A stretch of 64,000 bases of DNA from positions 57,734 through 121,733 of the IMG/VR virus record IMGVR_UViG_3300020048_000044; one strand, 5' to 3'. The notes beneath the pieces are model-generated. The model made no database searches, was not told the origin of the DNA, and worked only from the letters and a program-made list of their open reading frames with translations. Both the position numbers and the translations under genes were made by a program. This stretch comes from a virus. This document shows, piece by piece, positions 1-64,000 of the stretch (positions within the stretch are counted from its first letter, which is position 1; every line of letters begins with the position of its first letter).

Positions 1-62
1 ATTTCGAAAATATCGTATTCGAAGAACAACTTCAAAAACGTATCGAAAAATACTCATAAGAT

Positions 63-278
63 ATGAAAAATTTTAAAAGAATACTTTATATTCTAGTAGT
101 AACAATCCTACTAGTTAGTTGTGAAAACGTAAGTCAGTATTCACCTAATTGTAAAGGAAAAGTTGTTGATAAAATAACCGAATCACCCACGACAACTAAA
201 ATATATTTTACTGATGGTTCTTCTTATACTACTTCATCTAATGATTTAGTTTTTGTTACTTATAAAAATAAACAATAA
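63..278 (+). CDS. small putative lipoprotein
   Basis: Basic N-terminus, hydrophobic stretch, lipobox LVS-C. Confidence 0.6.
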   Translation: MKNFKRILYILVVTILLVSCENVSQYSPNCKGKVVDKITESPTTTKIYFTDGSSYTTSSNDLVFVTYKNKQ

Positions 279-466
279 TGTATACAGAACTAACTTTCGA
301 AATGTATCTTATTAATGTAGGTGTCAGAAGTCTTGAATATGACTTTGAAGAAACTGTATTATTCGAAAATGTAGCATACTTCAAAAAATGCTACGATGCT
401 GAACTATCACCATATAAAGCATTGCTATTCCTACATGATTACTTAAACGGTGAATATATAATTTAA
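278..466 (+). CDS. hypothetical phage protein
   Basis: TAATG stop/start coupling in a dense + strand run. Confidence 0.7.
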   Translation: MYTELTFEMYLINVGVRSLEYDFEETVLFENVAYFKKCYDAELSPYKALLFLHDYLNGEYII

Positions 467-483
467 ACTTAAAACTTAAAAGA

Positions 484-765
484 ATGCCAACATTTGATAT
501 AGAATACGATGGAGTTGACGAACATGAAATAGAACCATGGGAATTCGTTGATAAATGCGATAAGGACGAAATTGAAGACCTTATTGACTACCTTAGAGAA
601 GAAGGTAAATTACTGCCTTGCTCTTGTGAAAAACTGGAACAATCAAACCCAATCGTGTTGAGAACGGAATGGCTATCAATAATCAATAAACTGATGTATA
701 ACCAACACCAACTATCAAACGAAGAAGAAACAATAATATTTAATATCGCAAATAAATTAGGTTAA
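484..765 (+). CDS. hypothetical acidic phage protein
   Basis: ORF in dense run, A-rich start context. Confidence 0.75.
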   Translation: MPTFDIEYDGVDEHEIEPWEFVDKCDKDEIEDLIDYLREEGKLLPCSCEKLEQSNPIVLRTEWLSIINKLMYNQHQLSNEEETIIFNIANKLG

Positions 766-836
766 TCGTAACCTAATATTTTTAACACCAATAAAATGAT
801 AACAGCTATTATAACATCCTTGGACTGGTACTATTA

Positions 837-1007
837 ATGTTTTTCGGAACATTTTATATCGGTAAATTTATATGTAAAATATTTAATGATAATGATACCC
901 CTATATTAATTACATTCGCTATGGGTGTGGTAGGTTGGTGTATTATAATATTACTAATATTACTTTGGTATGCAATCTTTAACGCTATATACCCATTAAT
1001 AAACTAA
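837..1007 (+). CDS. small membrane protein (not in ORF track)
   Basis: MFFGTFYIG...WYAIFNAIYPLIN, hydrophobic; frame is open from 813, so the start is uncertain. Confidence 0.5.
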   Translation: MFFGTFYIGKFICKIFNDNDTPILITFAMGVVGWCIIILLILLWYAIFNAIYPLIN

Positions 1008-1010
1008 CCT

Positions 1011-1259
1011 ATGAAAAAAGATATCCAAAATCTTCTTGATATATATAGAGAAATGCATGGTAACGTATGTCGTGACCTAGCCAATAAACCATTCATCGGT
1101 AATTGTGACGATAGATTTACTAAAAAACATCTATTGGAACACATGATGGAAAGCCTTATCGCTATACTCAAAACTCAAACAATAACAGAAGAAATAGAAA
1201 GTATCCAAAAGCTTATTGAAGAAAAAGAACTTGAACTTAAAAATCTTAAAGCAGAATAA
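1011..1259 (+). CDS. hypothetical protein, C-terminal coiled coil
   Basis: ORF in dense run. Confidence 0.75.
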   Translation: MKKDIQNLLDIYREMHGNVCRDLANKPFIGNCDDRFTKKHLLEHMMESLIAILKTQTITEEIESIQKLIEEKELELKNLKAE

Positions 1260-1260
1260 T

Positions 1261-1482
1261 GTGAAAAACTTCTTAATTAAATTCTTTTGGAGAATAATTC
1301 TATTTCCTATGCTTTCACTAATGATTATTTGGGTGCCATCGTATATTATTATTTCTGTCCTATTATGGTTTCTTATCGGGAAAAATTGCTTCAATAACTT
1401 TGAAGAAATAATAGAAAAATATGTGATATATTTTTGGGATAAGGTATTTAACGAAAAATTATCTATCGACTATAATGCTTAA
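1261..1482 (+). CDS. small membrane protein
   Basis: Long hydrophobic segment; GTG at 1261 directly follows the upstream stop (track start 1216 overlaps the previous gene). Confidence 0.65.
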   Translation: MKNFLIKFFWRIILFPMLSLMIIWVPSYIIISVLLWFLIGKNCFNNFEEIIEKYVIYFWDKVFNEKLSIDYNA

Positions 1483-1822
1483 ACAAAAAGCAATATTCTA
1501 CCCTAACTCAGATATCATCAAAGAATTTTACGAATATATCGATGATGTATTGGTTTATATGGAAGAAACCAATGAAGAACAAACAAAAGCATACGGACTT
1601 GATTACGAACTTAAAGAATACTGGTATAGTTTATTGAACGGGAAAAGAATTATATTATTGAATAAATTGAGTGGTGCTGTTTTCGCAGCTTATGTAACAG
1701 TTGAATTACCACCTTTAATTATAGATGGTTTCACACCAAGAAGAGCAATATCTTCAAGATACGCTTTAGCAACAGTAAACCCTAACTTCTACGGAGTAAT
1801 TGACCCAATTGGAATACAATAA
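1475..1822 (+). CDS. hypothetical phage protein
   Basis: Overlap-coupled ORF in dense run. Confidence 0.75.
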   Translation: MLKQKAIFYPNSDIIKEFYEYIDDVLVYMEETNEEQTKAYGLDYELKEYWYSLLNGKRIILLNKLSGAVFAAYVTVELPPLIIDGFTPRRAISSRYALATVNPNFYGVIDPIGIQ

Positions 1823-1846
1823 CATTAAAACTTAAGACAAAACAAT

Positions 1847-2131
1847 ATGAACATTTTCTACGATACACAAAAACACTTAGATGCTATACATCAAGAAACC
1901 AAAGCACTATTTAAACCTCATAACGAAAGAATTACATACCTCGTTACTCATTTCGATTTCGATATAATTACTTGCGTTACCTTCACAGCAATGGGCGAAA
2001 TGACCGTTAAATACCTAAATGTAGATAACGGAAATATCCATAAGTTTACTTGCGATAAAACATTCATCGAAACATTTAAAGATAAAGAAGAAATGAGATT
2101 CATTATTAATAAACTTAATATCCAACACTAA
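1847..2131 (+). CDS. hypothetical phage protein
   Basis: ORF in dense run. Confidence 0.75.
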   Translation: MNIFYDTQKHLDAIHQETKALFKPHNERITYLVTHFDFDIITCVTFTAMGEMTVKYLNVDNGNIHKFTCDKTFIETFKDKEEMRFIINKLNIQH

Positions 2132-2493
2132 TGCTAGAACTTAAATTTAGACTGGAACTGCCATCATATTACGGTGATATCGTTACTAAGTTGCTTAAAT
2201 CTTGTGACCCAAATATCGAATACGATGTTTATACAATTAACGATAACCTTGAAGTTGTTAAGATTAAAGGTGTCATAAGAAATAATGGATATTGGAACTA
2301 TCACCATAACTATGACGATTCATCAAATGAACTACAAATAATTAATAAAAATGGCTCCTATACCCCAAAATGGTTCACATTCTACGAAAAAGAAGCAATA
2401 GAAATACAACAACAACTGGTGGAGAAATGGAAACAAATTCTTAATAACGAAATTAAAAGACTTGATGAACTAAAAATTCCAAAACAAAAATAA
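2131..2493 (+). CDS. hypothetical phage protein
   Basis: TAATG coupling. Confidence 0.75.
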   Translation: MLELKFRLELPSYYGDIVTKLLKSCDPNIEYDVYTINDNLEVVKIKGVIRNNGYWNYHHNYDDSSNELQIINKNGSYTPKWFTFYEKEAIEIQQQLVEKWKQILNNEIKRLDELKIPKQK

Positions 2494-2494
2494 T

Positions 2495-2791
2495 ATGAAA
2501 CCTATCGAAATAATGCCAAAAATATTCCTTGAAGGATTCGATGATAAAGAAGATGCCGATGTTAAATGGTTTAATCACCTTGATTGGGATAACTATCGTG
2601 GTATGAAAAACTATGAACTACTATATAACGGTAAACTATCTGATATCCCTAGAGAACTGGCTAAAAAATGCTTCGACCACGGATATGACGATTTGGAACT
2701 AATATATACATCCATCGATGAATCCATTGAAATAGCTTGTAAACAACAATTCTGCCTAATCTATAAAGAAAACCCTCTTCAACAAAAATAA
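2495..2791 (+). CDS. hypothetical phage protein
   Basis: ORF in dense run. Confidence 0.75.
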   Translation: MKPIEIMPKIFLEGFDDKEDADVKWFNHLDWDNYRGMKNYELLYNGKLSDIPRELAKKCFDHGYDDLELIYTSIDESIEIACKQQFCLIYKENPLQQK

Positions 2792-2796
2792 CCAAT

Positions 2797-3108
2797 ATGT
2801 TAATAGATAATATAACAATAAAAGGAATTACTTACAACCTTATCCCACAATCCAAAAATATAACACACCCTTGTGAAAATTGTGACTTTAATAACGTGGA
2901 TGATACCAAAACAACTTGCCAAACACTTAAAACATTCTGTACTACTGTAAATGATTCTGACCCAAAAAACTATATATATGATAACTATATATTCTCTAAA
3001 CAAAAGAAACTCCCCTCAACTCAAAAAGAATGCTCAGATATTATAGACTGTATAGGTTATCAAATATACGGAATAAAAGCTTGTATTATATGTAAACATA
3101 AAACATAA
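2797..3108 (+). CDS. Cys-rich hypothetical protein
   Basis: CxxC pairs (CENC, CIIC). Confidence 0.7.
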   Translation: MLIDNITIKGITYNLIPQSKNITHPCENCDFNNVDDTKTTCQTLKTFCTTVNDSDPKNYIYDNYIFSKQKKLPSTQKECSDIIDCIGYQIYGIKACIICKHKT

Positions 3109-3207
3109 ACACATATATACACAATTGTGTACATGAAGAACGAAAATACCTATATGAAACAATATACAAATAATATCTAAAAAAAATTTTTTTATATTTA
3201 TTTCTAA

Positions 3208-3405
3208 ATGGAGGTATATATGAAAATCATTCACAAATTCAAAATCCGTAAAGATAATAAACTTACCCTATACGCCAAAACTTCTGACCAAGAATATACA
3301 AAATCATACCTAGTGAATAATAACTTTACTTTCGACTTCATCTCAAAAGAAGAATATATAACAGCACTAGCCACACTCCTCCTATACAATAAAGAACTAA
3401 ACTAA
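3208..3405 (+). CDS. hypothetical phage protein
   Basis: Last ORF of the C-rich run. Confidence 0.65.
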   Translation: MEVYMKIIHKFKIRKDNKLTLYAKTSDQEYTKSYLVNNNFTFDFISKEEYITALATLLLYNKELN

Positions 3406-3409
3406 CTCA

Positions 3410-3427
3410 TATACACAATTGTGTATA
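3410..3427. repeat. palindrome TATACACAATTGTGTATA (family member)
   Basis: Core TACACAATTGTGTA also at 3118-3131 and 22381-22394; variants at 3795-3808 and 18709-18722. Confidence 0.85.
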
Positions 3428-3727
3428 CAGTCATATACCCATAAGGCTATGTTCCATATAGTTATAAATACCCATCTAAATAAACCCCTATAATAGCACG
3501 TTAAGGCTGTTTGGGAAAATTTATGGCATAGTGGTATAAGGTGGTAAAAAGTGGGAAAACTTAACGTAATTATATGCCTATATTGGTAAGGAACATAATT
3601 ATCGTATGTAGAGCATAGAATGAATGACATAATGATATATAAAACCGTAGGTAAGATATATAAGAAAAACATTATGCTATTCAAAAACACTGACCACATA
3701 TTTTCAGCCAATAATTTACAACAATAT

Positions 3728-3743
3728 TTTTTCACGTGGAACG
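3728..3743. promoter_or_regulatory. parS-like site
   Basis: TTTTTCACGTGGAACG matches the parS palindrome TGTTTCACGTGGAACA at 14/16 positions; intergenic. Confidence 0.5.
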
Positions 3744-3935
3744 TTACGCATATAATACATAATCACAGTGAGTTACAGACATAAAATAGTTCTGTACACA
3801 AAAGTGTATATGGATATGCAGCAGCAGACCACCGAAGTATTAAAAAGGATTATATGTATTATCTTCTAATTTTTTTCATATATGAAAGATTAATGAATAA
3901 TTAAATTGCAGTATATATCAGATACACGAATATAA

Positions 3936-3978
3936 AGGATTATTGCATATATAAGATTCTTATATATGCAATAATCCT
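3936..3978. repeat. perfect 20-bp inverted repeat, 3-nt loop
   Basis: AGGATTATTGCATATATAAG-ATT-CTTATATATGCAATAATCCT. Confidence 0.95.
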
Positions 3979-4352
3979 ATTGGAATATAAACACAAAAAG
4001 CCTATACCCTTATGTTGAGTTTGGAGTAAACTCTGCTAAAGCTAGGCAATGGAATTTACACACCTATATATAGATGATACCTAATAATACTATTTGTATT
4101 ATCTGAATTGTAAAGGAATATAAAAAATATTACATTTCCAAATTTATTTTCATAAATTCAGTTATATAGAATTATTCTAAATAAAGTTCGATTAAGATAC
4201 AAATTAAAAAGATATGACTAGCGATAAAGTTCGACTAGTCCAAAAAGAATTTGCAAAGGTAAGAAAAAAATAATTAAAAAACAAGTGAAATAAATTTTTT
4301 TTATAACTTTTTTTATTATATCTTTGCATTAAATAATTTAATACTATATTAT

Positions 4353-4589
4353 ATGTTAAGTCCTTTTTATATTTCAGAACAAAAAATGTTATATCCATAT
4401 AGAAAATATATGAATAACGAAAATGATGTATATTTGCATATATGTTTTTTAGTTGATAATCGGATTAAAACTATTGAACAATTACGGGCAATGAGTTTTG
4501 TTATATTGAAACGTGAATATTTTACAAATGTCAGTAATGAAGACCTTTACAACGGTTTTTATAATTATTTTGTAAAAAACAAAAAATAA
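4353..4589 (+). CDS. hypothetical early protein
   Basis: Follows a TATCTTTG -7 box at 4319-4326. Confidence 0.55.
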   Translation: MLSPFYISEQKMLYPYRKYMNNENDVYLHICFLVDNRIKTIEQLRAMSFVILKREYFTNVSNEDLYNGFYNYFVKNKK

Positions 4590-4652
4590 ATTTGTTTTTG
4601 TCAAAAATTATATCTATCTTTGCATTCTAATATTAATCAACTAAATTTTATT

Positions 4653-5323
4653 ATGGAAAAAATTAATGTTTCAAAGTCTACACGTGTTAATTACTTAATA
4701 CCTAGCAAAGGTAGGGGTTTATTATATAATGGAATTTATATAAGTCCTTTACGATTAGTCAAAGGTAACAGTAAATTAGTTAATATCCTAATTTTTGATT
4801 TAACAGCCGTAAAAAGTTGTTTAAATTGTGAGGACTGCAAAAATACTTGTTATGCCGTTAAAGCTGAACGTATCTATACTGATACCCTTATTTTTAGAGA
4901 TACAAACCTTTGTATGGTAAAAAATGATTTACCTTTATTAAAGGAATTAATTTGTAAGCAATTGGATAAAACCAAAATTACAAGCCTACGTATACATTCA
5001 AGCGGAGATTTTTTAAGCCAAGAGTATATAAATTTTTGGAGTGAAATTATTTCTTTATATCCTAGTATAAAATTTTATGCTTATACAAAGGTTGAACAAA
5101 TTTTGGATTTTTCACAAATACAAACCAATACAAATTTTAACCTTATCAATTCATTAATCGAAAATAAGGTATTAAATTATGGTAGTTTAGAGTATTGTGA
5201 GGACTTGAAAAAACATATAATACATTTATTTGCCCAGCAACAAAAAAACGTAGTGAGATAAAATGTGGTAAAGAATGTAGTTATTGTATTACTAAAAAGA
5301 ATGTCTGTTTTATTCAACACTAA
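4653..5323 (+). CDS. GP88-family (Gene product 88) Cys-rich protein with an apparent -1 frameshift near 5215
   Basis: GNSKL, SCxxCxxCxxxCYA, RIHSSGDF..W...P..KFYAYTK; C-terminal CPA..KCG..C..C...VCFIQH lies in the -1 frame. True ATG is 4653; the 4620 TTG is part of the promoter. Confidence 0.75.
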
Positions 5324-5440
5324 ATAAGCCGTTTTAAACAACTTTATATCGTTGATAGGTTAGTTTATTCAAGTTAGGATAAACTAACCTTAAAACGCTT
5401 TAAAATCGTCCCTAGAGATATAAATTCGTTTCTTATTATA

Positions 5441-5513
5441 TATAAAAAAATATAAGGTAGGTTGGAGTATACCTCCCAATATTTTTTGAATATTGTCACG
5501 TCATATCTAATTG
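5441..5513 (-). ncRNA. putative small structured RNA, copy 1 of 3
   Basis: No ORF. Promoter at 5520-5551 (- strand); ATGAC, hairpin, GTATACTC-N5-TACCTTATA-T7. Confidence 0.6.
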
Positions 5514-5699
5514 ACTCTACAAAGATAGAAATAATAATTTAGATATCCTAATAAAAAGTGAATTATTTTACATAGAGTTATTAACAATTAAAATGTTAAT
5601 AAGTATGGTGAAAATAAATGCAAATAAATTTGGTGGTTTGGTTTTTTCTTTATATCTTTGCCTTATCAAATTTAATTAATCAACTTAAAACAACTTATT

Positions 5700-6584
5700 A
5701 TGAAAGCAAAAGCAAATGAAATTTTAGCTAATCACGAATTAGATTTTACAATTGAAAAAGAACAATTAATTGGTGCTGTTAGTGGTAGGGAAACACCATA
5801 TTTTGGATTGTTCAATAACAGTTCAAATGAATGTATAAACACTGTTAAAAAAGGTTATACTGTATCACAAAACATTGATGTAGTAGAATTGGTATTAATG
5901 GGTATTGAGCCATTTGGTGATAAATTAACAGTTCAAAAAGCTGGTAGTTTGAATGGTGGTAGAAAAGTATTTTTACAATTAGCAATTGAAGGAAATGGAA
6001 TTGTAGGTAATGACGTTATTAAACGTTATGTAACTATTATTGATTCAAATGACGGTTCAACTTCATTATCAATTGGAATTGGTGATTTAACAATGAGTTG
6101 TTCAAATCAATTTTTCAAGTTTTATAAACAAGGTGAAGCTAAATTTAGACATTCAGCGAGCCTAACTGAAAAAATCAAAGGTATTCCAAGCCTTATTGAA
6201 TTGGCATTAGGTGAAAGCCTTAAACAAATTGAGTTGTATAAACAATTCGTTTCAACTGATATTACCAAAGACCTTGCAAATCGTATGGTAAAACACGTTT
6301 TAGGTTATGATAGGGAATATACAAGTATGGACGAGTTATCGAAAAAATCTACAAAATCCATTAACATAATGGATAAATTGTATAATCATATTGAACGTGA
6401 AACAGCCGACAAAGGTTTAAATCTTTGGGGGTTGCATTCTGGAGTAACAAGTTACACAACCCACGAAATTTCAGTTCCAAAAAGACATAATGCCCATATT
6501 GAAAGTTCATTGATTGGTTCAGCTTATAAAATGAACAATGACAGTTTAGGGTTTGTTACAAAACGCTTAGCCTTAACAGTTTAA
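5700..6584 (+). CDS. DUF932/DUF945-like (TIGR03299-type) phage/plasmid protein
   Basis: LDFTIEKEQL, GYTVSQN, AGSLNGGRKVFLQL, SNDGSTS, CSNQF, RHS motifs; typical length. Confidence 0.8.
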   Translation: MKAKANEILANHELDFTIEKEQLIGAVSGRETPYFGLFNNSSNECINTVKKGYTVSQNIDVVELVLMGIEPFGDKLTVQKAGSLNGGRKVFLQLAIEGNGIVGNDVIKRYVTIIDSNDGSTSLSIGIGDLTMSCSNQFFKFYKQGEAKFRHSASLTEKIKGIPSLIELALGESLKQIELYKQFVSTDITKDLANRMVKHVLGYDREYTSMDELSKKSTKSINIMDKLYNHIERETADKGLNLWGLHSGVTSYTTHEISVPKRHNAHIESSLIGSAYKMNNDSLGFVTKRLALTV

Positions 6585-6598
6585 AAATAGATGAATAA

Positions 6599-6629
6599 TA
6601 AACCACAATTTATTTGGAATTGTGGTTTT
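6599..6629. terminator. hairpin/T-tract overlapping the -33 box (fused terminator-promoter element)
   Basis: AAAACCACAATT-tatttgg-AATTGTGGTTTT; similar copies at 8255, 9214, 9691, 12344, 13400, 21533; promoterless copy at 22339. Confidence 0.7.
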
Positions 6630-6674
6630 TTATATCTATCTTTGTCAAACAATAATCAACTAAAATAAAACATT

Positions 6675-7046
6675 ATGTCAGAATTTAGAATGGAGTTTGA
6701 AAAATCCAATGGTGGTATTCCATATAAACATTGCACCAAATGTGGTATAAAAGAAGAGGAAACCGTAATGACAAATACACCCGATGGTTGGTTTTGTTGT
6801 GATTGCTACCCACCAACGATGTTATGTAAGGAATCACCAACGGCACACGAAATGGTTAATAAAGTTATTGGTTTATTAAACAATATTAATATTGACGGTG
6901 AAACGATGCAATATATATTAGGACGTGTTGGAATGGAAGACCAAATGTTATCTCAATTGGTTAGGGGTTGTGAGGATAGACAAATAGTTGAGGAACTTTT
7001 GAATGAAAGCGATGAAGCTTGGAGAAATGATTTAAAAAAAAACTAA
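6675..7046 (+). CDS. early protein with Zn-finger-like CxxC pairs
   Basis: CTKC, CCDC; own promoter. Confidence 0.8.
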   Translation: MSEFRMEFEKSNGGIPYKHCTKCGIKEEETVMTNTPDGWFCCDCYPPTMLCKESPTAHEMVNKVIGLLNNINIDGETMQYILGRVGMEDQMLSQLVRGCEDRQIVEELLNESDEAWRNDLKKN

Positions 7047-7116
7047 AAGATATTAGGAATTATGAAAAAAATTCTTTATCTTTGTCGTATAAAATTAATC
7101 TATTAAAAAGAATGTT

Positions 7117-7473
7117 ATGGGAAATTTGAATAATAGTATATCTTTAATTACTGCAAGGGTAAAAAGAGGTGAAGTAAATGAAAAGGCTTTATATGATATT
7201 TTTGCTAGTGATAGCGATTTTAGTCAAAATGAAGATGAGTATCAATATGATACTTTAGATAAGGGTTTTGAAAATGAAGCCGATAGACAAGCAACTGAAA
7301 TTTGGGTTAAATATAAAAATGTTAAAAACGAAAGGGAACGTTTATTTTTAATGATGGACGAAGTTTTTAAAGTTAGTGGTTTTATTGGTAATTCAAGTTA
7401 TTACGGTAACTATTCGCTAGAGATAATTGAAACCGACACTGAATTTATTATTATCATTGGAGTAATTATGTAA
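7117..7473 (+). CDS. hypothetical early protein
   Basis: Own promoter, A-rich leader. Confidence 0.8.
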   Translation: MGNLNNSISLITARVKRGEVNEKALYDIFASDSDFSQNEDEYQYDTLDKGFENEADRQATEIWVKYKNVKNERERLFLMMDEVFKVSGFIGNSSYYGNYSLEIIETDTEFIIIIGVIM

Positions 7474-7541
7474 AAATAAATTTGGTAGTGTGAATTTAAT
7501 TACTTATCTTTGCACTACCAAATTATTAAAACCTTTATATT

Positions 7542-7760
7542 ATGGCAAAAAAACCAACCAATACAGAAATTGAAAATTTCGTAGATACATACGAATTTAC
7601 TGAAAATGAAATTGCAGACGTTGAAGAAATCGAATTTGACGATGAAACGGCAATCAATTTAGGTTATGTTTATTCGACAACTAGAAATTCTTGGTTTAAA
7701 AAGAATAATTCACTTTATACCGAGAGAGAAGAAGAAATTGTAAATTATTTAACCAACTAA
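7542..7760 (+). CDS. acidic hypothetical early protein
   Basis: Own promoter. Confidence 0.8.
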   Translation: MAKKPTNTEIENFVDTYEFTENEIADVEEIEFDDETAINLGYVYSTTRNSWFKKNNSLYTEREEEIVNYLTN

Positions 7761-7772
7761 AAATAAAACGGT

Positions 7773-7922
7773 ATGAAATATTGGCACGTAATTAAAACAA
7801 AAAACTCAATAAAGGTTACACCAAAATTAACAATGGAGTGTAAAGACGTTAAAGGTTCAATAGCTTGTTATCTCACAAGGAGTGGTGCAATTGCTGATTT
7901 GAATACAAGACAATTAAAATAA
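7773..7922 (+). CDS. 49-aa protein (not in ORF track)
   Basis: Flanked by identical 28-nt leader repeats at 7750-7777 and 7920-7947. Confidence 0.6.
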   Translation: MKYWHVIKTKNSIKVTPKLTMECKDVKGSIACYLTRSGAIADLNTRQLK

Positions 7923-7942
7923 CCAACTAAAAATAAAACGGT

Positions 7943-8245
7943 ATGAATGCTGAATTTAAAAACAGACAAATAGCAATTTTCAATGCTGAACAAGTATTAC
8001 ACGTTACAACTGAAAAATTGCTTTTAGATATTTTAAAAGTATTGACAGATGAACAACTAAACGAATTAGACGCTTACCCGTTTAGTGATTTTGAAGAGTT
8101 TCAATCCTACGAAAAGGAATCACAAAATTTTGTAATTTTTGATACTGATATGGATGAAGAAAAAAATGTTGATATTAGCGACCTTTCGCAAGAGCAACAA
8201 AAAGATTTGATTGATACGATTATGGTGCAAATTTTCAACATGTAA
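7943..8245 (+). CDS. acidic hypothetical early protein
   Basis: Conserved leader AACTAAAAATAAAACGGTATG. Confidence 0.8.
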   Translation: MNAEFKNRQIAIFNAEQVLHVTTEKLLLDILKVLTDEQLNELDAYPFSDFEEFQSYEKESQNFVIFDTDMDEEKNVDISDLSQEQQKDLIDTIMVQIFNM

Positions 8246-8329
8246 AATAATTAAAAAAAACCACAAATAAATTTGGATTTGTGGTTTTTTTGTTTTATCT
8301 TTGTGGTATCAAATTTAAAATAGAATAGT

Positions 8330-8785
8330 ATGTATATGTATTTAGCCAATGAATTTAGCAATTTGAATAAGGTAGTCCCTAATATTCATTATGGAGGTTG
8401 TTGTTTATTTGCCGAAGAGGTTTTCACCTTATTAAAAAAGCTTAAGAAAAAACCTAGAGTTATCATATTAACCACAACCCCAAAAACAGTTAAACACTAT
8501 GTCAAGTATTTTCCAAAGGTTAGTGAAACAATAACAGATATTGGACACGCTGTTATTTATGTAGATGGTGTTTTTATTGATAATAACGGCATTTATAATA
8601 AATTGACTGATGTTCTACATTATGAAAACGAAAAACGTTATAAACGTTTAAGAATAAGCAAAAAAGAATTATCGTTTATCAATGAGAATATGGAAAATTG
8701 GAATCCTAGATTTGAAAGAGAAAAATTAAGTGTTGTAAAAAATACTTTAAAAAACATTGAAAATTATTTGGTATCTTCAAAATAA
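8330..8785 (+). CDS. hypothetical early protein
   Basis: GGCC..FA and HAV motifs, possibly papain/transglutaminase-like (unverified); own promoter. Confidence 0.75.
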   Translation: MYMYLANEFSNLNKVVPNIHYGGCCLFAEEVFTLLKKLKKKPRVIILTTTPKTVKHYVKYFPKVSETITDIGHAVIYVDGVFIDNNGIYNKLTDVLHYENEKRYKRLRISKKELSFINENMENWNPRFEREKLSVVKNTLKNIENYLVSSK

Positions 8786-8823
8786 TTTCTTATCTTTGTC
8801 AAACAAATTTAAACCAATTAAAA

Positions 8824-9204
8824 ATGCAAGCAAGCGATTTAATACCAAAAAATAAATTACCACTTGACCAAGTTGAGGGTAAGTTAAAAGAATTAGGTTT
8901 ATTAGTTAATGATAAACCAATATCTTATACCAAATTTAAAAAAGAATATGCCGATGTTCATTGTTATACGGGCAGACTTTGGGGTAAACGTGTTAAACAA
9001 TATGTTATTTACGTTGGAACACGTGAAAATAAGTTTGGATTTTATCCACCACTAGCACCAAAAGAAGAAAGTTTAAAAATGGCTTATCAATATTATTTAG
9101 ATACGGCAACAAGCGATTTTAAAATGGACTTTACTTCTGGATTGGTTATGTGGGGTAATTGTGGTATTCCATTGACAAGCAGACCTTTAAGATGTGATTT
9201 ATAA
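8824..9204 (+). CDS. hypothetical early protein
   Basis: Own promoter. Confidence 0.8.
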   Translation: MQASDLIPKNKLPLDQVEGKLKELGLLVNDKPISYTKFKKEYADVHCYTGRLWGKRVKQYVIYVGTRENKFGFYPPLAPKEESLKMAYQYYLDTATSDFKMDFTSGLVMWGNCGIPLTSRPLRCDL

Positions 9205-9293
9205 AATAAATAAAAAAAACTACAATTTTATTAGGAATTGTAGTTTTTTTGTTTTATCTTTGTCAAACAATAATCAACTAAAAATAAAACGGT

Positions 9294-9677
9294 ATGAATA
9301 AGTCAAACATTATTAGCGAAAAATTAAAACAACTTGAAAAAGAAAGTTGTGATTTGTTTTCTATCTTAAGAAACAAAAGACCAATATATGATTTTCTAGG
9401 TAAATTGGATTTTGACAAAGAGGGTTTAACGACTATTCCTTTTTTGGTAGATTTAGCCGATGAACAAGAAGTTTTAGAAGAGTTACCAATCGTTGAAATG
9501 AGAAGTGATTTAGACGGTGGAACTTTCGATGTTCACGTTTTGAGGGTAGATGAAAACGGTTTAACGTGTGTTAATTACAATGACCATACAGTTATTAATA
9601 CCTACGGTTTTAATGATTTATCAAACATAGATTATCGTTTAATCGTATTGAATGAAATGTATGAAATTGATAACTAA
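9294..9677 (+). CDS. hypothetical early protein
   Basis: Own promoter. Confidence 0.8.
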   Translation: MNKSNIISEKLKQLEKESCDLFSILRNKRPIYDFLGKLDFDKEGLTTIPFLVDLADEQEVLEELPIVEMRSDLDGGTFDVHVLRVDENGLTCVNYNDHTVINTYGFNDLSNIDYRLIVLNEMYEIDN

Positions 9678-9773
9678 AAAATAATTATAAAAAAACTACA
9701 ATTTTATTAGGAATTGTGGTTTTTTTGTTTTATCTTTGTAGTATCAAATTAATCAACTAAAAACTTTTCAATT

Positions 9774-10175
9774 ATGCACGTAGATTTAAAAAATATCAAA
9801 GGTTCATTAGAAGATATGAACAATTTATTTGATGATGCTGAAAGATTCAGTGTTAGAAATTACAAACCAAATGAAAAAAATCCTAGTAATTTTGATATTA
9901 CTATTCGATGTGGTGATGAACTTGCAAAGATAATCAAAACTAAAAAAAGTCTTAAATCTTTGATTAAGATTTCAAAAAATGTTAAGGTAGTTGTTAAAAA
10001 ATCGTATAAGATTTGGGTTGTTATTGAAGAGCAAACAGAATTTAGCGATGGTTCGGAAGAGTTAAAAGATTTAGAAGACAACACACAAAGTTGTGGGTAT
10101 TTTGATACGCTAGAAGAAGCTGAAAGGGCATTAGCTGAAATAAATGCTAATTATGAGGGAGATTTTAGAAAATAA
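9774..10175 (+). CDS. hypothetical early protein
   Basis: Own promoter. Confidence 0.8.
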   Translation: MHVDLKNIKGSLEDMNNLFDDAERFSVRNYKPNEKNPSNFDITIRCGDELAKIIKTKKSLKSLIKISKNVKVVVKKSYKIWVVIEEQTEFSDGSEELKDLEDNTQSCGYFDTLEEAERALAEINANYEGDFRK

Positions 10176-10240
10176 ATTTGGAATTATAATTTTTTATTCT
10201 TATCTTTGTCTTATCAATTAATCAACTAAAACCAATTACA

Positions 10241-10825
10241 ATGAATACTTTTGAAAACGATAATTTTAAATTAACTATTGATTTGGATTCTGACCCAATA
10301 AACCCTAGAGGAAACGATAATATGTTTACAATATATTGTGACCATAAACGCTACGATTTAGGTGATAAGAAAGATGTTAAACCACCTAGTTATTGTTATT
10401 GTTGGGAACAAGTAAAAGCATTTTTAATAAGAGAAAAAAATGCAGTTATTATTGAACCGATTTATATGTATGACCATAGTGGTATTACAATATCAACTAA
10501 ACCGTTTAGTTGTAAATGGGATTCGGGGCAAATAGGTTTTATTTATGTTAGCCGTGAAAAATTATTAGAAGAGTATAATTGTAAACGTATTACAAAAAAG
10601 ATACGTGAAACAGCGATGCAAGTTTTAGAAGCTGAAATAAAAGAATACGACCAATATTTAACGGGTGATGTTTATTTCTTTGAATTGCTAGATAAACGAA
10701 CCAATGAAGAGGATTCGTGTTACGGATTTTTTGGTAGTAACATTTTTGAAAATGGAATGTCTGATTATTTAAGTGATGAATGTATTGAAAGCCTTGAATT
10801 AAAAAAATCATATAAAACAGTATAA
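10241..10825 (+). CDS. conserved phage/MGE hypothetical protein
   Basis: YMYDHSGITIS..WDSGQIGFIY..EYDQYLTGDVY, recalled as a recurring phage motif; function unknown. Confidence 0.8.
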   Translation: MNTFENDNFKLTIDLDSDPINPRGNDNMFTIYCDHKRYDLGDKKDVKPPSYCYCWEQVKAFLIREKNAVIIEPIYMYDHSGITISTKPFSCKWDSGQIGFIYVSREKLLEEYNCKRITKKIRETAMQVLEAEIKEYDQYLTGDVYFFELLDKRTNEEDSCYGFFGSNIFENGMSDYLSDECIESLELKKSYKTV

Positions 10826-10827
10826 AA

Positions 10828-11049
10828 ATGGCAAGTATAAAAGATTGTTGTATTCAACGCATAGAAGCTGATATAAGAGCTTTAAAAAATAGAACTAAGC
10901 AACCACAAGAACTAACTGCTGAACGTATGTTAGATAAGCTTAAAACGATTGATTTGGCGTGGTATGATGAGATGGGAACTAAGTTTTATAATGCCCTTGA
11001 TGAATATCGAAGGAAAGAAAAAAATAAACAAGAAAAAGTTTGGAATTAA
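10828..11049 (+). CDS. hypothetical early protein
   Basis: Coupled to the previous gene. Confidence 0.7.
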   Translation: MASIKDCCIQRIEADIRALKNRTKQPQELTAERMLDKLKTIDLAWYDEMGTKFYNALDEYRRKEKNKQEKVWN

Positions 11050-11095
11050 CAAATATTATTCTTATCTTTGTCAAACAATTTAAAACTAGAAACAA

Positions 11096-11485
11096 ATGGA
11101 AAAGTTTAGAATATTCAGAGAGGGAAATAAGGTTAATATAGCACAGTGTTATTTAACAGATGAAGTAGGTATTAATGCACATGCAACCCCAACGGCAACA
11201 ATATTATCAGAGCCAAAGGATAATGAAGAGTTGGTTTGTGTTCTTTATGAAAATGGATTAATTGACCACGTGCCACAATACATACTTGAAAATATTGAGA
11301 GTAAGGAATTATTTGAAAATCAAATTGATTTGATGTGTGAGATACAAGGCGAATTAAATATTAACATTGTTAATTGTGGTAATTGTGGGGGCGTTTTCCT
11401 TCATAAATTAAATGAAACAGAAATAAAATGCCCTTATTGTTGTTTTAATTCAGAGCCTTGCGATTTTCCCGATTTTATTAGTTAA
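11096..11485 (+). CDS. early protein with C-terminal zinc ribbon
   Basis: CGNCG...CPYC; own promoter. Confidence 0.8.
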   Translation: MEKFRIFREGNKVNIAQCYLTDEVGINAHATPTATILSEPKDNEELVCVLYENGLIDHVPQYILENIESKELFENQIDLMCEIQGELNINIVNCGNCGGVFLHKLNETEIKCPYCCFNSEPCDFPDFIS

Positions 11486-11528
11486 AAATATACTTTAGTT
11501 GGTTAAGTTCGGAGTGAAACCGAACACT

Positions 11529-11556
11529 AAAGGACTTCTTTTTGAAGTCCTTTTTT
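11529..11556 (+). terminator. intrinsic terminator
   Basis: AAAGGACTTC-ttttt-GAAGTCCTTT plus T-run, preceded by a GTTCGG/CCGAAC hairpin. Confidence 0.75.
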
Positions 11557-11567
11557 ATTATACCTAT

Positions 11568-11632
11568 AAAAAAAATATAAGGTAAGGTGGAGTATACTTT
11601 CCGTCTATGTTGGTAGTCGTAACGTCATATTG
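11568..11632 (-). ncRNA. putative small structured RNA, copy 2 of 3
   Basis: Promoter at 11639-11670 (- strand); ATGAC, hairpin, GTATACTC-N5-TACCTTATA-T8. Confidence 0.6.
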
Positions 11633-11792
11633 ACAAGACAAAGATAGAAATAAAAAACCACAATTCCAAATTTATTTGATATTATTTTATATGAAGTTAT
11701 TAACAATTAAAATATTAATAAAATGTTGATAAAAACTTGACATTGTGGAATTTATTATGTATCTTTGTAGAATAAATTTAAAATTATAAGAT

Positions 11793-12341
11793 ATGAAACT
11801 TTACAGATTAAACAAAAGAACATTATTATTTGAGGAGGTTAATAATCGATTAATGTATTTTAGTGTTGGATTATTTTTATTTGTCAGTGCATTAACAACG
11901 TATTTGATTTTAAATAATGTTAATCAAATTAAGTTGATAAGTGGAGAAACAAAAACGCTTATATTAAATGAGCAACATAGTTTCACCAAAGAAAAATTCA
12001 AAGCAACTTTATTAGAATTAAATTTAAAATATCCGCATATAGTATATGCACAAGCTGTTTTAGAAAGTGGTTCGTTTACTAGCAAATTATTTAAAGAAAA
12101 TAATAACGCTTTTGGAATGAAAGTTGCAACACAAAGACCAACAACAAATAAAGGGGCTGAAAACGGATACGCTTATTATAATAATTATTTTGATTGTATT
12201 GTAGATTATGCGTTCTATCAGTCAAAATTTTTATCAAAGATAACGAGTGAATCCGAATATTTTAATTATCTAAAACAGAATTATGCAGAAGACCCGACAT
12301 ATATAGATAAGTTAAAAGAAATAATCGAAAAAAATAAATAA
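11793..12341 (+). CDS. membrane-anchored glucosaminidase-domain (GH73-like) peptidoglycan hydrolase
   Basis: N-terminal TM; VYAQAVLESG..SKL...NNAFGMK; YAEDPTY motif. Confidence 0.8.
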   Translation: MKLYRLNKRTLLFEEVNNRLMYFSVGLFLFVSALTTYLILNNVNQIKLISGETKTLILNEQHSFTKEKFKATLLELNLKYPHIVYAQAVLESGSFTSKLFKENNNAFGMKVATQRPTTNKGAENGYAYYNNYFDCIVDYAFYQSKFLSKITSESEYFNYLKQNYAEDPTYIDKLKEIIEKNK

Positions 12342-12415
12342 AAAAAAAACACAAATTATTAGGATTTGTGGTTTTTTTGTTTTATCTTTGTAGTATCAAA
12401 TTAAAACATATACCA

Positions 12416-12544
12416 ATGAGAACTTTAACTGTATCAACAAAGACCTTTACTGAAATGTTATCGGGATTAATCCAATCGGGTGTAACATTTGAAGCAGAAG
12501 AAAAAAACGGTGAAATAGTAATAACATTTACGGGAGGATATTAA
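12416..12544 (+). CDS. 42-aa protein (not in ORF track)
   Basis: Directly after promoter 12383; ends ITFTGGY. Confidence 0.65.
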   Translation: MRTLTVSTKTFTEMLSGLIQSGVTFEAEEKNGEIVITFTGGY

Positions 12545-12546
12545 TT

Positions 12547-12816
12547 ATGGCACGAACACAATTATACATTATTTGGATTGAGGGTTTTGAATACAAGACT
12601 GGCGAAAAGGTTAATAATTTAACCGACCACGGATTTAGTTATACTACAAAAATGACTGAAAGCCTACGTATCAAACAAGATGATATACTACAAATGAAAC
12701 ACTATATGAAAAGGCACGGTATCGCTAAATGGGTTATTGATAGTAGTGAAACATTTATCAAAACAAGCTATGCACCAAAAGGAACAATATTAAATTCAAA
12801 AAAAATTGCATTTTAA
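12547..12816 (+). CDS. hypothetical early protein
   Basis: ORF in cassette. Confidence 0.75.
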   Translation: MARTQLYIIWIEGFEYKTGEKVNNLTDHGFSYTTKMTESLRIKQDDILQMKHYMKRHGIAKWVIDSSETFIKTSYAPKGTILNSKKIAF

Positions 12817-12883
12817 TTTGGTAGTGTCATTTTTTATTATTATCTTTGTCGTATCAAATTAATCAACTAAAAAAAATTACACA

Positions 12884-13183
12884 ATGGCAACAAAAACTTG
12901 GAAAATCGGAGAATATTGTAAAGGTGGTATTATCACCGTAGAAACAACTAAAAAACAAGTTACCATTATTGGTAAAGAATGGGATATGTCAAAGGGTTGT
13001 AGAAGAAGTTCAGACCAATCGAATGCAAAGGAATGGACTAGAAAGACTGTACAAATTGATAACCGTAATATTGATAGAGAGTTAAACGACTTTTTATGTG
13101 ATTTATCAACGTCTTATTATGCTGATGAAATAATGAAATGGATTGAAAGTAAGATAGAAACTAAAAATAGAATATTTTGGTAA
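12884..13183 (+). CDS. hypothetical early protein
   Basis: Own promoter. Confidence 0.8.
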   Translation: MATKTWKIGEYCKGGIITVETTKKQVTIIGKEWDMSKGCRRSSDQSNAKEWTRKTVQIDNRNIDRELNDFLCDLSTSYYADEIMKWIESKIETKNRIFW

Positions 13184-13206
13184 AAATAAATTAAAAATAA
13201 AACGCT

Positions 13207-13386
13207 ATGAAAAAAACAGTATTTAACATTGAGTATGATACAGACGGTGAAATCCTTGATTTACCAACTACATTAGAAATTGAAGTTCCTAAAGAATTAA
13301 CAGATGATGAAGAAATTAATGAGTTTTTAAGTGATGAAATAAGCAATATTACTGGGTTTTGTCATTTAGGTTTTGAAATAAAATAA
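13207..13386 (+). CDS. 59-aa acidic protein (not in ORF track)
   Basis: Leader AAAAATAAAACGCTATG. Confidence 0.65.
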   Translation: MKKTVFNIEYDTDGEILDLPTTLEIEVPKELTDDEEINEFLSDEISNITGFCHLGFEIK

Positions 13387-13481
13387 AAAAAAATAAAAAA
13401 TAAACCACAAATTATTAGGATTTGTGGTTTATTTGTTTTATCTTTGTAGTATCAAATTAATTAATTAAAACTTTGTCAATT

Positions 13482-13673
13482 ATGGGTATCAAAAAAGAGG
13501 ACGTTGAATTAGTTGCTAAAAGCCTTAATTTCAAACCGACTGACGAACAAATAAAAGATATAATTTCATTATATCCGTCTGCACAAGAAAATGACCCAAC
13601 GGGAACGTGGGATTTAGTAGTAGAGAATTTGTTATATGAGTTAGAAGTTGAACAAACTAAAACCGTGAAATAA
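13482..13673 (+). CDS. hypothetical early protein
   Basis: Own promoter; ATG 13482 preferred over TTG 13473. Confidence 0.7.
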   Translation: MGIKKEDVELVAKSLNFKPTDEQIKDIISLYPSAQENDPTGTWDLVVENLLYELEVEQTKTVK

Positions 13674-13858
13674 TGGATTATTTTGAACATTACGAATTAC
13701 TTCCTATTGAAATAAAAACAATAATTGATGAATTTTGCAATGGTGAAAATTCATACGAAAATTGTGCTAACCTCGTAACTGCTTTAGAACTAGAGGGTTG
13801 GACTTGTGATTATGGATTAGATGCTGAACCGTATAATTTACATAAAATAATTGAATAA
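13673..13858 (+). CDS. acidic hypothetical early protein
   Basis: TAATG coupling. Confidence 0.75.
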   Translation: MDYFEHYELLPIEIKTIIDEFCNGENSYENCANLVTALELEGWTCDYGLDAEPYNLHKIIE

Positions 13859-13917
13859 AAGTTTGGTATTGTCAAATTAATTACTTATCTTTGTAGAACA
13901 ATAATCAACTAGAAATT

Positions 13918-14196
13918 ATGGCAAAAATTGACGTAGGAACACAAGGGTTCAAAGGTGGTAAAATAACACACCAACACAAAGGATATGCTGAATTGCATAC
14001 AGACATTAAAGGTTGTAACTTTGCCGTTATTATGGACGGTTACAAGGGACAAGGTAAAGACTATCAACCACGTGACGAAGCGAATATAAAATTCAATTTC
14101 CCGAATGGTAAAAGTATTGAGTTTGAAACTATTGAAGCATTTTATATAGCTTTGACGGGTTGCAAAGAAGATGAAACAGGTTTTCCACCGTTTTAA
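13918..14196 (+). CDS. hypothetical early protein
   Basis: Own promoter. Confidence 0.8.
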   Translation: MAKIDVGTQGFKGGKITHQHKGYAELHTDIKGCNFAVIMDGYKGQGKDYQPRDEANIKFNFPNGKSIEFETIEAFYIALTGCKEDETGFPPF

Positions 14197-14253
14197 AATA
14201 TAGTTGATGTGTTAAATTGATAATTAGTCATTGGTGGTTCTTTGACTAGTGGA

Positions 14254-14288
14254 ATAAGGTAAGATAGAAATATTTTACCTTTTTTTTG
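14254..14288 (+). terminator. intrinsic terminator with GAAA tetraloop
   Basis: AAGGTAAGATA-gaaa-TATTTTACCTT plus T-run. Confidence 0.65.
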
Positions 14289-14353
14289 TGTTTTTATTTG
14301 GAATTGTAAAATATTATTCTTATCTTTGTCTTATCAATTTAAAACGAACTATT

Positions 14354-14587
14354 ATGTTAATATTACACACATTTGAAAAATTAGGTTATACAGCTTTTAT
14401 CGGCTCTAATGGTAATAAATTTATATTTAATATTCAACCTAGCGATGAACCAAAATGTTGTGGTGGTTATCCAAACTTAAATTATATTTGTAGAGTTAAA
14501 GGGTTGCTACTTGATGAAAGGAAAATATTAATAGATAAGGCTGAAAAAATAATGGGTAAAACTATTAAAGAAAATTTGGAATTGTAA
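14354..14587 (+). CDS. hypothetical early protein
   Basis: ATG 14354 lies downstream of promoter 14321. Confidence 0.7.
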   Translation: MLILHTFEKLGYTAFIGSNGNKFIFNIQPSDEPKCCGGYPNLNYICRVKGLLLDERKILIDKAEKIMGKTIKENLEL

Positions 14588-14636
14588 AATATTTGTTTTA
14601 TCTTTGTCAAACAATAATCAACTAAAACTTTATATT

Positions 14637-15101
14637 ATGCGTATTAAAAAAATAATCCTAACCAAAGAAGATATAAAAAATTTAATGCTAAACAAAACTA
14701 TTAGTATTGAACGTGAAGATGTTTGGAATGTGCCAAAATCCAGTATTGTTTATGGTGTTGGTTGTAATGGTATGTTTGATAAGGTTGATTATCGTTGGGT
14801 TTATGGTGATACTGACCAATATATTACAGATAAAAAAAATGTTGGTAGACGTGCCGAAGACTATCCAAATAACGAAATAAGTTCACAAAGTGGGTGTTTA
14901 TGGTGGGATTTTAACAAACACTATTCACCATTTAATAAAGTAGGTGAAACTGTTATCAATGGCAAAAAAAATCCTATCAAATTTAAAATAGAAAACATAA
15001 TCATTGATAAACTAACTGATGTTGAATGTATTGATAGTTATAAGCAAAAACGTAGGTATCACAAAATAATATTTAAAATTGATATAAAAATAATTGAATA
15101 A
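14637..15101 (+). CDS. hypothetical early protein
   Basis: ATG 14637; the track's TTG 14604 is the -7 box. Confidence 0.8.
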   Translation: MRIKKIILTKEDIKNLMLNKTISIEREDVWNVPKSSIVYGVGCNGMFDKVDYRWVYGDTDQYITDKKNVGRRAEDYPNNEISSQSGCLWWDFNKHYSPFNKVGETVINGKKNPIKFKIENIIIDKLTDVECIDSYKQKRRYHKIIFKIDIKIIE

Positions 15102-15166
15102 AAGTTTGGAATTGTCATTTATTTGTTTTATCTTTGTCAAACAATAATCATTTAAAACTTTATACA

Positions 15167-15436
15167 ATGGGAATAGTAACTGATATGTTAATGGCAAAAG
15201 ACCAAAATCCAAAAAATCGTTTTATGATTGGGGATAATCTATATGAATTTGAAACGATGCAACCCGAAATTAAAGAGGGTGATATTTTCACTACTGAAAT
15301 TAAAATGTTTGTTTTAACTGCTGATTGTATTGATGAAACTTTAAAGGGTGTTAAATTTATTGAAGACTTTGGTCACGATATGATTTGCCCATATAAAAAA
15401 GCAATTAAATTAAGATTCATAAAAACAATAAAATAA
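15167..15436 (+). CDS. hypothetical early protein
   Basis: ATG 15167; the track's TTG 15134 is the -7 box. Confidence 0.8.
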   Translation: MGIVTDMLMAKDQNPKNRFMIGDNLYEFETMQPEIKEGDIFTTEIKMFVLTADCIDETLKGVKFIEDFGHDMICPYKKAIKLRFIKTIK

Positions 15437-15495
15437 ATTTGGAATTGTCATTTATTATGTTTATCTTTGTCTTATTAATTTAAAACTTGTCAATT

Positions 15496-15876
15496 ATGGT
15501 ATATGAAATAAGAACATACAATTTAATAGGCACAACACTTTATACATATAAAGAAATGCCTAATCTTATTGAAGTTAAACGCAATGGAAATTTTATATTC
15601 GTTGATAAAGATACTGATGAAGTACCATTTAGACCAATGAATTGGAGTTATTCAACTGAAAAGCCTTTAGGTGCTATTAATAGTAGAGTGGAATTTTTAC
15701 CATATATTGCCGATGTTACAGAAGACCTACCAAGTCATTGTAAATTTGAACCAAAAACATATAAGAAATGTTTATTAATGGCTGAAACACATGGTAGTTG
15801 TTTACAATTTTACCATGAAGAAAGTAAAGAAGTTTTAAGAATAGCTTTAAATTCACATACATATAAACCCGTTTAA
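15496..15876 (+). CDS. hypothetical early protein
   Basis: Own promoter. Confidence 0.75.
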   Translation: MVYEIRTYNLIGTTLYTYKEMPNLIEVKRNGNFIFVDKDTDEVPFRPMNWSYSTEKPLGAINSRVEFLPYIADVTEDLPSHCKFEPKTYKKCLLMAETHGSCLQFYHEESKEVLRIALNSHTYKPV

Positions 15877-15877
15877 A

Positions 15878-16093
15878 ATGGACTATACAAAAGTAACACA
15901 TACAATCGAGGGTTATTTAGTTAAGGACTTAAGATTTAAACCAGTTGATAATATCATTGTCGGGTTATGTAAAGACCCTATACACCCGATTGATTTACAT
16001 AATGGATTCGTGGCGATGCAATGGACAAGACAAGGCAAACCGTTAAGGATAAATAAAGGTAGAACAGATTTAATATTAAACTTCAATGAATAA
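15878..16093 (+). CDS. hypothetical early protein
   Basis: Coupled ORF. Confidence 0.75.
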   Translation: MDYTKVTHTIEGYLVKDLRFKPVDNIIVGLCKDPIHPIDLHNGFVAMQWTRQGKPLRINKGRTDLILNFNE

Positions 16094-16268
16094 AGAAATA
16101 GAATTTTCTGATGAAATTGATTTAGCACCTATTGGTGTTATTTTATGGAAATCTACATTCTTTAAACCCGTTAAAGGAATTTATTTGGATTTGGAAGAGG
16201 GTAGTGACAAACATCTCGATGCAATACTTGACGGAACACTTGAAAATTATTTAAAGTTTTTTGAATAA
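16086..16268 (+). CDS. hypothetical early protein
   Basis: Coupled ORF. Confidence 0.65.
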   Translation: MNKEIEFSDEIDLAPIGVILWKSTFFKPVKGIYLDLEEGSDKHLDAILDGTLENYLKFFE

Positions 16269-16327
16269 TTATTTGGTATTGTCATTTATTTATATTATCT
16301 TTGTCTTATCAAATTAAACTAAACTAT

Positions 16328-16771
16328 ATGAAAATAGATATTACACCAATTATCGAACTTGGCGAGGGAACAAACAGAATAGCAATTGATATGAGAAATA
16401 TTAGTGGTTTATATGTTTTCAGACTTGCAAACGGAAAAGATTATACAACCCTATTCAGTCCTAAAGAACTTGAAGAATTTCAACCAAGTAAGAACGTTTC
16501 TGAAATGATTAAAGAATGGGAAGACAATATCAAAAGAAGACACGAAACGTGTGTTAAATGTATTGAAACTGGGTTACACCATACAAATACAACAATACAT
16601 AAAGTAATGAAAAATATTTCATTGCCTAATGGACAAATAATAGAAATGCCAACGGGTGAAACAGAAATAAGACCCGTAGTATTAAGAAAAGATTGGATTG
16701 ATTCATATAAAAATGAAGCTAGAGAATTGGCTGAACAATTTGGTAAAATAAGTTTCATAAAAATTTGTTAA
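16328..16771 (+). CDS. hypothetical early protein
   Basis: ATG 16328; the track's TTG 16301 is the -7 box. Confidence 0.8.
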   Translation: MKIDITPIIELGEGTNRIAIDMRNISGLYVFRLANGKDYTTLFSPKELEEFQPSKNVSEMIKEWEDNIKRRHETCVKCIETGLHHTNTTIHKVMKNISLPNGQIIEMPTGETEIRPVVLRKDWIDSYKNEARELAEQFGKISFIKIC

Positions 16772-16818
16772 TCTCAATGATTTGTATTATCTTTGTTAAA
16801 CAATTAAAATAAACGATT

Positions 16819-17046
16819 ATGAGTGATAAAATAAGAATAACTGATTTTAATTTTGTGTTTAGTGGATATGGACATTATAAAGTAACGTATGTTAATCCAT
16901 TAAATAGTAAATCATATTATTGCACAACTTCAAATATGCAATTAATTGATTTAACAAAAAATGCTGAACACCCTAAAAGAATACATTTAGAACAGTTAAA
17001 AAAATTGTGTAAAAATAATTTTAAACAACTTGGTTACAAATGGTAA
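16819..17046 (+). CDS. hypothetical early protein
   Basis: Own promoter. Confidence 0.8.
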   Translation: MSDKIRITDFNFVFSGYGHYKVTYVNPLNSKSYYCTTSNMQLIDLTKNAEHPKRIHLEQLKKLCKNNFKQLGYKW

Positions 17047-17117
17047 AATAAGTTGAATAAAATTTGTTAATCTCAATATAAATTCTTATCTTTGTCAAAC
17101 AATTAAATTAAACGATT

Positions 17118-17303
17118 ATGGGTAAAGAAAAATTAACTATCAATATTAAAATAAGTGGTAGTGGAACGCCAAATGAAGTAATTAAATCATTAGAGGGTTT
17201 AATCGAATCAATAAAAGAAACCAATAAGGGCAAAGATAAAATTGCTATTTTTGATGGTGCTGAATGGGAAGACGAAACTTTAATAACCGAAATAAATTGT
17301 TAG
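17118..17303 (+). CDS. hypothetical early protein
   Basis: Own promoter. Confidence 0.75.
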   Translation: MGKEKLTINIKISGSGTPNEVIKSLEGLIESIKETNKGKDKIAIFDGAEWEDETLITEINC

Positions 17304-17306
17304 ATT

Positions 17307-17453
17307 ATGGTAGACTATTTTAAAGAAAATAGAATTTCAGATACACATTCACAACCACTCGAATATAAAGACGGGAAACAAAAAAGGCGTGAACGTAGAG
17401 CCAAAAAACGCAAGGCAAAAGAATTAATGAATTACGTAATTAATAACTCTTAA
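17307..17453 (+). CDS. 48-aa basic protein (not in ORF track)
   Basis: K/R-rich segment KQKRRERRAKKRKAK. Confidence 0.55.
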   Translation: MVDYFKENRISDTHSQPLEYKDGKQKRRERRAKKRKAKELMNYVINNS

Positions 17454-17457
17454 ACCT

Positions 17458-17673
17458 ATGGAAATTAAAATTATAAATAGGAAAAAAAATAAAAGTCTTT
17501 ATTTTTGTGATTATAATCCTTTGTTAGACGAAGCTATTAATAATTTCAAATCAGCAAAAACCGTAAAGGTAATAAATGGTATTTGTTATATTAGTTTTGT
17601 TTCACTTGGTTATTTCACTGAAATTTTATCTAAAAATAATATAAGTTTCACAATAATAACAACTTTAAATTAA
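17458..17673 (+). CDS. hypothetical early protein
   Basis: ORF in run. Confidence 0.65.
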   Translation: MEIKIINRKKNKSLYFCDYNPLLDEAINNFKSAKTVKVINGICYISFVSLGYFTEILSKNNISFTIITTLN

Positions 17674-17679
17674 TAACTT

Positions 17680-17874
17680 ATGTATTCTGAAATATATTAT
17701 AAACAAATGCAAAATTGGGCATTTACAAAAAATGGTGGTGAATATCCACAATATTCAATACACGGATTGAGATATAGAAGTGAATATACATTAAAACAAG
17801 TATCACAAATGAAAATAGGAGATACGATTGTTGTTAATGGTTCGCAAATAAAACGTATAAAAGATAGAGAATAA
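17680..17874 (+). CDS. hypothetical early protein
   Basis: ORF in run. Confidence 0.7.
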   Translation: MYSEIYYKQMQNWAFTKNGGEYPQYSIHGLRYRSEYTLKQVSQMKIGDTIVVNGSQIKRIKDRE

Positions 17875-17910
17875 TTTGCTTTTCTTAATATAATTTCGTA
17901 CCTTTGTATT

Positions 17911-18180
17911 ATGGAATTTATATTATTAGAAGTTAATTCACCAAGTTGGAATTATATATGGGATTTTGTTGAAAATCATCCAATAAATGACGGTATTGAA
18001 TTACCAAAGTCTGCTTTAAATAATGGTTATCAATGGGAATATATGGGCAGTTATAAACAAGGTAATAATGTTATTAGTAAAATAATACATAAATCACACC
18101 CGAAAACCCAAGAACTATACACTATCAATATTTCACACGAAATAACACAAGAACAAATAACTAAATCAATTAAAATATAA
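17911..18180 (+). CDS. hypothetical early protein
   Basis: Own promoter (TACCTTTG 17899); near-leaderless. Confidence 0.75.
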   Translation: MEFILLEVNSPSWNYIWDFVENHPINDGIELPKSALNNGYQWEYMGSYKQGNNVISKIIHKSHPKTQELYTINISHEITQEQITKSIKI

Positions 18181-18186
18181 AACACT

Positions 18187-18372
18187 ATGAAATTCTTAGG
18201 ACTTTTTTCTTTTATTATCTTTATCCTTTGCCTAGTAGGTGAAGTGAAATGTTGCTACAAAGCATATAATTGCAATTGGGAACCAATTGGTAAGGCTGAG
18301 GTAATTTACACGGCTTCAGCTTGTTGTGGTTTAGGTTCAATTGTCGGTTGGTTTAATATCGAAGATAAATAA
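18187..18372 (+). CDS. small membrane protein
   Basis: Two hydrophobic segments around CNWEPIGKAEV. Confidence 0.7.
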   Translation: MKFLGLFSFIIFILCLVGEVKCCYKAYNCNWEPIGKAEVIYTASACCGLGSIVGWFNIEDK

Positions 18373-18433
18373 AAATAATTGAAAATAAATTTGGTAGTGT
18401 CATTTATTATTACTACCTTTGTATTGTTAAAAT

Positions 18434-18538
18434 AATTAACCCAAAGTAACGGATACCAAACCGCCATTCGCCACTCGTTGCACGTATGCAAAACTCGGCA
18501 CTCAAGGCATTATAAATGGAACGTGAAATGGGTTAATT
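18434..18538 (+). ncRNA. candidate structured ncRNA
   Basis: Begins just after promoter 18414; 10-bp closing stem AATTAACCCA/TGGGTTAATT; GC-enriched; internal hairpins. Confidence 0.5.
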
Positions 18539-18545
18539 TTAAAGA

Positions 18546-18619
18546 AGCTTATTAGTTCAATTGGTAGAACGCTAGAGCCGAAACTCTGGATGTTACGGGT
18601 TCGAATCCCGTATAAGTTT
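18546..18619 (+). tRNA. tRNA-like element with non-canonical 8-nt anticodon loop (GCCGAAAC); identity undetermined
   Basis: Acceptor AGCTTAT/ATAAGTT, D arm GTTC-AATTGGTA-GAAC, anticodon stem CTAGA/TCTGG, T arm ACGGG-TTCGAAT-CCCGT; no U33 and no encoded CCA. Confidence 0.8.
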
Positions 18620-18665
18620 CAACAAATGTTTTTTCATTGCATTTGTTATTCTGTATTTTAATGTT

Positions 18666-18698
18666 AAAAACCCCATCTAGCTAATGGGGTTTTTTTTA
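18666..18698 (+). terminator. intrinsic terminator closing the RNA unit
   Basis: AAAACCCCAT-ctagcta-ATGGGGTTTT plus T-run. Confidence 0.8.
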
Positions 18699-18863
18699 TT
18701 GCCCTATGTACACAAATGTGTATATGCACCTCGCATTTTAGGTCGTGGCTGATAGTTTGTCTATCTCACGGGAGAAAGTGTCTTAGAACGCATTAAAATA
18801 AGTCAGTGATATATGTTTGAGGTGGTGGAAACATACGGACATAAAAAAACCCCTATTAAGGGG

Positions 18864-19157
18864 TTAAAATTCTTTAACAAGTGTATAATCTTTATGTGTT
18901 TTAAAACGCTCACTCCATTCTCTAGGTTCGTCTAGTATGGTCATACCACAAATACTTTTCATATCCTCAATAGTATAAGATATTTCTAAACCAAAACGAT
19001 TGAAGTAATGTGTTGAAAATAAAACGGGAATCATACCAACACCATAAACATACTTTTGTAAATGAAATAAACGTAAATGTGTAGCACCCAATTTTTTCGC
19101 TTCTAAATCATAATTAGATTTAGTTTCATTTTCTAACAATAATTTTCTAGTTGCCAT
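18864..19157 (-). CDS. hypothetical protein
   Basis: Part of the leftward operon from promoter 20261. Confidence 0.75.
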   Translation of the reverse strand: MATRKLLLENETKSNYDLEAKKLGATHLRLFHLQKYVYGVGMIPVLFSTHYFNRFGLEISYTIEDMKSICGMTILDEPREWSERFKTHKDYTLVKEF

Positions 19158-19167
19158 ATATTAAAAA

Positions 19168-19335
19168 TTAATTACGTGTATAAATTAATCCATCAAATTT
19201 GCATTTAAGACGTTTTTTAATTGAACCGTCTTTTTTCAAATAATCGGTTGCTTCAAAGTCTTTGTAATGGGTTGCACCCTCGCCAAATTTAATTTCGCTT
19301 TGTGTTGGTTTGCGTGAATATTCTAATTTTTTCAT
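19168..19335 (-). CDS. 55-aa phage protein (not in ORF track)
   Basis: MKKLEYSRKPTQSEIKFGEGATHYKDF...DGLIYTRN. Confidence 0.7.
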   Translation of the reverse strand: MKKLEYSRKPTQSEIKFGEGATHYKDFEATDYLKKDGSIKKRLKCKFDGLIYTRN

Positions 19336-19477
19336 AATAAGGTTTTTTAATTAACTTTTAATAGTGCATTTAATTTGCCCGTTTTCGTTACGAATATTAA
19401 TATTTGAAGTTGGTATATTGTTTTTTAATTTACCAATATTTTGTAAATGACAAACTAATATATTAGTTATATCCAAT

Positions 19478-19825
19478 TTAAGAAACGATTATACATTCCT
19501 CATCGTAATCATTAGTTGTAAACTCAATACACGATGATTTTTTAATCATTTCTATTGCTTTTGCTATATTTTTTGAGTGTTCAATAGCCATTTTCTTTTT
19601 TTCTAATTCAATTCCAGAATAATAATCTTTCCACGCTTTCCTGTCTTTTGAACACTCATAGCAGAATAAATCATTATAATCATCTTCATTCCCTCTTTTT
19701 GATTCATAATGTTCGACAATTAAATAATATCCTTTTATTTCTTTCTTACACGTTTTACAAATCATAGAACCGCACTTGCACGATTCTGAATTTGTTATTT
19801 GAGTTGATGTTCCGTATTTTCCCAT
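19478..19825 (-). CDS. Zn-finger-like hypothetical protein
   Basis: CxC..CxxC...CxxC. Confidence 0.75.
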   Translation of the reverse strand: MGKYGTSTQITNSESCKCGSMICKTCKKEIKGYYLIVEHYESKRGNEDDYNDLFCYECSKDRKAWKDYYSGIELEKKKMAIEHSKNIAKAIEMIKKSSCIEFTTNDYDEECIIVS

Positions 19826-19842
19826 AATTAAATAAAAACTGG

Positions 19843-19972
19843 CTATAACCAGTGGTATAGTTAATTGCCGTGTTTGTACTAATTTGAAGCGTTACCACCC
19901 GCTTGTAATTCTGTGTATTTTGATATGGAAGTAGCCCGCATTAGGCAACTAACCATACCACCAACGTTATTT
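19843..19972. repeat. attC-like 130-bp imperfect hairpin
   Basis: CTATAAC...GTTATTT outer cores; 19-nt inner arms AGTGGTATAGTTAATTGCC / GGCAACTAACCATACCACC. Confidence 0.55.
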
Positions 19973-20017
19973 CACTTTGTTCTAATTCTATTGTTATTGA
20001 TTCCTTCATATAGGTTT

Positions 20018-20227
20018 TTATTTAGTTAGTTTAGTATATGCAAAGATATTGAATGATAATATAGAAACACAAATACCAATATAAAGCATTGGGATTGCGT
20101 GTAAAGGTGTTTCTTTTTGAAACGATACAATGAGAGCAGCTAATAAGATTAAACCACTCAGACCACTTGAAACGGCTAAATAAACCATAGCTACAAATTC
20201 AAAGATGTTTTTGATTACTTTTTTCAT
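20018..20227 (-). CDS. small two-TM membrane protein
   Basis: Two hydrophobic helices; promoter at 20261 (- strand). Confidence 0.75.
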   Translation of the reverse strand: MKKVIKNIFEFVAMVYLAVSSGLSGLILLAALIVSFQKETPLHAIPMLYIGICVSILSFNIFAYTKLTK

Positions 20228-20446
20228 ATCAGTTTGTTTTTAGTTGATTAATTGATAAGGCAAAGATAGATATAATATTTTACAATTCCAAACTTTTTAT
20301 TAAAATAATTTATTTTATTTTTAAATTGGTTGAATATCAATGTTTTAAAAAATAAATGAAAAAAAGTTGCCCAGGAATTTGGTAATTACAAAAACATTTT
20401 CTATCTTTGCCCTATCAATTTAATTAACCAACTAAAAAACCTTATT

Positions 20447-21265
20447 ATGAAAACATTAATTAACGAAACAGTATTAGCAAATTTTGAAACAACAACAAAA
20501 GAAGTATTAGCTAAAAAATTAAATGTATCAGTAAGAAGTATTGTAGCTACATTTTCATCACTAAAAAGACGTAAATTAATACCAACAAATAAACATTTAT
20601 TAAGTAGTTTAACTATTGAAACTCCAAAAATTGAAATTAAAGCAAAAGAAAAATTTCAAAATGTTAAAGGTGAAAAAAAACAAGTTGCTAGAGATTTAAT
20701 GGTTAAATCAATTGTTCAAAGTGAAATTTCAAAAGGAACAATTTTAACACTGCCTTTTATACATTGTAAAATTGAACAACAATTGATTAACATTGTAGGT
20801 AAAAAATACAACTTTTTAGGATGCGAAAACGACCCAATTGTTTATAATCAAATGCTTATGACAATTGCACAAAATAACCTACCAATTAGCACCCATAAAG
20901 GCAATATAAAAGATAAAATAAATATTGCAAATGAAAATGAATACTCACATTTAATATTAGATTATTGCGGTCAACTAGGAACAACACACGAAGAGATTAA
21001 AACAGCAATTGAAAATAATATTGTTCAAGTTGGGGGCGTTATTGCAATAACATTAAATAAAAGAATAACTCCAAATACAGAATTTATTTATGAATTAATG
21101 GAAAAATTAAATCCACGAACAAAAGAAGACGAGGATACAAGGTGTGAACACGCTTTAAGAACTTTTATAAACCGTATCGGTGGGTTAAATTATGCTATTG
21201 AATCAGTTTTAAATTATCACGATACTACAAGTATGATTTTAATGATAGTTAGACGAATAAATTAA
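20447..21265 (+). CDS. HTH plus SAM-dependent methyltransferase-like fold protein
   Basis: N-terminal LAKKLNVSVRSI HTH-like segment; C-terminal ILTLP..LGCEND..HLILDYCG resembles Rossmann MTase motifs. Confidence 0.45.
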   Translation: MKTLINETVLANFETTTKEVLAKKLNVSVRSIVATFSSLKRRKLIPTNKHLLSSLTIETPKIEIKAKEKFQNVKGEKKQVARDLMVKSIVQSEISKGTILTLPFIHCKIEQQLINIVGKKYNFLGCENDPIVYNQMLMTIAQNNLPISTHKGNIKDKINIANENEYSHLILDYCGQLGTTHEEIKTAIENNIVQVGGVIAITLNKRITPNTEFIYELMEKLNPRTKEDEDTRCEHALRTFINRIGGLNYAIESVLNYHDTTSMILMIVRRIN

Positions 21266-21359
21266 TTTTAAAAATAAATGACAATTTATTTGGAATTGTC
21301 ATTTATATTTTCTATCTTTGCCTTATCAATTTAAAACAAACCAACTAAAAAACCTTATT

Positions 21360-21527
21360 ATGATTGCTTTAATTAATACCTCAATCAACTACAAAGCAGA
21401 AGCCGAAAAAATTTCAGCTACATTCAATTATTATCAATGGTTAATAGATGCCAAAAAAGAATGCCGAATAGATTTAACCCTAATCGAATTGTGGAAAAAA
21501 ATAACCGTTAATTTACCACAAAAATAA
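21360..21527 (+). CDS. hypothetical early protein
   Basis: ATG 21360; the track's TTG 21318 is the -7 box. Confidence 0.65.
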   Translation: MIALINTSINYKAEAEKISATFNYYQWLIDAKKECRIDLTLIELWKKITVNLPQK

Positions 21528-21587
21528 TTTGAAAAAAAACCACAATTTATTTGGAATTGTGGTTTTTTTGTTTTATCTTTGTTGTGT

Positions 21588-21654
21588 TGATAATGACAAC
21601 GGGCTGAGCTGAAAACTTAGAAGAGTAGACTCGCTAGTACCTTATATTTTTTTT
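21588..21654 (+). ncRNA. putative small structured RNA, copy 3 of 3
   Basis: Promoter at 21550-21581; ATGAC, hairpin CTGAG/CTTAG, GTAGACTC-N5-TACCTTATA-T8; no ORF. Confidence 0.6.
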
Positions 21655-21765
21655 ATTTAGATAAATTATAAATAACAAAATAATTGAAAATAAATTTGGA
21701 TATATCAAATTTTTGTTTTATCTTTGTCTTATCAATTTAACATTAACCAACTAAAAAACCTTATT

Positions 21766-22323
21766 ATGAAAAACTTAATCCAAACAAACCAAAAAATTGA
21801 AGTTGCTAACTATCCATACGGTTATACATTAAAAACAATTTTATTTGATACTATGGAGTTTAATGCAAAAAAAGGTTATAGACATATAACACAAACAATA
21901 AACCCAAAAAATGGTAGGTTAAACGCTGAAAAAAAATCTACTTATGCACCTTTAAAAGTTAGATTTTTTGATGAAAACGGACATATTAAGGTTATTGTTT
22001 TTGATTTTAACGGTGGCAAAGCTATTAACAAAGCAATGAATTTTATTAATGAAAACTTTGAACTTTTCACAACTAAAGAAATAGAGTATTTTTATTATTT
22101 AGCCTTCTCAATGCTTAAATGTGATGTTATGGCGTTGATTCAATACGCTGGTATGAAGTTTGACGATTTAAAACCAATCTATAATGAAATTTCAAACAAA
22201 ATGATTGAGGGAATAAAAAACCCTACATTAAATAATTTTAATGTTAATTTAGATGTTGAAAAAATTGATAGTTTGAGAGATGTAAATTATCAACCTTTTA
22301 AAATTGTTGAATACAATTATTAA
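21766..22323 (+). CDS. hypothetical early protein
   Basis: ATG 21766; NYPYG motif; own promoter. Confidence 0.8.
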   Translation: MKNLIQTNQKIEVANYPYGYTLKTILFDTMEFNAKKGYRHITQTINPKNGRLNAEKKSTYAPLKVRFFDENGHIKVIVFDFNGGKAINKAMNFINENFELFTTKEIEYFYYLAFSMLKCDVMALIQYAGMKFDDLKPIYNEISNKMIEGIKNPTLNNFNVNLDVEKIDSLRDVNYQPFKIVEYNY

Positions 22324-22440
22324 AATAATAATAAATAAAAAAACCACAATTCTAAATTGTGGTTTTTTTATTTAATCATATACACAATTGTGTATATCAT
22401 CTAATAAAATTCAATAATTAGATACTTAAAAGATATTTAT

Positions 22441-22516
22441 TTTTATTCTGACATAAAAAAAAGTCCCGTAGGACTTTTTATTCTGATATAAAAAAAAATC
22501 CCGTAGGACTTTTTTA
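22441..22516. repeat. tandem duplicated terminator
   Basis: TTTTATTCTGA(C/T)ATAAAAAAAA(G/AT)..CCCGTAGGACTTTT twice; the first forms AAAAGTCC-cgta-GGACTTTT. Confidence 0.8.
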
Positions 22517-22747
22517 TTTAATCATTTTGTTTAATTCCAGTTTAATTCTTTTTGCAGTTTCACCACGCCACGAACTAGCATTCGATAAAAAATACAAAAT
22601 AATACTTTTGCCTGTATCTAAACCGTATTTATCATTTACATTTGATAGCGTTTGCATAGCTTGTAAATAAGGAACAGCCCCAAAATTTACTTTTTTCCAA
22701 TCTGTTTTTATTTCATTTGCAATTACATTTAATTTTCTCTTTTCCAT
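22514..22747 (-). CDS. conserved phage hypothetical protein
   Basis: IANEIKTDWKKVNFGAVPYL..YFLSNASSWRGETAKRIKLEL; ATG 22747 after promoter 22786. Confidence 0.8.
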   Translation of the reverse strand: MEKRKLNVIANEIKTDWKKVNFGAVPYLQAMQTLSNVNDKYGLDTGKSIILYFLSNASSWRGETAKRIKLELNKMIK

Positions 22748-22966
22748 ATTAATTTTTTTAGTTGGTTTATAATAAATTGACACCACAAAGATAAAACAAA
22801 TTTTTGATAAAAACAAATTTTTTTATCTTTTTTTATTATGGGTAAAATATTTGTTTATTTATAATGTTTATAAATAAGAAATTATTTAAAATAATTGTTT
22901 GTATATTCAAATTTTATTTCTATATTTGCATATCAATTTATTATAAACCAACTAAAATTTTAAATT

Positions 22967-23248
22967 ATGAGCTTTTTTAAAAAAATAGATTTTATAAACC
23001 AACAACTAAAAGTTAACAGTTTAACTTTAATTGCAGATTTTTTTCTTACTAATGTAAAAACTTGCAAAGTGGTTGAAATAGACGTAAATACAGAAAATAA
23101 CACTAATACGTGGCTAATTAAATTAGAAGCAATTGGATTAGTTAAAAACGTTTCAATTGTTAATTTTGAATTATCAGAAATAGACGAAGCAAACAAATTT
23201 TTAATTCAAAATTATATTAATAAAACACTAGCTAATTATTTAGAATAA
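22967..23248 (+). CDS. hypothetical early protein
   Basis: Own promoter (TATATTTG 22921). Confidence 0.7.
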   Translation: MSFFKKIDFINQQLKVNSLTLIADFFLTNVKTCKVVEIDVNTENNTNTWLIKLEAIGLVKNVSIVNFELSEIDEANKFLIQNYINKTLANYLE

Positions 23249-23348
23249 TTCTAAATAACAATTATTTTAAAATAATTGTTTGTATATCCAAAAATTAATT
23301 GTATCTTTGCCTTATCAAATTAACACAAACCAACTAAAAATCTTTATT

Positions 23349-23897
23349 ATGAAAAATGTAACTGTAAAGGAATTAACTCAAATTTTATTAGAAACTAAGT
23401 TAATCAAAGGAATGAATATGTTTGCTTCTGTTTTGCAAATCACCGAACCAAAAACAACCGTAAAAGATAGAAACAACAAAGACAATAAAAACCCATACGT
23501 GAAAATACAAAAATTTTCAAAGGTTTCTATCTTATTAAATGCTGATTATGTAACAGCCGTAATTAATCAATTAGAACGAGAAAACAAAGAACAAACAGAA
23601 TATAAACAAGGCAAAAATACAATGCCTTTAGTATTCGGTGAAAATAACCAATTTTTAGGTTTTTACGGTGGTAGTCCTGTTTTACAATATCGTCCTAATG
23701 ATAATGTAAAATCAAAAAGCAAATATTTAGCTGATGGAAAATTAATCGACAAAGCAAAAATTGAGGGATTTTTACCACTCGTAAAAAATGCCGAAAATCA
23801 AGGAACGGACAGAGAAATTTTTTGGAGAAAACTATACCTAAAAAATGTAAAAAAATTGACATTCAACGGACAAACTTACAAAGTAATCGGAGAATAA
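23349..23897 (+). CDS. hypothetical early protein
   Basis: ATG 23349 after promoter 23302. Confidence 0.8.
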   Translation: MKNVTVKELTQILLETKLIKGMNMFASVLQITEPKTTVKDRNNKDNKNPYVKIQKFSKVSILLNADYVTAVINQLERENKEQTEYKQGKNTMPLVFGENNQFLGFYGGSPVLQYRPNDNVKSKSKYLADGKLIDKAKIEGFLPLVKNAENQGTDREIFWRKLYLKNVKKLTFNGQTYKVIGE

Positions 23898-23924
23898 AAA
23901 TACACTCCGAACAACTACAAAATG

Positions 23925-23949
23925 AAAAAGGGATTAACTCCCTTTTTTT
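23925..23949 (+). terminator. intrinsic terminator
   Basis: AAAAAGGGA-ttaac-TCCCTTTTT. Confidence 0.75.
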
Positions 23950-24119
23950 GTGTAATTTTTCTTTATACATAATCATTCTAAATAACATAATTGTTAATAA
24001 CTTTATACTATATTATTTGCTATTAAAATAAATTTTACACGACACAATATAAAGCGTTTTAAGCAATGTTATGTATAAATGATATACGGACACAACCAAA
24101 AAAAGATAGTCCCATACAA

Positions 24120-24191
24120 CCCCCCTGTGCACCCCTACCCCCGTGTTACCCCCCCCGTCTATGCCCCACCGTGTAGGGTGAAATAGGGGGG
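24120..24191 (-). other. G-quadruplex-prone tract
   Basis: + strand C-runs of 6, 4, 5, 8 and 4 nt separated by 2-7 nt, then GGG and GGGGGG. Confidence 0.75.
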
Positions 24192-24204
24192 ATGATGCTG
24201 TTCA

Positions 24205-24340
24205 CTAAAATTTTTTCCAGAATTTTTTTATAACATATTTGGACCTTGTTCGCTAAAATTTTTTCTAGGATTTTTTTATATATCATATTTGGACCTTGTT
24301 ACCCAAAATTTTTTCCTAGGATTTTTTCACATATTATATT
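24205..24340 (+). repeat. three ~48-nt tandem direct repeats (third partial)
   Basis: C(T/C)AAAATTTTTTC..AG(A/G)ATTTTTT..CATATTTGGACCTTGTT at 24205, 24253 and 24303. Confidence 0.85.
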
Positions 24341-24426
24341 AGGGGGGTCTTATATCGAAAAAAAATTTTTTAGAAATTTTTTTGATATATATTTGGTAGT
24401 CTCAAAATTTATTAATACCTTTGCAT

Positions 24427-24798
24427 ATGAAAAAAATTCTAGTATTATTATTTATGTTATTAAGTGGGATATGTTTGTCACAGGTTCCAGAGTTTAGGCC
24501 CAATCAATTTAGGTTATTGGATAATTCATCGGATGCTAGCATTTTGGTATATCGTCCAGTGAAGCAGATTAAGATAACGTTTAAGACGATGATAAATGAT
24601 AATGTTGTTGATAACATATTTGAGGATTTATCTGAGGGTATTGATTTGGGTGAGGCAGATTATTTAGGTATTGGTAAGTATGATATAAGGTTAAAGTATT
24701 ATATGAATTCGAGGTTACGTTTATTGGGTAGGTTAGTAGTACGGAGGTTGGATATGGGTGATGCGAGTTATTATATTGGATTTGAGTATAAATTTTAA
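24427..24798 (+). CDS. exported protein, probable small outer-membrane beta-strand protein
   Basis: Signal peptide MKKILVLLF..CLS-Q; C-terminus YYIGFEYKF. Confidence 0.6.
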   Translation: MKKILVLLFMLLSGICLSQVPEFRPNQFRLLDNSSDASILVYRPVKQIKITFKTMINDNVVDNIFEDLSEGIDLGEADYLGIGKYDIRLKYYMNSRLRLLGRLVVRRLDMGDASYYIGFEYKF

Positions 24799-24801
24799 AA
24801 T

Positions 24802-25458
24802 ATGTATATGGAGTTTAAAAAGTTTAGTGTTAGGGTTATCAATGAAGTTGGCAGTCCTATTAGTATTGGGATGAACATTTCGTTAATTCATAGGGTCCCT
24901 AGAATCTTGAGTGATATTGGGGTTATTGAGACTTATGAGAAGGATTATTCTGGATTTAGTTATGGTGTAAGAAACTTAGGTACGAATAAGATAAGCATCA
25001 TGCATATTTCTAGTATTCGTCCTATAGGATTAGTATTAACGTCTGAGGATGAAGTTTGTGTTGGTGATATATTTTATCATGATGGAGAGCTTCACAAGTG
25101 TATTGAAATTAGTGGTGGTGTTATTGCTGAGAATGGTATAAGGTATCATAGTCAACCATATTCTAAGGTTGTTGCGTTATCGAATGAGATTGGTTATAGT
25201 TATAATCGTGGTCCGATTCACGACCACAATCATAGTTGGAGGGATGGGGTTTATTTAGAGGATTTTAATGATGGGGTTGCACGTAAGTTATATGAGATGC
25301 ATTCTGTTTATGTATTGGTTAGTGAGCAGTGTTTGGAGCATGGGTTAGATTGTTCATGCAAGAGTGGTTTTGTTATCAAGCCTATATTACATGATGGTAA
25401 GATAATCATGGACACATATGACATTACTGGTAATGAATCGTATTATTTTCACAATTAA
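24802..25458 (+). CDS. hypothetical protein
   Basis: Long ORF with G/T-rich codons. Confidence 0.75.
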   Translation: MYMEFKKFSVRVINEVGSPISIGMNISLIHRVPRILSDIGVIETYEKDYSGFSYGVRNLGTNKISIMHISSIRPIGLVLTSEDEVCVGDIFYHDGELHKCIEISGGVIAENGIRYHSQPYSKVVALSNEIGYSYNRGPIHDHNHSWRDGVYLEDFNDGVARKLYEMHSVYVLVSEQCLEHGLDCSCKSGFVIKPILHDGKIIMDTYDITGNESYYFHN

Positions 25459-25470
25459 AAAATCGTATTT

Positions 25471-26736
25471 ATGAAGAAGAAGAGTTTAAAGGTTAAGGAT
25501 TTGGTTGAGCAAGAGAAGCCAGAGTGGGAATTGATATCTGAGAGCAAGAATGATAATATTGATTTATTATTTGAGATATATAAACAGGACAAGGCTAAGG
25601 CTAGGATAATTTATCATCAGCGGAAGTTACATAATCAGAATGCATATCTTCAGACACGTATTGTATTTTTCAAGTGGTCCAATGGGAATTTCAAGTTTGC
25701 TAAGTTTGTTGAGAGTGTTGGCATTGGTAAGACTGGAATAATATATAAGTCTAAGAAGTTGGAGGAGGCTATATTATATAAGGATAAGAAGTTTTATCAT
25801 ATTACTAGCAATAGGATATATCAGTTAACGTATAATAGTCTTAATAATTTCGTAAATACTTATTCATTTGATGGGAATCGTAAGGGTAATTATGTTTATG
25901 ATTATTTGGTAAAGGATTTTGGGTGGTTGCGTAATTTAGCTGAATCTAGGTATGGTGGTAATATATCATTTAACACAATAATTTCTAAGAAGTTATTTAA
26001 TGAGAAGGCTATTTTCAAGTATATTTATGGTTTTTCGTATCCAGTTTCAAAGATATTATCGGTTAATGGATATTCTACGAAGCCTCAGTTGTACAAGTTA
26101 AAGAATTCGGTTATTAACATTGAGAATTTAAAGGCTGAGATGTTAAATAGCACGTTATTTAATGATACATTAAACATGGCCAATACACTTGGTCGTAAGA
26201 TAAATTGTTCATGGAGCTTGAAGCGATTAAAGCAAGAGCATGATAAGTGGGCTAAGGAGATTATTGAGGTTATTCTTGAGTTTGAGCCATTAGAGGAATT
26301 AAAGATTTCAAAGGTTTATAGGGATTTTGCTGAGTTTAGTGGATATGAGTTATTATTAACGAATCATGATTTGATATCTGAGGGCAAGGTAATGTCTCAT
26401 TGTGTTGGAACTTATTCTGGGAAGGTTAATTCTGGAAATTGTGCGATATTTCGTGTGGAGGGTCACACATTAGAGGTAGGTTTTTGCAAACAATATAGCA
26501 CAGATGGTCAGAGATTATCGGTATTATATGGTAGCAAATTAAATAAGATGTTACAGATGGTTCAGTGCATGGGTTTTGATAATGTATCTGCTAATAATGT
26601 ATTAAAGGATAAGATTAATGATTGTATTCATAAGTTTAATGAGAAGGGGATAGAGCAGTATGATTCTGATAGTAATTTTAGGCATACTACGGATGATTTT
26701 TTTAATAATGCGTTAGTTGAAGAGTTACCATTTTAA
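25471..26736 (+). CDS. PcfJ-like domain protein
   Basis: LKQEHD..; DLISEGKVMSHCVGTY; IFRV..TLEV; Q.MG..N. Confidence 0.75.
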   Translation: MKKKSLKVKDLVEQEKPEWELISESKNDNIDLLFEIYKQDKAKARIIYHQRKLHNQNAYLQTRIVFFKWSNGNFKFAKFVESVGIGKTGIIYKSKKLEEAILYKDKKFYHITSNRIYQLTYNSLNNFVNTYSFDGNRKGNYVYDYLVKDFGWLRNLAESRYGGNISFNTIISKKLFNEKAIFKYIYGFSYPVSKILSVNGYSTKPQLYKLKNSVINIENLKAEMLNSTLFNDTLNMANTLGRKINCSWSLKRLKQEHDKWAKEIIEVILEFEPLEELKISKVYRDFAEFSGYELLLTNHDLISEGKVMSHCVGTYSGKVNSGNCAIFRVEGHTLEVGFCKQYSTDGQRLSVLYGSKLNKMLQMVQCMGFDNVSANNVLKDKINDCIHKFNEKGIEQYDSDSNFRHTTDDFFNNALVEELPF

Positions 26737-26738
26737 AT

Positions 26739-26766
26739 AAAAAAGAGGGAATTACCCTCTTTTTTT
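26739..26766. terminator. bidirectional terminator
   Basis: AAAAAGAGGG-aatta-CCCTCTTTTT between convergent genes. Confidence 0.8.
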
Positions 26767-27885
26767 ATTAGCATATTTTGCGGCTAGTTTTTCTTGTCTA
26801 TCTAGAACGTCTTGTTTTTCTTTATCGGATATTGAGAGTTCTTGTTTAGGTGTATTGTTAGCTATATCTTTTCTTTCTTTTTTAGCGGCTATTGTTGGTG
26901 ACATTTTTTCTTTGGATATATTAGGTCCTTTTTTATCTAGATATGTTGTTTTATCTGTTGTATTAACGTAGTTACTTTGTTTAATATATTTAACTTCGGC
27001 TAAAGAATTAAGTTTTTCTTTAATCAAGCTTTTCATATTTTCGTTTATTGATACGATTTCATCGTATGCTTTATTTTTGAATGAATCTAGTTGGTCCATG
27101 AAAGGTGTTCTACGAAGTGTTTTGAACACTATATTTTCTAAGCTAAATTCTCCACCACTTTCTAGGCCAGCGTTTCTCATTTGTTTTATTTTATGTTTAA
27201 GGTGTGTTGCCATTTTGAGAACTAGTTTATAGTCATTATTGACGTAAGCTTTTTTAATGCTTCTAAGTTGGTTAACGAATAGCTTAGCTTTACGTTTAAC
27301 GGCATCTTTATCTAGCTTAAACTTTTCATGTTTTGGAATTATCAACCATTTATCGTTAAGTATTGAGTATATTGCTGATGAAATATGCTTTGCGTGTTTA
27401 TCTTGGATATACATTTCCACTGGGTATCCGAATATTTTGATATCATGGTCGATGCTCCAAGTTGTTTTTTTCTCACGGAAGAAGTCTTGAATCATTTGGG
27501 GGTCACCATCGATTAGTTTAAAGTCTATTATAATATGGAGGTCGATATCAGAGAACTTAGACCAATTGAAGTTAGCAAGGGAGCCAGTGAAGATAATATC
27601 TTTAATTTGGACTTCAGAAGGAAGTTCAAGGTCGGTATAGAAATCGGTAGCTATTTTAAGTAGTTTATCTTTAACCTTAGGGTTAAGGACACCCTCTATC
27701 CATATTTGTGGATTAAGGGTATCTTTAATTTTAAAGCTATCGAGTACATCTTTAGGTATTATGATTTCTTTAGTGATATTATCATCGAGTGAATTATCAA
27801 TTTCATCAATTTCGTCCAATACTCTTTTTGGTTGAATTGGTTGATATGATTCATTAAGTTCTATTTTATTAATTAAAAATTTCAT
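26752..27885 (-). CDS. Pol-beta-superfamily nucleotidyltransferase
   Basis: FTGSLANFNW..SDIDLHI, GYPVEMYIQ, GEFSLENIVFK.LR. Confidence 0.8.
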   Translation of the reverse strand: MKFLINKIELNESYQPIQPKRVLDEIDEIDNSLDDNITKEIIIPKDVLDSFKIKDTLNPQIWIEGVLNPKVKDKLLKIATDFYTDLELPSEVQIKDIIFTGSLANFNWSKFSDIDLHIIIDFKLIDGDPQMIQDFFREKKTTWSIDHDIKIFGYPVEMYIQDKHAKHISSAIYSILNDKWLIIPKHEKFKLDKDAVKRKAKLFVNQLRSIKKAYVNNDYKLVLKMATHLKHKIKQMRNAGLESGGEFSLENIVFKTLRRTPFMDQLDSFKNKAYDEIVSINENMKSLIKEKLNSLAEVKYIKQSNYVNTTDKTTYLDKKGPNISKEKMSPTIAAKKERKDIANNTPKQELSISDKEKQDVLDRQEKLAAKYANKKRG

Positions 27886-27959
27886 TTGGTATAAAGTTTT
27901 TTATATAAATATTTGGAATTGTCGATTAGTTTTCATACCTTTGTATAAAATAATAGATT

Positions 27960-28277
27960 ATGAGTGAAATAACAAAATTATACCGATATGTACGAGGTAG
28001 TCGTGAATTCAATACCATTTATTTAGATGAATATAGTATTGTAAAGGAGACACCTAAAGGTTATCGAATTAGTGTTCACACTAAAGGTGATAGGTTAGTA
28101 TTAAAAGAGGGTCGAAAGCGATTTGCACATGAGACACCAGAATTGGCGTTGGAGAGTTTTATTTTAAGAACTCAAAAATGTCTTAAGATACAGCAAGGGT
28201 TAGCTGATTTAACCAAAGGTTTTTTACACACAGCAATTAAATTAAAAGAAACATGGGACTTACAAGTGAAGAAATAA
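27960..28277 (+). CDS. hypothetical protein
   Basis: Host-type promoter TACCTTTG at 27936. Confidence 0.75.
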   Translation: MSEITKLYRYVRGSREFNTIYLDEYSIVKETPKGYRISVHTKGDRLVLKEGRKRFAHETPELALESFILRTQKCLKIQQGLADLTKGFLHTAIKLKETWDLQVKK

Positions 28278-28666
28278 AAGAAGGTAATGAATTAATTGTT
28301 AGGTTCTTAGGGTGGGAATATCAGCCAAGCACCAGTAATAATTTTCCCAGTGGCACTTGGTATGATGGTCATGTTGGTCATTGTGCTGATAATGGTTTAA
28401 GGTGGCATAAGTCATGGGATTGGGTTTTTCCAGTAATAACTAAAATCAATGGATTAGGCAAGGAATATAGCTTTGCAATTTTTAAGACTTACGTATCGTT
28501 GACTGTAGAGAAGGGTGGTAAGTTTTACAAGGATTTTAGTTATGCTTATTCGGAGTATATAACATCTGAGCAGACTGCATTGGAGGCGGCATTTAAGATG
28601 GTTGTCAGATATATTAAATGGCATAATGAAAATATTTTAATAAAAGTTTTGGATTTGTCAAAATAA
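28253..28666 (+). CDS. hypothetical protein
   Basis: WHKSWDWVFPVITKI motif. Confidence 0.8.
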   Translation: MGLTSEEIKEGNELIVRFLGWEYQPSTSNNFPSGTWYDGHVGHCADNGLRWHKSWDWVFPVITKINGLGKEYSFAIFKTYVSLTVEKGGKFYKDFSYAYSEYITSEQTALEAAFKMVVRYIKWHNENILIKVLDLSK

Positions 28667-28711
28667 ATTCATACCTTTGTAATTCAATATTATTAACTTA
28701 AAAACAAACAA

Positions 28712-29251
28712 ATGAAAAAATTATTCTTTTTTGCGGTGGCTTGCGTTATAGCCTTATCAAGTTGCGACAATCATAATGGTCGTGTTTATGTAAATGACAA
28801 TAACACAGGTGATGTTATTGTAACCCCAGAGGTAGCTAACCTCGGTGATGATTTAAACTTACAAGCTTTGGGTGAAATGGTTAAGTCCAGTCAGAATGCT
28901 GAAGACTTAGAGAACAAATTAAATCAGCCAAATTCAATCAACAATTTAGACTTAGATGGAAATGGTAGTGTTGATTACATCAATGTAACCGAATATGGCC
29001 AAGATGCGTCTAGAGGTTTTTCTTTTACGGTAGATTTAGGCAATGGTCAGAAGCAAGAGATTGCAACGATTGAAATGCAGAAGGGTCAAGGTGACCAAGC
29101 AATAATGAACATTAATGGCAACCAGAATTTATATGGTAATAATGGCTATTATTCTTCAAGTTATTTAATGCGTGATTTATTAATATGGCATTATTTATAT
29201 CAGCCGCATCCATATTATGCAAGTAGTAAACCTATACGCAAAGTATTTTGA
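28712..29251 (+). CDS. Bacteroidota-type lipoprotein
   Basis: MKKLFF..ALSS-C; Ca-binding-like DLDGNGSVDY. Confidence 0.7.
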   Translation: MKKLFFFAVACVIALSSCDNHNGRVYVNDNNTGDVIVTPEVANLGDDLNLQALGEMVKSSQNAEDLENKLNQPNSINNLDLDGNGSVDYINVTEYGQDASRGFSFTVDLGNGQKQEIATIEMQKGQGDQAIMNINGNQNLYGNNGYYSSSYLMRDLLIWHYLYQPHPYYASSKPIRKVF

Positions 29252-29261
29252 TTACTTAAAA

Positions 29262-29834
29262 ATGTATGACATATATTGTGCTGTAGATTTGGATAAGGGT
29301 GAGTTTGCATTTTCAAGCATCAATAATGATTGGACTGATGAACAATGGTTTAACTTCCTTGGTAACGAAAGATTTAGTGATGTTCGTGTTGCTGTTGCTG
29401 AGTTCAAGGGTCTTAATCCAGTGGAGATTGTTTTCTTATCATTTCTAAATGAGAACAGATTTGATTGTACCGCACCTAAATGGGAGGATAATTTAACTGC
29501 TGATGGAATTTGGAGAGAGATTGAAGAAATATGTAATACAGCCATTTCAGCTGATTATTTGAAAGAAGGTGGTGTTATTGAAGATGTTATCACCCAAGGT
29601 ACTGCCATAGCTTTAGAACTCATTAAATCGGCTACAGAAGCTATTAATAACGAAGCGGAAAGTGAAGCATATGATAATGGGGATATGTATGAAGAAACAA
29701 CTGAAACTACAACGACTACTGAGTATGTTGATATTGTAGAGGAGCCATATTACGGGTATGATTATTGGGACCCATATTACGACCCATATTATGTATCACC
29801 GTTATGGATTGTTCCAGTAGTATTATTATTTTAA
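29262..29834 (+). CDS. protein with Tyr/Pro-rich tail and C-terminal hydrophobic anchor
   Basis: Start 29262 preferred over 29217; tail YYDPYYVSPLWIVPVVLLF. Confidence 0.7.
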   Translation: MYDIYCAVDLDKGEFAFSSINNDWTDEQWFNFLGNERFSDVRVAVAEFKGLNPVEIVFLSFLNENRFDCTAPKWEDNLTADGIWREIEEICNTAISADYLKEGGVIEDVITQGTAIALELIKSATEAINNEAESEAYDNGDMYEETTETTTTTEYVDIVEEPYYGYDYWDPYYDPYYVSPLWIVPVVLLF

Positions 29835-29837
29835 AAC

Positions 29838-29869
29838 AAAAGACCGCTTATTTAGGCGGTCTTTTTTTT
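29838..29869. terminator. bidirectional terminator
   Basis: AAAAGACCGC..GCGGTCTTTT between convergent genes. Confidence 0.8.
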
Positions 29870-30453
29870 GGTTTAGTTGTAGTAATTTTAGGGGTTGTAG
29901 CTTTGGTTGTTGTTTTTTTCTTTTTACGTTTCTTTTTATATTTTTTAACAACAAATTTACGTGTTCCAGTTTCTTTGATTTTAATGCAATATGGTTCTTC
30001 TTTTAACAAAGTTATATCAAGCATCCATTCGTATTTAGAACGTTCTCTATGGAGCTCAAAAGAGGCTAAAACGTGGTCATTTATATCATCGATATCCCAT
30101 TTATTAATCTTAGCTAATTGGTGGAAGCAAACTGATTGTTTTCCGATAGCTATTGCACGGCCAAGATGTTTAACTTGGTGGCAAGTTGGGCAAAGGGAAA
30201 TAAGACCTACTAGCTTTTGTATATGGTTAACATCGTCATATTCCCATATTTCATGACATTCGACATCGTGTGGGTATCCTTGTTGTTTACCAGTTTCACC
30301 ACATATTTCACACTTATGGCCAGCGGCTTCGTATGATATATGTCTAATCTTATCCCATTCTATTGGTTTTACGGTTGTTCTAACGTTTGAGAAATGGCAA
30401 GTGCTTGGGACTAGTTCTACAGTTAGTTTAGGTTTTTTAGACTTCAGTGACAT
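29848..30453 (-). CDS. HNH-type nuclease with basic tail
   Basis: CEICG..ECHEIW..LCPTCHQVKH; K-rich C-terminus. Confidence 0.75.
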   Translation of the reverse strand: MSLKSKKPKLTVELVPSTCHFSNVRTTVKPIEWDKIRHISYEAAGHKCEICGETGKQQGYPHDVECHEIWEYDDVNHIQKLVGLISLCPTCHQVKHLGRAIAIGKQSVCFHQLAKINKWDIDDINDHVLASFELHRERSKYEWMLDITLLKEEPYCIKIKETGTRKFVVKKYKKKRKKKKTTTKATTPKITTTKPKKRPPK

Positions 30454-30895
30454 AGAACCATTTTTTAAATTCTTTTCTGTTTATTAGGTATCCATGGGTT
30501 TCGGACCCATGGTCACCAGCATCTTTGAATACTGGGAAATCATTTTCTGTGATAAGCATTTTAAGTTGGTCTGATTTGATGAACCATAGTTCTCTAAGGT
30601 AGATAAAATATGTAACGAACCAATCGGCTTGTGTAACTTCTATACCAGAGGGTTTTTTCCTAGAGGAAAATTCTATAAAGATATTTCCAGTATCGAATAG
30701 TAGAGCTACCTTGACATCGGTTTTAACTTCGTAAGTGATTTCATTACTACCAACATTAGTAGCCATTTTGATATCATATTTATTATCATTATTTGATGAG
30801 ACGTATGTTAATCCTTTGGTTTCAAGGAATTTAACAATTGCTTGTTCACCTTGATTTCCTAGGATTAGGTCTTGTCTAAAATTTAAATTTGCCAT
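30437..30895 (-). CDS. PD-(D/E)XK (restriction-endonuclease fold) nuclease
   Basis: GE..I..KYDI..YEVKTD..TGNIFIEF..SGI..ADWF. Confidence 0.7.
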   Translation of the reverse strand: MANLNFRQDLILGNQGEQAIVKFLETKGLTYVSSNNDNKYDIKMATNVGSNEITYEVKTDVKVALLFDTGNIFIEFSSRKKPSGIEVTQADWFVTYFIYLRELWFIKSDQLKMLITENDFPVFKDAGDHGSETHGYLINRKEFKKWFYVTEV

Positions 30896-30950
30896 TTATA
30901 AATATACTATTTAATTTTGTAATAATCAACAATATTTATAAATAAAAGAT

Positions 30951-31400
30951 ATGAAAATTAGAATAACTGAGGACCAAGCTAAAAGGCTTAATATTGGTCA
31001 ACCGTCAAATCCATTAGAATCTTTTAAAAAAGGTTGTGAGATTGCAAACAAGCAATTAAACCATGTTTTTCTTATAGTTTCAACATATACCAACGATGAA
31101 ATATTGAATGGTGAATTGGATGTTCATGCTTACGAGATGAAGGTATTTGGTATAAGTGATGACGTACATGTTTTATATATGGGAGCGTATGATTATTTGG
31201 ATACATTACCCGAAAACGAGTTAGATAGAGTTATTGATGATTTGAAGGACAGTGTTGATAAGAAGTTAATGTTTTTAGAGAAGTTTTTAGATACTTGCGG
31301 TAAGTTGGAGGAGAAACCGAATTTAGGTGGTGTTTTAGATAAATTAAGAGAAACCAATTTATTTGATGATATTGAGTCTATTGATATTACTAATAATTAA
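30951..31400 (+). CDS. late hypothetical protein with MKIRITE leader
   Basis: TATTTATA upstream at 30933. Confidence 0.75.
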   Translation: MKIRITEDQAKRLNIGQPSNPLESFKKGCEIANKQLNHVFLIVSTYTNDEILNGELDVHAYEMKVFGISDDVHVLYMGAYDYLDTLPENELDRVIDDLKDSVDKKLMFLEKFLDTCGKLEEKPNLGGVLDKLRETNLFDDIESIDITNN

Positions 31401-31467
31401 AATTTTTAAGAAAAAATTTGGAATTTAGGATTATTTGTTGTACCTTTGATAAATAAACTAAATAGTC

Positions 31468-32055
31468 ATGAAAAAAATTACAACAAATTTCTTAAGATTA
31501 TTAGCGATAGTTATAATCTTATCATCGTGTCAAAAGGAGTTCGATTACCCTACAAACAGATATGCCGATGCAACTATTGTTGATGGTGATACTGTCGGTA
31601 GATGGGGAACCTTCATTGTTGTTGATGCGGTTATGTATGTTGAGAACTTAGAGACTGGTGAAAAGAAAGTATATCAACATTTTAGTCCAACCAAGCGTAT
31701 TTCTAGCTTAAGGTGGGAAGGCAGTATATATCCAATAGAAACCATAATTAAAGATTCTACAACATATACATTTTACAGACCACGTGGTAGTTATGGTAAT
31801 TTTGTATTGAATAGTGATACAAGCCAGCATTATAATGTTTATTATAAGGGTATGTATTCTACAATCATTGAGGACCCAGTATATGGGATGCAGCAGCAGA
31901 TGATGGGTGGCTCAGCTAGGCCATTTAGTTGTCAAGTATGGGATTCTAAGGAAAAGACTATAGCGATGCAGATACAGGAGACGGCTGATAATATAGATGG
32001 TTATAATGTAAGATATTGGACGCAATTAAAATTGAAAAAGATAGTTGAGTTTTAA
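31468..32055 (+). CDS. lipoprotein
   Basis: ILSS-CQKE; host-type promoter at 31441. Confidence 0.75.
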   Translation: MKKITTNFLRLLAIVIILSSCQKEFDYPTNRYADATIVDGDTVGRWGTFIVVDAVMYVENLETGEKKVYQHFSPTKRISSLRWEGSIYPIETIIKDSTTYTFYRPRGSYGNFVLNSDTSQHYNVYYKGMYSTIIEDPVYGMQQQMMGGSARPFSCQVWDSKEKTIAMQIQETADNIDGYNVRYWTQLKLKKIVEF

Positions 32056-32312
32056 TTTAGCTTAAGGAATTCTTTAACAACATTTCTAGCTATCAATTCG
32101 TTACAAGTAAATACCTTGGTCATTATTTGTGTTAGTATTTGTATAATTGGTGGTTGGTTTGATATATTAATATCTGTTTTATTAAGGAAGTAGATACTAC
32201 CATTATCAAGCAATATTCCACGTTTAAAACGCATATTTTGTTTAAATCTAGATACTGGATAGTTTCTTTGTAGAAATTTAAGCATCATTTGTTTATCGAT
32301 ATCGTTAATCAT
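32052..32312 (-). CDS. hypothetical protein
   Basis: Shares FL.R.YP with 32658-32909. Confidence 0.65.
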   Translation of the reverse strand: MINDIDKQMMLKFLQRNYPVSRFKQNMRFKRGILLDNGSIYFLNKTDINISNQPPIIQILTQIMTKVFTCNELIARNVVKEFLKLN

Positions 32313-32343
32313 AGTTTCAGTTTAATATAAATATTTTAAAAAA

Positions 32344-32661
32344 ATGAATTCATTAGATAACTTTATATATTTGACAATATGTGAAGCATCATTAGATTGT
32401 TTCGATAAAAATCAGTTTAAATCATTTAAAACATATTCATCATATTGTTCAAACATGAATTTATCATTAAAAGATGGTAAATTAAATAAGCGTGAAATGA
32501 CTGATATAATGGAAATTATGGATATATTGGATAAGATTTATTCTATGACAATAGATGAAAATGGTTTTTACATAGCTAAGTATTTCGCCACTTGTGATTT
32601 TGAGTTATTCGAAAAGAATGTTCGTTTGACTAGAATTTGTTTTCCACATTCTAATGGTTAA
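32344..32661 (+). CDS. hypothetical protein
   Basis: Fills the gap between - strand genes. Confidence 0.55.
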   Translation: MNSLDNFIYLTICEASLDCFDKNQFKSFKTYSSYCSNMNLSLKDGKLNKREMTDIMEIMDILDKIYSMTIDENGFYIAKYFATCDFELFEKNVRLTRICFPHSNG

Positions 32662-32909
32662 TATAATGATTTAACTCGTATTTGGCCTTTAAGATATAGT
32701 TTTTTTTTCATTTCAAGGAATCCGATTATAGTAGTTTTGATAATATGCTCAGAAATAGCTGGATAGAATATTTGTTTAATTAATGGTGTTACTCGTTGAA
32801 TTGCGGTATTAGGGCTTCTAACGTTACCACATACATATAAATAAATGACTGGGTGGTCATTTGGGTATTCTCTATCTAAAAAAGACCAAATTAAAGTTGA
32901 ATCGCTCAT
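32658..32909 (-). CDS. hypothetical protein
   Basis: FLDREYP motif. Confidence 0.65.
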   Translation of the reverse strand: MSDSTLIWSFLDREYPNDHPVIYLYVCGNVRSPNTAIQRVTPLIKQIFYPAISEHIIKTTIIGFLEMKKKLYLKGQIRVKSLY

Positions 32910-32968
32910 TTATTTTTAATTGTTTTTTATTATATTTATAAATATAAATAAAATAAAAATTTAAGTAA

Positions 32969-33280
32969 ATGATGATAGAGATAACCGATGCGAATTTCGC
33001 AGAAATAGTAGATGCAAAAGACATAACAGTAATTGATTTTTTTGCAGAATGGTGTGGCCCATGTAAGATGTTAACACCAGTAATTGAAAATATTGCCAAA
33101 AATAACAATGATATAACCGTTGGTAAGATTGATATTGATGCTAATAGGACCATTACTAATCAATATGGTATTAGAAGTGTACCAACGATTGTATTCATGA
33201 AGAATGGAATATTAGCTGATAAGCTTGTTGGCGTAAAAAGCATACATGAAATTCAAGCTAAGATTGATTCTTTGAAATAA
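32969..33280 (+). CDS. trxA: thioredoxin
   Basis: DFFAEWCGPCK; IRSVPT. Confidence 0.95.
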   Translation: MMIEITDANFAEIVDAKDITVIDFFAEWCGPCKMLTPVIENIAKNNNDITVGKIDIDANRTITNQYGIRSVPTIVFMKNGILADKLVGVKSIHEIQAKIDSLK

Positions 33281-33297
33281 TCAAAATATTTATTAGT

Positions 33298-33639
33298 ATG
33301 AAAAAGAAACTTATTATTACGGAGTCTCAAATGGCCCGTTTAAAGAAAAATATCATGACAGAAAGTACTCATTCTTCAATGGTTAAGAGAATCAAGGAAG
33401 AATTAGATGCTAACTACTTGAAAACTGAAAAGTTTGTTAAAGAGGGTGGTGATTATCATAGTAGTTTAATGTTTGAGATTAAGGCTGATGGTGAAGTAAT
33501 TTCGGCTGAAGCATTATGTGAATATTTGACTAGGAAATATAAAACCAAAGAGGATTTTACACAACAAGTAATAAAAGACTGGGTTGATGGGAAGATAAGC
33601 GAACATGGTATGTTAAGCAAAAATGTTACACCATTTTAA
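33298..33639 (+). CDS. late hypothetical protein with KKLIITESQ leader
   Basis: TATTTAT upstream at 33287. Confidence 0.8.
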   Translation: MKKKLIITESQMARLKKNIMTESTHSSMVKRIKEELDANYLKTEKFVKEGGDYHSSLMFEIKADGEVISAEALCEYLTRKYKTKEDFTQQVIKDWVDGKISEHGMLSKNVTPF

Positions 33640-33643
33640 TGAA

Positions 33644-33967
33644 ATGAATATCAAGATTAAAATAAGACGAGCTTTAAAAGAGCAATATGGTGAGTTTATA
33701 ACTTATTTGGACCACAAGTATGAAAATAAATTGACTGAAAATCTTATTCTTGGTGATTTAGATAAAAAGATGGAATGGATTACTTATAATCAAGTAATAT
33801 TAGAATTAAAAAACTCATTAAAAAACAATCTAAAATTAAGGGAATTGCAGTATAAGTTAACCGATAATTCGGACCCAAATCAAGTGGTGATTGAGGTAAT
33901 CGAAGACATAAAAACGGAAACATCTGAGTTAGAGAGATTATATTATAAAATATCGAATTTTGCTTAA
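33644..33967 (+). CDS. hypothetical protein, paralog of 34067-34408
   Basis: W.TYN.II.EL..YKLTD..PNQV. Confidence 0.75.
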   Translation: MNIKIKIRRALKEQYGEFITYLDHKYENKLTENLILGDLDKKMEWITYNQVILELKNSLKNNLKLRELQYKLTDNSDPNQVVIEVIEDIKTETSELERLYYKISNFA

Positions 33968-34066
33968 AAACCCTTATAAAATAAGGGTTTTTTATTTAGA
34001 AAAAATGGTTTATTCGGGTTTGAAATGATATTTATAGTTAAATAACATTTAATTTAAACTACACCT

Positions 34067-34408
34067 ATGGAAGCTAATAATTTTTTTATAAAAGCTGGTA
34101 GAGGTAAGAAAACTACACTAGATAAAGCATATTTTAAACACATAATAAATGTAATAGAAACGCTTGATGAGGAACAGGAAGAAAGATGGGAAACATACAA
34201 TGTTATCATTCAAGAATTGATAAATCAAAACAAGGGAAATTATTTCGAAGAAATAAAATATAGATTAACTGATGGGGAAAATCCAAATGATGTTATTTTA
34301 GATATCATTGAAAAAGAGGTAGATGAAGTAACTGGATTAATTTGGATTCTCAAAAAAAGGGTTGAAGAATATAAAGATGAAGATTTAATGAGGCGTTTCT
34401 GTTTATAA
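34067..34408 (+). CDS. hypothetical protein, paralog of 33644-33967
   Basis: WETYNVIIQEL..YRLTDGENPNDV. Confidence 0.8.
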   Translation: MEANNFFIKAGRGKKTTLDKAYFKHIINVIETLDEEQEERWETYNVIIQELINQNKGNYFEEIKYRLTDGENPNDVILDIIEKEVDEVTGLIWILKKRVEEYKDEDLMRRFCL

Positions 34409-34458
34409 TACTTGTCTTATTCAAATATTTTTAGTATATTTGCAACAAAAGACAAAAT

Positions 34459-35919
34459 ATGAAAGAAATTGACATATCTGAGAGATTAGCATATCTAGCC
34501 GAAGAATTCGATGTTTTCGATTGTTCTGATAAAGAGGAACTTAAGACTAGGTTCGAAGAATTAACTGCTGATGGTTATCGTCCTGTGTTAATTTATAAGA
34601 ATCATGTCACACAAAACTTTTTAGATGTTTCCGATTTGACTGGTGTTATAGCCATTTATTCTGTTAAGCAGAATGAAAAAGAGAGGTTATTAAAAAAAGT
34701 TAGTGTTTGTTCTGATATTTTTTCGGAAATGATTTCAGCTGACCCAACGAAAAATAAGATGTATTTGCAATGGATGTTAAATTTATTTGCAAGACTAATC
34801 AAGGATGGTAAAGAACAGAATAAAGAAGCTGCAATACGTTTAGTTAGCGAGGATTTACCACAAGCTAATCAATACTTAACCTTATTTGATGAAAATAAGC
34901 GTAAGAAGAAGTTTAGTGAGTTGTGCAAGGGAAATTACACGTTAATGCATGTAACGGACCCAAGTGATATTAATCAATATAAATCGCTTGCACAATTATT
35001 TGATGTGGTTGACCCATTTATTGAAAAGGAACCAAGTGCATTAGAAAGAACTCTACAAAAGTTTGTAGATGCTGGCCAAGCAGTGATACCAGTAAAGGAT
35101 AGAAAGTTTACTGTATTTATACCAAAAACAAGAGATGCGAATGTAGCATTTGATAATTTTGCTAGTTGGTGTACAGCTAAAAAGGATAATGGGATGTTTA
35201 AGAGTTATACTGAAGGACATAAAAAGCCGAATGGTAAAAACTCTGATATTTATATTATTATCGACAATAGATTTTTCTCTGGTGAATCGGATGTATTATA
35301 TCAAATTCATTTTGAGTCTAATCAGATAAAAAATAGACAAAACGGTCAAAACATTAGTATTTTTGAGACTGTTTTATCTGAGAGTGAAGGCTTAACCAAT
35401 TTTTTCTATGAAGAATTAATGGGGATGGCCAAAGAGAATAAGAACGGATGGGAAAATAACAAGTATTTGGATTTTCTAATTCAATTTGGATTTGCTGAGA
35501 GCTTATTTGAATTGATGGATGAACAAACACCATTAATAAGATTTATGACAAGAGAAATACCAAGATTACCAGACATTAGTAGATTTAAAAAGCTAGACCA
35601 GTTAATTATAACTGGTGCGAAGCTAGTTGAATTACATCCGTCTATTGGTAAATTGGCCAGTCTAGAGATGCTTGTGCTTTCGGATAATCGAATTAAAGAA
35701 TTACCGAAAGAGATTGGCAATCTTAAAAATCTAACATTTTTAAATCTAACGGGGAATCCTATTAAGAGTTTTCCAGAGGAAATTAAATATTTAGATAAAA
35801 GCAACGGTGGGTCGCTATATAGACTCGGTGTTAAAGAAGGAGATATAGGTGAAGATAACTATAAGAAATTGAAAGCGTTATTACCAAAAACGTTACCATT
35901 TTCTGAAGAAAAATCTTAA
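34459..35919 (+). CDS. protein with C-terminal leucine-rich repeats
   Basis: About four LxxLxLxxNxLxxLP repeats; central SWCT motif; promoter TATATTTG at ~34436. Confidence 0.8.
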   Translation: MKEIDISERLAYLAEEFDVFDCSDKEELKTRFEELTADGYRPVLIYKNHVTQNFLDVSDLTGVIAIYSVKQNEKERLLKKVSVCSDIFSEMISADPTKNKMYLQWMLNLFARLIKDGKEQNKEAAIRLVSEDLPQANQYLTLFDENKRKKKFSELCKGNYTLMHVTDPSDINQYKSLAQLFDVVDPFIEKEPSALERTLQKFVDAGQAVIPVKDRKFTVFIPKTRDANVAFDNFASWCTAKKDNGMFKSYTEGHKKPNGKNSDIYIIIDNRFFSGESDVLYQIHFESNQIKNRQNGQNISIFETVLSESEGLTNFFYEELMGMAKENKNGWENNKYLDFLIQFGFAESLFELMDEQTPLIRFMTREIPRLPDISRFKKLDQLIITGAKLVELHPSIGKLASLEMLVLSDNRIKELPKEIGNLKNLTFLNLTGNPIKSFPEEIKYLDKSNGGSLYRLGVKEGDIGEDNYKKLKALLPKTLPFSEEKS

Positions 35920-35956
35920 ACTAAGGGCTCCAATTGGGGCCCTTTTTTATTATAAT

Positions 35957-36487
35957 ATGTTTTTAAAATTGAAAAAGATGAAATGGAAAAGAAACAACAA
36001 AGTTATTGAAGAACCAATAACTGAGTATTTAGAAAAGTTATTCGATGAAGAATTAGCTAAAGGAAACAAAATCAAGGTATCTGTCGGTACTGACTCTCAA
36101 AAAGACACAAAATCAAGCTATAAATTTGCTACTGTTATTTTAATATCAACTAGTGAAGATTTAGGTAGTGGTGTTGTTGTTGGTCGTGGTGGTATGATTG
36201 TGGCCGCAACATATTTCCACACATTTAAACAAAGAGATAAAGAGTTGGTAAATGAAAGAATGTTATTTGAGGTAGGGAAATCAATTGAGGTTGCTTATGA
36301 AATAGCACCATTATTGGACCTATACGACATCAAATTAGAAATACATGCGGATATTAACCCAGACCCAATACATGATTCTAATAAAGCTTTACAACAAGCG
36401 GTAGGTTATATTCTTGGAATGGGTTATGAATTCAAGATAAAACCTAATGCACCAGCATCATCAAATTGTGCTGATAAATTATGTTAA
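35957..36487 (+). CDS. YkuK/DUF458-family RNase H-like protein
   Basis: VSVGTDSQ..FATVI..RM..EV.KSI..EIHADIN..KP.A.ASS..AD; start may be 35978. Confidence 0.85.
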   Translation: MFLKLKKMKWKRNNKVIEEPITEYLEKLFDEELAKGNKIKVSVGTDSQKDTKSSYKFATVILISTSEDLGSGVVVGRGGMIVAATYFHTFKQRDKELVNERMLFEVGKSIEVAYEIAPLLDLYDIKLEIHADINPDPIHDSNKALQQAVGYILGMGYEFKIKPNAPASSNCADKLC

Positions 36488-36533
36488 ATATTTATTTTAT
36501 GTGTTGAGTTTATATTTATAATAAACTCAACAC

Positions 36534-36686
36534 ATGAAAAGATATGCTCTAAAAACTAAAACTGGTGAAAAATTAGATTCAACAATTGCTACCGATTCAT
36601 TGGATGCGGCTGTTTATTTCTCATTAAGAAAAAAACTAGAACTAAATGATTTACTTGATATATTTATAATAGAAGAAATATTTTAA
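36534..36686 (+). CDS. 50-aa protein (not in ORF track)
   Basis: TATTTATA upstream at 36513. Confidence 0.55.
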   Translation: MKRYALKTKTGEKLDSTIATDSLDAAVYFSLRKKLELNDLLDIFIIEEIF

Positions 36687-36688
36687 CC

Positions 36689-37432
36689 ATGAAACAATAT
36701 ATCAAAGAAAGTCTTAGAAGACATTTAACTGAAAACGAACAAGTAACTGGCAAAAATCTAGCCGATGCTTTGAAGCAGTTTGGTTTAACAGATACAACTG
36801 CAACTGTTAATATTAGTAACGAAAAAACTGGTAAAGAAGATGTATTAACAGTAGTTGCTGATGAAAATGGCAATCTGAAAAAAGGTGGTTTAAAAGAAAT
36901 ATCGACACTAGGAAAAATAGTTATTAGTTGTGTTATAGCAGCAACAGGATTAGCTTCTTGTACCAAAGAAAATATGGGCTACAGCTATAATGCTAATGCT
37001 TTTAAAACCGAATATAAAAAAGGTGGAACACCAAATAAAACTATTGCAGTATATTCTGGCGGTAAGGTTAATTATTTTGATGTTGATACAATGAGACAAG
37101 TAAAAGCTGAACCATCAGCTATCAGTAGTGGTACATTATTAAAAGCAATACCATCACCACAAGAAGCAAAGATTTATTCATTAGGTTTTGATACTAGACA
37201 AGAAGCTGGTGTTGGTGTTCAATCTAACTCATACCTAGATTATAGCGTTGATAAATCGGATTTATATCAAGTAAGTGGGGATTATGGTGGTGAGCCAATT
37301 GATATATGGGAAGACCCAGCATTTATTGACGGTTTAAAATTTGCAGCATCTGACCCAGAATTTTTTAAATCTGAAACAGGTTTAGACCCACAAGAAATGT
37401 TATCAATATATGGAAAATATTTAAAAAATTAA
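36689..37432 (+). CDS. late protein with N-terminal leader and internal lipoprotein-signal-like segment
   Basis: MKQYIKESLRRHLTE; internal LGKIVISCVIAATGLAS-C. Confidence 0.8.
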   Translation: MKQYIKESLRRHLTENEQVTGKNLADALKQFGLTDTTATVNISNEKTGKEDVLTVVADENGNLKKGGLKEISTLGKIVISCVIAATGLASCTKENMGYSYNANAFKTEYKKGGTPNKTIAVYSGGKVNYFDVDTMRQVKAEPSAISSGTLLKAIPSPQEAKIYSLGFDTRQEAGVGVQSNSYLDYSVDKSDLYQVSGDYGGEPIDIWEDPAFIDGLKFAASDPEFFKSETGLDPQEMLSIYGKYLKN

Positions 37433-37494
37433 TTTTTTCTAGAAAATCAATATATTTATAAGTAAGATAATAAGAATAATTAAACCGTAAGAAT

Positions 37495-37686
37495 ATGTCA
37501 GACACAAAAAAAACAGTAAAAATCAAAGAAGCAGAACTTGTTGATTTAATCGATAACATCGTTAACGAAGCAGTTGCTGAGAAAAAGAAACAATGGTTAG
37601 CTGAACAAGCTACTTCATCTAAAACAGCTGTTTTAGAAGGTAAACTTGCTGCTTTAGAGGCTAAAATTAACAAACTTATTAAATAA
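37495..37686 (+). CDS. small coiled-coil late protein
   Basis: KIKEAELVDLIDNIVNE; TATTTATA at 37453. Confidence 0.8.
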   Translation: MSDTKKTVKIKEAELVDLIDNIVNEAVAEKKKQWLAEQATSSKTAVLEGKLAALEAKINKLIK

Positions 37687-37707
37687 GTTTAGTTCTAAAA
37701 TTAAATT

Positions 37708-37735
37708 AAAAGGTTGGGATTTCCCAACCTTTTTT
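37708..37735 (+). terminator. intrinsic terminator
   Basis: AAAAGGTTGGG-attt-CCCAACCTTTT. Confidence 0.8.
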
Positions 37736-37769
37736 GTTTACTTTAAAATGTTTTAGATTAATTTTACAT

Positions 37770-38858
37770 ATGGATAAATTAATAGAAAAATTAGAAAGAC
37801 TTTCAGAACCATTAACTGTTAGTGTTGATAGGGATGATTATATAAGTGCTAGTGAAAAAGCATTCGATTGTGAATTTGATGGAACTTCTAAATTTTATCC
37901 ATGGAAATTTCCAACTAAGATTCCAGAAAAGTTTAAGATTGGTGTTATTGTCGGTTCTTCTGGTTCTGGCAAATCAACCATTCTAAAAGAATTTGGAATA
38001 GAGGAAACGCCCATATGGGACCCAAATAAATCAATTGTTTCACACTTCGATTCACCAGATGATGCTATCAATAAATTAGGTAGCGTTGGGTTGAATTCGG
38101 TACCTTCTTGGTACAAGCCATATCACGTATTATCCAATGGTGAAAAATTCAGAGCTGATTTGGCCCGAAAGATAAAGACTGGTGCTGTTATAGATGAGTT
38201 TACAAGCGTTGTGGATAGGAATGTAGCTAAGGCGGCCAGCGTATCTTTATCTAGATACGTTAAGAATAATAAATTAGAAAATATTGTATTATCAACTTGT
38301 CATTATGATATTATTGATTGGTTGGAACCAGATTGGGTTTTGAATACAGATACAGGTGAATTACTTCACGGTTTTTTTTTTGTCCGACCAAAAATCGTTA
38401 TCGACATATATCGTACAAACTATGATAGTTGGGGAATGTTTAAAGACCATCACTATTTAAACGGAACAGTAAATAAAGCTTCTAGATGTTATATTGCAGT
38501 ATGGGAAGGCCAAGTAATTGGTTTCTTTGCTAGTATGACAATGCCTAATGGTGCGGTAAAGAATGGGTGGCGAGGACATAGGGTAGTAATACTACCAGAT
38601 TTTCAAGGACTTGGTGTTGGTGTAAGGTTTATAGATGCGATGGCCCAATTACATATAGATGATGGGTTAAGATTTTTTGCTAGGAGTGCTCACCCAAGGA
38701 TAATTAATTATCAAGAAAACTCACCATTGTGGAAGCCAACTAGTAAACATAAACGCTTACGTACAGATGTAACACATGAAAAAGTTTTTAATAATCATTT
38801 TGTTGATAATAAGAGATTATGTGGTAGTTTTGAGTATATTGGCGAAATTATTTTGTGA
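37770..38858 (+). CDS. ABC-type ATPase fused to GNAT acetyltransferase
   Basis: Walker A GSSGSGKST, LSNGEKFR signature, IDEF Walker B; GNAT motif RVVILPDFQGLGVG. Confidence 0.85.
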   Translation: MDKLIEKLERLSEPLTVSVDRDDYISASEKAFDCEFDGTSKFYPWKFPTKIPEKFKIGVIVGSSGSGKSTILKEFGIEETPIWDPNKSIVSHFDSPDDAINKLGSVGLNSVPSWYKPYHVLSNGEKFRADLARKIKTGAVIDEFTSVVDRNVAKAASVSLSRYVKNNKLENIVLSTCHYDIIDWLEPDWVLNTDTGELLHGFFFVRPKIVIDIYRTNYDSWGMFKDHHYLNGTVNKASRCYIAVWEGQVIGFFASMTMPNGAVKNGWRGHRVVILPDFQGLGVGVRFIDAMAQLHIDDGLRFFARSAHPRIINYQENSPLWKPTSKHKRLRTDVTHEKVFNNHFVDNKRLCGSFEYIGEIIL

Positions 38859-39528
38859 TGAATTCAAATAAACCTATGGTAATAAAACTACCATCAGCTG
38901 TTTTATAAGTATGATTTTCAATAACTCTCACCGAAGCTGACACATTGTTTAAGTTATGTTTTTGCATATATGAGGTTGAAGCGTTTGATTTAGCTAATTC
39001 AAGACCTAAAGATTGTGAAGACGTTTTACCTATTCCGAAAACTACGTTTTCGTTTGCTTTAGATTCCATTCTTGTTTTTGCTTGTGCGAATGTTTCAGCA
39101 TTAGGTGGTGCTAGAAATTCTTTTGGTGAATTATCTTGCTTATTGGTTACTTGTCCGATTGTATTACTAACCTTATCTTTTATTTTTTGAAATGGATTTT
39201 GTGCTTTGGCTGCATTCATTCCACCAAATGCTAAAGCACCACCTAATGCTGCTGTAGCTATGGTTTTACCAAATCCTTCATCAAGTGTTTTACCACCAAA
39301 AATAGATTCATAATCATCCATTGTTAAAGTTTTACCATTTTTTGATAATTCTATCATTTTTTCGGTTGCTTTATGTAAATCCATATCTGTTTTAGCATCT
39401 TCTTTAGAATATTCCATAACTCTTATTAGAAACGGGATATTCATTGATACTACATCGGCTGAATTATTATTTTTTTGTGCTGTTTCTCTAAGTAATTGTT
39501 TGATTAGAGATTTTCCTGTATGTTCCAT
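38848..39528 (-). CDS. late protein with leader and internal signal-peptide-like segment
   Basis: SLIKQLLRE; LDE-GFGKTIATAALGGALAFGGMNAAKA-Q. Confidence 0.8.
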   Translation of the reverse strand: MEHTGKSLIKQLLRETAQKNNNSADVVSMNIPFLIRVMEYSKEDAKTDMDLHKATEKMIELSKNGKTLTMDDYESIFGGKTLDEGFGKTIATAALGGALAFGGMNAAKAQNPFQKIKDKVSNTIGQVTNKQDNSPKEFLAPPNAETFAQAKTRMESKANENVVFGIGKTSSQSLGLELAKSNASTSYMQKHNLNNVSASVRVIENHTYKTADGSFITIGLFEFITK

Positions 39529-39541
39529 GATTATAATTTAT

Positions 39542-40447
39542 TTATTTTTTTTGTAATTTTTTAGCCCAATTAATTGATTTTATTACTGGTGTTAAAACAA
39601 ATGCTAAAACACTGATTATTTGTAGTCCAATAACAACATTTCCGAGAATTTTTTGAACAGTTTTTTGTTTAAACCATTTAACTATATCAATAGCGTTATT
39701 ACCAATAGTATTAAACCATTCTAAAATAGGTTTTATATCAAAAGTAGCTAGTGCTGAAAGTTCGAAATCTTTAAAACCAGCTAAAAAATTTGCTACTGCA
39801 TCTGTTAAGTTACTTAAAATATCTTTAAGACCAACTAATTCGTTACCAAAATTTACTAATTTTATTATAGTGTTATCATATAACCATTTAAGTAATGCGG
39901 CAAACCCCATTATAGAAATAAAGGTAAATAATCCGTCACCACTAGATAATTTATTGACTATGTTTTCTATTTTAGTTATTATATTATCAAAACCAGTTTT
40001 AAAATTTGTACTAGAAGCACCAATAAAACTAGTTATATTACCCCAAGCAGTTTTAATACTATTGAAAATGCCACTTAAAACACCTTTTATACTTTTCATA
40101 GCTGGTATCATAAACTCTGGATTTATCCATAAATCCCATATTAAAACAGCGGCATCCTTAAGCGTTGAGACATCTGTTACTACTTGAGTTATTTTTTCTT
40201 TAGTACCAGCAATCTTACCACCAATATAATTTCTTAATGTTTCACCGAATTTACTAACTTTTTCTTCTTCTTCAATAATTAATCGTCTAATTTCAAAAGA
40301 GATAGATTCATTTAATGGCACATCAATACCTAGTATATGCTTAATATATATTGGATTTTCAATCAGTGCTAATGATTCTAATGATAGGTTATTTCGTCTA
40401 TCATTAAGTAATAATTCTTCTTTTAAAAGTTGTCTAGTTGAAATCAT
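39542..40447 (-). CDS. multi-helix membrane-associated late protein
   Basis: TRQLLKEELL leader; several hydrophobic or amphipathic helices; track start is 40480. Confidence 0.75.
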   Translation of the reverse strand: MISTRQLLKEELLLNDRRNNLSLESLALIENPIYIKHILGIDVPLNESISFEIRRLIIEEEEKVSKFGETLRNYIGGKIAGTKEKITQVVTDVSTLKDAAVLIWDLWINPEFMIPAMKSIKGVLSGIFNSIKTAWGNITSFIGASSTNFKTGFDNIITKIENIVNKLSSGDGLFTFISIMGFAALLKWLYDNTIIKLVNFGNELVGLKDILSNLTDAVANFLAGFKDFELSALATFDIKPILEWFNTIGNNAIDIVKWFKQKTVQKILGNVVIGLQIISVLAFVLTPVIKSINWAKKLQKK

Positions 40448-40448
40448 T

Positions 40449-40850
40449 TTATTGGTATAACTCTGGGTGTAATTTCCCATATTTTCTTATTATTATTCCA
40501 GCAACAGCATTTGCTTCGTTTTCAATTGGACTACCATCTTCACCATCTTCGGCAATATTTAATAATCTATCTTCAATATTTTGTAAGTGATGAACAAGTT
40601 CATGTGCTATTGAACGACATACATCGATTATAGCTCTATCTTTAACATATATTTTAATGAATCCTTTAAGGTCATAATATGCAGTTGTAGTAAGGTCTGG
40701 TGTTCTTTCATATGCAAGAGCAACCTTAACATCATCTGTAATACCTAAATATTGTTTAGCAAAATTTACGAAGTCAGAAACAGTTCTAACATCGGTATCT
40801 TCTTTGGTGAGAAGTCTTTCCCTAAGAAGTTGTTTAATTATTGGTTTCAT
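40449..40850 (-). CDS. HExxH zinc-metallopeptidase-like protein
   Basis: MKPIIKQLLRERL leader; RSIAHELVHHLQ...ENEANAVAG. Confidence 0.65.
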   Translation of the reverse strand: MKPIIKQLLRERLLTKEDTDVRTVSDFVNFAKQYLGITDDVKVALAYERTPDLTTTAYYDLKGFIKIYVKDRAIIDVCRSIAHELVHHLQNIEDRLLNIAEDGEDGSPIENEANAVAGIIIRKYGKLHPELYQ

Positions 40851-41454
40851 TTGATAAGTCATAGTTTTTAAATCTATCTGATGGTTTGATTATCATAGTG
40901 TTAACGATTTTTCTCATGTTATATAGAACCATCATTGTTTCACCCCACCCAAAAGGATTATCAACCAATTCATAATCGATTCCATTATCAATATAAAATT
41001 GTCTTAGGAATTTAGTATTACTTGGTTTTATTGCTTTTTCATTAATTATTATATTATTAAAAATATAAGCTTTAATTTTATTTTCATTATTATATTTTTG
41101 TAATCTTTCGATTACAGTTTGTTTCATAGATGGTATAACATATGTTTTAATGAATTCCGTTACCGTACTAATATCTAATAGAGCATCGTTTAATTCTACC
41201 CCTTTTTCAACTGTAATTAGATATAATTTCCTACTACCTTTAGAATATTTCATAGCAGTATCATGGTGTGTGGTTAAATATAACCCTGGTCCATATTCGT
41301 ATCTACCATTTTTTTGTGAAATAACATCATTAAATTCATTAAGATTACCGCCATGCCAAAAATTCATAGTATTTGGAATATTTGGTGGTGTAATATAGTT
41401 TTCTTCTTTTTCAAGAAGTCTTTCCCTAACTAAATTTTTAATCTTATCTTTCAT
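40834..41454 (-). CDS. ADP-ribosyltransferase-fold protein (H-Y type)
   Basis: MKDKIKNLVRERL leader; FWHGG..YGPGLYLTT..AMKYS. Confidence 0.55.
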   Translation of the reverse strand: MKDKIKNLVRERLLEKEENYITPPNIPNTMNFWHGGNLNEFNDVISQKNGRYEYGPGLYLTTHHDTAMKYSKGSRKLYLITVEKGVELNDALLDISTVTEFIKTYVIPSMKQTVIERLQKYNNENKIKAYIFNNIIINEKAIKPSNTKFLRQFYIDNGIDYELVDNPFGWGETMMVLYNMRKIVNTMIIKPSDRFKNYDLSNETNN

Positions 41455-41467
41455 ATAATATAAATAT

Positions 41468-41495
41468 AAAAAACCCCACAAAAGTGTGGGGTTTT
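41468..41495 (-). terminator. terminator after clpC
   Basis: AAAACCCCAC-aaaagt-GTGGGGTTTT. Confidence 0.75.
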
Positions 41496-41499
41496 ATTT

Positions 41500-44016
41500 T
41501 TATTTTGTTTTAGGTGTTTTAGGTGGCTTAGCCGCTTTGATAACCAATTCGGTTTTTTCTTTATTCAAGGTGATATTAATTATTTCACCTTCACCTATTG
41601 TACCGTTTAGTATTTCATCAGCTACTGGGTCTTCAACGTAGTGTTGAATCGCTCTAGTTAATGGCCTAGCACCATATATTTCATCATAACCTTGTTCAGC
41701 TAAGAATTCAATTGCTTCTTCATTGATATTAAGCTTATAATTCATTTCACTAATACGTTTTTCAAGATTAGCAATTTCCAAATAAATTATTTTACCAATA
41801 TCTTCTTTTTTCAAACCATTGAAAACGATAGCTTCATCAATACGGTTAAGGAACTCTGGTCTGAATTTCTTTTTAAGAGCTTTTTCAATGATATCACGAC
41901 TTCTATTATCCTCAGAAAGAATACTAGCAGCAGTTTCAAATCCCATGTTTTTACCAAATGAATTAGCTTCTTTAACACCAATATTAGATGTAAGAATAAT
42001 AAGTGCATTCTTGAAGTTTACCTTACGTCCAAGACCATCGGTTAATTGTCCTTCATCAAGCATTTGTAATAAAAGATTATAAACATCATCATGTGCTTTT
42101 TCAATTTCATCAAATAAGATTACACAATGTGGTTTTCTACGCACTTTTTCAGTTAATTGACCGCCTTGGTCATAACCCACATAACCTGGAGGTGGACCAA
42201 TAAGTCTAGATACAGAATGTTTTTCCATATACTCTGACATATCCATTCTAATCAATGCATCTTTGTCACCAAAGATATGTTCAGCCAATAGCTTCGCAAA
42301 TAGCGTTTTCCCGACTCCTGTTGGACCCAAAAAGATAAATGAACCAACTGGCTTATTTTTATCTTTGATGCCTATACGGTTACGTTTAATAGCTTTAACG
42401 ACTTTGGTAACTGCTGAGTCTTGTCCAATAACCTTACCCATAAGTTCTTTATCCATATCCATAAGCTTTTTACTTTCTTGTGTAGATATTTTAGATAAAG
42501 GAATACCAGTCATCATTGAAACAACTTCTGAAATTATTTCAACACCAACGATAGTTACTTTTTTATCCAATTTATCTTGCCAATCACTTGTAGCGATTCT
42601 AAGTTCTTCTTCAACAGCTTTTTCAGCATCTCTTAATTCAGCAGCTTCTTCATATCGTTGTTTGATAACGACTTCTTTTTTCTTTTCGTTTATTTTTGTT
42701 TTTTTGGCTTCAAGTTCTTTGATAATTTCTGGTTTTTCAGTTGTTACATTGGTTGATGCACCAGCTTCATCTAATACGTCAATAGCTTTATCTGGCATAG
42801 CTCTTTCCATAATATATCTAGCCGAAAGCTTAACACATTCTTCAATTGCTTCATCAGTATATTTAACCTTATGATGTGCTTCGTATTTATCCTTAATGTT
42901 AGTAAGAATAGCTTTGGTTTCATCCAACGTTGGTTCTTCAACAAGAATTTGTTGGAAACGTCTAGTTAATGCACCATCTTTTTCAATGTTTTCACGATAT
43001 TCATCAAGTGTAGTAGCACCAATGATTTGGAGTTCTCCACGAGCCAATGCTGGCTTGAATATATTTGATGCATCTAGCGAACCAGAAGCATTTCCAGCAC
43101 CTATAATAGTATGTAATTCATCAATGAATAAGATTACATCTGGGTTAGCTTTACATTCTTCTAATACAGCTTTCATTCTTTCCTCGAATTGGCCACGGTA
43201 TTTGGTACCAGCGACTATTGAAGCTAGGTCAAGAGTAAAGATTCTTTTACCAGCAAGAGTTCTAGAAGCTTCACCGTCTTTGATAAGCTTAGCAAGACCT
43301 TCAACAATGGCAGTTTTACCCACACCTGGCTCACCTATAAGAACTGGGTTATTTTTTTTCCTACGTGATAGGATTTGAGAAATACGTTTTATTTCTGGTA
43401 GTCTACCAATAACTGGGTCTAATTCACCTTTTTCAACTGCCTTAGAAATATCTCTACAGAAATTATCTAAAACTGGCGTTTTGCTTTTGGTTTCATTTTG
43501 TTTTGGTTTCTTTTTAAATGATTCATTTTCTTCAATGTCATCATTTTCAAAAGCACCATTTGTTGAGTCTTCTTTCATCGTGTTTTTAAATCTGTCATAT
43601 GTTATTCCATAATAATTGAGAAATTCATTTATATGGGCTTTAGACGCTAAAATAGCTAACATGATATGCGTTGTATCAATCATATTATCATTTAATTTTT
43701 CACACTCAGAATCAACTAGCTTCATAATAGCTTTAGTTTCATCAGAAAATGGTAGTCTTCTACTACTAATTGATGGGACTCTTGGTGTTAAGTCAGTCTT
43801 TCTAATGAAGTCACACATTCTATCGTATAGGTCATTTATATCGATACCGATACTAAATTTTTTTAAAACCTTAACACATTCATTATCACCATCTGTTAAT
43901 ATTGATAGGATAATATGTTCTGGTTTTACCTTTACATCGTCAAAATACTTAGCTTCTTTGATAGATTGGGTCATTATTATTTTAACCTTAGGGTAAATTT
44001 CTCTATTCATACTCAT
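41500..44016 (-). CDS. clpC: ClpC-type AAA+ chaperone / Clp protease ATPase subunit
   Basis: Clp N-repeats, GEPGVGKT, IDELH, UVR-like QRYEEAAELRD, GPTGVGKT, LFDEIEKAH, MGF loop, RPEFLNR, GARPL. Confidence 0.93.
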   Translation of the reverse strand: MSMNREIYPKVKIIMTQSIKEAKYFDDVKVKPEHIILSILTDGDNECVKVLKKFSIGIDINDLYDRMCDFIRKTDLTPRVPSISSRRLPFSDETKAIMKLVDSECEKLNDNMIDTTHIMLAILASKAHINEFLNYYGITYDRFKNTMKEDSTNGAFENDDIEENESFKKKPKQNETKSKTPVLDNFCRDISKAVEKGELDPVIGRLPEIKRISQILSRRKKNNPVLIGEPGVGKTAIVEGLAKLIKDGEASRTLAGKRIFTLDLASIVAGTKYRGQFEERMKAVLEECKANPDVILFIDELHTIIGAGNASGSLDASNIFKPALARGELQIIGATTLDEYRENIEKDGALTRRFQQILVEEPTLDETKAILTNIKDKYEAHHKVKYTDEAIEECVKLSARYIMERAMPDKAIDVLDEAGASTNVTTEKPEIIKELEAKKTKINEKKKEVVIKQRYEEAAELRDAEKAVEEELRIATSDWQDKLDKKVTIVGVEIISEVVSMMTGIPLSKISTQESKKLMDMDKELMGKVIGQDSAVTKVVKAIKRNRIGIKDKNKPVGSFIFLGPTGVGKTLFAKLLAEHIFGDKDALIRMDMSEYMEKHSVSRLIGPPPGYVGYDQGGQLTEKVRRKPHCVILFDEIEKAHDDVYNLLLQMLDEGQLTDGLGRKVNFKNALIILTSNIGVKEANSFGKNMGFETAASILSEDNRSRDIIEKALKKKFRPEFLNRIDEAIVFNGLKKEDIGKIIYLEIANLEKRISEMNYKLNINEEAIEFLAEQGYDEIYGARPLTRAIQHYVEDPVADEILNGTIGEGEIINITLNKEKTELVIKAAKPPKTPKTK

Positions 44017-44108
44017 GGTTTGTTTTTTTTTACAAAGATACTAATTATTTTTCATTAAAGCAAGTTGCTTTTCTCAATAAATATTTGTATATTTGTATAA
44101 AAATATTT

Positions 44109-44300
44109 ATGAAGATTTATAAAAAATTATCAATTTTAGTCAAAGGTGAAGGTATTACCCAGACTAAGTACGAGTTTGAGAATTGTTGGTATGAAATAAA
44201 TAACGGTTATTTTATTTTATCAACTGAAAATAAAAAGCTTGACAACACTCATAAAGTTTTCAATATGAACCAAATAATTTCTTTTAGAACCGAACAATAA
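44109..44300 (+). CDS. hypothetical protein
   Basis: Promoter TATATTTG at ~44087, divergent from clpC. Confidence 0.7.
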   Translation: MKIYKKLSILVKGEGITQTKYEFENCWYEINNGYFILSTENKKLDNTHKVFNMNQIISFRTEQ

Positions 44301-44322
44301 CAATAAAATAAATAAACAAAAA

Positions 44323-44769
44323 ATGATTTTAAAAAGACAAGAAAAAGACAGCGTAGTTAAAGCTATGTACAACTCTAGCAACATTCTAGCTAGTATCTAT
44401 AACAAAGAAAACAACGATTTAACTCTTATTTTCAATAAAGGTACACAGTACAAATATGCTGGTGTTACTTCTACTGATTACACAAGATTCGAATTAGCTG
44501 AGAGCCAAGGCAAGGTTTTTAACTCACATATCAAAGCATATTCATTTGAAAAGTTGGATGCGATTGACCCAGTTAATATTCTTAAAGAAGTTAATGAGAT
44601 GAAAGAAGCTGAAGCAAAAGCTTTATTGAAAGGAATGAGTTCTAAATTGATTACCAACATGAAATCAATCATTGCCGCTGCTGAATTAGGAGATACAGTT
44701 CTAGAACCAAAACAACTTCAAGAATTACAAGCTTATATAACTGTTTATGTAACCGAAGCTACTAAATAA
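44323..44769 (+). CDS. KTSC-domain protein
   Basis: SSNILASIY..LTLIF..G.QYKY.GV..F..AESQGKVFN.HIK. Confidence 0.85.
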   Translation: MILKRQEKDSVVKAMYNSSNILASIYNKENNDLTLIFNKGTQYKYAGVTSTDYTRFELAESQGKVFNSHIKAYSFEKLDAIDPVNILKEVNEMKEAEAKALLKGMSSKLITNMKSIIAAAELGDTVLEPKQLQELQAYITVYVTEATK

Positions 44770-44969
44770 TGATACAAGAAGAAATAGAAATTGTAATTGG
44801 TACTTTAGCTAAGATTGGTGTACCTAAAGATGTAACTCTTAGTATAATGGAAGAATTAATGGATAATGCGTCAAAATATGCTAATAATCAAGAAGCAATT
44901 GATTTAATGCTTAAAGAAAAATTAGATGATGAATTATATCAAAAACTAAAAAACATAACCAATGAATAA
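44769..44969 (+). CDS. hypothetical protein
   Basis: TAATG coupling. Confidence 0.7.
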   Translation: MIQEEIEIVIGTLAKIGVPKDVTLSIMEELMDNASKYANNQEAIDLMLKEKLDDELYQKLKNITNE

Positions 44970-46236
44970 ATTAGATAGAGATTATCAAAACCTTTTGAAG
45001 GATATCCTTGAAAACGGTAACAAAAAGATGGACCGAACTGGTACTGGAACGCTAAGCATATTTGGTAGAATCATTAGACATAAGATGTCAGATGGATTTC
45101 CCTTATTAACAACTAAAAAGATGTATACCAAAGGTATCATAACAGAACTTATTTGGTTCTTGCGTGGTGATACCAATATCAAGTATCTTGTTGAAAATGA
45201 TTGTCATATATGGGATGGGGATGCTTATAAAGCTTATGCTACTTCACACATAAGAAAAACAAGAGAACAACAAGAAAAAATGAGGGCGAATGGTTGGGAA
45301 AGTATAAGTTTAGACCCACATTATTTATCAAAAGAAGAATTCATTGAAAAAATAAAAACCGATGCTGACTTTGCTGAGAAGTGGGGTGACCTTGGACCAA
45401 TTTATGGTAAGCAATGGAGAAATTGGGGTGAAAGAAGAGACGATTCAATTGACAATGAATACTTTGTTGGTATAGACCAAATAGCAAACTTAATTCACGA
45501 CCTTAAAAACAATCCAGATTCAAGACGATTGATAGTTAATGCTTGGAATGTTGGTGAAATTGATAATATGGTGTTACCACCATGTCATTATGGGTTCCAA
45601 TGTTATACTAGAGAATTAACAGAAAAAGAAAGATGGAATTGTTTACGTGAGTTATCAATCGGTCACATTATCCCATGGGATAGAATGGGTTTACCACAGC
45701 ATGAATGGTTCGATAAGTATACAACCATATATAATACAAATATACCAATTTCAATTCCTAAACGAGCATTAACATTAATGTGGGAACAACGAAGTGTAGA
45801 TACTTTTTTAGGTTTACCGTTTAATATTGCTTCTTATGGACTTTTATTAGAGATACTAGCCAAAGTGTGTAATATGGTTCCAGACGAGCTTATAGGTGTC
45901 TTAGGTGATACTCATTTGTATTTGAATCATATCGAACAGGCCAAAGAACAAATTGGTAGGGAGATGACAAATGAAGAACGTAATGAGTGGTTTGTAAAGT
46001 ATTTATCTGATGGAAAAATAAAAGATAATTTGAGTGATTTAGAACTAGAGCAAGCATTTGTACCGAGAGAAACAAGGGAACCATACAAATTACCTAGCTT
46101 GGTTCATATGAATACTAATGCTTTCTATAATAGCTTATCTAAGGATGTTTCTTTGTTTGGTCATTTAAAACCAGATGATTTTATATTTGATAATTATAAA
46201 TCACACCCAACAATAAAAGCCGATTTATCAAATTAG
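44962..46236 (+). CDS. thyA: thymidylate synthase with insertions
   Basis: DRTGTGT, FPLLTTKK, ELIWFLRG, LGPIYG.QWR, SRR, LPPCHY, QRSVD, PFNIASY, DTHLY.NH. Confidence 0.97.
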   Translation: MNKLDRDYQNLLKDILENGNKKMDRTGTGTLSIFGRIIRHKMSDGFPLLTTKKMYTKGIITELIWFLRGDTNIKYLVENDCHIWDGDAYKAYATSHIRKTREQQEKMRANGWESISLDPHYLSKEEFIEKIKTDADFAEKWGDLGPIYGKQWRNWGERRDDSIDNEYFVGIDQIANLIHDLKNNPDSRRLIVNAWNVGEIDNMVLPPCHYGFQCYTRELTEKERWNCLRELSIGHIIPWDRMGLPQHEWFDKYTTIYNTNIPISIPKRALTLMWEQRSVDTFLGLPFNIASYGLLLEILAKVCNMVPDELIGVLGDTHLYLNHIEQAKEQIGREMTNEERNEWFVKYLSDGKIKDNLSDLELEQAFVPRETREPYKLPSLVHMNTNAFYNSLSKDVSLFGHLKPDDFIFDNYKSHPTIKADLSN

Positions 46237-46295
46237 CCAACAATCAAAGCAGCTTTTTCGTTAATTTAATATATTTATATTAAAACATATGGTTT

Positions 46296-46976
46296 ATGGC
46301 GGTAGTTTATTTACATAGAAGAAATGATAATAACGAAGTATTTTATGTTGGCGTTGGACAAACAAAAGCAAGAGCTTATCAAACAAAAAATAGAAAAAAC
46401 AAATATTGGTTGAATATTACTAATAAAATTGGTTATTCTATTGAGATAATTGAAAACGATATAACATGGGAGAAAGCATGTGAAATCGAAAAATTATTAA
46501 TTAAAAATTTTGGTAGAAAAGATTTGAATGAAGGTAATTTAGTTAACTTAACCGATGGTGGTGAAGGTTTAAATAACCCGTCTGAAGAAACTAGGGCTAA
46601 GCTTAGATATGTTAGAAGTGATGAAATCAAAGAAAAATTAAGAAATTATCAATTAGGGAATAAACAAAGTGAGGAAACAATTAGAAAAAGACTTTCACAT
46701 GATTTTCATAATGATAAAGAATATAAAGAAAAAATAAGTAAAGCTTTATCTGGTGAAAATAATCCTATGAAAAAAGAAGAAAATAAAGAAAAATTAAGGA
46801 GACCAAAACCTAAAAGAACTGAAGAACATTGTAAAAAAATTAGTGAAGCTAAAAAAGGTAAAACTGCACATAATAAAAATAAACCAATGAAAAAATATGT
46901 TTGTGAAATATGTGGAAAAGAAATTGGTGGTGAATGGAATCTAAAACAACATATAGTTAAACATAATAAACAATAA
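46296..46976 (+). mobile_element. free-standing GIY-YIG-like homing endonuclease with NUMOD3-like repeats
   Basis: VYLHRR..VFYVGVG..RA; E..LI..GR..LVNLTDGGEG; SEET/KISEA repeats; C-terminal C2H2 finger. Confidence 0.85.
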
Positions 46977-47044
46977 ATTAAATAAAGCATCTAAATTAGA
47001 TGCTTTTTTTGTTTTACTTAATATTTATTAGAAAAGAAATAATT

Positions 47045-47290
47045 ATGGGAAAAATTAATGATATCTATAGTGTAATAGTTCCAGCACAAAGTGCTAATTT
47101 AACAGCACACACGTATACTGAAATTTATGGTGGTTCTGTTGGATGTACAATGGTTGTTAATGGGGTAACTATTAATATTGGTGCTGCTTCAAATATTGAT
47201 ATATTTGTTAAAACAATAAGCGGTGGTACTGGTTGTTATCTATTAGGTGATAATAAAGATGTTTATCTAGGTAGTCCGAATGTTGGTTAA
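47045..47290 (+). CDS. small late (probably structural) protein
   Basis: TATTTAT at 47022; beta-rich and Gly-rich. Confidence 0.75.
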   Translation: MGKINDIYSVIVPAQSANLTAHTYTEIYGGSVGCTMVVNGVTINIGAASNIDIFVKTISGGTGCYLLGDNKDVYLGSPNVG

Positions 47291-47344
47291 TTTTTAATAA
47301 TAACTAGATATTTATAATAAAATAAAACAAACAAAAAATATATT

Positions 47345-48025
47345 ATGAAAAAAGATAATAAAATTAATCCAATTGGCCTTAAAGGTAAAGAAATTAGTGA
47401 ACGTATGATTCAATTAATGGGTATATCACCTATTAACGAAAATCATAGAACATCAGTTGTTGAGTTAACTAAAATGGGACCAGATGGTAAAGCTTATGGT
47501 ATCGTAAGAGAAAATCATGAATATTATATTAAAACAAGCAATAAGACATCAAATCTTGTTACTGAAGATTTTACATATATCGGTGGTTTAATGAACAAAA
47601 AATCTGAAGCTTATGATTCATATTCTAAAGCAATCAAACATTTAAATCTTAAATTTAAATCGTTAGCTGAAGCTTATGGTGTTGGTGGTGATATTAATGT
47701 GTTTGAAAATGACAATTTATTAACTGAAAACGCTATTGCTGGTGGTTTTTCTGACATGCCTAAGGGTGGTGGATTTACTGGTGAAGGTAACTTAGAAGGT
47801 AATCAACCTTTAGAAGAAGAAACAGAAGAAATGTGTGATGAATGCGAATTAACTAAAGAAGAACAAGCTGTTGAAAGTATGTTGGATGATGAAGAAGAAG
47901 TTAAAGATGAAGAACCAATAACTGAACATAAGTTATCTATTCTTAGAGCTTTAGAAAACATGGATGCTATCATTGATACTCTTAGCGAAGGAAATATAAA
48001 AAAAAAAGTTTACACAATCAAGTAA
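47345..48025 (+). CDS. late protein, N-terminal part of a possible -1 frameshift fusion
   Basis: Acidic with INE/LTE motifs; ends in an A10 tract. Confidence 0.85.
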   Translation: MKKDNKINPIGLKGKEISERMIQLMGISPINENHRTSVVELTKMGPDGKAYGIVRENHEYYIKTSNKTSNLVTEDFTYIGGLMNKKSEAYDSYSKAIKHLNLKFKSLAEAYGVGGDINVFENDNLLTENAIAGGFSDMPKGGGFTGEGNLEGNQPLEEETEEMCDECELTKEEQAVESMLDDEEEVKDEEPITEHKLSILRALENMDAIIDTLSEGNIKKKVYTIK

Positions 48026-48042
48026 ACGAAGTTAAATATAAG

Positions 48043-48819
48043 TTGAAGCTTGCTGGTACACAACCTGTACCAGCAGAAGCTCCAGCTGATACATCCTTAG
48101 ACTTTGGTGGTTCTGAAGAAACACCAGCTCCAGCTATGGATGAACCAGCACAACCATCAGAGGAACCAGCTCCAGCTGACGATAAACCATTTGATGACAC
48201 ACCATTTGATGCTGGCGTAGAGGCTGACGAAGAATCAGACCCAAAAAAATACATCGAACAACTAACAGGTAAGTTAGGACAATCATTAAGAACTTATAAC
48301 GAAGAACAAGGGCAACCAGATTTAGAACTGGAAAAATTTGCCATTAATTCTTTATTATCTGCAACTCACACATCTGAAATGGATGCTGAGGACCAAAGAG
48401 ATATTATCAAAAAAGTTAAATCAGCTGGTGATAATGATTCTGAAGGTGGTAACGAACCAAGCGGTGACGAGGAACCAACTGGTGGGGAAGAAGATTTAAA
48501 TTTTGGTGATGATGATTTGGAAGAAAATATTTTAGAAGAAAAAGAGGAAGGGTTCTTGATTAAACCAAAAAAATTGAGTATATTTGCACCAGAAGGTAGC
48601 GAAGAAGCTAAATTCAAACATAAAATCGTGGAAAAGCTTCACGAGACGTTTAATCAAGAAGATATGAATTCTGAACCAATGATTGCACCTGTTGTTAAAC
48701 CAACACCAGAAGTGGCACCATCACCAGAAAAGGTGAAACCTAACATTGCTCCAAGTAGAAAAAACAAACCATTTCTACCAATGCCTAACGTACAACCAGA
48801 CCCAAAAGCTATTAAATAA
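48043..48819 (+). CDS. acidic late protein, probably read through the frameshift at 47998-48007
   Basis: Frame is open from the A10 tract; no ATG near the 5' end (track start is TTG). Confidence 0.8.
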   Translation: MKLAGTQPVPAEAPADTSLDFGGSEETPAPAMDEPAQPSEEPAPADDKPFDDTPFDAGVEADEESDPKKYIEQLTGKLGQSLRTYNEEQGQPDLELEKFAINSLLSATHTSEMDAEDQRDIIKKVKSAGDNDSEGGNEPSGDEEPTGGEEDLNFGDDDLEENILEEKEEGFLIKPKKLSIFAPEGSEEAKFKHKIVEKLHETFNQEDMNSEPMIAPVVKPTPEVAPSPEKVKPNIAPSRKNKPFLPMPNVQPDPKAIK

Positions 48820-49232
48820 TGAAAGATTTATTTTTAATTTATATTAATATGGTTGGTAAGGATTATAAAAATAATTTCATTTATGAATTTATTTTTTCCG
48901 ATACAGTAACCGATATTGATGGTGAAGATTGGGATACATACCCAGCATCTGGGAGACCAGAACCACCTAATGAAGGCTTTATTAAAAAGGTTGGTAAATT
49001 AGAATCTGAATTAAAACTAGATGTAATCCAAAATAGTGATACATTTGCTGTTTGGGATGCTGTTGATGGTGTAATAGCTTTAGCTTGGGAAAATATAAAT
49101 GCTTATGATTCTTATCCAGAACATAGGCTATGTTTCAAATTTGGCGAAACAATTAAAAGTGTTGAGGACAAATTATATGAAAAAGACATAATATTGAAAT
49201 ATAATAAACAATTACATGAAAAAGAAAACTAA
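48819..49232 (+). CDS. hypothetical late protein
   Basis: TAATG coupling. Confidence 0.85.
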   Translation: MKDLFLIYINMVGKDYKNNFIYEFIFSDTVTDIDGEDWDTYPASGRPEPPNEGFIKKVGKLESELKLDVIQNSDTFAVWDAVDGVIALAWENINAYDSYPEHRLCFKFGETIKSVEDKLYEKDIILKYNKQLHEKEN

Positions 49233-50298
49233 CGAGGCTCTTAATGTTACAACAAAACAACTAGCAGACCCTACAATACAAAAAACATTAAAAACAACGC
49301 TTAAAGATGTTCCAGTTAATATCACTGATAAAGCAGCAAAAACTGACTCAATGAAAGATACTAATATTACATCTATGGCTATGCAGTTAGAAGAAGGTAA
49401 TCCAGAGGCTATTATTCAACCACAAGATAAAGAAACAATCAAGTATCTTTCTAATGTAGTTGACCCTAATACTGGTGAAATTTCTAAACCTTTCAATATT
49501 GATGGTAAAAATTATCAAATGGTTAGAGGGGTTACTCCAACTAAAGAAATCGTTATTGCAGTTCTTTGTCATGATGAAACTGATAACCATGGTGAAAAAT
49601 TAATTCACCCAGTTGATGAATTTGAAAAGAATATCGCTATTCCTATGCTTCAAAAAGAAAAAGAAATGGCTAGTAGTATGGTTGAAGAGCTAAGTAACAA
49701 AGCTAAAGAAACATATGAAGGCCATAAACATTTTTTAGTTCATAGAGAAACCAATGAAGTTCGTAAGTTTAAAACAACTAGAGATTTAGTATCTGCTGGC
49801 AAAATAGATGAAGAAGATTATATGGGTCTAAAAGAATTTAGACAACACATGAATGAAAAAATGTTTGGTAAAACAAAAAGAATAAATGAACTTGACCCAG
49901 CAGCTCCAGTAGCAGCTCCAGCGGCTCCAGCGGTAGCAGATGATGAGAATGATGATGTGAAAATGAATCAAAAGGCTAAAAAATTAATGGTTTTAATTTC
50001 TAAAAGAATACCAGAAAATGTTATAACAACTATTAAAACTCCTGTAGCTAAAAGAGAAGTTATTGCGGCATTCGCTGAACTTATTGGTGTTCCTAGAAAT
50101 CAATTAACAAAATTAATTACTGGTTTAAAAGATTTATCTAAAGCTGGCGTTACTGCCCCAGCAACAGCAGCAACAGCAGCTCCAGCAGCAGCAACAACAC
50201 CATTAACTGAAAAAAGGATAATAACTAAACAAGAATTAACTGAATTTTTACAAGAGAGAAAAGTTATAAAAACGTTTAAAATTAAAGATATAAAATAA
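49216..50298 (+). CDS. hypothetical late (head-related?) protein
   Basis: Ala/Pro linkers; INE/LTE motifs. Confidence 0.8.
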   Translation: MKKKTNEALNVTTKQLADPTIQKTLKTTLKDVPVNITDKAAKTDSMKDTNITSMAMQLEEGNPEAIIQPQDKETIKYLSNVVDPNTGEISKPFNIDGKNYQMVRGVTPTKEIVIAVLCHDETDNHGEKLIHPVDEFEKNIAIPMLQKEKEMASSMVEELSNKAKETYEGHKHFLVHRETNEVRKFKTTRDLVSAGKIDEEDYMGLKEFRQHMNEKMFGKTKRINELDPAAPVAAPAAPAVADDENDDVKMNQKAKKLMVLISKRIPENVITTIKTPVAKREVIAAFAELIGVPRNQLTKLITGLKDLSKAGVTAPATAATAAPAAATTPLTEKRIITKQELTEFLQERKVIKTFKIKDIK

Positions 50299-51611
50299 TG
50301 AGAGATTATAAAAAAATTGCTGAAGAAGCTTTAAAAAAAGCCCAAGAAGGAAAACAAAAAAAACGTTTAAATGAAAATGTTGTTTATCCAGAAGGATTAA
50401 CCGAAAGAATGCATCCTCAATTAGAAGATGAAATAGCTAATGATTTACATTCTTTAGGTAAAGACCATCCATGTATTCCAAGTACTGATGATGGGTTATT
50501 CGTTCAAACAATTATGGGTGAACGTTTTAATGAAGTTACTAAACGTTATAAAAGAGCTTATGACGTTGATTCTATTGATGCTATTCAAGTTATGCGTAAT
50601 ACGTTACCATTGCTTAAAGATACAATTATGATTGAATCTAAAAACAAAAGAGCACTAGAAAAATTAGCTATTCAAATGATTCGTGAAGAATATGATATGG
50701 ATGAAGATACTGTTGAAATTCATGCAGAATTAACTGAAAATATTAATATGGAGGGTACAAAGAAAAACCCTAAACCAGTTAATATAGATATGGAATTTAA
50801 AAACCATGATGAAATTATTAATGCTAATGAAGAAGTACGTAAAAGAAGATTTCTTAACGCAATGATTCAAGGTGCCGCAAAAAAATGTTCACATATGTTT
50901 CATATGGTAGACGATGAATTAACTGATATTGACCCTAAATTGCCTAATAAATACGCTAAGTTAATGGCAGCTGCTGATTATACTTATTATTTGGTCCCAC
51001 CAATGCATGATGAAGAAAAAGGTTCAATCAATGGTGGTGTAGTACACGTTCAATTTCCTACAACTGAAAACCCTAAAGCCATTATCACAGCACAAGCTAT
51101 GGTATTCCCAGTTCTTATTCATGAACTAGTTAAGGGTGTTATGGAAATATTATCAGCACATGGTTTACCTAAAAACAAAAAGATTGGTAAATATGTAATC
51201 AATAAAGCTGATTATTTAGGTGCTGAACCATGGGATATGAGAATAGGTCCAGCAATTTGGGAAAAATTTTCAGAAGCAATAGACCCAGATGATTTTAACC
51301 TAAAACACCATATATATTCTGAATTAGCTGCATTACCTGTAAGAGAATTTAATAGAGCTATGAAAGAAATTTTATCTGGGACCAAAGAAGGTAAAGGTAT
51401 AATTAAAAAAATCGTTCATGATGTTAGAATAGGATTACAAGCTGATGAATTCAATGAAGCAATGAATGAAGTTTCTGAAAAAGAAAACCCAACACAAATT
51501 GGTGGAAATCAAACATTTGAACTAAATGATTTATTGGGGAGTGATGGTAGTGAATCAAATCCAGAAGATGAGGGTGAAGATACTGGTTGGAACATCGAAG
51601 AATTATTTTAA
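50298..51611 (+). CDS. hypothetical late protein upstream of terminase
   Basis: 437-aa ORF; LNE motif; PVLIHELVKG. Confidence 0.85.
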   Translation: MRDYKKIAEEALKKAQEGKQKKRLNENVVYPEGLTERMHPQLEDEIANDLHSLGKDHPCIPSTDDGLFVQTIMGERFNEVTKRYKRAYDVDSIDAIQVMRNTLPLLKDTIMIESKNKRALEKLAIQMIREEYDMDEDTVEIHAELTENINMEGTKKNPKPVNIDMEFKNHDEIINANEEVRKRRFLNAMIQGAAKKCSHMFHMVDDELTDIDPKLPNKYAKLMAAADYTYYLVPPMHDEEKGSINGGVVHVQFPTTENPKAIITAQAMVFPVLIHELVKGVMEILSAHGLPKNKKIGKYVINKADYLGAEPWDMRIGPAIWEKFSEAIDPDDFNLKHHIYSELAALPVREFNRAMKEILSGTKEGKGIIKKIVHDVRIGLQADEFNEAMNEVSEKENPTQIGGNQTFELNDLLGSDGSESNPEDEGEDTGWNIEELF

Positions 51612-51709
51612 ATACTATAAAACAAACACTTAAAAGGGCCAATTGGCCCTTTTGTTGTTTACACTAATCATTTTTCCAGTATTTTGGTATATTTATAAGA
51701 AAAAAGATT

Positions 51710-53503
51710 ATGTTAACAACTAATGAAATATTCAAAGAATATGTTAAATGCCTAACGAGTCCAATATATGCTATTGAGACTTATCTAGAAACATTTGACA
51801 AAACGCAAGAAGGTTTTGTACCTTTTAGACTTTTTCCAAGACAGAAAGAAATTATACACGCATATGAATTACATAGATTTAATTTAGTAACTAAACCTAG
51901 ACAGGCTGGTGTATCAACTACAACTGCTGCTTATATGTCAATCAAGGTAGGATTTGCGGATGAACAAAACCCAGAAGCAGTTCTAATCATCGCTAATAAA
52001 CAAGAGTTAGCTTTCGAGTTCTTAGCTAAGATTAAAGACTTTTTAGCACAATTACCAAGATGGGTTTGGGGTCATGAATACTATGGCAACGAAAAAAATG
52101 AATCTAAATCAATATTCCTTACTGACTCTAAAAAAGAAATTAAATTACCTAATGGTAGTCGTGTTAAAGCGGTTGCAACATCTAAGGATGCGTTAAGAGG
52201 TTTTACACCTACTTATCTTGTAATGGATGAGGCTGCATATATTGATAATGGTGATGAAGTATTTGGTGCTGCTTTAACAGCGTTAGGTACTGGGGGTAAA
52301 GCTACTCTAATCTCAACACCAAAAGGTATGGATAAATTATATTACAAAACATACGACCAAGCTAAACAAAAGAAAAACAATTTCAATATCATTGAAATGA
52401 AATGGTATGAAGACCTTAGATACAATAAAGATTTAAGATGGTATAAAGGGGACGAAGTTATTGTTGAAACTGAATTTACATTTGATTCTTATAACAGAAT
52501 GGTAGCTGATGGCTATAAACCAACATCTTCATGGTATGAAGAAATGTGTTTAGGTATGAATAATGATGCTAAGATGATTGCACAAGAATTAGATGTATCG
52601 TTTGTAGGTTCTGGTGGTAATGTAATCAATGATGAGTATATAGATTTCCAAGTTAAAAATAACGTAATGGAACCAAAGTTCACTTATGGTGTTGAAAATG
52701 AAATTTGGGTTTGGGAAGAACCACAAGATGGCCATCAATATGTAATGGGCGTTGACGTTTCGAGAGGTGATGGTGAGGATGCTTCAACAATGGTAATAGT
52801 AGATTTTACAACGATGGAACAAGTAATGGAATATCAAGGTAAGATACAACCAGATTTACTTGCTCAAATAGTGGAAGAATACGGCAATTTATACAAGGCT
52901 TATACCGTAGTTGATATAACTGGTGGTATGGGTGTTACAACTGTCTTAAAACTGCTAGAATTCGATTATAAGAGGTTACATTATGATAGTGTTGGTGGCA
53001 AGATTCTTTCGGCTAGACAAAGAGAATTAACATCGCATTTTAAGGACACAAAAACTCCAGGTTTTCAAGCAACCAATGTTCGTCTTCCGATGATTGCTAA
53101 TTTAGAATTTAAAATTAGAACCAATGGTATTAAAGTACGTTCAGTTAGATTAACCTCTGAAATGAAAACTTTTATTTACAAGAATGGCCGTCCAGACCAT
53201 CAAGACGGATATCATGATGACTTATTAATGTCATTGGGTATGGCTTTATGGGTTGTAGAACATTCATTTAAAAACTTAGAAAAATTAGAAAAACAAAACA
53301 AAGCTATTTTAAATGCTTGGTTAGGTAGTGCTAACGCACAAAAAACACAAGAAGAACTTAATCTAGAAACTGGTAGCGGTTTTGTTCCTAAAGATAGTAG
53401 AAATAAGGCAGCATTGCCAAAGCCAAAATTTAGCCCTACAGTAGCAAAAAATATGCAAGACCCAACTGGTCAATACTTATGGTTATTTAGCGGTTCAAAA
53501 TAA
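51710..53503 (+). CDS. terminase large subunit (T4 gp17-like)
   Basis: KPRQAGVST Walker A, LVMDEAA Walker B, LISTP.G, GVDVSRG, DDLLMS nuclease. Confidence 0.95.
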   Translation: MLTTNEIFKEYVKCLTSPIYAIETYLETFDKTQEGFVPFRLFPRQKEIIHAYELHRFNLVTKPRQAGVSTTTAAYMSIKVGFADEQNPEAVLIIANKQELAFEFLAKIKDFLAQLPRWVWGHEYYGNEKNESKSIFLTDSKKEIKLPNGSRVKAVATSKDALRGFTPTYLVMDEAAYIDNGDEVFGAALTALGTGGKATLISTPKGMDKLYYKTYDQAKQKKNNFNIIEMKWYEDLRYNKDLRWYKGDEVIVETEFTFDSYNRMVADGYKPTSSWYEEMCLGMNNDAKMIAQELDVSFVGSGGNVINDEYIDFQVKNNVMEPKFTYGVENEIWVWEEPQDGHQYVMGVDVSRGDGEDASTMVIVDFTTMEQVMEYQGKIQPDLLAQIVEEYGNLYKAYTVVDITGGMGVTTVLKLLEFDYKRLHYDSVGGKILSARQRELTSHFKDTKTPGFQATNVRLPMIANLEFKIRTNGIKVRSVRLTSEMKTFIYKNGRPDHQDGYHDDLLMSLGMALWVVEHSFKNLEKLEKQNKAILNAWLGSANAQKTQEELNLETGSGFVPKDSRNKAALPKPKFSPTVAKNMQDPTGQYLWLFSGSK

Positions 53504-53514
53504 ATTATAAAGTT

Positions 53515-53766
53515 ATGGGATTTTCAACAAAAACTAGAGTATTTACCACTAAATCATATGGTATTGATGCTTACACTTGGTCACCGCAACCAACTAATGA
53601 TGCGGTAGCTAAAACAAGTCTAAAACAAAAAAGACCATTTTTTTGTTCAGCTGTTGCTGGGTCGAATGGTGAAGATTGGATATCAACGTATTCATATAAT
53701 GCTGTTGTCAATGAAGGTGGTGTTTTAACAAAAGAAGCTTATGTTGAATGTGATTATGTTCAATAA
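53515..53766 (+). CDS. hypothetical protein
   Basis: Between terminase and portal. Confidence 0.7.
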   Translation: MGFSTKTRVFTTKSYGIDAYTWSPQPTNDAVAKTSLKQKRPFFCSAVAGSNGEDWISTYSYNAVVNEGGVLTKEAYVECDYVQ

Positions 53767-53809
53767 CCTTTAAAAAAATAAAAAAAAGAGTATATTTAGA
53801 ATAAAAAAT

Positions 53810-55894
53810 ATGGCAGACAATAAAAATTTAACAATATTTCAAAAATTAGGTCAAGTTCTTGGTCCAGATGGTTTTAAACAAAAACCACAAACTCAAACAC
53901 AAAGATATAATATCGGAAATGGTGAACTTCTTAAAACAGATAACAAGGCTGAATATGAAAGAGCTAAGTTACAAGCACAACAAAATAAATATTTAGGTCA
54001 AACTTGGAAGAAGGTTGAAAATGGTTTATTCCAACAATCAATCAATTATGAAACAACACGTGTTGGTTCATATGCCGATTTTGAAGCGATGGAGTTCTAC
54101 CCAACAATAGCAGCCGCTTTGGATGTTATGATGGAAGAATCAACTACGCTTAATGACCAAGGTAGAATGCTTAATGTTTACTCAGATAGTAAAAGAGTTA
54201 AAGGTATATTAGAAGACCTATTTTTTAATAGACTTGATTTACATACATCATTACCAATGTTTACTAGAAATACTTGTAAATATGGTGATAATTTTGTGTA
54301 TTTAAACATCGATGAAAAGAACGGTATAGTAGGTGCAAAACAAATGCCTAATTATGAAATGGAACGCAGAGAAAGCGGTTTATTTGATATGATTTCTGGT
54401 AGAGATACTGTTAGAGATGAAGATGATAAAAATGGTGCTGATAAGGTTAAATTCTTTTGGAGAGGTCGTGATGTTGAATTTAATTCATGGCAAATTGCTC
54501 ACTTTAGATTATTAGGTGATGATAGACGTTTACCTTATGGTACATCAGTTCTAGAAAAATCTAGACGTGTTTGGAAACAATTATTGTTATCTGAAGATTC
54601 AATGCTTGTTTATCGTGTAACTCGTGCCCCAGAAAGACGTGTTTATAAAATATATGTTGGTAATATTGCAGATGATGATGTTGAAGCATACGTAAATGCA
54701 ATTGCCGATAGGTTTAAACGTATGCCTATCGTTGACCCTAAGACTGGCCAAATGGATTTAAGATTTAATCAACTTTCAAATGACCAAGATTATTTTATCC
54801 CAGTAAGAACTGAAGATGCCCCAAACCCTATTGATACACTTCCAGGTGCCAGTAACTTAGACCAAATAGCTGATATCGAATATCTTAGAAGTAATTTATT
54901 TACATCATTAAGAGTACCTAAGCCATTCTTAGGGTTTGATGAAGCGAATGGTGATGGTAAAAACTTAGCATTACAAGATATTCGTTTTGCAAGAACTATT
55001 AACAGAATACAACAAGCTATGTTACAAGAGCTTAATAAAATAGCTATTATACATTTATACATTCTTGGTTTTGATGAAGATTTAGATAATTTTACACTTA
55101 CACTTAATAATCCATCAACACAAGCTGAAATGCTTAAGATTGAGCACACACAAACCAAAGTTACTTTATTCAAAGATGCAACTAGTGATATTGGAAATGG
55201 TTTTGCGGCTATGTCAATGACACGTGCACACAGAGAAATATTTGGTTGGTCTGATGATGAAATCAAACAGGATTTACTTGAACAACGTATGGAAAAAGCA
55301 GCTGCGGCTGAATTGGCCAACACTGGTAATGTTATTAAACATACTGGTATGTTTGATGTTGTTGATAGAATCTATGGTGATTATCAACTTGCTCTTAACG
55401 GTGGTGCTGCTGGTGAAGGTGGTGCTGCATCTGCTGAAGGCGAAGGTGGCGGTGCCACTGGTGGTGGAGGCGGTGGCGGTTCATTCGGTGGAGGTGGCCT
55501 AGGTGGTGAAGATTTAGATTTTGGTGGTGAAACTGAAGGTGAAGCTGAAGGTGGTACTGAGGCTGGTGCTGAAGGTGGTGCTGAGCTTGGTGGAGAAGCT
55601 GGTGCTGAAACTGAACCAGCGGCAACAGAAACCGCACCAGCAGAAACTGAACCAGTAGCTGAAACAGTTAGAAAAGCCGAAAAATTATTAACAGAACAAA
55701 AAAAGATATTAACTAAAAAAATAGAAGAAAGAAATAAGAAATATCAGAACAGATTTGTTGATTTACTAGTGGAGTCGGTAAAACCTAAAAATGAGAATAA
55801 AGACGAAAAAACAAAAATATACGACAAGAATATTAAGATAAATAAAGAAATCAATAGCATGATTAGTGATATTGACAAAATCTTAGAGGAATAA
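53810..55894 (+). CDS. portal protein (T4 gp20-like)
   Basis: PYGTSVLE..RRVWKQL.L.ED.MLVYRVTRAPERRV; DYFIP; L..SLRVPK; Gly/Glu-rich tail. Confidence 0.93.
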   Translation: MADNKNLTIFQKLGQVLGPDGFKQKPQTQTQRYNIGNGELLKTDNKAEYERAKLQAQQNKYLGQTWKKVENGLFQQSINYETTRVGSYADFEAMEFYPTIAAALDVMMEESTTLNDQGRMLNVYSDSKRVKGILEDLFFNRLDLHTSLPMFTRNTCKYGDNFVYLNIDEKNGIVGAKQMPNYEMERRESGLFDMISGRDTVRDEDDKNGADKVKFFWRGRDVEFNSWQIAHFRLLGDDRRLPYGTSVLEKSRRVWKQLLLSEDSMLVYRVTRAPERRVYKIYVGNIADDDVEAYVNAIADRFKRMPIVDPKTGQMDLRFNQLSNDQDYFIPVRTEDAPNPIDTLPGASNLDQIADIEYLRSNLFTSLRVPKPFLGFDEANGDGKNLALQDIRFARTINRIQQAMLQELNKIAIIHLYILGFDEDLDNFTLTLNNPSTQAEMLKIEHTQTKVTLFKDATSDIGNGFAAMSMTRAHREIFGWSDDEIKQDLLEQRMEKAAAAELANTGNVIKHTGMFDVVDRIYGDYQLALNGGAAGEGGAASAEGEGGGATGGGGGGGSFGGGGLGGEDLDFGGETEGEAEGGTEAGAEGGAELGGEAGAETEPAATETAPAETEPVAETVRKAEKLLTEQKKILTKKIEERNKKYQNRFVDLLVESVKPKNENKDEKTKIYDKNIKINKEINSMISDIDKILEE

Positions 55895-55937
55895 AGGCTT
55901 TTTCGCAAAATAATGATATTTATTAAAAAGAACAAAC

Positions 55938-56708
55938 ATGAAAAATTTTGGTAAAATAAATAATATTTTTAATTTCACATTAGCTGAAGGTATGGTTTCT
56001 AAAAACGATAATACTAAATTATTGTTTAAGAATTATATTAAGGCTATTAAAGAAAATGTAATATTAAGAACACAATTTTTAGTGTATGATAACATTGAAA
56101 ATATGGTTGAAGAAAATGAGTTTAAAGCAACACAGTTTGTTCAAGAAAACATTGCACTTATGTCTAAGTTTTCAAAAAAAGATATATTAGAAGCAAATGC
56201 TAACTTAGTTAAACCAGTGTTATCAGAACAAGCTATTAGCTACGAAAAAGAAACATTACACGAAAATATAGCTAAATTAATCTTTGCTAAAAAAAGTGCT
56301 AAAAACATCAATGAAATGATTGATTGCACTAGTAAGATTGTTGAATATATAAAATCGAATAAAGAAAAAGAAATAATTGAAACAATTGATTTACCCATGA
56401 GTATGTTATCGACTATAATGGTTGATAAATACAACGAAAAATACTCAGAACTTAGTGAATCTGAACGTAAAATGCTTAAGGTACTTATTGAATCAACTGA
56501 AGAAGAAAAGAAAAACATTTATTCTATAACAATTAGAGAATGTATTGATTTGATTGATAGTAAGTTTAAAACAGCTGATTTAGATTCAAAAGACAGACTA
56601 TTACGAGTTAAGGATAAATTGTTAAATGATAAAATAGAAATAGATGAAAATTTTACAAATAACCTTTCCAAATTAGTAGAACTTAAGGAAACTTTATTGG
56701 AGGGATAA
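55938..56708 (+). CDS. helical hypothetical head-module protein
   Basis: TATTTAT at 55917. Confidence 0.85.
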   Translation: MKNFGKINNIFNFTLAEGMVSKNDNTKLLFKNYIKAIKENVILRTQFLVYDNIENMVEENEFKATQFVQENIALMSKFSKKDILEANANLVKPVLSEQAISYEKETLHENIAKLIFAKKSAKNINEMIDCTSKIVEYIKSNKEKEIIETIDLPMSMLSTIMVDKYNEKYSELSESERKMLKVLIESTEEEKKNIYSITIRECIDLIDSKFKTADLDSKDRLLRVKDKLLNDKIEIDENFTNNLSKLVELKETLLEG

Positions 56709-56729
56709 TCTAAATAAAAATTATTTAAT

Positions 56730-56954
56730 ATGACAAATGTTCCAAATGATAATATTCTTAAATTAAGGGTATTATCTGAAAAGATTTCACAATCAGACTC
56801 AAATCAATACAAAACGATTGTGAGACAAATGAAAACTATTGTTGAAAACGGCAAACATGAATTGGAAAATGAAATTTCTGATAAAGATAAAGTTGCTTGT
56901 TACGAAACAATGTGTGTATCAATAATGAATTTATTAAAAAATGTTAGGGTTTAA
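56730..56954 (+). CDS. hypothetical protein
   Basis: ORF in late operon. Confidence 0.7.
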   Translation: MTNVPNDNILKLRVLSEKISQSDSNQYKTIVRQMKTIVENGKHELENEISDKDKVACYETMCVSIMNLLKNVRV

Positions 56955-56956
56955 TT

Positions 56957-57289
56957 ATGGCTGATGAATGGGGTGATTACAGCAAATTAGTTCTAAAAGA
57001 GTTAGAACGTTTGAATGAAAATTACGATAAAATGAGAACTGATATGGAAGTTAAGTTTAATGAACTTAATCAAAAAATCACCGAAGTAAAAAATATTGAA
57101 GGTAAAGTATTAAGTAATTCTGCTTGGATTGAAAAAGTAACGGAAGTTTGGTCACCAACTCAAATGAAAGAAGCTAAAGATGAACTATATAGACAAAAAA
57201 GTCGTTGGGTTGCAGCTATTGCTATTATTTCTGCTATTCAAATTCTTGTAGGTGTTGCTATTTCTGCTTGGAGTGCTTTTGGAAAGTAG
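56957..57289 (+). CDS. coiled-coil protein with C-terminal TM helix
   Basis: Coiled coil then WVAAIAIISAIQILVGVAISAW. Confidence 0.75.
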   Translation: MADEWGDYSKLVLKELERLNENYDKMRTDMEVKFNELNQKITEVKNIEGKVLSNSAWIEKVTEVWSPTQMKEAKDELYRQKSRWVAAIAIISAIQILVGVAISAWSAFGK

Positions 57290-57336
57290 TTGACTTTCAT
57301 CTTTTTTTTATTTATATTTGTAATAAAAAACCAGGT

Positions 57337-57783
57337 ATGAAGACAGGAAAAGAAGTTAAAATAGACGATTTTAAAAATTACAATATTATTTTCGGTAGTG
57401 TAAATAATAAACACCCTAAGGCAGTTTACATTAATTTTTCAGCATGGTCTGAACCACAAATTGATGATGATGAAATAAATTACTCTAGGGTAATTAGGGA
57501 AATGAATAAAAAGTTAAAACAAATATTGTTTAATTTATTTGATTCAGATAAAGAAACTGAATTTTTAAAAGAAAGAACAATAGTTGATTTAGATATAAGG
57601 GAATCGGGAATTAAGTTTGGTAAAAGAAGTTTTATGAATTGTGAAGTAACACTATTTTTAAACTCAGAAATACCAGTTAATTCAGATATAATGAGAAACA
57701 TATTAAAAGAGATAACTGGAACTGTTATCAACATAGCGTTTGACGAAAATAAATATTTTAAATTTTATAAGTCAAAAAAATAA
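57337..57783 (+). CDS. hypothetical protein with host-type promoter
   Basis: ATG 57337 after TATATTTG 57313-57320; track start 57205 overlaps the previous gene. Confidence 0.8.
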   Translation: MKTGKEVKIDDFKNYNIIFGSVNNKHPKAVYINFSAWSEPQIDDDEINYSRVIREMNKKLKQILFNLFDSDKETEFLKERTIVDLDIRESGIKFGKRSFMNCEVTLFLNSEIPVNSDIMRNILKEITGTVINIAFDENKYFKFYKSKK

Positions 57784-57799
57784 AAATAAACCCATTTTT

Positions 57800-57831
57800 A
57801 AAAGCCTCAATTACATAATTGAGGCTTTTTT
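57800..57831 (+). terminator. intrinsic terminator
   Basis: AAAAGCCTCAATT-acat-AATTGAGGCTTTT. Confidence 0.8.
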
Positions 57832-57868
57832 GTTTTCCTAACATATTTATATCTATAAGGAATTAATT

Positions 57869-58594
57869 ATGGACATAAATTATAAAGATTTTAAAGTATT
57901 AAAGCGTGGAGAAACTGGCTGGGGTGGTTTAATCGAACACGATGCTGGTTATATTAGTCCAGACGAGCCTAGAAATCTACCATTCATCAATGAGATGAAA
58001 AAATTAGAAGGTGGTAACAGATTATCAATCGTTGAACCACTTATTGTATATGTTGTATTACAAAAATATAACATTCTTAATCGTAATGGTAGAATTTACC
58101 CAGAAGCCATTCTTAGAAGACAAAATGAATTATACCAAAGAGCTATTAGAGAACGCTCAGCAATAGGTGAATTAGACCATCCAGAATCTAGTGTTATTTC
58201 TGGTGATAGAATTTCACACAATATTATCGAAACATGGTGGGAAGGCCATACATTGATGGGTAAGATGGAAATCTTAATGACCCCAGGTTACATCAATTAT
58301 GGTATTGTATCAACCAAAGGTGATAATGTTGCCGACCTATTAAGACACAGAATTAAAATTGGTGTTTCTTCAAGAGGTGTTGGTTCACTTAAAGAAGGTA
58401 GAAATGGCGAACAAATAGTACAAGACGATTTCGAAATAATTTGTTGGGATGTTGTTACAGCACCCTCAACGCCAGATGCTTGGATAGGTAGAACCCGTGA
58501 AGAAATGGCACCTTATGTAGAAAGTTTTGAAATACATAAACCGATAATAACAGAAAATTTAAATACTAAACTCGATAAATTTTTATTAGATTAA
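57869..58594 (+). CDS. prohead protease (T4 gp21-like)
   Basis: NRNGRIYP, GELDHP, GVSSRGVGS, WDVV..PSTPDA. Confidence 0.93.
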   Translation: MDINYKDFKVLKRGETGWGGLIEHDAGYISPDEPRNLPFINEMKKLEGGNRLSIVEPLIVYVVLQKYNILNRNGRIYPEAILRRQNELYQRAIRERSAIGELDHPESSVISGDRISHNIIETWWEGHTLMGKMEILMTPGYINYGIVSTKGDNVADLLRHRIKIGVSSRGVGSLKEGRNGEQIVQDDFEIICWDVVTAPSTPDAWIGRTREEMAPYVESFEIHKPIITENLNTKLDKFLLD

Positions 58595-58719
58595 TTGTTT
58601 TTTTTTAATTATTTTCATCTAAAAATGATTTTTCGAAAAATAAGATATATTTATTAAGAAATGAGGTATTTACCTTGAGTATATTTATAATATAAATAAA
58701 ACTAAACCAAAAAAATAAA

Positions 58720-60033
58720 ATGGCTGAAAAAAAATCAATACTTACAGAAGCATTACTAGATATCAAAAATATCCAGTCTGCTTTAAATGCCAACACAAAA
58801 GAAATACTTCGTAGCGTAGCTAGAGAAGAAATTAATAGTGTGGTGAAAGAATCGATTCTTGAAAAAGAAAATGATTTTGAAGAAGAGGATTTAGATTCAA
58901 CTGACGGTGGTGTAGAATTAGGTGGTGATGCTGATGCAGCATCTGCTGATTTGTCAACTGAGTTAGGTGGAGAAGAATCAACGGATGATGAGTTAGCTGG
59001 ACTTGAAGGCTCTGAAGAAGTGGCACCAGAAATGGGCTCAGAAATGGGAACAGAAATGGCACCAGAATTAGGAATGGACGCTGATGCGTTAGGTGGAGAC
59101 GAAATGGACATGACAGCAGCATCTGATGATGACGTAATCGCAATTTACAAAAAACTATCTGGCGAAGACGAAATCGAAATCGTAGGTGACGAAATTCACT
59201 TAACAATATCAGAACCTGGACAATACATTGTAAAAACTAACGACACATCTGCTCCAGTTGGTGGTGACCTTGATGTTGATTCACTAGAACCTATGGGTAT
59301 CGAAGGTGAAGAAGGCATGGGTGACGAACTTGGTGGTGAAATGGGTGATGAAGAAGGTGCTGAATATGAAATTGAAATGGGTGATGACGAAGAAGCTGGC
59401 GAAGAAGATGCAGAAGGTGCTGAACACGAAGCTGGTGAAACAAAACCATTTGAAGCTGGTGAAGAATCAGAAGAAGATGAAGAAGAACCTAAAGAAGATG
59501 AATTAGACGAAAACTTAGCACAAACTAGAGGTGCTGAAAAACATGCTGGTAGATATACCGCAGCTTCTAAAAATCCAAAACCTTTAGAGGAATCAATCAA
59601 AGCAAAACAATTAGTTTCTGAAACTGCAAAGAAATATAATACTTTATTAACTGAAGCAAAAAAACTTAAGACCGAAAATGATGAATTCAGAGGTGCACTT
59701 AAAGAATTTAGAACTAAGTTAGTAGAAACTGTAGTATTCAATAGTAATCTTACTTATGTTACAAGATTATTCATGGAACATGCTACAACAAAAGGTGAAA
59801 AACAAAACATTATTAAACGTTTTGATGAAGAAGTTTCTAACCTTAAAGAATCAAAAAAACTTTACAAAACTATTGCTAATGAATTGGATACAAGAAAACC
59901 AATTAATGAAACTTTAGAAAATAAATTTAGCAAGGGTATAACTACAAGTACTTCTAAACAATTAAACGAAAGTACTGCGTATATTGACCCTTCTGTTCAA
60001 AGAATTAAAGATTTAATGAACATCAAAAAATAA
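58720..60033 (+). CDS. prohead core / scaffolding protein (gp22-like)
   Basis: Highly acidic low-complexity middle, C-terminal coiled coil, located between protease and MCP. Confidence 0.8.
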   Translation: MAEKKSILTEALLDIKNIQSALNANTKEILRSVAREEINSVVKESILEKENDFEEEDLDSTDGGVELGGDADAASADLSTELGGEESTDDELAGLEGSEEVAPEMGSEMGTEMAPELGMDADALGGDEMDMTAASDDDVIAIYKKLSGEDEIEIVGDEIHLTISEPGQYIVKTNDTSAPVGGDLDVDSLEPMGIEGEEGMGDELGGEMGDEEGAEYEIEMGDDEEAGEEDAEGAEHEAGETKPFEAGEESEEDEEEPKEDELDENLAQTRGAEKHAGRYTAASKNPKPLEESIKAKQLVSETAKKYNTLLTEAKKLKTENDEFRGALKEFRTKLVETVVFNSNLTYVTRLFMEHATTKGEKQNIIKRFDEEVSNLKESKKLYKTIANELDTRKPINETLENKFSKGITTSTSKQLNESTAYIDPSVQRIKDLMNIKK

Positions 60034-60063
60034 TAATAAAATAACCTAAAAAAAATAAAAATT

Positions 60064-61893
60064 ATGTCACATTTATTAACATCTGGACAAGTTGGAAATA
60101 TCGGTATGAACCATATGAAAGCTATCCGTTTAGAAACACAATCAAAATGGGATTCATTAGGATTCCTTGAAGGTCTTAGAGGCCACGTAAAAGAAAATGT
60201 TGCTCAGTTATATGAAAACCAAGCTACAACATTATTAAACGAAGCTACAACAGCTACTAACTCTGGTTCTTTCGAAACAGTTGTTTTCCCTATTGTACGT
60301 AGAGTTTTCTCTAAATTACTTGCTAATGACATCGTGTCAGTACAAGCTATGAACATGCCAATTGGTAAATTGTTCTTCTTCGTTCCTCAAACATCTAGCC
60401 GTTACGATAGTGCTGGTGTTGGTGACGCTGCTTATGGTAGCAATTATGATGCAAACGGTGGTAATGGTGCATATGGTACAACATATTCAGCTCATACATC
60501 AATGGCTTCAACTGGTCTTCCATCATGTGTACAATCTAATTGTGCTGTAACAACAATGCAAGCTAAAAACTTATATGACGCATTTTACAATGACGGTCTA
60601 TTTGATAACTCTAAAGGTACTCTTACAATTCAAGTTGGTGGATACGCTGCATACGCATTAGGTAATAACGGTCAATACACAACTGTAGTTGGTGCTACTC
60701 CAGTAGCTACTGCAACTGACGGTTCTGTTAGAAGTTTAATTATCGGTGTATCTGGTTTCTCTAAAAACGTATCTACTAATGGTAGAGAAGTTATGACAGG
60801 TGCTGATGGTAATAACATGGATACTGAATCTTTCTTAGCTTCATTACATGTTATCACTACAACTGGTGTTAAAGATGCTGATAACCAAACAATCATCGAA
60901 GCTGGTAAAGAAATTCCTTTCCGTTTAGTTACACAACAATATGGTAAAGGTATCGTTTCTGGTAGCCAAGCTTTAACTGATGGTACTGGTGTTTGTTACT
61001 TAGAATTAGACTTACGTCACCCAGCTGTTACAACTAAAACTTATGACGGTTATATCGGTGCTTCTGCAACAACTGTAAGTGCTTTAACTACTGACCTTGG
61101 TTTAGCTGTTGCTTGGGCTGAATACGCTTCATTAGAACTTGAAACTGAAATGGGAGAAGTATCTTTCAAATTAGACGAAGTTGTTGTTTCTGTTGAAGAA
61201 AGAAAATTACGTGCTACATGGTCTCCAGAGCTTGCTCAAGACGTTAGTGCATTCCACAATATTGACGCTGAAGCTGAATTAACAGCAATGTTATCAGAAC
61301 AAGTTGCTGCTGAAATTGACCGTGAAATCCTTAGAGATTTACGTAAAGCTGCTGCATGGCAATTACGTTGGGATTACAATGGTTGGAGAAAAGCTTCTAC
61401 AACTGCTAGTCCTTATACACAAAAAGAATGGAATCAAACTCTTATCACTAGAGTAAACCAAACTTCTGCTCAAATCCATAAAACTACACTTAGAGGTGGT
61501 GCTAACTTCATCGTTGTATCTTCTGAAATCAGTGCTATCTTTGACGATTTAGAGTATTTCCACGTATCTGACGCTAATCCAGAACAAGATAACTACAACA
61601 TGGGTATTGAAAGAATCGGTACTTTAAGTGGACGTTACCAAGTGTACCGTGACCCTTATGCACCAGCTTACTCTATCATCATTGGACACAAAGGTAAATC
61701 ATTGCTTGACACTGGTTACATCTACGCTCCATACGTTCCATTACAATTAACTCCAACGATGTACAATCCGTTCAACTTCGCTCCAGTTAAAGGTATCATG
61801 ACACGTTACGCTAAAAAAATCGTCAATAACCGTTTTTACGGACATGTAAGAGTTGATGGCGTACCAACGTTTAACCCAAATGAATTAAGATAA
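60064..61893 (+). CDS. major capsid protein (T4 gp23-like)
   Basis: VAQLYENQ, VRRVF..LAN.IVSVQ.M..PIG, RKLRATWSPE.AQD, EIDREI, YAPYVPL, IMTRYA. Confidence 0.96.
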   Translation: MSHLLTSGQVGNIGMNHMKAIRLETQSKWDSLGFLEGLRGHVKENVAQLYENQATTLLNEATTATNSGSFETVVFPIVRRVFSKLLANDIVSVQAMNMPIGKLFFFVPQTSSRYDSAGVGDAAYGSNYDANGGNGAYGTTYSAHTSMASTGLPSCVQSNCAVTTMQAKNLYDAFYNDGLFDNSKGTLTIQVGGYAAYALGNNGQYTTVVGATPVATATDGSVRSLIIGVSGFSKNVSTNGREVMTGADGNNMDTESFLASLHVITTTGVKDADNQTIIEAGKEIPFRLVTQQYGKGIVSGSQALTDGTGVCYLELDLRHPAVTTKTYDGYIGASATTVSALTTDLGLAVAWAEYASLELETEMGEVSFKLDEVVVSVEERKLRATWSPELAQDVSAFHNIDAEAELTAMLSEQVAAEIDREILRDLRKAAAWQLRWDYNGWRKASTTASPYTQKEWNQTLITRVNQTSAQIHKTTLRGGANFIVVSSEISAIFDDLEYFHVSDANPEQDNYNMGIERIGTLSGRYQVYRDPYAPAYSIIIGHKGKSLLDTGYIYAPYVPLQLTPTMYNPFNFAPVKGIMTRYAKKIVNNRFYGHVRVDGVPTFNPNELR

Positions 61894-61909
61894 TCTCTTA
61901 TATAAACTT

Positions 61910-61939
61910 AAAAAGCTCATAGAAATATGAGCTTTTTTT
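61910..61939 (+). terminator. terminator after MCP
   Basis: AAAAAGCTCAT-agaaat-ATGAGCTTTTT. Confidence 0.8.
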
Positions 61940-61961
61940 GTTTTATAAAGTATTTATTAAT

Positions 61962-62513
61962 ATGAAAACACTAATACAAAAGTTATTAAGGGAGGGTTTA
62001 TTTGATGATTTTGATTTTCCAGAAGCCAAAAAAGAAAATCACGGTAAAGTTATTAAAAATGAATCTAAATATAAATTCATCACTATGACTTTGTATAGGG
62101 GTATTAAAAATGAAAAAGAATTAATTGATAATCATAACGGAACTTATACAATTATCAATAAACATGAGGGTAGAGATAATAATTTTATTTGGTTCACCAA
62201 TAATGAAAGTTTTGCTTTAGATTATTCTGAGTTTGCATTGTTAACTTATCCATTAGAAGTTGCTAAACATAAAAAAATAATAACATATGAAGATGGTTAC
62301 GTAAAGGAAGAAAATACTTTCATTGGTGAAGTTGAGTCGGCTTATGGTCGTGGCGTAATAGATTCTGACCCAACTAATGATTCACCAATATATGGTAATA
62401 TAGAATTACCACCAAATTGGTATTTTTCTTATAAAGCACAAAAACATATTGTTTGCAATAAAGATTTAATAATTAAACGTGAAAATCTAACATTACGTGA
62501 TGAAATAGAATAA
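61962..62513 (+). CDS. late protein with leader and possible ART-like fold
   Basis: MKTLIQKLLREGL; TLYRG..IWFT...FALDYS. Confidence 0.6.
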   Translation: MKTLIQKLLREGLFDDFDFPEAKKENHGKVIKNESKYKFITMTLYRGIKNEKELIDNHNGTYTIINKHEGRDNNFIWFTNNESFALDYSEFALLTYPLEVAKHKKIITYEDGYVKEENTFIGEVESAYGRGVIDSDPTNDSPIYGNIELPPNWYFSYKAQKHIVCNKDLIIKRENLTLRDEIE

Positions 62514-62537
62514 AAAAAGGGGCATTGCCCCTTTTTT
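62512..62537. terminator. bidirectional terminator
   Basis: AAAAAAGGGGC-att-GCCCCTTTTTT. Confidence 0.8.
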
Positions 62538-62539
62538 AA

Positions 62540-62764
62540 TTACATAGGACCAAAGTCACCATCGTTTTCTTCACGTTCAACTTTTGGTGTATCGATGAAT
62601 TCTTGGTCAAGAACATAATTACAAGTAGATTTAGGTTTTGCATACTCATTTACGATTGCTCTAGCTTTTTTTCCAAAGTCCATATCGTTAGGATTCGTCT
62701 CAGACAATTTTAAAATTTCTAAGAATGCAGCACTTTGTGCCGCTAAAAATGTTGGAATAAACAT
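62540..62764 (-). CDS. hypothetical protein
   Basis: Coupled to the upstream HTH gene. Confidence 0.7.
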   Translation of the reverse strand: MFIPTFLAAQSAAFLEILKLSETNPNDMDFGKKARAIVNEYAKPKSTCNYVLDQEFIDTPKVEREENDGDFGPM

Positions 62765-62765
62765 A

Positions 62766-62984
62766 TTAATCGTTTAAAGTGTATTTAGCATATGAAATTA
62801 TATCACCGAATTTATTAACACCGTTAACTGTTTCAGTTGTAATGTTATATCCATCTTTTTTAAGACTATGGATAGTTGCTGCCAATCTAGTATTACCTAG
62901 ATGATTAATAGCATACCAAGGGGTGATTGTACCATGTCCTTTTAATGCAGTTAATACTCTTTCTTTTTGGGTTGTTTTTGCCAT
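62766..62984 (-). CDS. winged helix-turn-helix protein
   Basis: TQKERVL.AL..GTIT..A....G.TRLAATI..LKKDGYNI; ATG 62984 after TACCTTTG (- strand, ~63026). Confidence 0.75.
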   Translation of the reverse strand: MAKTTQKERVLTALKGHGTITPWYAINHLGNTRLAATIHSLKKDGYNITTETVNGVNKFGDIISYAKYTLND

Positions 62985-63101
62985 AATGTTTTTAATTTTA
63001 AAGTTAATATTTTTAATGAGATAACAAAGGTACATAAAAAAAACCGAATAAACAAATATTCGGTTCTTTTTTTTTACGTTAACTCTTATTATTTTTTTAA
63101 A

Positions 63102-63986
63102 TTATCTCTTGGTACCGCATTTAGCACAGAATTTATCTGTTTTACCTAATTTAGAACCACAGTTTGTGCAATATACTTTAACTTGTAAATCTTCCACTGT
63201 ATTAACTTTTTGTGATACAGGAAGCATTTTATATTCTATTGTATGGAATGGACTGTAATCAAATGATTTATTAACACTTTTGAATTTTTGGTCCGAATAA
63301 GAACCTTCTTCAACCCTACCAGTTTCAATTGATTTAGTAGATGCTAATGTTAAATCCATTAATGGTGCATCAAAGTCTAAACTAGGACTAGAATAAAGAG
63401 CTGTCGAATTACTCAATAATGAATCATTACAACAATTTATATTACCAGATATTGATGACGAACCATATATTGTACCACTACTAGATGTTGTAGAATTTCC
63501 TAATGTTGGATTTCCACTTGATGACCTTAATTTTCTACCATTCATTTGCCCATTAAGAAAACCACCTACATTTCTATTATTGTAATAAAAATTATCTCTA
63601 TATTGTGGTGTATAAACAGGTTTTGATTCTCTATAGAATTCAACCTTAAAATCACCATTATTTTGAATAGCTTCTTTAGCTTCTTCAGAATTTTCGATTT
63701 CATAAGTATCGAATAAGAATTTTTTAGCTACGTCTAAATAACGGTCAAGGAATACTCTCTGACCTGGGTTTAATATCAAACCACCTTGGGAAATAGCATT
63801 TCCATTAAGTATAATCTTAGCTAAGACTACGCTAGTTGTTGGATTGAATAATTCGATTTGGAATTCTTGACCTTTTTGAAGGTAATATGTTGGCATTTCA
63901 CCAGCATTATCGTAGAGTTTAATTCTACTTTTGTTCACAGCAATATTAGCTGTAGGCACAGATGGTGCCAAGATTGTTTTCTTCAT
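63102..63986 (-). CDS. hypothetical protein with C-terminal zinc ribbon
   Basis: CTNCG..DKFCAKCG; Ser/Gly-rich linker. Confidence 0.8.
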   Translation of the reverse strand: MKKTILAPSVPTANIAVNKSRIKLYDNAGEMPTYYLQKGQEFQIELFNPTTSVVLAKIILNGNAISQGGLILNPGQRVFLDRYLDVAKKFLFDTYEIENSEEAKEAIQNNGDFKVEFYRESKPVYTPQYRDNFYYNNRNVGGFLNGQMNGRKLRSSSGNPTLGNSTTSSSGTIYGSSSISGNINCCNDSLLSNSTALYSSPSLDFDAPLMDLTLASTKSIETGRVEEGSYSDQKFKSVNKSFDYSPFHTIEYKMLPVSQKVNTVEDLQVKVYCTNCGSKLGKTDKFCAKCGTKR

Positions 63987-64000
63987 TTTTTTAACTTTTT

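Follow-up and report, generated by a model that had tools for sequence, protein, structure and literature searches.

Predicted genes of a short, structured RNA family with promoters of their own in Bacteroidota phages

Three RNA units in the early-type region of a T4-like phage

The 64,000-nt stretch of viral DNA analysed here (the window) belongs to a phage in which T4-like portal, capsid and terminase genes are present. The zone between 4 and 24 kb of the window is an array of promoter/stem-loop cassettes that resembles promoter-early stem-loops (PeSLs). The promoter word TATCTTTG was found 43 times in the window versus 5.6 expected, and 19-copy promoter families carry a CCACAAT/ATTGTGG hairpin over the −33 box. 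Three short units lie inside this early-type promoter array (Table 1), as the original prediction of an early setting had it, and reading the sequence at each locus confirmed the predicted positions and strands. Ahead of each copy stands TT(T/A)G-N20-TATCTTTG, which is predicted to serve the unit as its own host-type (Bacteroidota sigma-A) early promoter; in copy 3 the CCACAAT/ATTGTGG hairpin spans the −33 box (PeSL type). The order of parts was likewise borne out: a 5′ hairpin (GUCA/UGAC in copies 1 and 2, GUUG/CAAC in copy 3), a second hairpin of unrelated sequence in each copy, with the pairings named beforehand, the box GTA(T/G)ACTC-N5-TACCTTATA and a terminal T7, T8 and T8, respectively. 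ATG frames inside the three units comprise 2–7 codons only and ARAGORN found no tRNA at these loci. The description as ORF-less RNA genes with their own promoter and with variable helices between invariant boxes held up; of the proposed ~75 nt, the short RNA unit stands while the transcript length is closer to 65–70 nt.

The exact box GTAKACTC-N5-TACCTTATA occurs three times in the window versus 0.38 expected; with three mismatches allowed there are four matches, a number reached by none of 100 shuffles. Exactly three RNA copies were found in the whole 121.7-kb record, each of them single and with 6–10 kb between them. An antitoxin array of the ToxI type was considered and is a poor fit, the copies being dispersed rather than tandem. 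A 41-nt block next to the promoter of copy 1 recurs upstream of copy 2 (11681–11721, 90% identical). Furthermore, the type of AU-rich hairpin found directly behind copy 3 also trails RNA copies without a T-run in other phages.

Table 1. Features of the three RNA units and of the genes next to copy 1
Feature	Position	Strand	Details
GP88-family gene	4620..5261	+	PF17338, E 7e-20; short form, 213 aa, CxxCxxCxxxC; convergent with copy 1
RNA copy 1, subtype A	5444..5519	-	model R1 match, 24 bits, E 0.002
Copy 1 helices		-	P1 GUCA 5515-5512 / UGAC 5503-5500; P2 CAAUAUU 5495-5489 / AAUAUUG 5483-5477
Copy 1 3′ part		-	GGAG junction; GUAUACUCCAACCUACCUUAUA 5472-5451; T7 5450-5444
Copy 1 promoter	5520..5551	-	TTAG 5551-5548, 20 nt, TATCTTTG 5527-5520; from sequence read and box position
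41-nt block	5562..5602	.	between divergent promoters of copy 1 and DUF932 (family D20)
DUF932 gene	5700..6584	+	PF06067, E 2.5e-18; TIGR03299-like; divergent from copy 1
RNA copy 2, subtype A	11568..11638	-	model R1 match, 20.6 bits, E 0.018
Copy 2 helices		-	P1 GUCA 11634-11631 / UGAC 11627-11624; P2 CGaCUA 11619-11614 / UAGaCG 11607-11602
Copy 2 3′ part		-	GAAA junction; GUAUACUCCACCUUACCUUAUA 11597-11576; T8 11575-11568
Copy 2 promoter	11639..11670	-	TTTG 11670-11667, 20 nt, TATCTTTG 11646-11639
Copy 3 promoter	21550..21581	+	TTTG 21550-21553, 20 nt, TATCTTTG 21574-21581
RNA copy 3, subtype B (common form)	21582..21654	+	model R1 match, 61.2 bits, E 1e-13
Copy 3 helices		+	P1 GUUG 21586-21589 / CAAC 21597-21600; GGG 21601-21603; P2 CUGAG 21604-21608 / CUUAG 21616-21620
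Copy 3 3′ part		+	AAGA junction; GUAGACUCGCUAGUACCUUAUA 21625-21646; T8 21647-21654
AU-rich hairpin UUAUUUAGAUAAAUUAUAAAUAA	21653..21677	+	directly 3′ of copy 3; stem-loop of next promoter cassette (families D10, D16)

A covarying helix beside an invariant core

Relatives were collected by a pattern scan and then with a covariance model, R1. The scan yielded 61 viral loci, and ~50 of these agree in architecture and promoter. The model search, which had been suggested together with the original prediction, gave 94 matches, 88 of them distinct, in ~40 phage records. In the covariance alignment all five modelled pairs of the middle hairpin P2 show two-sided changes (142 cells); pairing is kept in 89% of cells, the observed score was reached by 0 of 500 shuffles and slid controls collapse. 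These cells contain 53 G-U/U-G but only 2 A-C/C-A combinations, an excess indicating that P2 folds as RNA, and on the promoter strand only. As the folding energies of the single copies are not exceptional (z = −2.3, 0.0 and +0.9), the case for a structure rests on covariation among relatives.

The predicted architecture consists of an optional P1, A(C/A)GGG, the covarying P2 of free sequence, four purines and the invariant GUAGACUCC, whose GUAG would pair with a downstream CUAY and so close P3; a U-tract or a separate terminator follows. The invariant part of the alignment is RAGA-GUAGACUCC together with the 3′ hairpin P3 (GUAG/CUAY), in which changes are wobble-compatible only and which divergent copies rebuild with a shifted or farther 3′ strand. 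The invariant nucleotides lie in the junction and the loop; the helices vary. P3 doubles as the terminator stem in 33 of 74 copies and the other 41, lacking an adjacent T-run, reach other terminators; a simple terminator scan passed over P3 with its U-tract. The proposal of UACCUUAUA as a free pairing seed is doubtful, because divergent copies conserve this tail less than any other part; its UAC and CCUU fit better as the 3′ strand of P3 (AGRGUAG/CUACCUU).

Invariant junction and loop nucleotides between covarying helices, a size of ~50 nt and a P3 that serves as terminator stem in those 33 copies have the classic look of a small aptamer. A ligand-binding RNA, either a riboswitch-like element controlling its own terminator P3 or a sponge for a small molecule such as a signalling nucleotide, is nevertheless the least probable of the roles considered here: most copies control no downstream gene, the majority lack the adjacent T-run, no conserved alternative (anti-terminator) pairing was found and the gene context suggests no ligand.

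Occurrence in phages and hosts

Of 37 related viral records, 36 carry one to nine copies. The carriers are T4-like giants, partial records of ~9–27 kb with a Terminase_3 gene (CheckV 24–77% complete) and the cultured Tenacibaculum phage Larrie. Model R1 had no match in 150 sampled host-class genomes. Among 185,579 species genomes scanned there were eight loci, all in MAGs; six have the family promoter and RNA architecture and two, in high-GC genomes, are doubtful. A scan of the whole window with Rfam 15 at the gathering threshold returned one tRNA only (18546–18619). At permissive settings, copy 3 and two copies from a second record (L016) yielded sub-threshold noise (best 19.8 bits against a cut-off of 40), with no CRISPR-DR family above noise. 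The RNA family is new to Rfam 15, as had been supposed for the three window copies. Judged from these alignments and scans, the units are probably genes of a widespread, phage-only family of ~55–70-nt structured RNAs of Bacteroidota phages.

A family that is early, multicopy, restricted to phages and placed among accessory early genes could supply mimics against host defence, i.e. decoys of a CRISPR repeat or tracrRNA in the manner of an RNA anti-CRISPR, or decoy substrates for a defence RNase; promoter-driven solitary repeat units of phages do block Cas proteins (PMC10651486). The host genomes speak against such a role. In 201 host-class genomes the invariant 12-mer occurs in either orientation in six, never as an array, and in RNA sense three times, one of them on a phage-like contig. 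Given also the lack of model matches in the 150 genomes and of CRISPR-DR similarity in Rfam, we regard mimicry as quite improbable, ahead only of the ligand-binding role.

Searches for pairing targets

The three RNAs find complements of at most 11–12 nt in the 121-kb record of the phage itself, no better than shuffled RNAs do, which speaks against the suggested scaffold with a variable guide. Nor do the 201 host-class genomes show an enrichment of the 12-nt complement of the invariant block; the exact complement of AGAGUAGACUCC was found in 6 of them, about as rarely as a control word. TACCTTATA-like words number 33 on both strands of the window versus 33.9 expected. A riboregulator that base-pairs in trans with host or phage mRNAs would suit units with their own promoter and terminator. 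Its pairing segment would be conserved and single-stranded: the loop ACUCCNNC, the CCUUAUA tail or the junction of purines. In Bacteroides, FopS and GibS act by such pairing, and multicopy sRNA families of Bacteroidota can combine a conserved seed with a terminator hairpin (FopS, 14 copies; PMC11697453). With the AGAGUAGACUCC complement rare in hosts, no enrichment in the window and no above-chance complement in the phage record, we consider such pairing unlikely, the searches covering words longer than seeds of 6–8 nt.

Neighbouring genes DUF932 and GP88

Copy 1 is placed between a DUF932 and a GP88 gene; a glucosaminidase-domain gene is a further neighbour of the window copies. Up to 600 nt from an RNA copy we found 14 of 18 DUF932 genes and 9 of 18 GP88 genes (1.9 expected each, P about 1e-5), figures that take no account of phage kinship or of the fact that all these elements cluster in a single hyperplastic zone. 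Adjacency is also seen in single-copy records, for example 381 nt in a 299-kb record (G015). The arrangement seen most often has an RNA gene shortly downstream of DUF932 and convergent with it. DUF932 is an orphan family that is very common in phages, plasmids and ICEs. GP88 gave no match to the PDB by sequence. Its model is a barrel of radical-SAM-like form that contains a cysteine triad: the predicted structure has a pLDDT of 86 and the top 21 VIA matches are nearly all radical-SAM enzymes, at Z scores of only 4.7–6.3. Members of the radical SAM superfamily have a partial TIM barrel in which a 4Fe-4S site of three cysteines follows strand 1; the near-invariant triad of GP88 is spaced x6/x3, versus the canonical x3/x2.

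RNA, DUF932 and the radical-SAM-like GP88 could form one accessory module of Bacteroidota phages with the RNA as bound partner, substrate or guide-less cofactor, and the extra dispersed copies would then raise its dose. The genes for tracrRNA, omega-RNA, msr and ToxI adjoin their protein genes in a parallel manner. We hold this module to be a speculative possibility; if true, it would be the first functional handle on DUF932. Phage Larrie carries the RNA while both DUF932 and GP88 are absent, and the complete genome G010 has no GP88, hence a phage-encoded partner cannot be obligatory.

A possible role in trans or in cis

The negative pairing searches in the phage record and the 201 host-class genomes and the position of the invariant nucleotides in junction and loop favour recognition by a protein or ligand. 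Our leading reading, to which we give somewhat less than an even chance, is that of an abundant early RNA acting in trans by binding a protein. In this model the partner would recognise a surface made by the ACUCC loop and the invariant P2/P3 junction, P1 and P2 would be scaffold, and the partner would be a conserved host factor (the RNA acting as decoy or sponge) or the product of the adjoining DUF932 or GP88 genes.

In a simple check, with the longest non-overlapping ORFs of at least 70 aa taken as flanking genes, the ORFs on both sides are antisense to the RNA in 40 of 74 distinct copies, and co-directional with it in only 15. A match to a facing-promoter motif follows the core in 11 of the 74 (~42 nt away in 8, 76–114 nt in 3; sequences were inspected at four loci), and at these 11 copies the following mRNA would have a leader fully complementary to the RNA. 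Because of this orientation bias and these facing promoters a role in cis fits at least as well on this one check. The units could be punctuation, promoter-plus-terminator cassettes opposed to the flow of early transcription, as the resemblance of the 4–24 kb array to the PeSLs of T4-type phages (PMC2839356) would allow. They would act by transcriptional interference or as cis-antisense RNAs against read-through or leader transcripts of their neighbours, notably DUF932, GP88 and the gene downstream, and the fold would serve mainly stability and termination. An insulator, however, needs neither a 9–12-nt block that is identical across phages otherwise sharing almost nothing nor a covarying P2. 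Moreover, 15 copies are co-directional, DUF932 has its own promoter beyond copy 1, and gaps of 180 and 83 nt separate the ends of window copies 1 and 2 from the upstream coding regions. Each of these points, the punctuation, its means and the purpose of the fold, we take as a minority possibility, above base-pairing in trans and well below a protein-binding RNA.

Significance and comparison with known systems

To our knowledge few non-coding RNAs encoded by phages have been described, and next to none from Bacteroidota phages. Bacteroidota are a dominant phylum in the oceans, in lakes and in guts. The family combines a covarying helix and an invariant core with predicted strong early promoters and as many as nine copies in one genome. 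An RNA kept so faithfully across such different phages probably meets a conserved feature of the host or of a mobile phage module. The linkage to DUF932 and GP88 offers a concrete way into two very common genes, and Larrie with its host is a bench-testable system for the role of the family.

Type III antitoxins of the ToxI or pseudo-ToxI kind are tandem repeats of ~36 nt, usually beside the gene of their endoribonuclease toxin, whereas the present copies are single, 6–10 kb apart and next to DUF932, GP88 and a glucosaminidase-domain gene. Lambda OOP RNA, one of several short antisense RNAs of phages, is similar as an RNA of ~70–80 nt with its own promoter and intrinsic terminator, oriented against its flanking genes. 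OOP is single-copy and overlaps the 3′ end of cII, while the window copies overlap no coding region and are multicopy with a common invariant core.

FopS and GibS are multicopy Bacteroides sRNAs bound by the RNA-binding protein RbpB (Ruttiger et al. 2025, PMC11697453). They resemble our family as paralogous Bacteroidota sRNAs with sigma-A-type promoters and terminator hairpins. FopS, in contrast, is host-encoded, has its R1 seed in a single-stranded 5′ end and is in Rfam by its authors' statement; the present RNA has a hairpin at the 5′ end and a conserved 3′ part, no match in Rfam 15 and is absent from the host genomes searched.

Racrs are solitary repeat units, phage-borne RNAs that bind host proteins (Camara-Wilpert et al. 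2023, PMC10651486). Like them the present RNA is short, phage-borne, individually promoted and non-coding, and needs no adjacent ORF. Racrs are defined by their likeness to CRISPR repeats, whereas the invariant block of the present RNA is never a repeat in the 201 sampled host-class genomes and its three-hairpin architecture is its own.

PeSLs are cassettes of T4-type phages (Arbiol et al. 2010, PMC2839356). Both they and the units belong to the early, hyperplastic region of a T4-like phage, join a strong promoter of host type to a stem-loop terminator and are dispersed in many copies beside small accessory genes; the ordinary gene promoters of the window are themselves of PeSL type. PeSLs are regulatory DNA ahead of an ORF, conserved only as promoter and generic stem-loop. 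The present units, in contrast, drive no ORF, and their transcribed part carries an invariant block of 9–12 nt and a covarying helix across unrelated phages.

Three RNA units in the window

The original prediction described three copies of a small non-coding RNA, and on reading the sequence we found promoter, two hairpins, box and T-run in every one of them. Each promoter consists of TT(T/A)G, a spacer of exactly 20 nt and TATCTTTG, and is followed by a short 5′ hairpin (P1) and a second hairpin (P2) whose sequence differs from copy to copy. The 3′ part carries GTA(T/G)ACTC, five bases, TACCTTATA and 7–8 T. The exact GTA(T/G)ACTC-N5-TACCTTATA box occurs three times in the window versus 0.38 expected, and no further exact box was found in the viral record of 121.7 kb. 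Reading frames starting at the ATG of the 5′ hairpin extend over 2–7 codons only. Single-sequence folds of the three RNAs were no better than those of shuffled sequences (z = −2.3, 0.0 and +0.9), thus structure is not proven by the sequence alone. A BLAST search of the window against GenBank phages gave no match. Copy 3 represents the majority form of the family described below; copies 1 and 2 belong to a minority subtype with GUKAC ahead of P2, GGAG/GAAA behind it and GUAUACUCC. A 41-nt block is found between the divergent promoters ahead of copies 1 and 2 but not of copy 3; its two versions are 90% identical and contain an internal palindrome, TTAACAATTAA. It could be an operator common to the two promoter pairs.

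Positions of features in the window
Feature	Position	Strand	Basis or remark
RNA unit 1 including promoter	5444–5551	−	sequence read
RNA unit 2 including promoter	11568–11670	−	sequence read
RNA unit 3 including promoter	21550–21654	+	sequence read
AU-rich palindrome TTATTTAGAATAATTCTAAATAA	4162–4186, 21653–21677, 23236–23260, 23963–23987		
41-nt block	5562–5602, 11681–11721		
GP88-type gene	4620–5261		
Frame past GP88-type stop	5264–5326		KCGKECSYCITKKNVCFIQH
DUF932 gene	5700–6584		
Leader and start AACCAACTAAAAAACCTTATTATGA	20423–20460, 21336–21373, 21742–21779, 23325–23362		four neighbouring genes
tRNA	18546–18620	+	52.6 bits in Rfam
Standard early promoter ahead of tRNA	~18390–18420		
Leucine-rich-repeat protein	34459–35919	+	486 aa
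ClpB/ClpA-type double AAA+ ATPase	41500–44016	−	838 aa, full length

Distribution of the RNA family

A scan of IMG/VR with GTANACTC-N5-TACCTTATA returned 61 loci; ~50 show the same promoter and layout and the remainder are chance matches inside genes. The RNA of one relative matches the cultured Tenacibaculum phage Larrie over 26 nt, where it falls in an unannotated gap and runs antisense to every neighbour. A covariance model (R1) built from six in-register cores yielded 94 matches, 88 of them distinct, and added more divergent copies. Between one and nine copies are present in 36 of 37 related records, clustered in zones of 10–30 kb, and complete genomes of 288 and 340 kb carry 8 and 5 copies, respectively.

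Among 185,579 species (one genome each) eight loci were detected, every one in a metagenome-assembled bin. Promoter and RNA architecture are of the phage type at six of them; the other two, from high-GC genomes, have no such promoter and are doubtful. R1 found no match in 150 further genomes from the class to which one of these bins belongs. Rfam 15 gave nothing at the gathering threshold, relaxing E to 10 added noise only, and a full-text literature search found no description of the motif or of such an RNA. By these searches the family is uncatalogued and not a host gene, and the proposal of a new family of structured phage sRNAs holds.

Two further loci were noted. Larrie (L065, ON950054) has copies at ~18763–18839 and ~19417–19462; the second is contained in ~1.1 kb without annotated CDS at 18.9–20.4 kb, where the deposited annotation has no RNA feature; more GTAGACTCC and GGAGTCTAC words occur nearby in both orientations. 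At L028:3500–3700 (partial record G018, 26.6 kb, CheckV 77% complete) the large terminase gene and GP88 enclose the RNA, and beside it are iteron-like repeats, four CCCCTACTATGTTTAAGAG and two CAAGGTACTGGG, which could mark a packaging or replication site.

Conserved structure of the RNA

Covariation among homologues, which had been proposed as a check, is present in P2: each of the five modelled pairs is changed on both sides among the 88 distinct sequences (142 cells), 89% of the cells pair, and none of 500 shuffles reached the covariation score. Pairing falls to 16–38% when the partner is slid by one column. The cells include 53 G-U/U-G versus 2 A-C/C-A combinations; as the former would be mismatches on the other strand or in a duplex-DNA cruciform, the unit is an RNA on the promoter strand.

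P2 is usually built of an outer part (CUG/CAG or UC/GA) and an inner stem with an internal loop between them, and its end is always separated from GUA by four purines. No part of the RNA is more constant than RAGA-GUAGACUCC. In the 3′ hairpin (P3) GUAG pairs with CUAC, with wobble-compatible changes only (CUAU, CUGC, CUGU, GUGG). Where the tail is CACGUCUAUA or CACGCCUAUA, P3 is re-formed as UAGAC/GUCUA or GUAG/CUAU, and some copies have an extra hairpin inserted in its loop. P3 is extendable to AGRGUAG/CUACCUU, followed by three bases before the U-tract, and in this form can serve as a terminator stem. A simple terminator scan did not call P3. A T-run follows it in 33 of 74 copies; the others run on to a separate terminator or to the AU-rich stem-loop of the next cassette, and the TTATTTAGAATAATTCTAAATAA motif is also found 3′ of copies lacking a T-run in other phages. 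P1 has a stem of at least 4 bp in 37 of 52 relatives, but we treat it as optional because of a mean z of just −0.9. We did not adopt a pairing of GGG with the CCUU tail: although two variants seem compensatory, it is broken in copies with CUACAAUAAA or CUACGAUAAA tails. GGG and the loop CUCC, another conceivable pair, are both invariant.

Resemblances to known RNAs were discarded as well. Some P2 loops are CU-NNN-AA-like, as in an anticodon arm, but loop length and sequence vary widely, and both ARAGORN and the Rfam tRNA model were silent. Some P2 sequences resemble 16S rRNA (GACGGG...CACAAG..GGUGG) and GACAA loops P22 boxB; both likenesses are present in subsets only, and neither was accepted as a feature of the family.

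Search for pairing targets

The variable hairpins had been imagined as guides on a common scaffold. However, the longest perfect complements of the RNAs to their own 121-kb record span 11–12 nt, equal to shuffled RNAs, and guides against the phage's own DNA they probably are not. An exact 12-nt complement of the invariant block occurs in 6 of 201 genomes of the host class, no commoner than a control word, which speaks against a universal host pairing partner such as rRNA or tRNA. The proposed free pairing seed UACCUUAUA found no support, and the window shows no enrichment of TACCTTATA-like words; a riboregulator acting through a short seed appears unlikely to us. In sense orientation the invariant block is equally rare in the 201 genomes and never arrayed. 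This speaks against the RNA mimicking a common CRISPR repeat, and we regard a defence decoy in the sense of Racr (RNA anti-CRISPR) as improbable.

Genomic neighbourhood

In a simple check, the orientation of 74 distinct promoter-preceded copies was compared with that of their flanks, for which we took the longest ORFs (≥70 aa) that do not overlap. By this measure 72 copies are intergenic, 40 antisense to both flanking ORFs and 15 co-directional. A motif match to a facing promoter lies 3′ of the RNA core in 11 of the 74 (at ~42 nt in eight and 76–114 nt in three), and at four inspected loci beside DUF932 the leader of the next mRNA would be antisense to the RNA. A role in cis, as transcription punctuation or antisense control, accounts for the facing promoters and for the bias in orientation, whereas the invariant core is left unexplained; we consider it a doubtful explanation.

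Two protein families recur as neighbours, DUF932 (PF06067) and GP88 (PF17338), and copy 1 sits exactly between a member of each. Across the related records, 14 of 18 DUF932 and 9 of 18 GP88 genes are found within 600 nt of a copy versus ~1.9 expected if placed at random, a statistic that ignores phage relatedness; within 800 nt the number for GP88 is 12 of 18. Usually the RNA gene lies just past the DUF932 stop in convergent orientation, often with a second copy upstream. The linkage persists where a record has just one or two copies: G015 (299 kb) has one RNA and one GP88 gene, 381 nt apart, and of the two copies in G005 one is at 206 nt from DUF932 and one at 150 nt from GP88. It is not obligatory, as Larrie has neither gene and the complete genome G010 lacks GP88.

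The GP88-type ORF of the window is short (213 aa, profile positions 18–163 of 230, with CxxCxxCxxxC). Another frame just past its stop contains a CxxxCxxC motif; 4620–5326 may be a frameshifted or split gene, or the motif may be due to chance in AT-rich DNA.

The adjoining proteins and the favoured reading

GP88 (L010:803–1588 and relatives) is a very large, well-conserved family (at least 7,900 matches, the top 120 at 71–100% identity) for which we found no published function. The GP88 model reached pLDDT 86 with an alignment and 36 from the single sequence. Radical-SAM enzymes make up almost all of its best structural neighbours, at a modest Z of 4.7–6.3, including QueE (best, Z 6.3), NifB, PFL activase, viperin, LIAS, TYW1 and MiaB; Foldseek against the PDB returned nothing below E 0.02. 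A near-invariant Cys-x6-Cys-x3-Cys follows the first strand. We take a radical-SAM-like fold as a lead, not as an assignment. The DUF932 profile had no match in the PDB, and the ESM Atlas gave only DUF932 and DUF3871 clusters and no structure.

Recognition of the RNA by a protein is the best-fitting reading, and we favour it tentatively since the RNA is phage-only, early and of high dosage, its junction and loop are invariant while the helices around them vary freely, and no pairing target was detected. The partner would be a conserved host factor titrated by the RNA or a product of the adjoining DUF932/GP88 module. That the same RNA acts as an aptamer is the least probable of the readings weighed.

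The early-gene cassette zone

The viral record, an IMG/VR contig rated 34% complete, encodes a T4-type portal, a Gp23-type capsid protein, a large terminase, thymidylate synthase and a ClpB-like ATPase. To our knowledge, neither the ClpB/ClpA-type ATPase nor the leucine-rich-repeat protein is expected in a T4-like phage. The sole tRNA of the window follows a leader of ~110 nt; its anticodon was not named by ARAGORN, and by eye the anticodon arm is CUAGA/UCUGG with the 8-nt loop GCCGAAAC.

Between 4 and 24 kb the window contains an array of ~40 small gene cassettes, each with a stereotyped Bacteroidota promoter; the TATCTTTG box occurs 43 times in the window versus 5.6 expected. In three cassettes the RNA replaces the ORF. 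A CCACAAT/ATTGTGG hairpin spans the −33 box in many cassettes, in terminator-like form AAAAAACCACAAT...ATTGTGGTTTTTT, and a second stem-loop, the AU-rich palindrome, lies just ahead of promoters. The four genes sharing a near-identical leader have similar N-termini (MKTLI, MIALI, MKNLI and MKNV) and make up a small family of paralogues on either side of copy 3. That the RNA mimics early mRNA leaders (CCAAC...CCUUAUUAUG) was rejected, the likeness being confined to a single paralogous gene family of the window.

Promoter-early stem-loop (PeSL) organisation is known from the hyperplastic regions of T4-type coliphages (PMC2839356). The cassette array of the window matches this organisation and is its counterpart with Bacteroidota promoters.

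Follow-up and report, generated by a model that had tools for sequence, protein, structure and literature searches.

Export-type signals buried behind prohead-protease-type sites in two phage proteins

Two open reading frames of the window, the 64,000-nt stretch of viral DNA analyzed here, carry export-type signals that start approximately 70–85 residues into the chain, straight after sites of the prohead-protease type. ORF A (36689–37432, plus strand, 247 aa) comprises a leader, a small N-domain, a hydrophobic-x-Glu (h-x-E) site, a lipoprotein-type signal and a mature domain, and ORF B (38848–39528, minus strand, 226 aa), a leader, a conserved module, an h-x-E site, an SPI-type signal and an LPP20-like domain. 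The initial annotation of this DNA had reported LKE at residues 68–70 followed by a lipoprotein signal with Cys91-TKE in A, and LDE at residues 82–84 followed by a Sec/SPI signal of the A-x-A type with Gln110 in B; on rechecking, the coordinates and residues are exact for both, and the buried-signal layout is real. Mis-called starts of A and B have been ruled out by a codon check, which yielded no usable internal start: there is no ATG, GTG or TTG in residues 55–76 of A, and the sole internal ATG near the segment of B, Met70, lies within the conserved module, a start there producing an acidic n-region. Hence, neither signal is an ordinary N-terminal one.

The CTS-like amphipathic leader of A (residues 1–15, 36689–36733; here and below in A, plus strand) contains IKE (5–7) and LTE (13–15), and leaders of the same type are found in homologues. 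The small N-domain that follows (residues 18–60, 36740–36868) has a helix (21–30) and a beta-hairpin (strands 37–44 and 49–57) in the AF2 model and resembles SSURE repeats: phmmer matches it to repeats of two LPXTG surface proteins (E 2e-9 and 2e-4), and the score against Pfam SSURE (PF11966) is 14.2 bits (E 0.038), under the cut-off of 25. Then come the candidate prohead-protease site LKE (68–70, 36890–36898), with Glu70 invariant in 24 homologues, and the signal (71–91, 36899–36961), where the Kyte-Doolittle maximum of the protein lies (71–89). The signal consists of a basic n-region with Lys76, an uncharged h-region and G-L-A-S-Cys91, which agrees with the lipobox rule [LVI][ASTVI][GAS]-Cys; four Lys fall within residues 64–76, on the N-side of the hydrophobic segment. 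The mature domain (92–247, 36962–37429) starts with T-K-E and is modeled by AF2 with pLDDT of about 90 over residues 98–247; as modeled within the full chain, it gave no PDB fold match (best Foldseek E 0.18, VIA Z below 5). The idea that the Ser-Cys junction is that of an intein or Ntn-hydrolase has been rejected, as intein matches reach TM of 0.1–0.15 and the domain is too small.

The PROSITE profile PS51257 requires the lipobox Cys within about the first 15–35 residues. The A precursor departs from this N-terminal rule for lipoproteins, having the Cys at residue 91, and in the long forms of the A family the Cys is found at residues 384–497. A cut after Glu70 would place the Cys of A at position 21, and only then would its position agree with the rule.

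The A family, restricted to phages and found only by exhaustive HMMER search, has 24 aligned members with 19–30% identity, which are related by descent, counts over them not being independent. Close relatives of A have not been found by a word-based protein search, an IMG/VR pattern scan with A alone, or in GenBank phages. Glu70, Cys81, Gly87, Ser90 and Cys91 are invariant in all 24 members, the residue two positions before Glu70 (P3) is L, I, V or M in 20 of the 24, and Asp never replaces the Glu. Conservation in A is highest over the hydrophobic segment, with a mean top-residue frequency of 0.74 over residues 71–91 vs. 0.44 in the mature domain. The initial annotation had offered a captured, vestigial signal as the alternative explanation; for A this is rejected, since the signal is the most conserved segment, and chance is excluded by conservation across 24 homologues at such low identity. 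The alignment indicates that Glu70 and the signal are under strong selection. Downstream of the lipobox, Lys at +3 is 96% conserved, and an acidic residue occupies +4 in most members, +4 and +5 both being acidic in some of them only; A itself has C-T-K-E-N. The consensus of the Bacteroidota lipoprotein export signal (LES), a signal of surface lipoproteins with Lys at the same position, is C-x-K-(D/E)2, also given as C-Q-K-D-D-E (PMC5080379).

The conservation of the h-region of A, including the second invariant cysteine, Cys81, exceeds generic signal-peptide needs.

In B (coordinates on the minus strand), the leader (residues 1–15, 39484–39528) ends with LRE (13–15) and precedes a conserved phage module (20–80, 39289–39471) with the core P-L-F-I-R-x-L-E-Y-A-K-E-D-A-K-T-D-M-D-L-H. 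The candidate protease site LDE (82–84, 39277–39285) occupies a position after the module that is conserved in the family. The SPI-type signal (85–109, 39202–39276) has Lys88, an Ala/Gly-rich hydrophobic core at approximately 89–101 and A-K-A at 107–109, followed by Gln110, in line with the Bacteroidota Q-rule of Gln at +1 after an SPI signal (PMC5837995); two canonical SPI signals of the same phage likewise end before Gln. As in A, the departure from the textbook signal is in its position, residue 85 instead of the N-terminus. By these marks, the hydrophobic segments of both A and B look like genuine Bacteroidota export signals. Lysines at +6, +8 and +10 after the predicted cut of B are not ideal for Sec export and count against the reading of the two proteins preferred below.

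The mature part of B (110–226, 38851–39201) looks LPP20-like at residues 140–226, judging by structural searches. Its ESM Atlas neighbors are LPP20 clusters (TM 0.52–0.59), and the top VIA match in an unbiased search is H. pylori Lpp20 (PDB 5ok8_A; rmsd 3.5 over 82 aligned residues) with a middling Z of 6.7, under the caution line of 8, the best Foldseek E-value being just 0.03–0.05. Unlike the LPP20 family, B has an SPI-type signal with no lipobox, and the family HMM (PF02169) does not match it at E ≤ 0.1.

The module of B is found at 57 IMG/VR loci and in more than 3,108 proteins, has 16 invariant columns, is absent from Pfam, PHROGs and PDB, and is joined promiscuously to many unrelated partners. 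It is usually bracketed by h-x-E sites both before and after: a site 6–22 residues past the module is present in 26 of 29 relatives, compared to 8.3 ± 2.4 in composition-preserving shuffles, and 70 of 112 relatives have one at the post-module position. The signal-like segment after the module is seen in B only among these 112 relatives, so that the expected conservation of the segments in homologues holds for A and fails for B, and a vestigial signal is still to be reckoned with in B. B may be a recent fusion. In that case the mobile N-terminal module would have been placed before a complete secreted-protein gene, and the signal would be a by-product, vestigial or serving direct export. We consider this explanation, which concerns B only, unlikely: the uniqueness of the fusion, the promiscuity of the module and the C-terminal 147 residues of B, for which a word-based protein search and GenBank phages gave no sequence relatives, agree with it, but the ORF is intact, the A-x-A-Gln site is textbook, the family-typical h-x-E falls exactly at the junction, and the A family demonstrates that selection can keep the same layout.

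A candidate enzyme for the h-x-E sites is encoded at 57869–58594 (plus strand), where an HMM match identifies a T4-type prohead protease (Peptidase_S77; E 1.6e-24, 86.9 bits, cut-off 27). S77 is also present in a complete 171.7-kb genome and a 142-kb contig with A homologues (G026, G027), as well as in the three most complete contigs carrying the B module. The T4 protease gp21 cleaves after L/I-x-Glu and does not tolerate Asp in place of Glu, and a 10-residue T4 CTS is enough for packaging (PMC9026906). The proposal of the initial annotation, in which the N-terminal extension would mask the signal until cleavage by the prohead protease, is partly supported. Among the points that sequence comparison supports, the Glu before the signals of A and B is conserved as part of a hydrophobic-x-Glu site of the kind cut by T4-type prohead proteases.

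Short propeptides of about 10–15 residues ending with L/I-x-Glu, in agreement with the T4-type rule, are common to unrelated proteins of the window. Apart from A and B, leaders of the h-h-[RK]-E type open four more ORFs. Three of these are neighbors of B on the minus strand: a tape-measure-like protein with two C-terminal hydrophobic segments (39542–40480), a protein with an HExxH motif (40449–40862), and a weakly ADP-ribosyltransferase-like protein (40834–41454), whose gene opens the operon ending in B. The fourth (61962–62513, plus strand) directly follows the major capsid protein gene. Head-module proteins, namely the scaffold candidate and the 55938 ORF, also begin with 10–17-residue segments ending with L-x-E.

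Instead of capsid tags, the leaders could alternatively be recognition sequences for another machine, e.g., a ClpB/ClpC-type unfoldase or a modifying enzyme, with the h-x-E sites having no relation to the prohead protease. A gene of such an unfoldase, an 838-aa Hsp100 ATPase of the ClpB/ClpC type (41500–44016), indeed lies immediately upstream of four leader-bearing genes. Still, between it and the leader-bearing operon lie a hairpin of the terminator type and a separate promoter-like motif, the leaders resemble the T4 CTS in length and end with h-x-Glu, and head-module proteins start with similar segments; we regard this explanation as quite improbable.

A and the operon of B have a promoter-like motif in common with the head genes. 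TATTTATA, the core of ATATTTATA, is located 20 nt before the ATG of A (36661–36668, plus strand), and ATATTTATA is also found upstream of the operon ending in B. The same motif occurs at most 60 nt upstream of 22 genes, including those for TerL, the prohead protease and the scaffold candidate; 22 of the 42 genome occurrences thus fall in these regions, approximately 6% of sequence space.

Our preferred reading, to which we give a probability of about 0.4, is that A and B are late pro-proteins of modular build, encoded by an uncultured jumbo phage of the T4-like type, the host of which is probably a member of Bacteroidota, and that both begin with a short leader of the CTS type, followed by a small pro-domain, then a hydrophobic-x-Glu site, and finally a complete export signal fused to an envelope-type domain. 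From the sequences we infer packaging, cleavage, and export after injection. The leader and the pro-domain would load the precursor into the prohead core, and the prohead protease would cut after the leader, after Glu70 in A or Glu84 in B and, in proteins that have them, at C-terminal junctions, leaving in the capsid a signal peptide of approximately 21–25 residues attached to the mature domain. Once ejected into the next host as an unfolded chain, the pre-protein could enter the Sec pathway post-translationally, with Lgt/LspA processing that of A and signal peptidase I that of B, and the phage protein would reach the envelope before any phage gene expression. The wider proposal is more doubtful, namely that a T4-like jumbo phage lineage uses capsid cargo to deliver ready-made secretory precursors, the head protease making the lipoprotein signal N-terminal and the Sec/Lgt/Lsp/LES machinery of the new host exporting, lipidating and perhaps surface-exposing the protein almost at once after infection, ahead of all phage transcription.

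The pro-protein reading is favored by the invariant Glu70 with its hydrophobic P3, the lipobox Cys91 and Lys at +3; by the presence of S77 in genomes with A homologues and in contigs with the B module; by the h-x-E sites bracketing that module; by the ATATTTATA motif common to A, the B operon, TerL, the protease and the scaffold candidate; and by the LPP20-like mature domain of B, a fold of exported proteins. On the contrary, the uniqueness of the B fusion and the degree of h-region conservation in A count against it, and a capsid may carry too few copies of its cargo for some envelope functions.

Relatives of A provide further support to the pro-protein reading, as they use leaders as internal junctions. 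In L065, an upstream repeat protein is joined in frame to an A homologue, and the latter retains a leader of its own, and L063 and P0013 have the leader-type motif E-F-x-R-M-x-K-h-A-G-I-I-x-E C-terminal to the signal and the mature domain. Two more observations point in the same direction: among members of the W-[IV]-x type, the boundary Glu is present in all four with a C-terminal extension and in none of the five without it, and in L075 the cassette of N-domain, Glu and signal is combined with an unrelated mature domain. Pfam gave nothing useful for the extra modules of these relatives.

The same relatives are difficult to reconcile with direct export in the producing cell, which we consider a somewhat unlikely explanation. 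Under it, the segment would serve as an internal signal-anchor of N-in, C-out topology, and the envelope domain would be freed by Lgt/LspA or signal peptidase I; the leader and pro-domain would stay cytoplasmic, where they would be degraded or persist as a fragment that is anchored in the membrane and has a function of its own, and the conserved Glu would be structural. Internal signals are known to function in bacteria, the H2 segment of leader peptidase being an example of a signal-anchor, so that masking of the signals of A and B needs special pleading. Direct export also agrees with the four Lys on the N-side of the segment in A, with the conserved h-region, whose small-xxx-small spacing (Cys81, Ala85, Gly87, Ser90) would suit a transmembrane helix that persists and has partners, and with the many ordinary lipoproteins and secreted proteins encoded by the phage. 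However, it leaves unexplained why the Glu is invariant, with Asp never in its place and a hydrophobic P3, why the leader is common to soluble enzymes, and why N-terminal extensions of approximately 400 residues are formed by repeated domains in L060 and L065, while leader-type junctions and further modules on the C-terminal side of the signal would have to be carried along into the periplasm. Should this conservative reading be right, the proteins would still represent an unusual lipoprotein class with long, conserved cytoplasmic pro-regions.

Hydrophobicity is a further point that direct export does not explain. The best 10-residue Kyte-Doolittle value is 2.65 in A (family mean 2.51) and 1.78 in B, compared to 3.0–3.16 in six canonical signals of the same genome, so both internal h-regions fall below every one of the six, in keeping with a layout that avoids co-translational targeting. 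In a genome-wide scan, made with a crude detector that also mistakes P-loops for SPI signals, the only lipobox match at an internal position is that of A, and signal-like segments after h-x-E show no general excess (13 of 663 sites vs. 427 of 23,872 control positions), which counts against the pro-protein reading.

It is also conceivable, though in our opinion very unlikely, that A and B are packaged and cut, but that the freed hydrophobic N-terminus is a membrane-insertion element acting in ejection and not a Sec signal. It could then help to form a channel, hold the protein at the entry site or associate with an early membrane compartment, and would resemble the membrane-active peptides that maturation unmasks in animal viruses. 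Precedents exist in the ejection proteins of T7 and P22 and in adenovirus protein VI, and the operon neighbor at 39542–40480 combines a leader, a tape-measure-like region and hydrophobic segments. Injected jumbo-phage proteins are reported to associate with a lipid compartment (bioRxiv 10.1101/2024.03.24.586471), which suits this explanation. It does not account for the invariant lipobox Cys with Ser at –1 and, as in the Bacteroidota LES, Lys at +3, nor for A-x-A followed by Gln and the LPP20-like exported fold in B.

Among the closest parallels to the pro-proteins are the T4 CTS and the gp21-processed IPI–III and Alt, as in both phages a short N-terminal L/I-x-Glu propeptide is present on otherwise unrelated proteins, the genome also codes for a T4-type S77 prohead protease, and the cargo is diverse, here including the ADP-ribosyltransferase-like protein. 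The T4 internal-protein cargo, however, is soluble and acts in the cytoplasm, while A and B have a second, conserved Glu site right before a complete export signal, and their predicted pro-part includes a folded module in addition to the 10-residue tag. At the flavivirus C-prM junction, cleavage by the viral protease takes place next to an internal signal, on its cytosolic side, and controls events there; the protease site beside an internal signal is similar, but in that case the signal has already been inserted co-translationally in the eukaryotic ER, and nothing is delivered to a new cell in a capsid. In adenovirus protein VI and the nodavirus gamma peptide, maturation unmasks membrane-active peptides of internal capsid proteins, and, as proposed for A and B, a maturation protease exposes a hydrophobic N-terminal segment that acts on the membrane of the next cell. 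These peptides disrupt membranes directly, whereas the segments of A and B bear Sec/SPII or SPI marks. T5 Llp and Cor of phi80 and N15 are phage envelope lipoproteins made after infection, and A is likewise predicted to be a phage lipoprotein for the host envelope with a plausible role in exclusion or receptor masking; unlike A, they have ordinary N-terminal signals, are made in the infected cell and lack the pro-domain, protease site and leader.

To our knowledge, every injected phage protein described so far either acts in the cytoplasm or forms the ejection channel, and a literature search of limited coverage found no paper joining a lipobox with injected or internal head proteins. If the pro-protein reading is true, capsid cargo consisting of Sec substrates would allow a phage to use proteins made beforehand to remodel the envelope of a cell that it has just infected, possibly for superinfection exclusion, receptor masking or wall remodeling, and a viral maturation protease would be the switch turning on a buried export signal. 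The cassette of the A family, that is, the small domain, the invariant Glu and the conserved lipobox segment, is compact and directly testable, and if the B module were explained, a large part of the dark matter of jumbo phages would gain an annotation.

The T4 late promoter TATAAATA is not significantly enriched in this genome (30 observed vs. 20.8 ± 3.9). The motif that precedes genes here, ATATTTATA, is its complement orientation.

ORF A (36689–37432, plus strand, 247 aa) and ORF B (38848–39528, minus strand, 226 aa) carry export-type signals inside the chain, behind hydrophobic-x-Glu (h-x-E) sites of the kind cut by T4-type prohead proteases. The initial annotation placed these features exactly: LKE at residues 68–70 of A, then lipobox L-A-S-Cys91 and T-K-E; LDE at 82–84, A-K-A at 107–109 and Gln110 in B. 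The 21 residues after LKE comprise one Lys, an uncharged core of 13 residues and the lipobox, and LDE of B is followed by G-F-G-K and an Ala/Gly-rich core before A-K-A. A mis-called start was rejected for both ORFs, as no canonical start codon makes either segment an ordinary N-terminal signal. All six canonical signals of this genome exceed the internal h-regions in hydrophobicity, with best 10-residue Kyte–Doolittle values of 3.0–3.16 vs 2.65 for A (family mean 2.51) and 1.78 for B. A role of these segments in membrane insertion during ejection is the least probable of the readings considered.

The window is the right-hand end (64 kb) of a 121.7-kb viral contig from IMG/VR (G+C ~30%) and encodes a T4-type head module: the large terminase TerL (51710–53503), portal (53810–55894), Peptidase_S77 prohead protease (57869–58594), a scaffold candidate (58720–60033) and a gp23-like major capsid protein (60064–61893). 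The contig completeness of 34% (CheckV) suggests a jumbo phage. Ordinary secreted proteins of this phage have lipoboxes or signals ending before Gln, which, given the Q-rule for Bacteroidota signals (PMC5837995), fits a Bacteroidota host. Between the portal and protease genes, a 110-aa protein (56957–57289, plus strand) is encoded that combines an L-K-E site in its N-terminal part with a transmembrane segment in its C-terminal part, and might serve as the membrane anchor in prohead assembly. A tRNA-like gene is located at 18546–18620 (plus strand), with an undetermined two-base anticodon according to ARAGORN.

Word-based searches yielded no relatives of A; exhaustive HMMER search identified 17, and a pattern scan of IMG/VR, 16 loci. 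In an alignment of 24 sequences (19–30% identity to A) the order of elements is constant: leader (a short N-terminal segment resembling a capsid targeting sequence, CTS), helix-plus-hairpin domain of ~45 residues, h-x-E, hydrophobic segment with lipobox, and mature domain. Glu70, Cys81, Gly87, Ser90 and Cys91 are invariant, L/I/V/M is found two residues before Glu70 in 20 of 24 sequences, and Lys at +3 from the lipobox Cys is 96% conserved. Such a Cys-x-Lys-(acidic) start is similar to C-Q-K-D-D-E, the export signal described for lipoproteins of Capnocytophaga and Flavobacterium, in which the Lys frequency is 72% (PMC5080379). Segment 77–91 is the best-conserved part of A (mean top-residue frequency 0.74 vs 0.44 in the mature domain) and, judged from the alignment, is conserved beyond the need of a generic signal peptide. 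Capture of a host secreted gene with a vestigial signal, the alternative initially offered, is excluded for A because the signal segment is conserved in the family.

Cys81 (36929–36931, plus strand), a second Cys in the hydrophobic core 10 residues before the lipobox Cys, is found in 24/24 sequences, has no lipobox context and is unaccounted for by every explanation considered. In the AlphaFold model of A residues 98–247 are confident (pLDDT ~90), while residues 68–88 form a low-confidence helix; structure searches matched no solved fold to the mature domain. The N-domain (36740–36868, plus strand) is similar in phmmer (E 2e-9) to SSURE-like repeats in LPXTG surface proteins of Gram-positive bacteria, with a Pfam score below the cut-off; this may reflect either homology or convergence.

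In T4, a 10-residue N-terminal CTS is enough to load foreign proteins into the head, and gp21 cleaves after L/I-x-Glu, Asp at that position not being accepted (PMC9026906). Here, A, B and four other ORFs begin with an amphipathic leader that terminates in h-[RK]-E within residues 7–15; these four are the gene following that of the capsid protein and the three that precede B in its operon. The C-terminal parts of the four are unrelated (weakly ADP-ribosyltransferase-like, an HExxH protein, a tape-measure-like protein). S77 proteases are encoded in a complete 171.7-kb genome and a 142-kb contig with A homologues; among contigs with the conserved module of B (see below), the three that are most complete encode them too. 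The remaining contigs are fragments. Leaders of two types, h-h-R-E-E-h-x-x-x-L-[KR]-E and E-E-F-x-R-M-x-K-L-A-G-h-h-x-E, are found at N-termini as well as inside longer proteins, as module junctions, and the R-M-x-x-L-A-G motif forms the C-terminal end of some short proteins with the B module.

The leaders might instead serve another machine, as a gene for a ClpB/ClpC-type ATPase lies just upstream of the leader operon, but this is improbable. The encoded Hsp100 protein (41500–44016, minus strand) has Clp_N, two AAA+ domains and ClpB_D2-small, and might act on capsid cargo or on proteins after ejection; between its gene and the immediately following operon of four leader-bearing proteins is a terminator-like hairpin. 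One of the operon products, a 312-aa leader protein (39542–40480, minus strand), shows weak similarity to tape-measure proteins and baculovirus PEP_C and has two hydrophobic segments in its C-terminal part; it would be the third candidate for membrane-active cargo.

Two IMG/VR loci, L065 (8822–10786) and L060, encode in-frame fusions of a leader-bearing repeat protein with an A homologue, whose own leader is retained and lies ~400 residues from the start of the chain. In locus L063 (10001–11299) and in P0013, an A-family protein from the HMMER search, the signal and mature domain are followed C-terminally by a second motif of leader type and another domain. Glu at the W-[IV]-x boundary is present in all four members extended past it vs none of five close relatives stopping there. 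In locus L075 the mature domain attached to the N-domain, Glu and signal cassette is an unrelated one. The in-frame fusions of L065 and L060, the downstream leader motifs and the Glu at the extension boundary are, as sequence patterns, the strongest discriminators between the readings.

We rank first, with a probability of about 0.4, the reading of A and B as capsid cargo. The polyprotein would be cut at every h-x-Glu boundary, all in one compartment, releasing the signal peptide plus envelope domain as a single discrete product. Direct export of the precursor by the cell that produces it ranks second, as somewhat less probable: in that case the leader motif and modules located downstream would reach the periplasm, parted from the component that recognizes this motif on dozens of cytoplasmic proteins. 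Cutting in one compartment would account for the layout more simply. The initial interpretation, in which the protease would unmask the signals, is supported in part, for the layout of conserved Glu site, signal and leaders; we infer the steps beyond this pattern, that is, packaging, cutting, masking and export after injection.

The B module (residues 20–80; 39289–39471, minus strand) is sharply conserved, with 16 invariant columns and the core P-L-F-I-R-x-L-E-Y-A-K-E-D-A-K-T-D-M-D-L-H. It is present in 57 IMG/VR loci (L003–L059); a large protein collection has more than 3,108 proteins with it, encoded on jumbo-phage contigs of up to 375 kb. It has no match in Pfam, PHROGs or PDB, and is missing from GenBank phages, save two 735-kb metagenomic records. 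Some proteins consist of the module alone, and in others it is placed N- or C-terminally to one of many unrelated partners, in most cases with h-x-E sites on both sides. An h-x-E follows the module in 26 of 29 non-redundant IMG/VR relatives (8.3 ± 2.4 in shuffles) and in 70 of 112 best database hits, at +6 to +22 past the conserved Tyr, mostly +9 to +12; in about half of cases a second one is found 10–15 residues ahead of the module. LDE of B is the h-x-E site of this family that follows the module.

Among the 112 relatives only B has a signal-like segment after the module, no sequence relatives were found for its last 147 residues, and B apparently represents a unique fusion of a very common module. 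That this fusion is accidental, a reading that concerns B only, is doubtful. The modeled structure of residues 140–226 resembles LPP20, a fold of exported proteins: H. pylori Lpp20 ranks first in a VIA search without prior bias (Z 6.7, rmsd 3.5, 82 residues aligned), and ESM Atlas neighbours have TM of 0.52–0.59, Foldseek matches being weak.

Among known systems, the T4 CTS with its internal proteins comes closest; compared to it, the second conserved, predicted cut site directly ahead of a complete SPII or SPI signal is new. A literature search of limited scope yielded no description of phage head cargo with a lipobox. Conceptual parallels are the C–prM junction of flaviviruses and the membrane peptides that are unmasked during maturation in adenovirus and nodaviruses.

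ATATTTATA is located 4–34 nt upstream of 22 genes (22 of its 42 occurrences in the genome; e.g., 36661–36668, 51690–51697, 57844–57851 and 58682–58689) and is a candidate late promoter. It reads as the reverse orientation of TATAAATA of T4, and the genes it precedes include those for TerL, the protease and the scaffold candidate, as well as ORF A and several leader-bearing genes, among them the first of the B operon.
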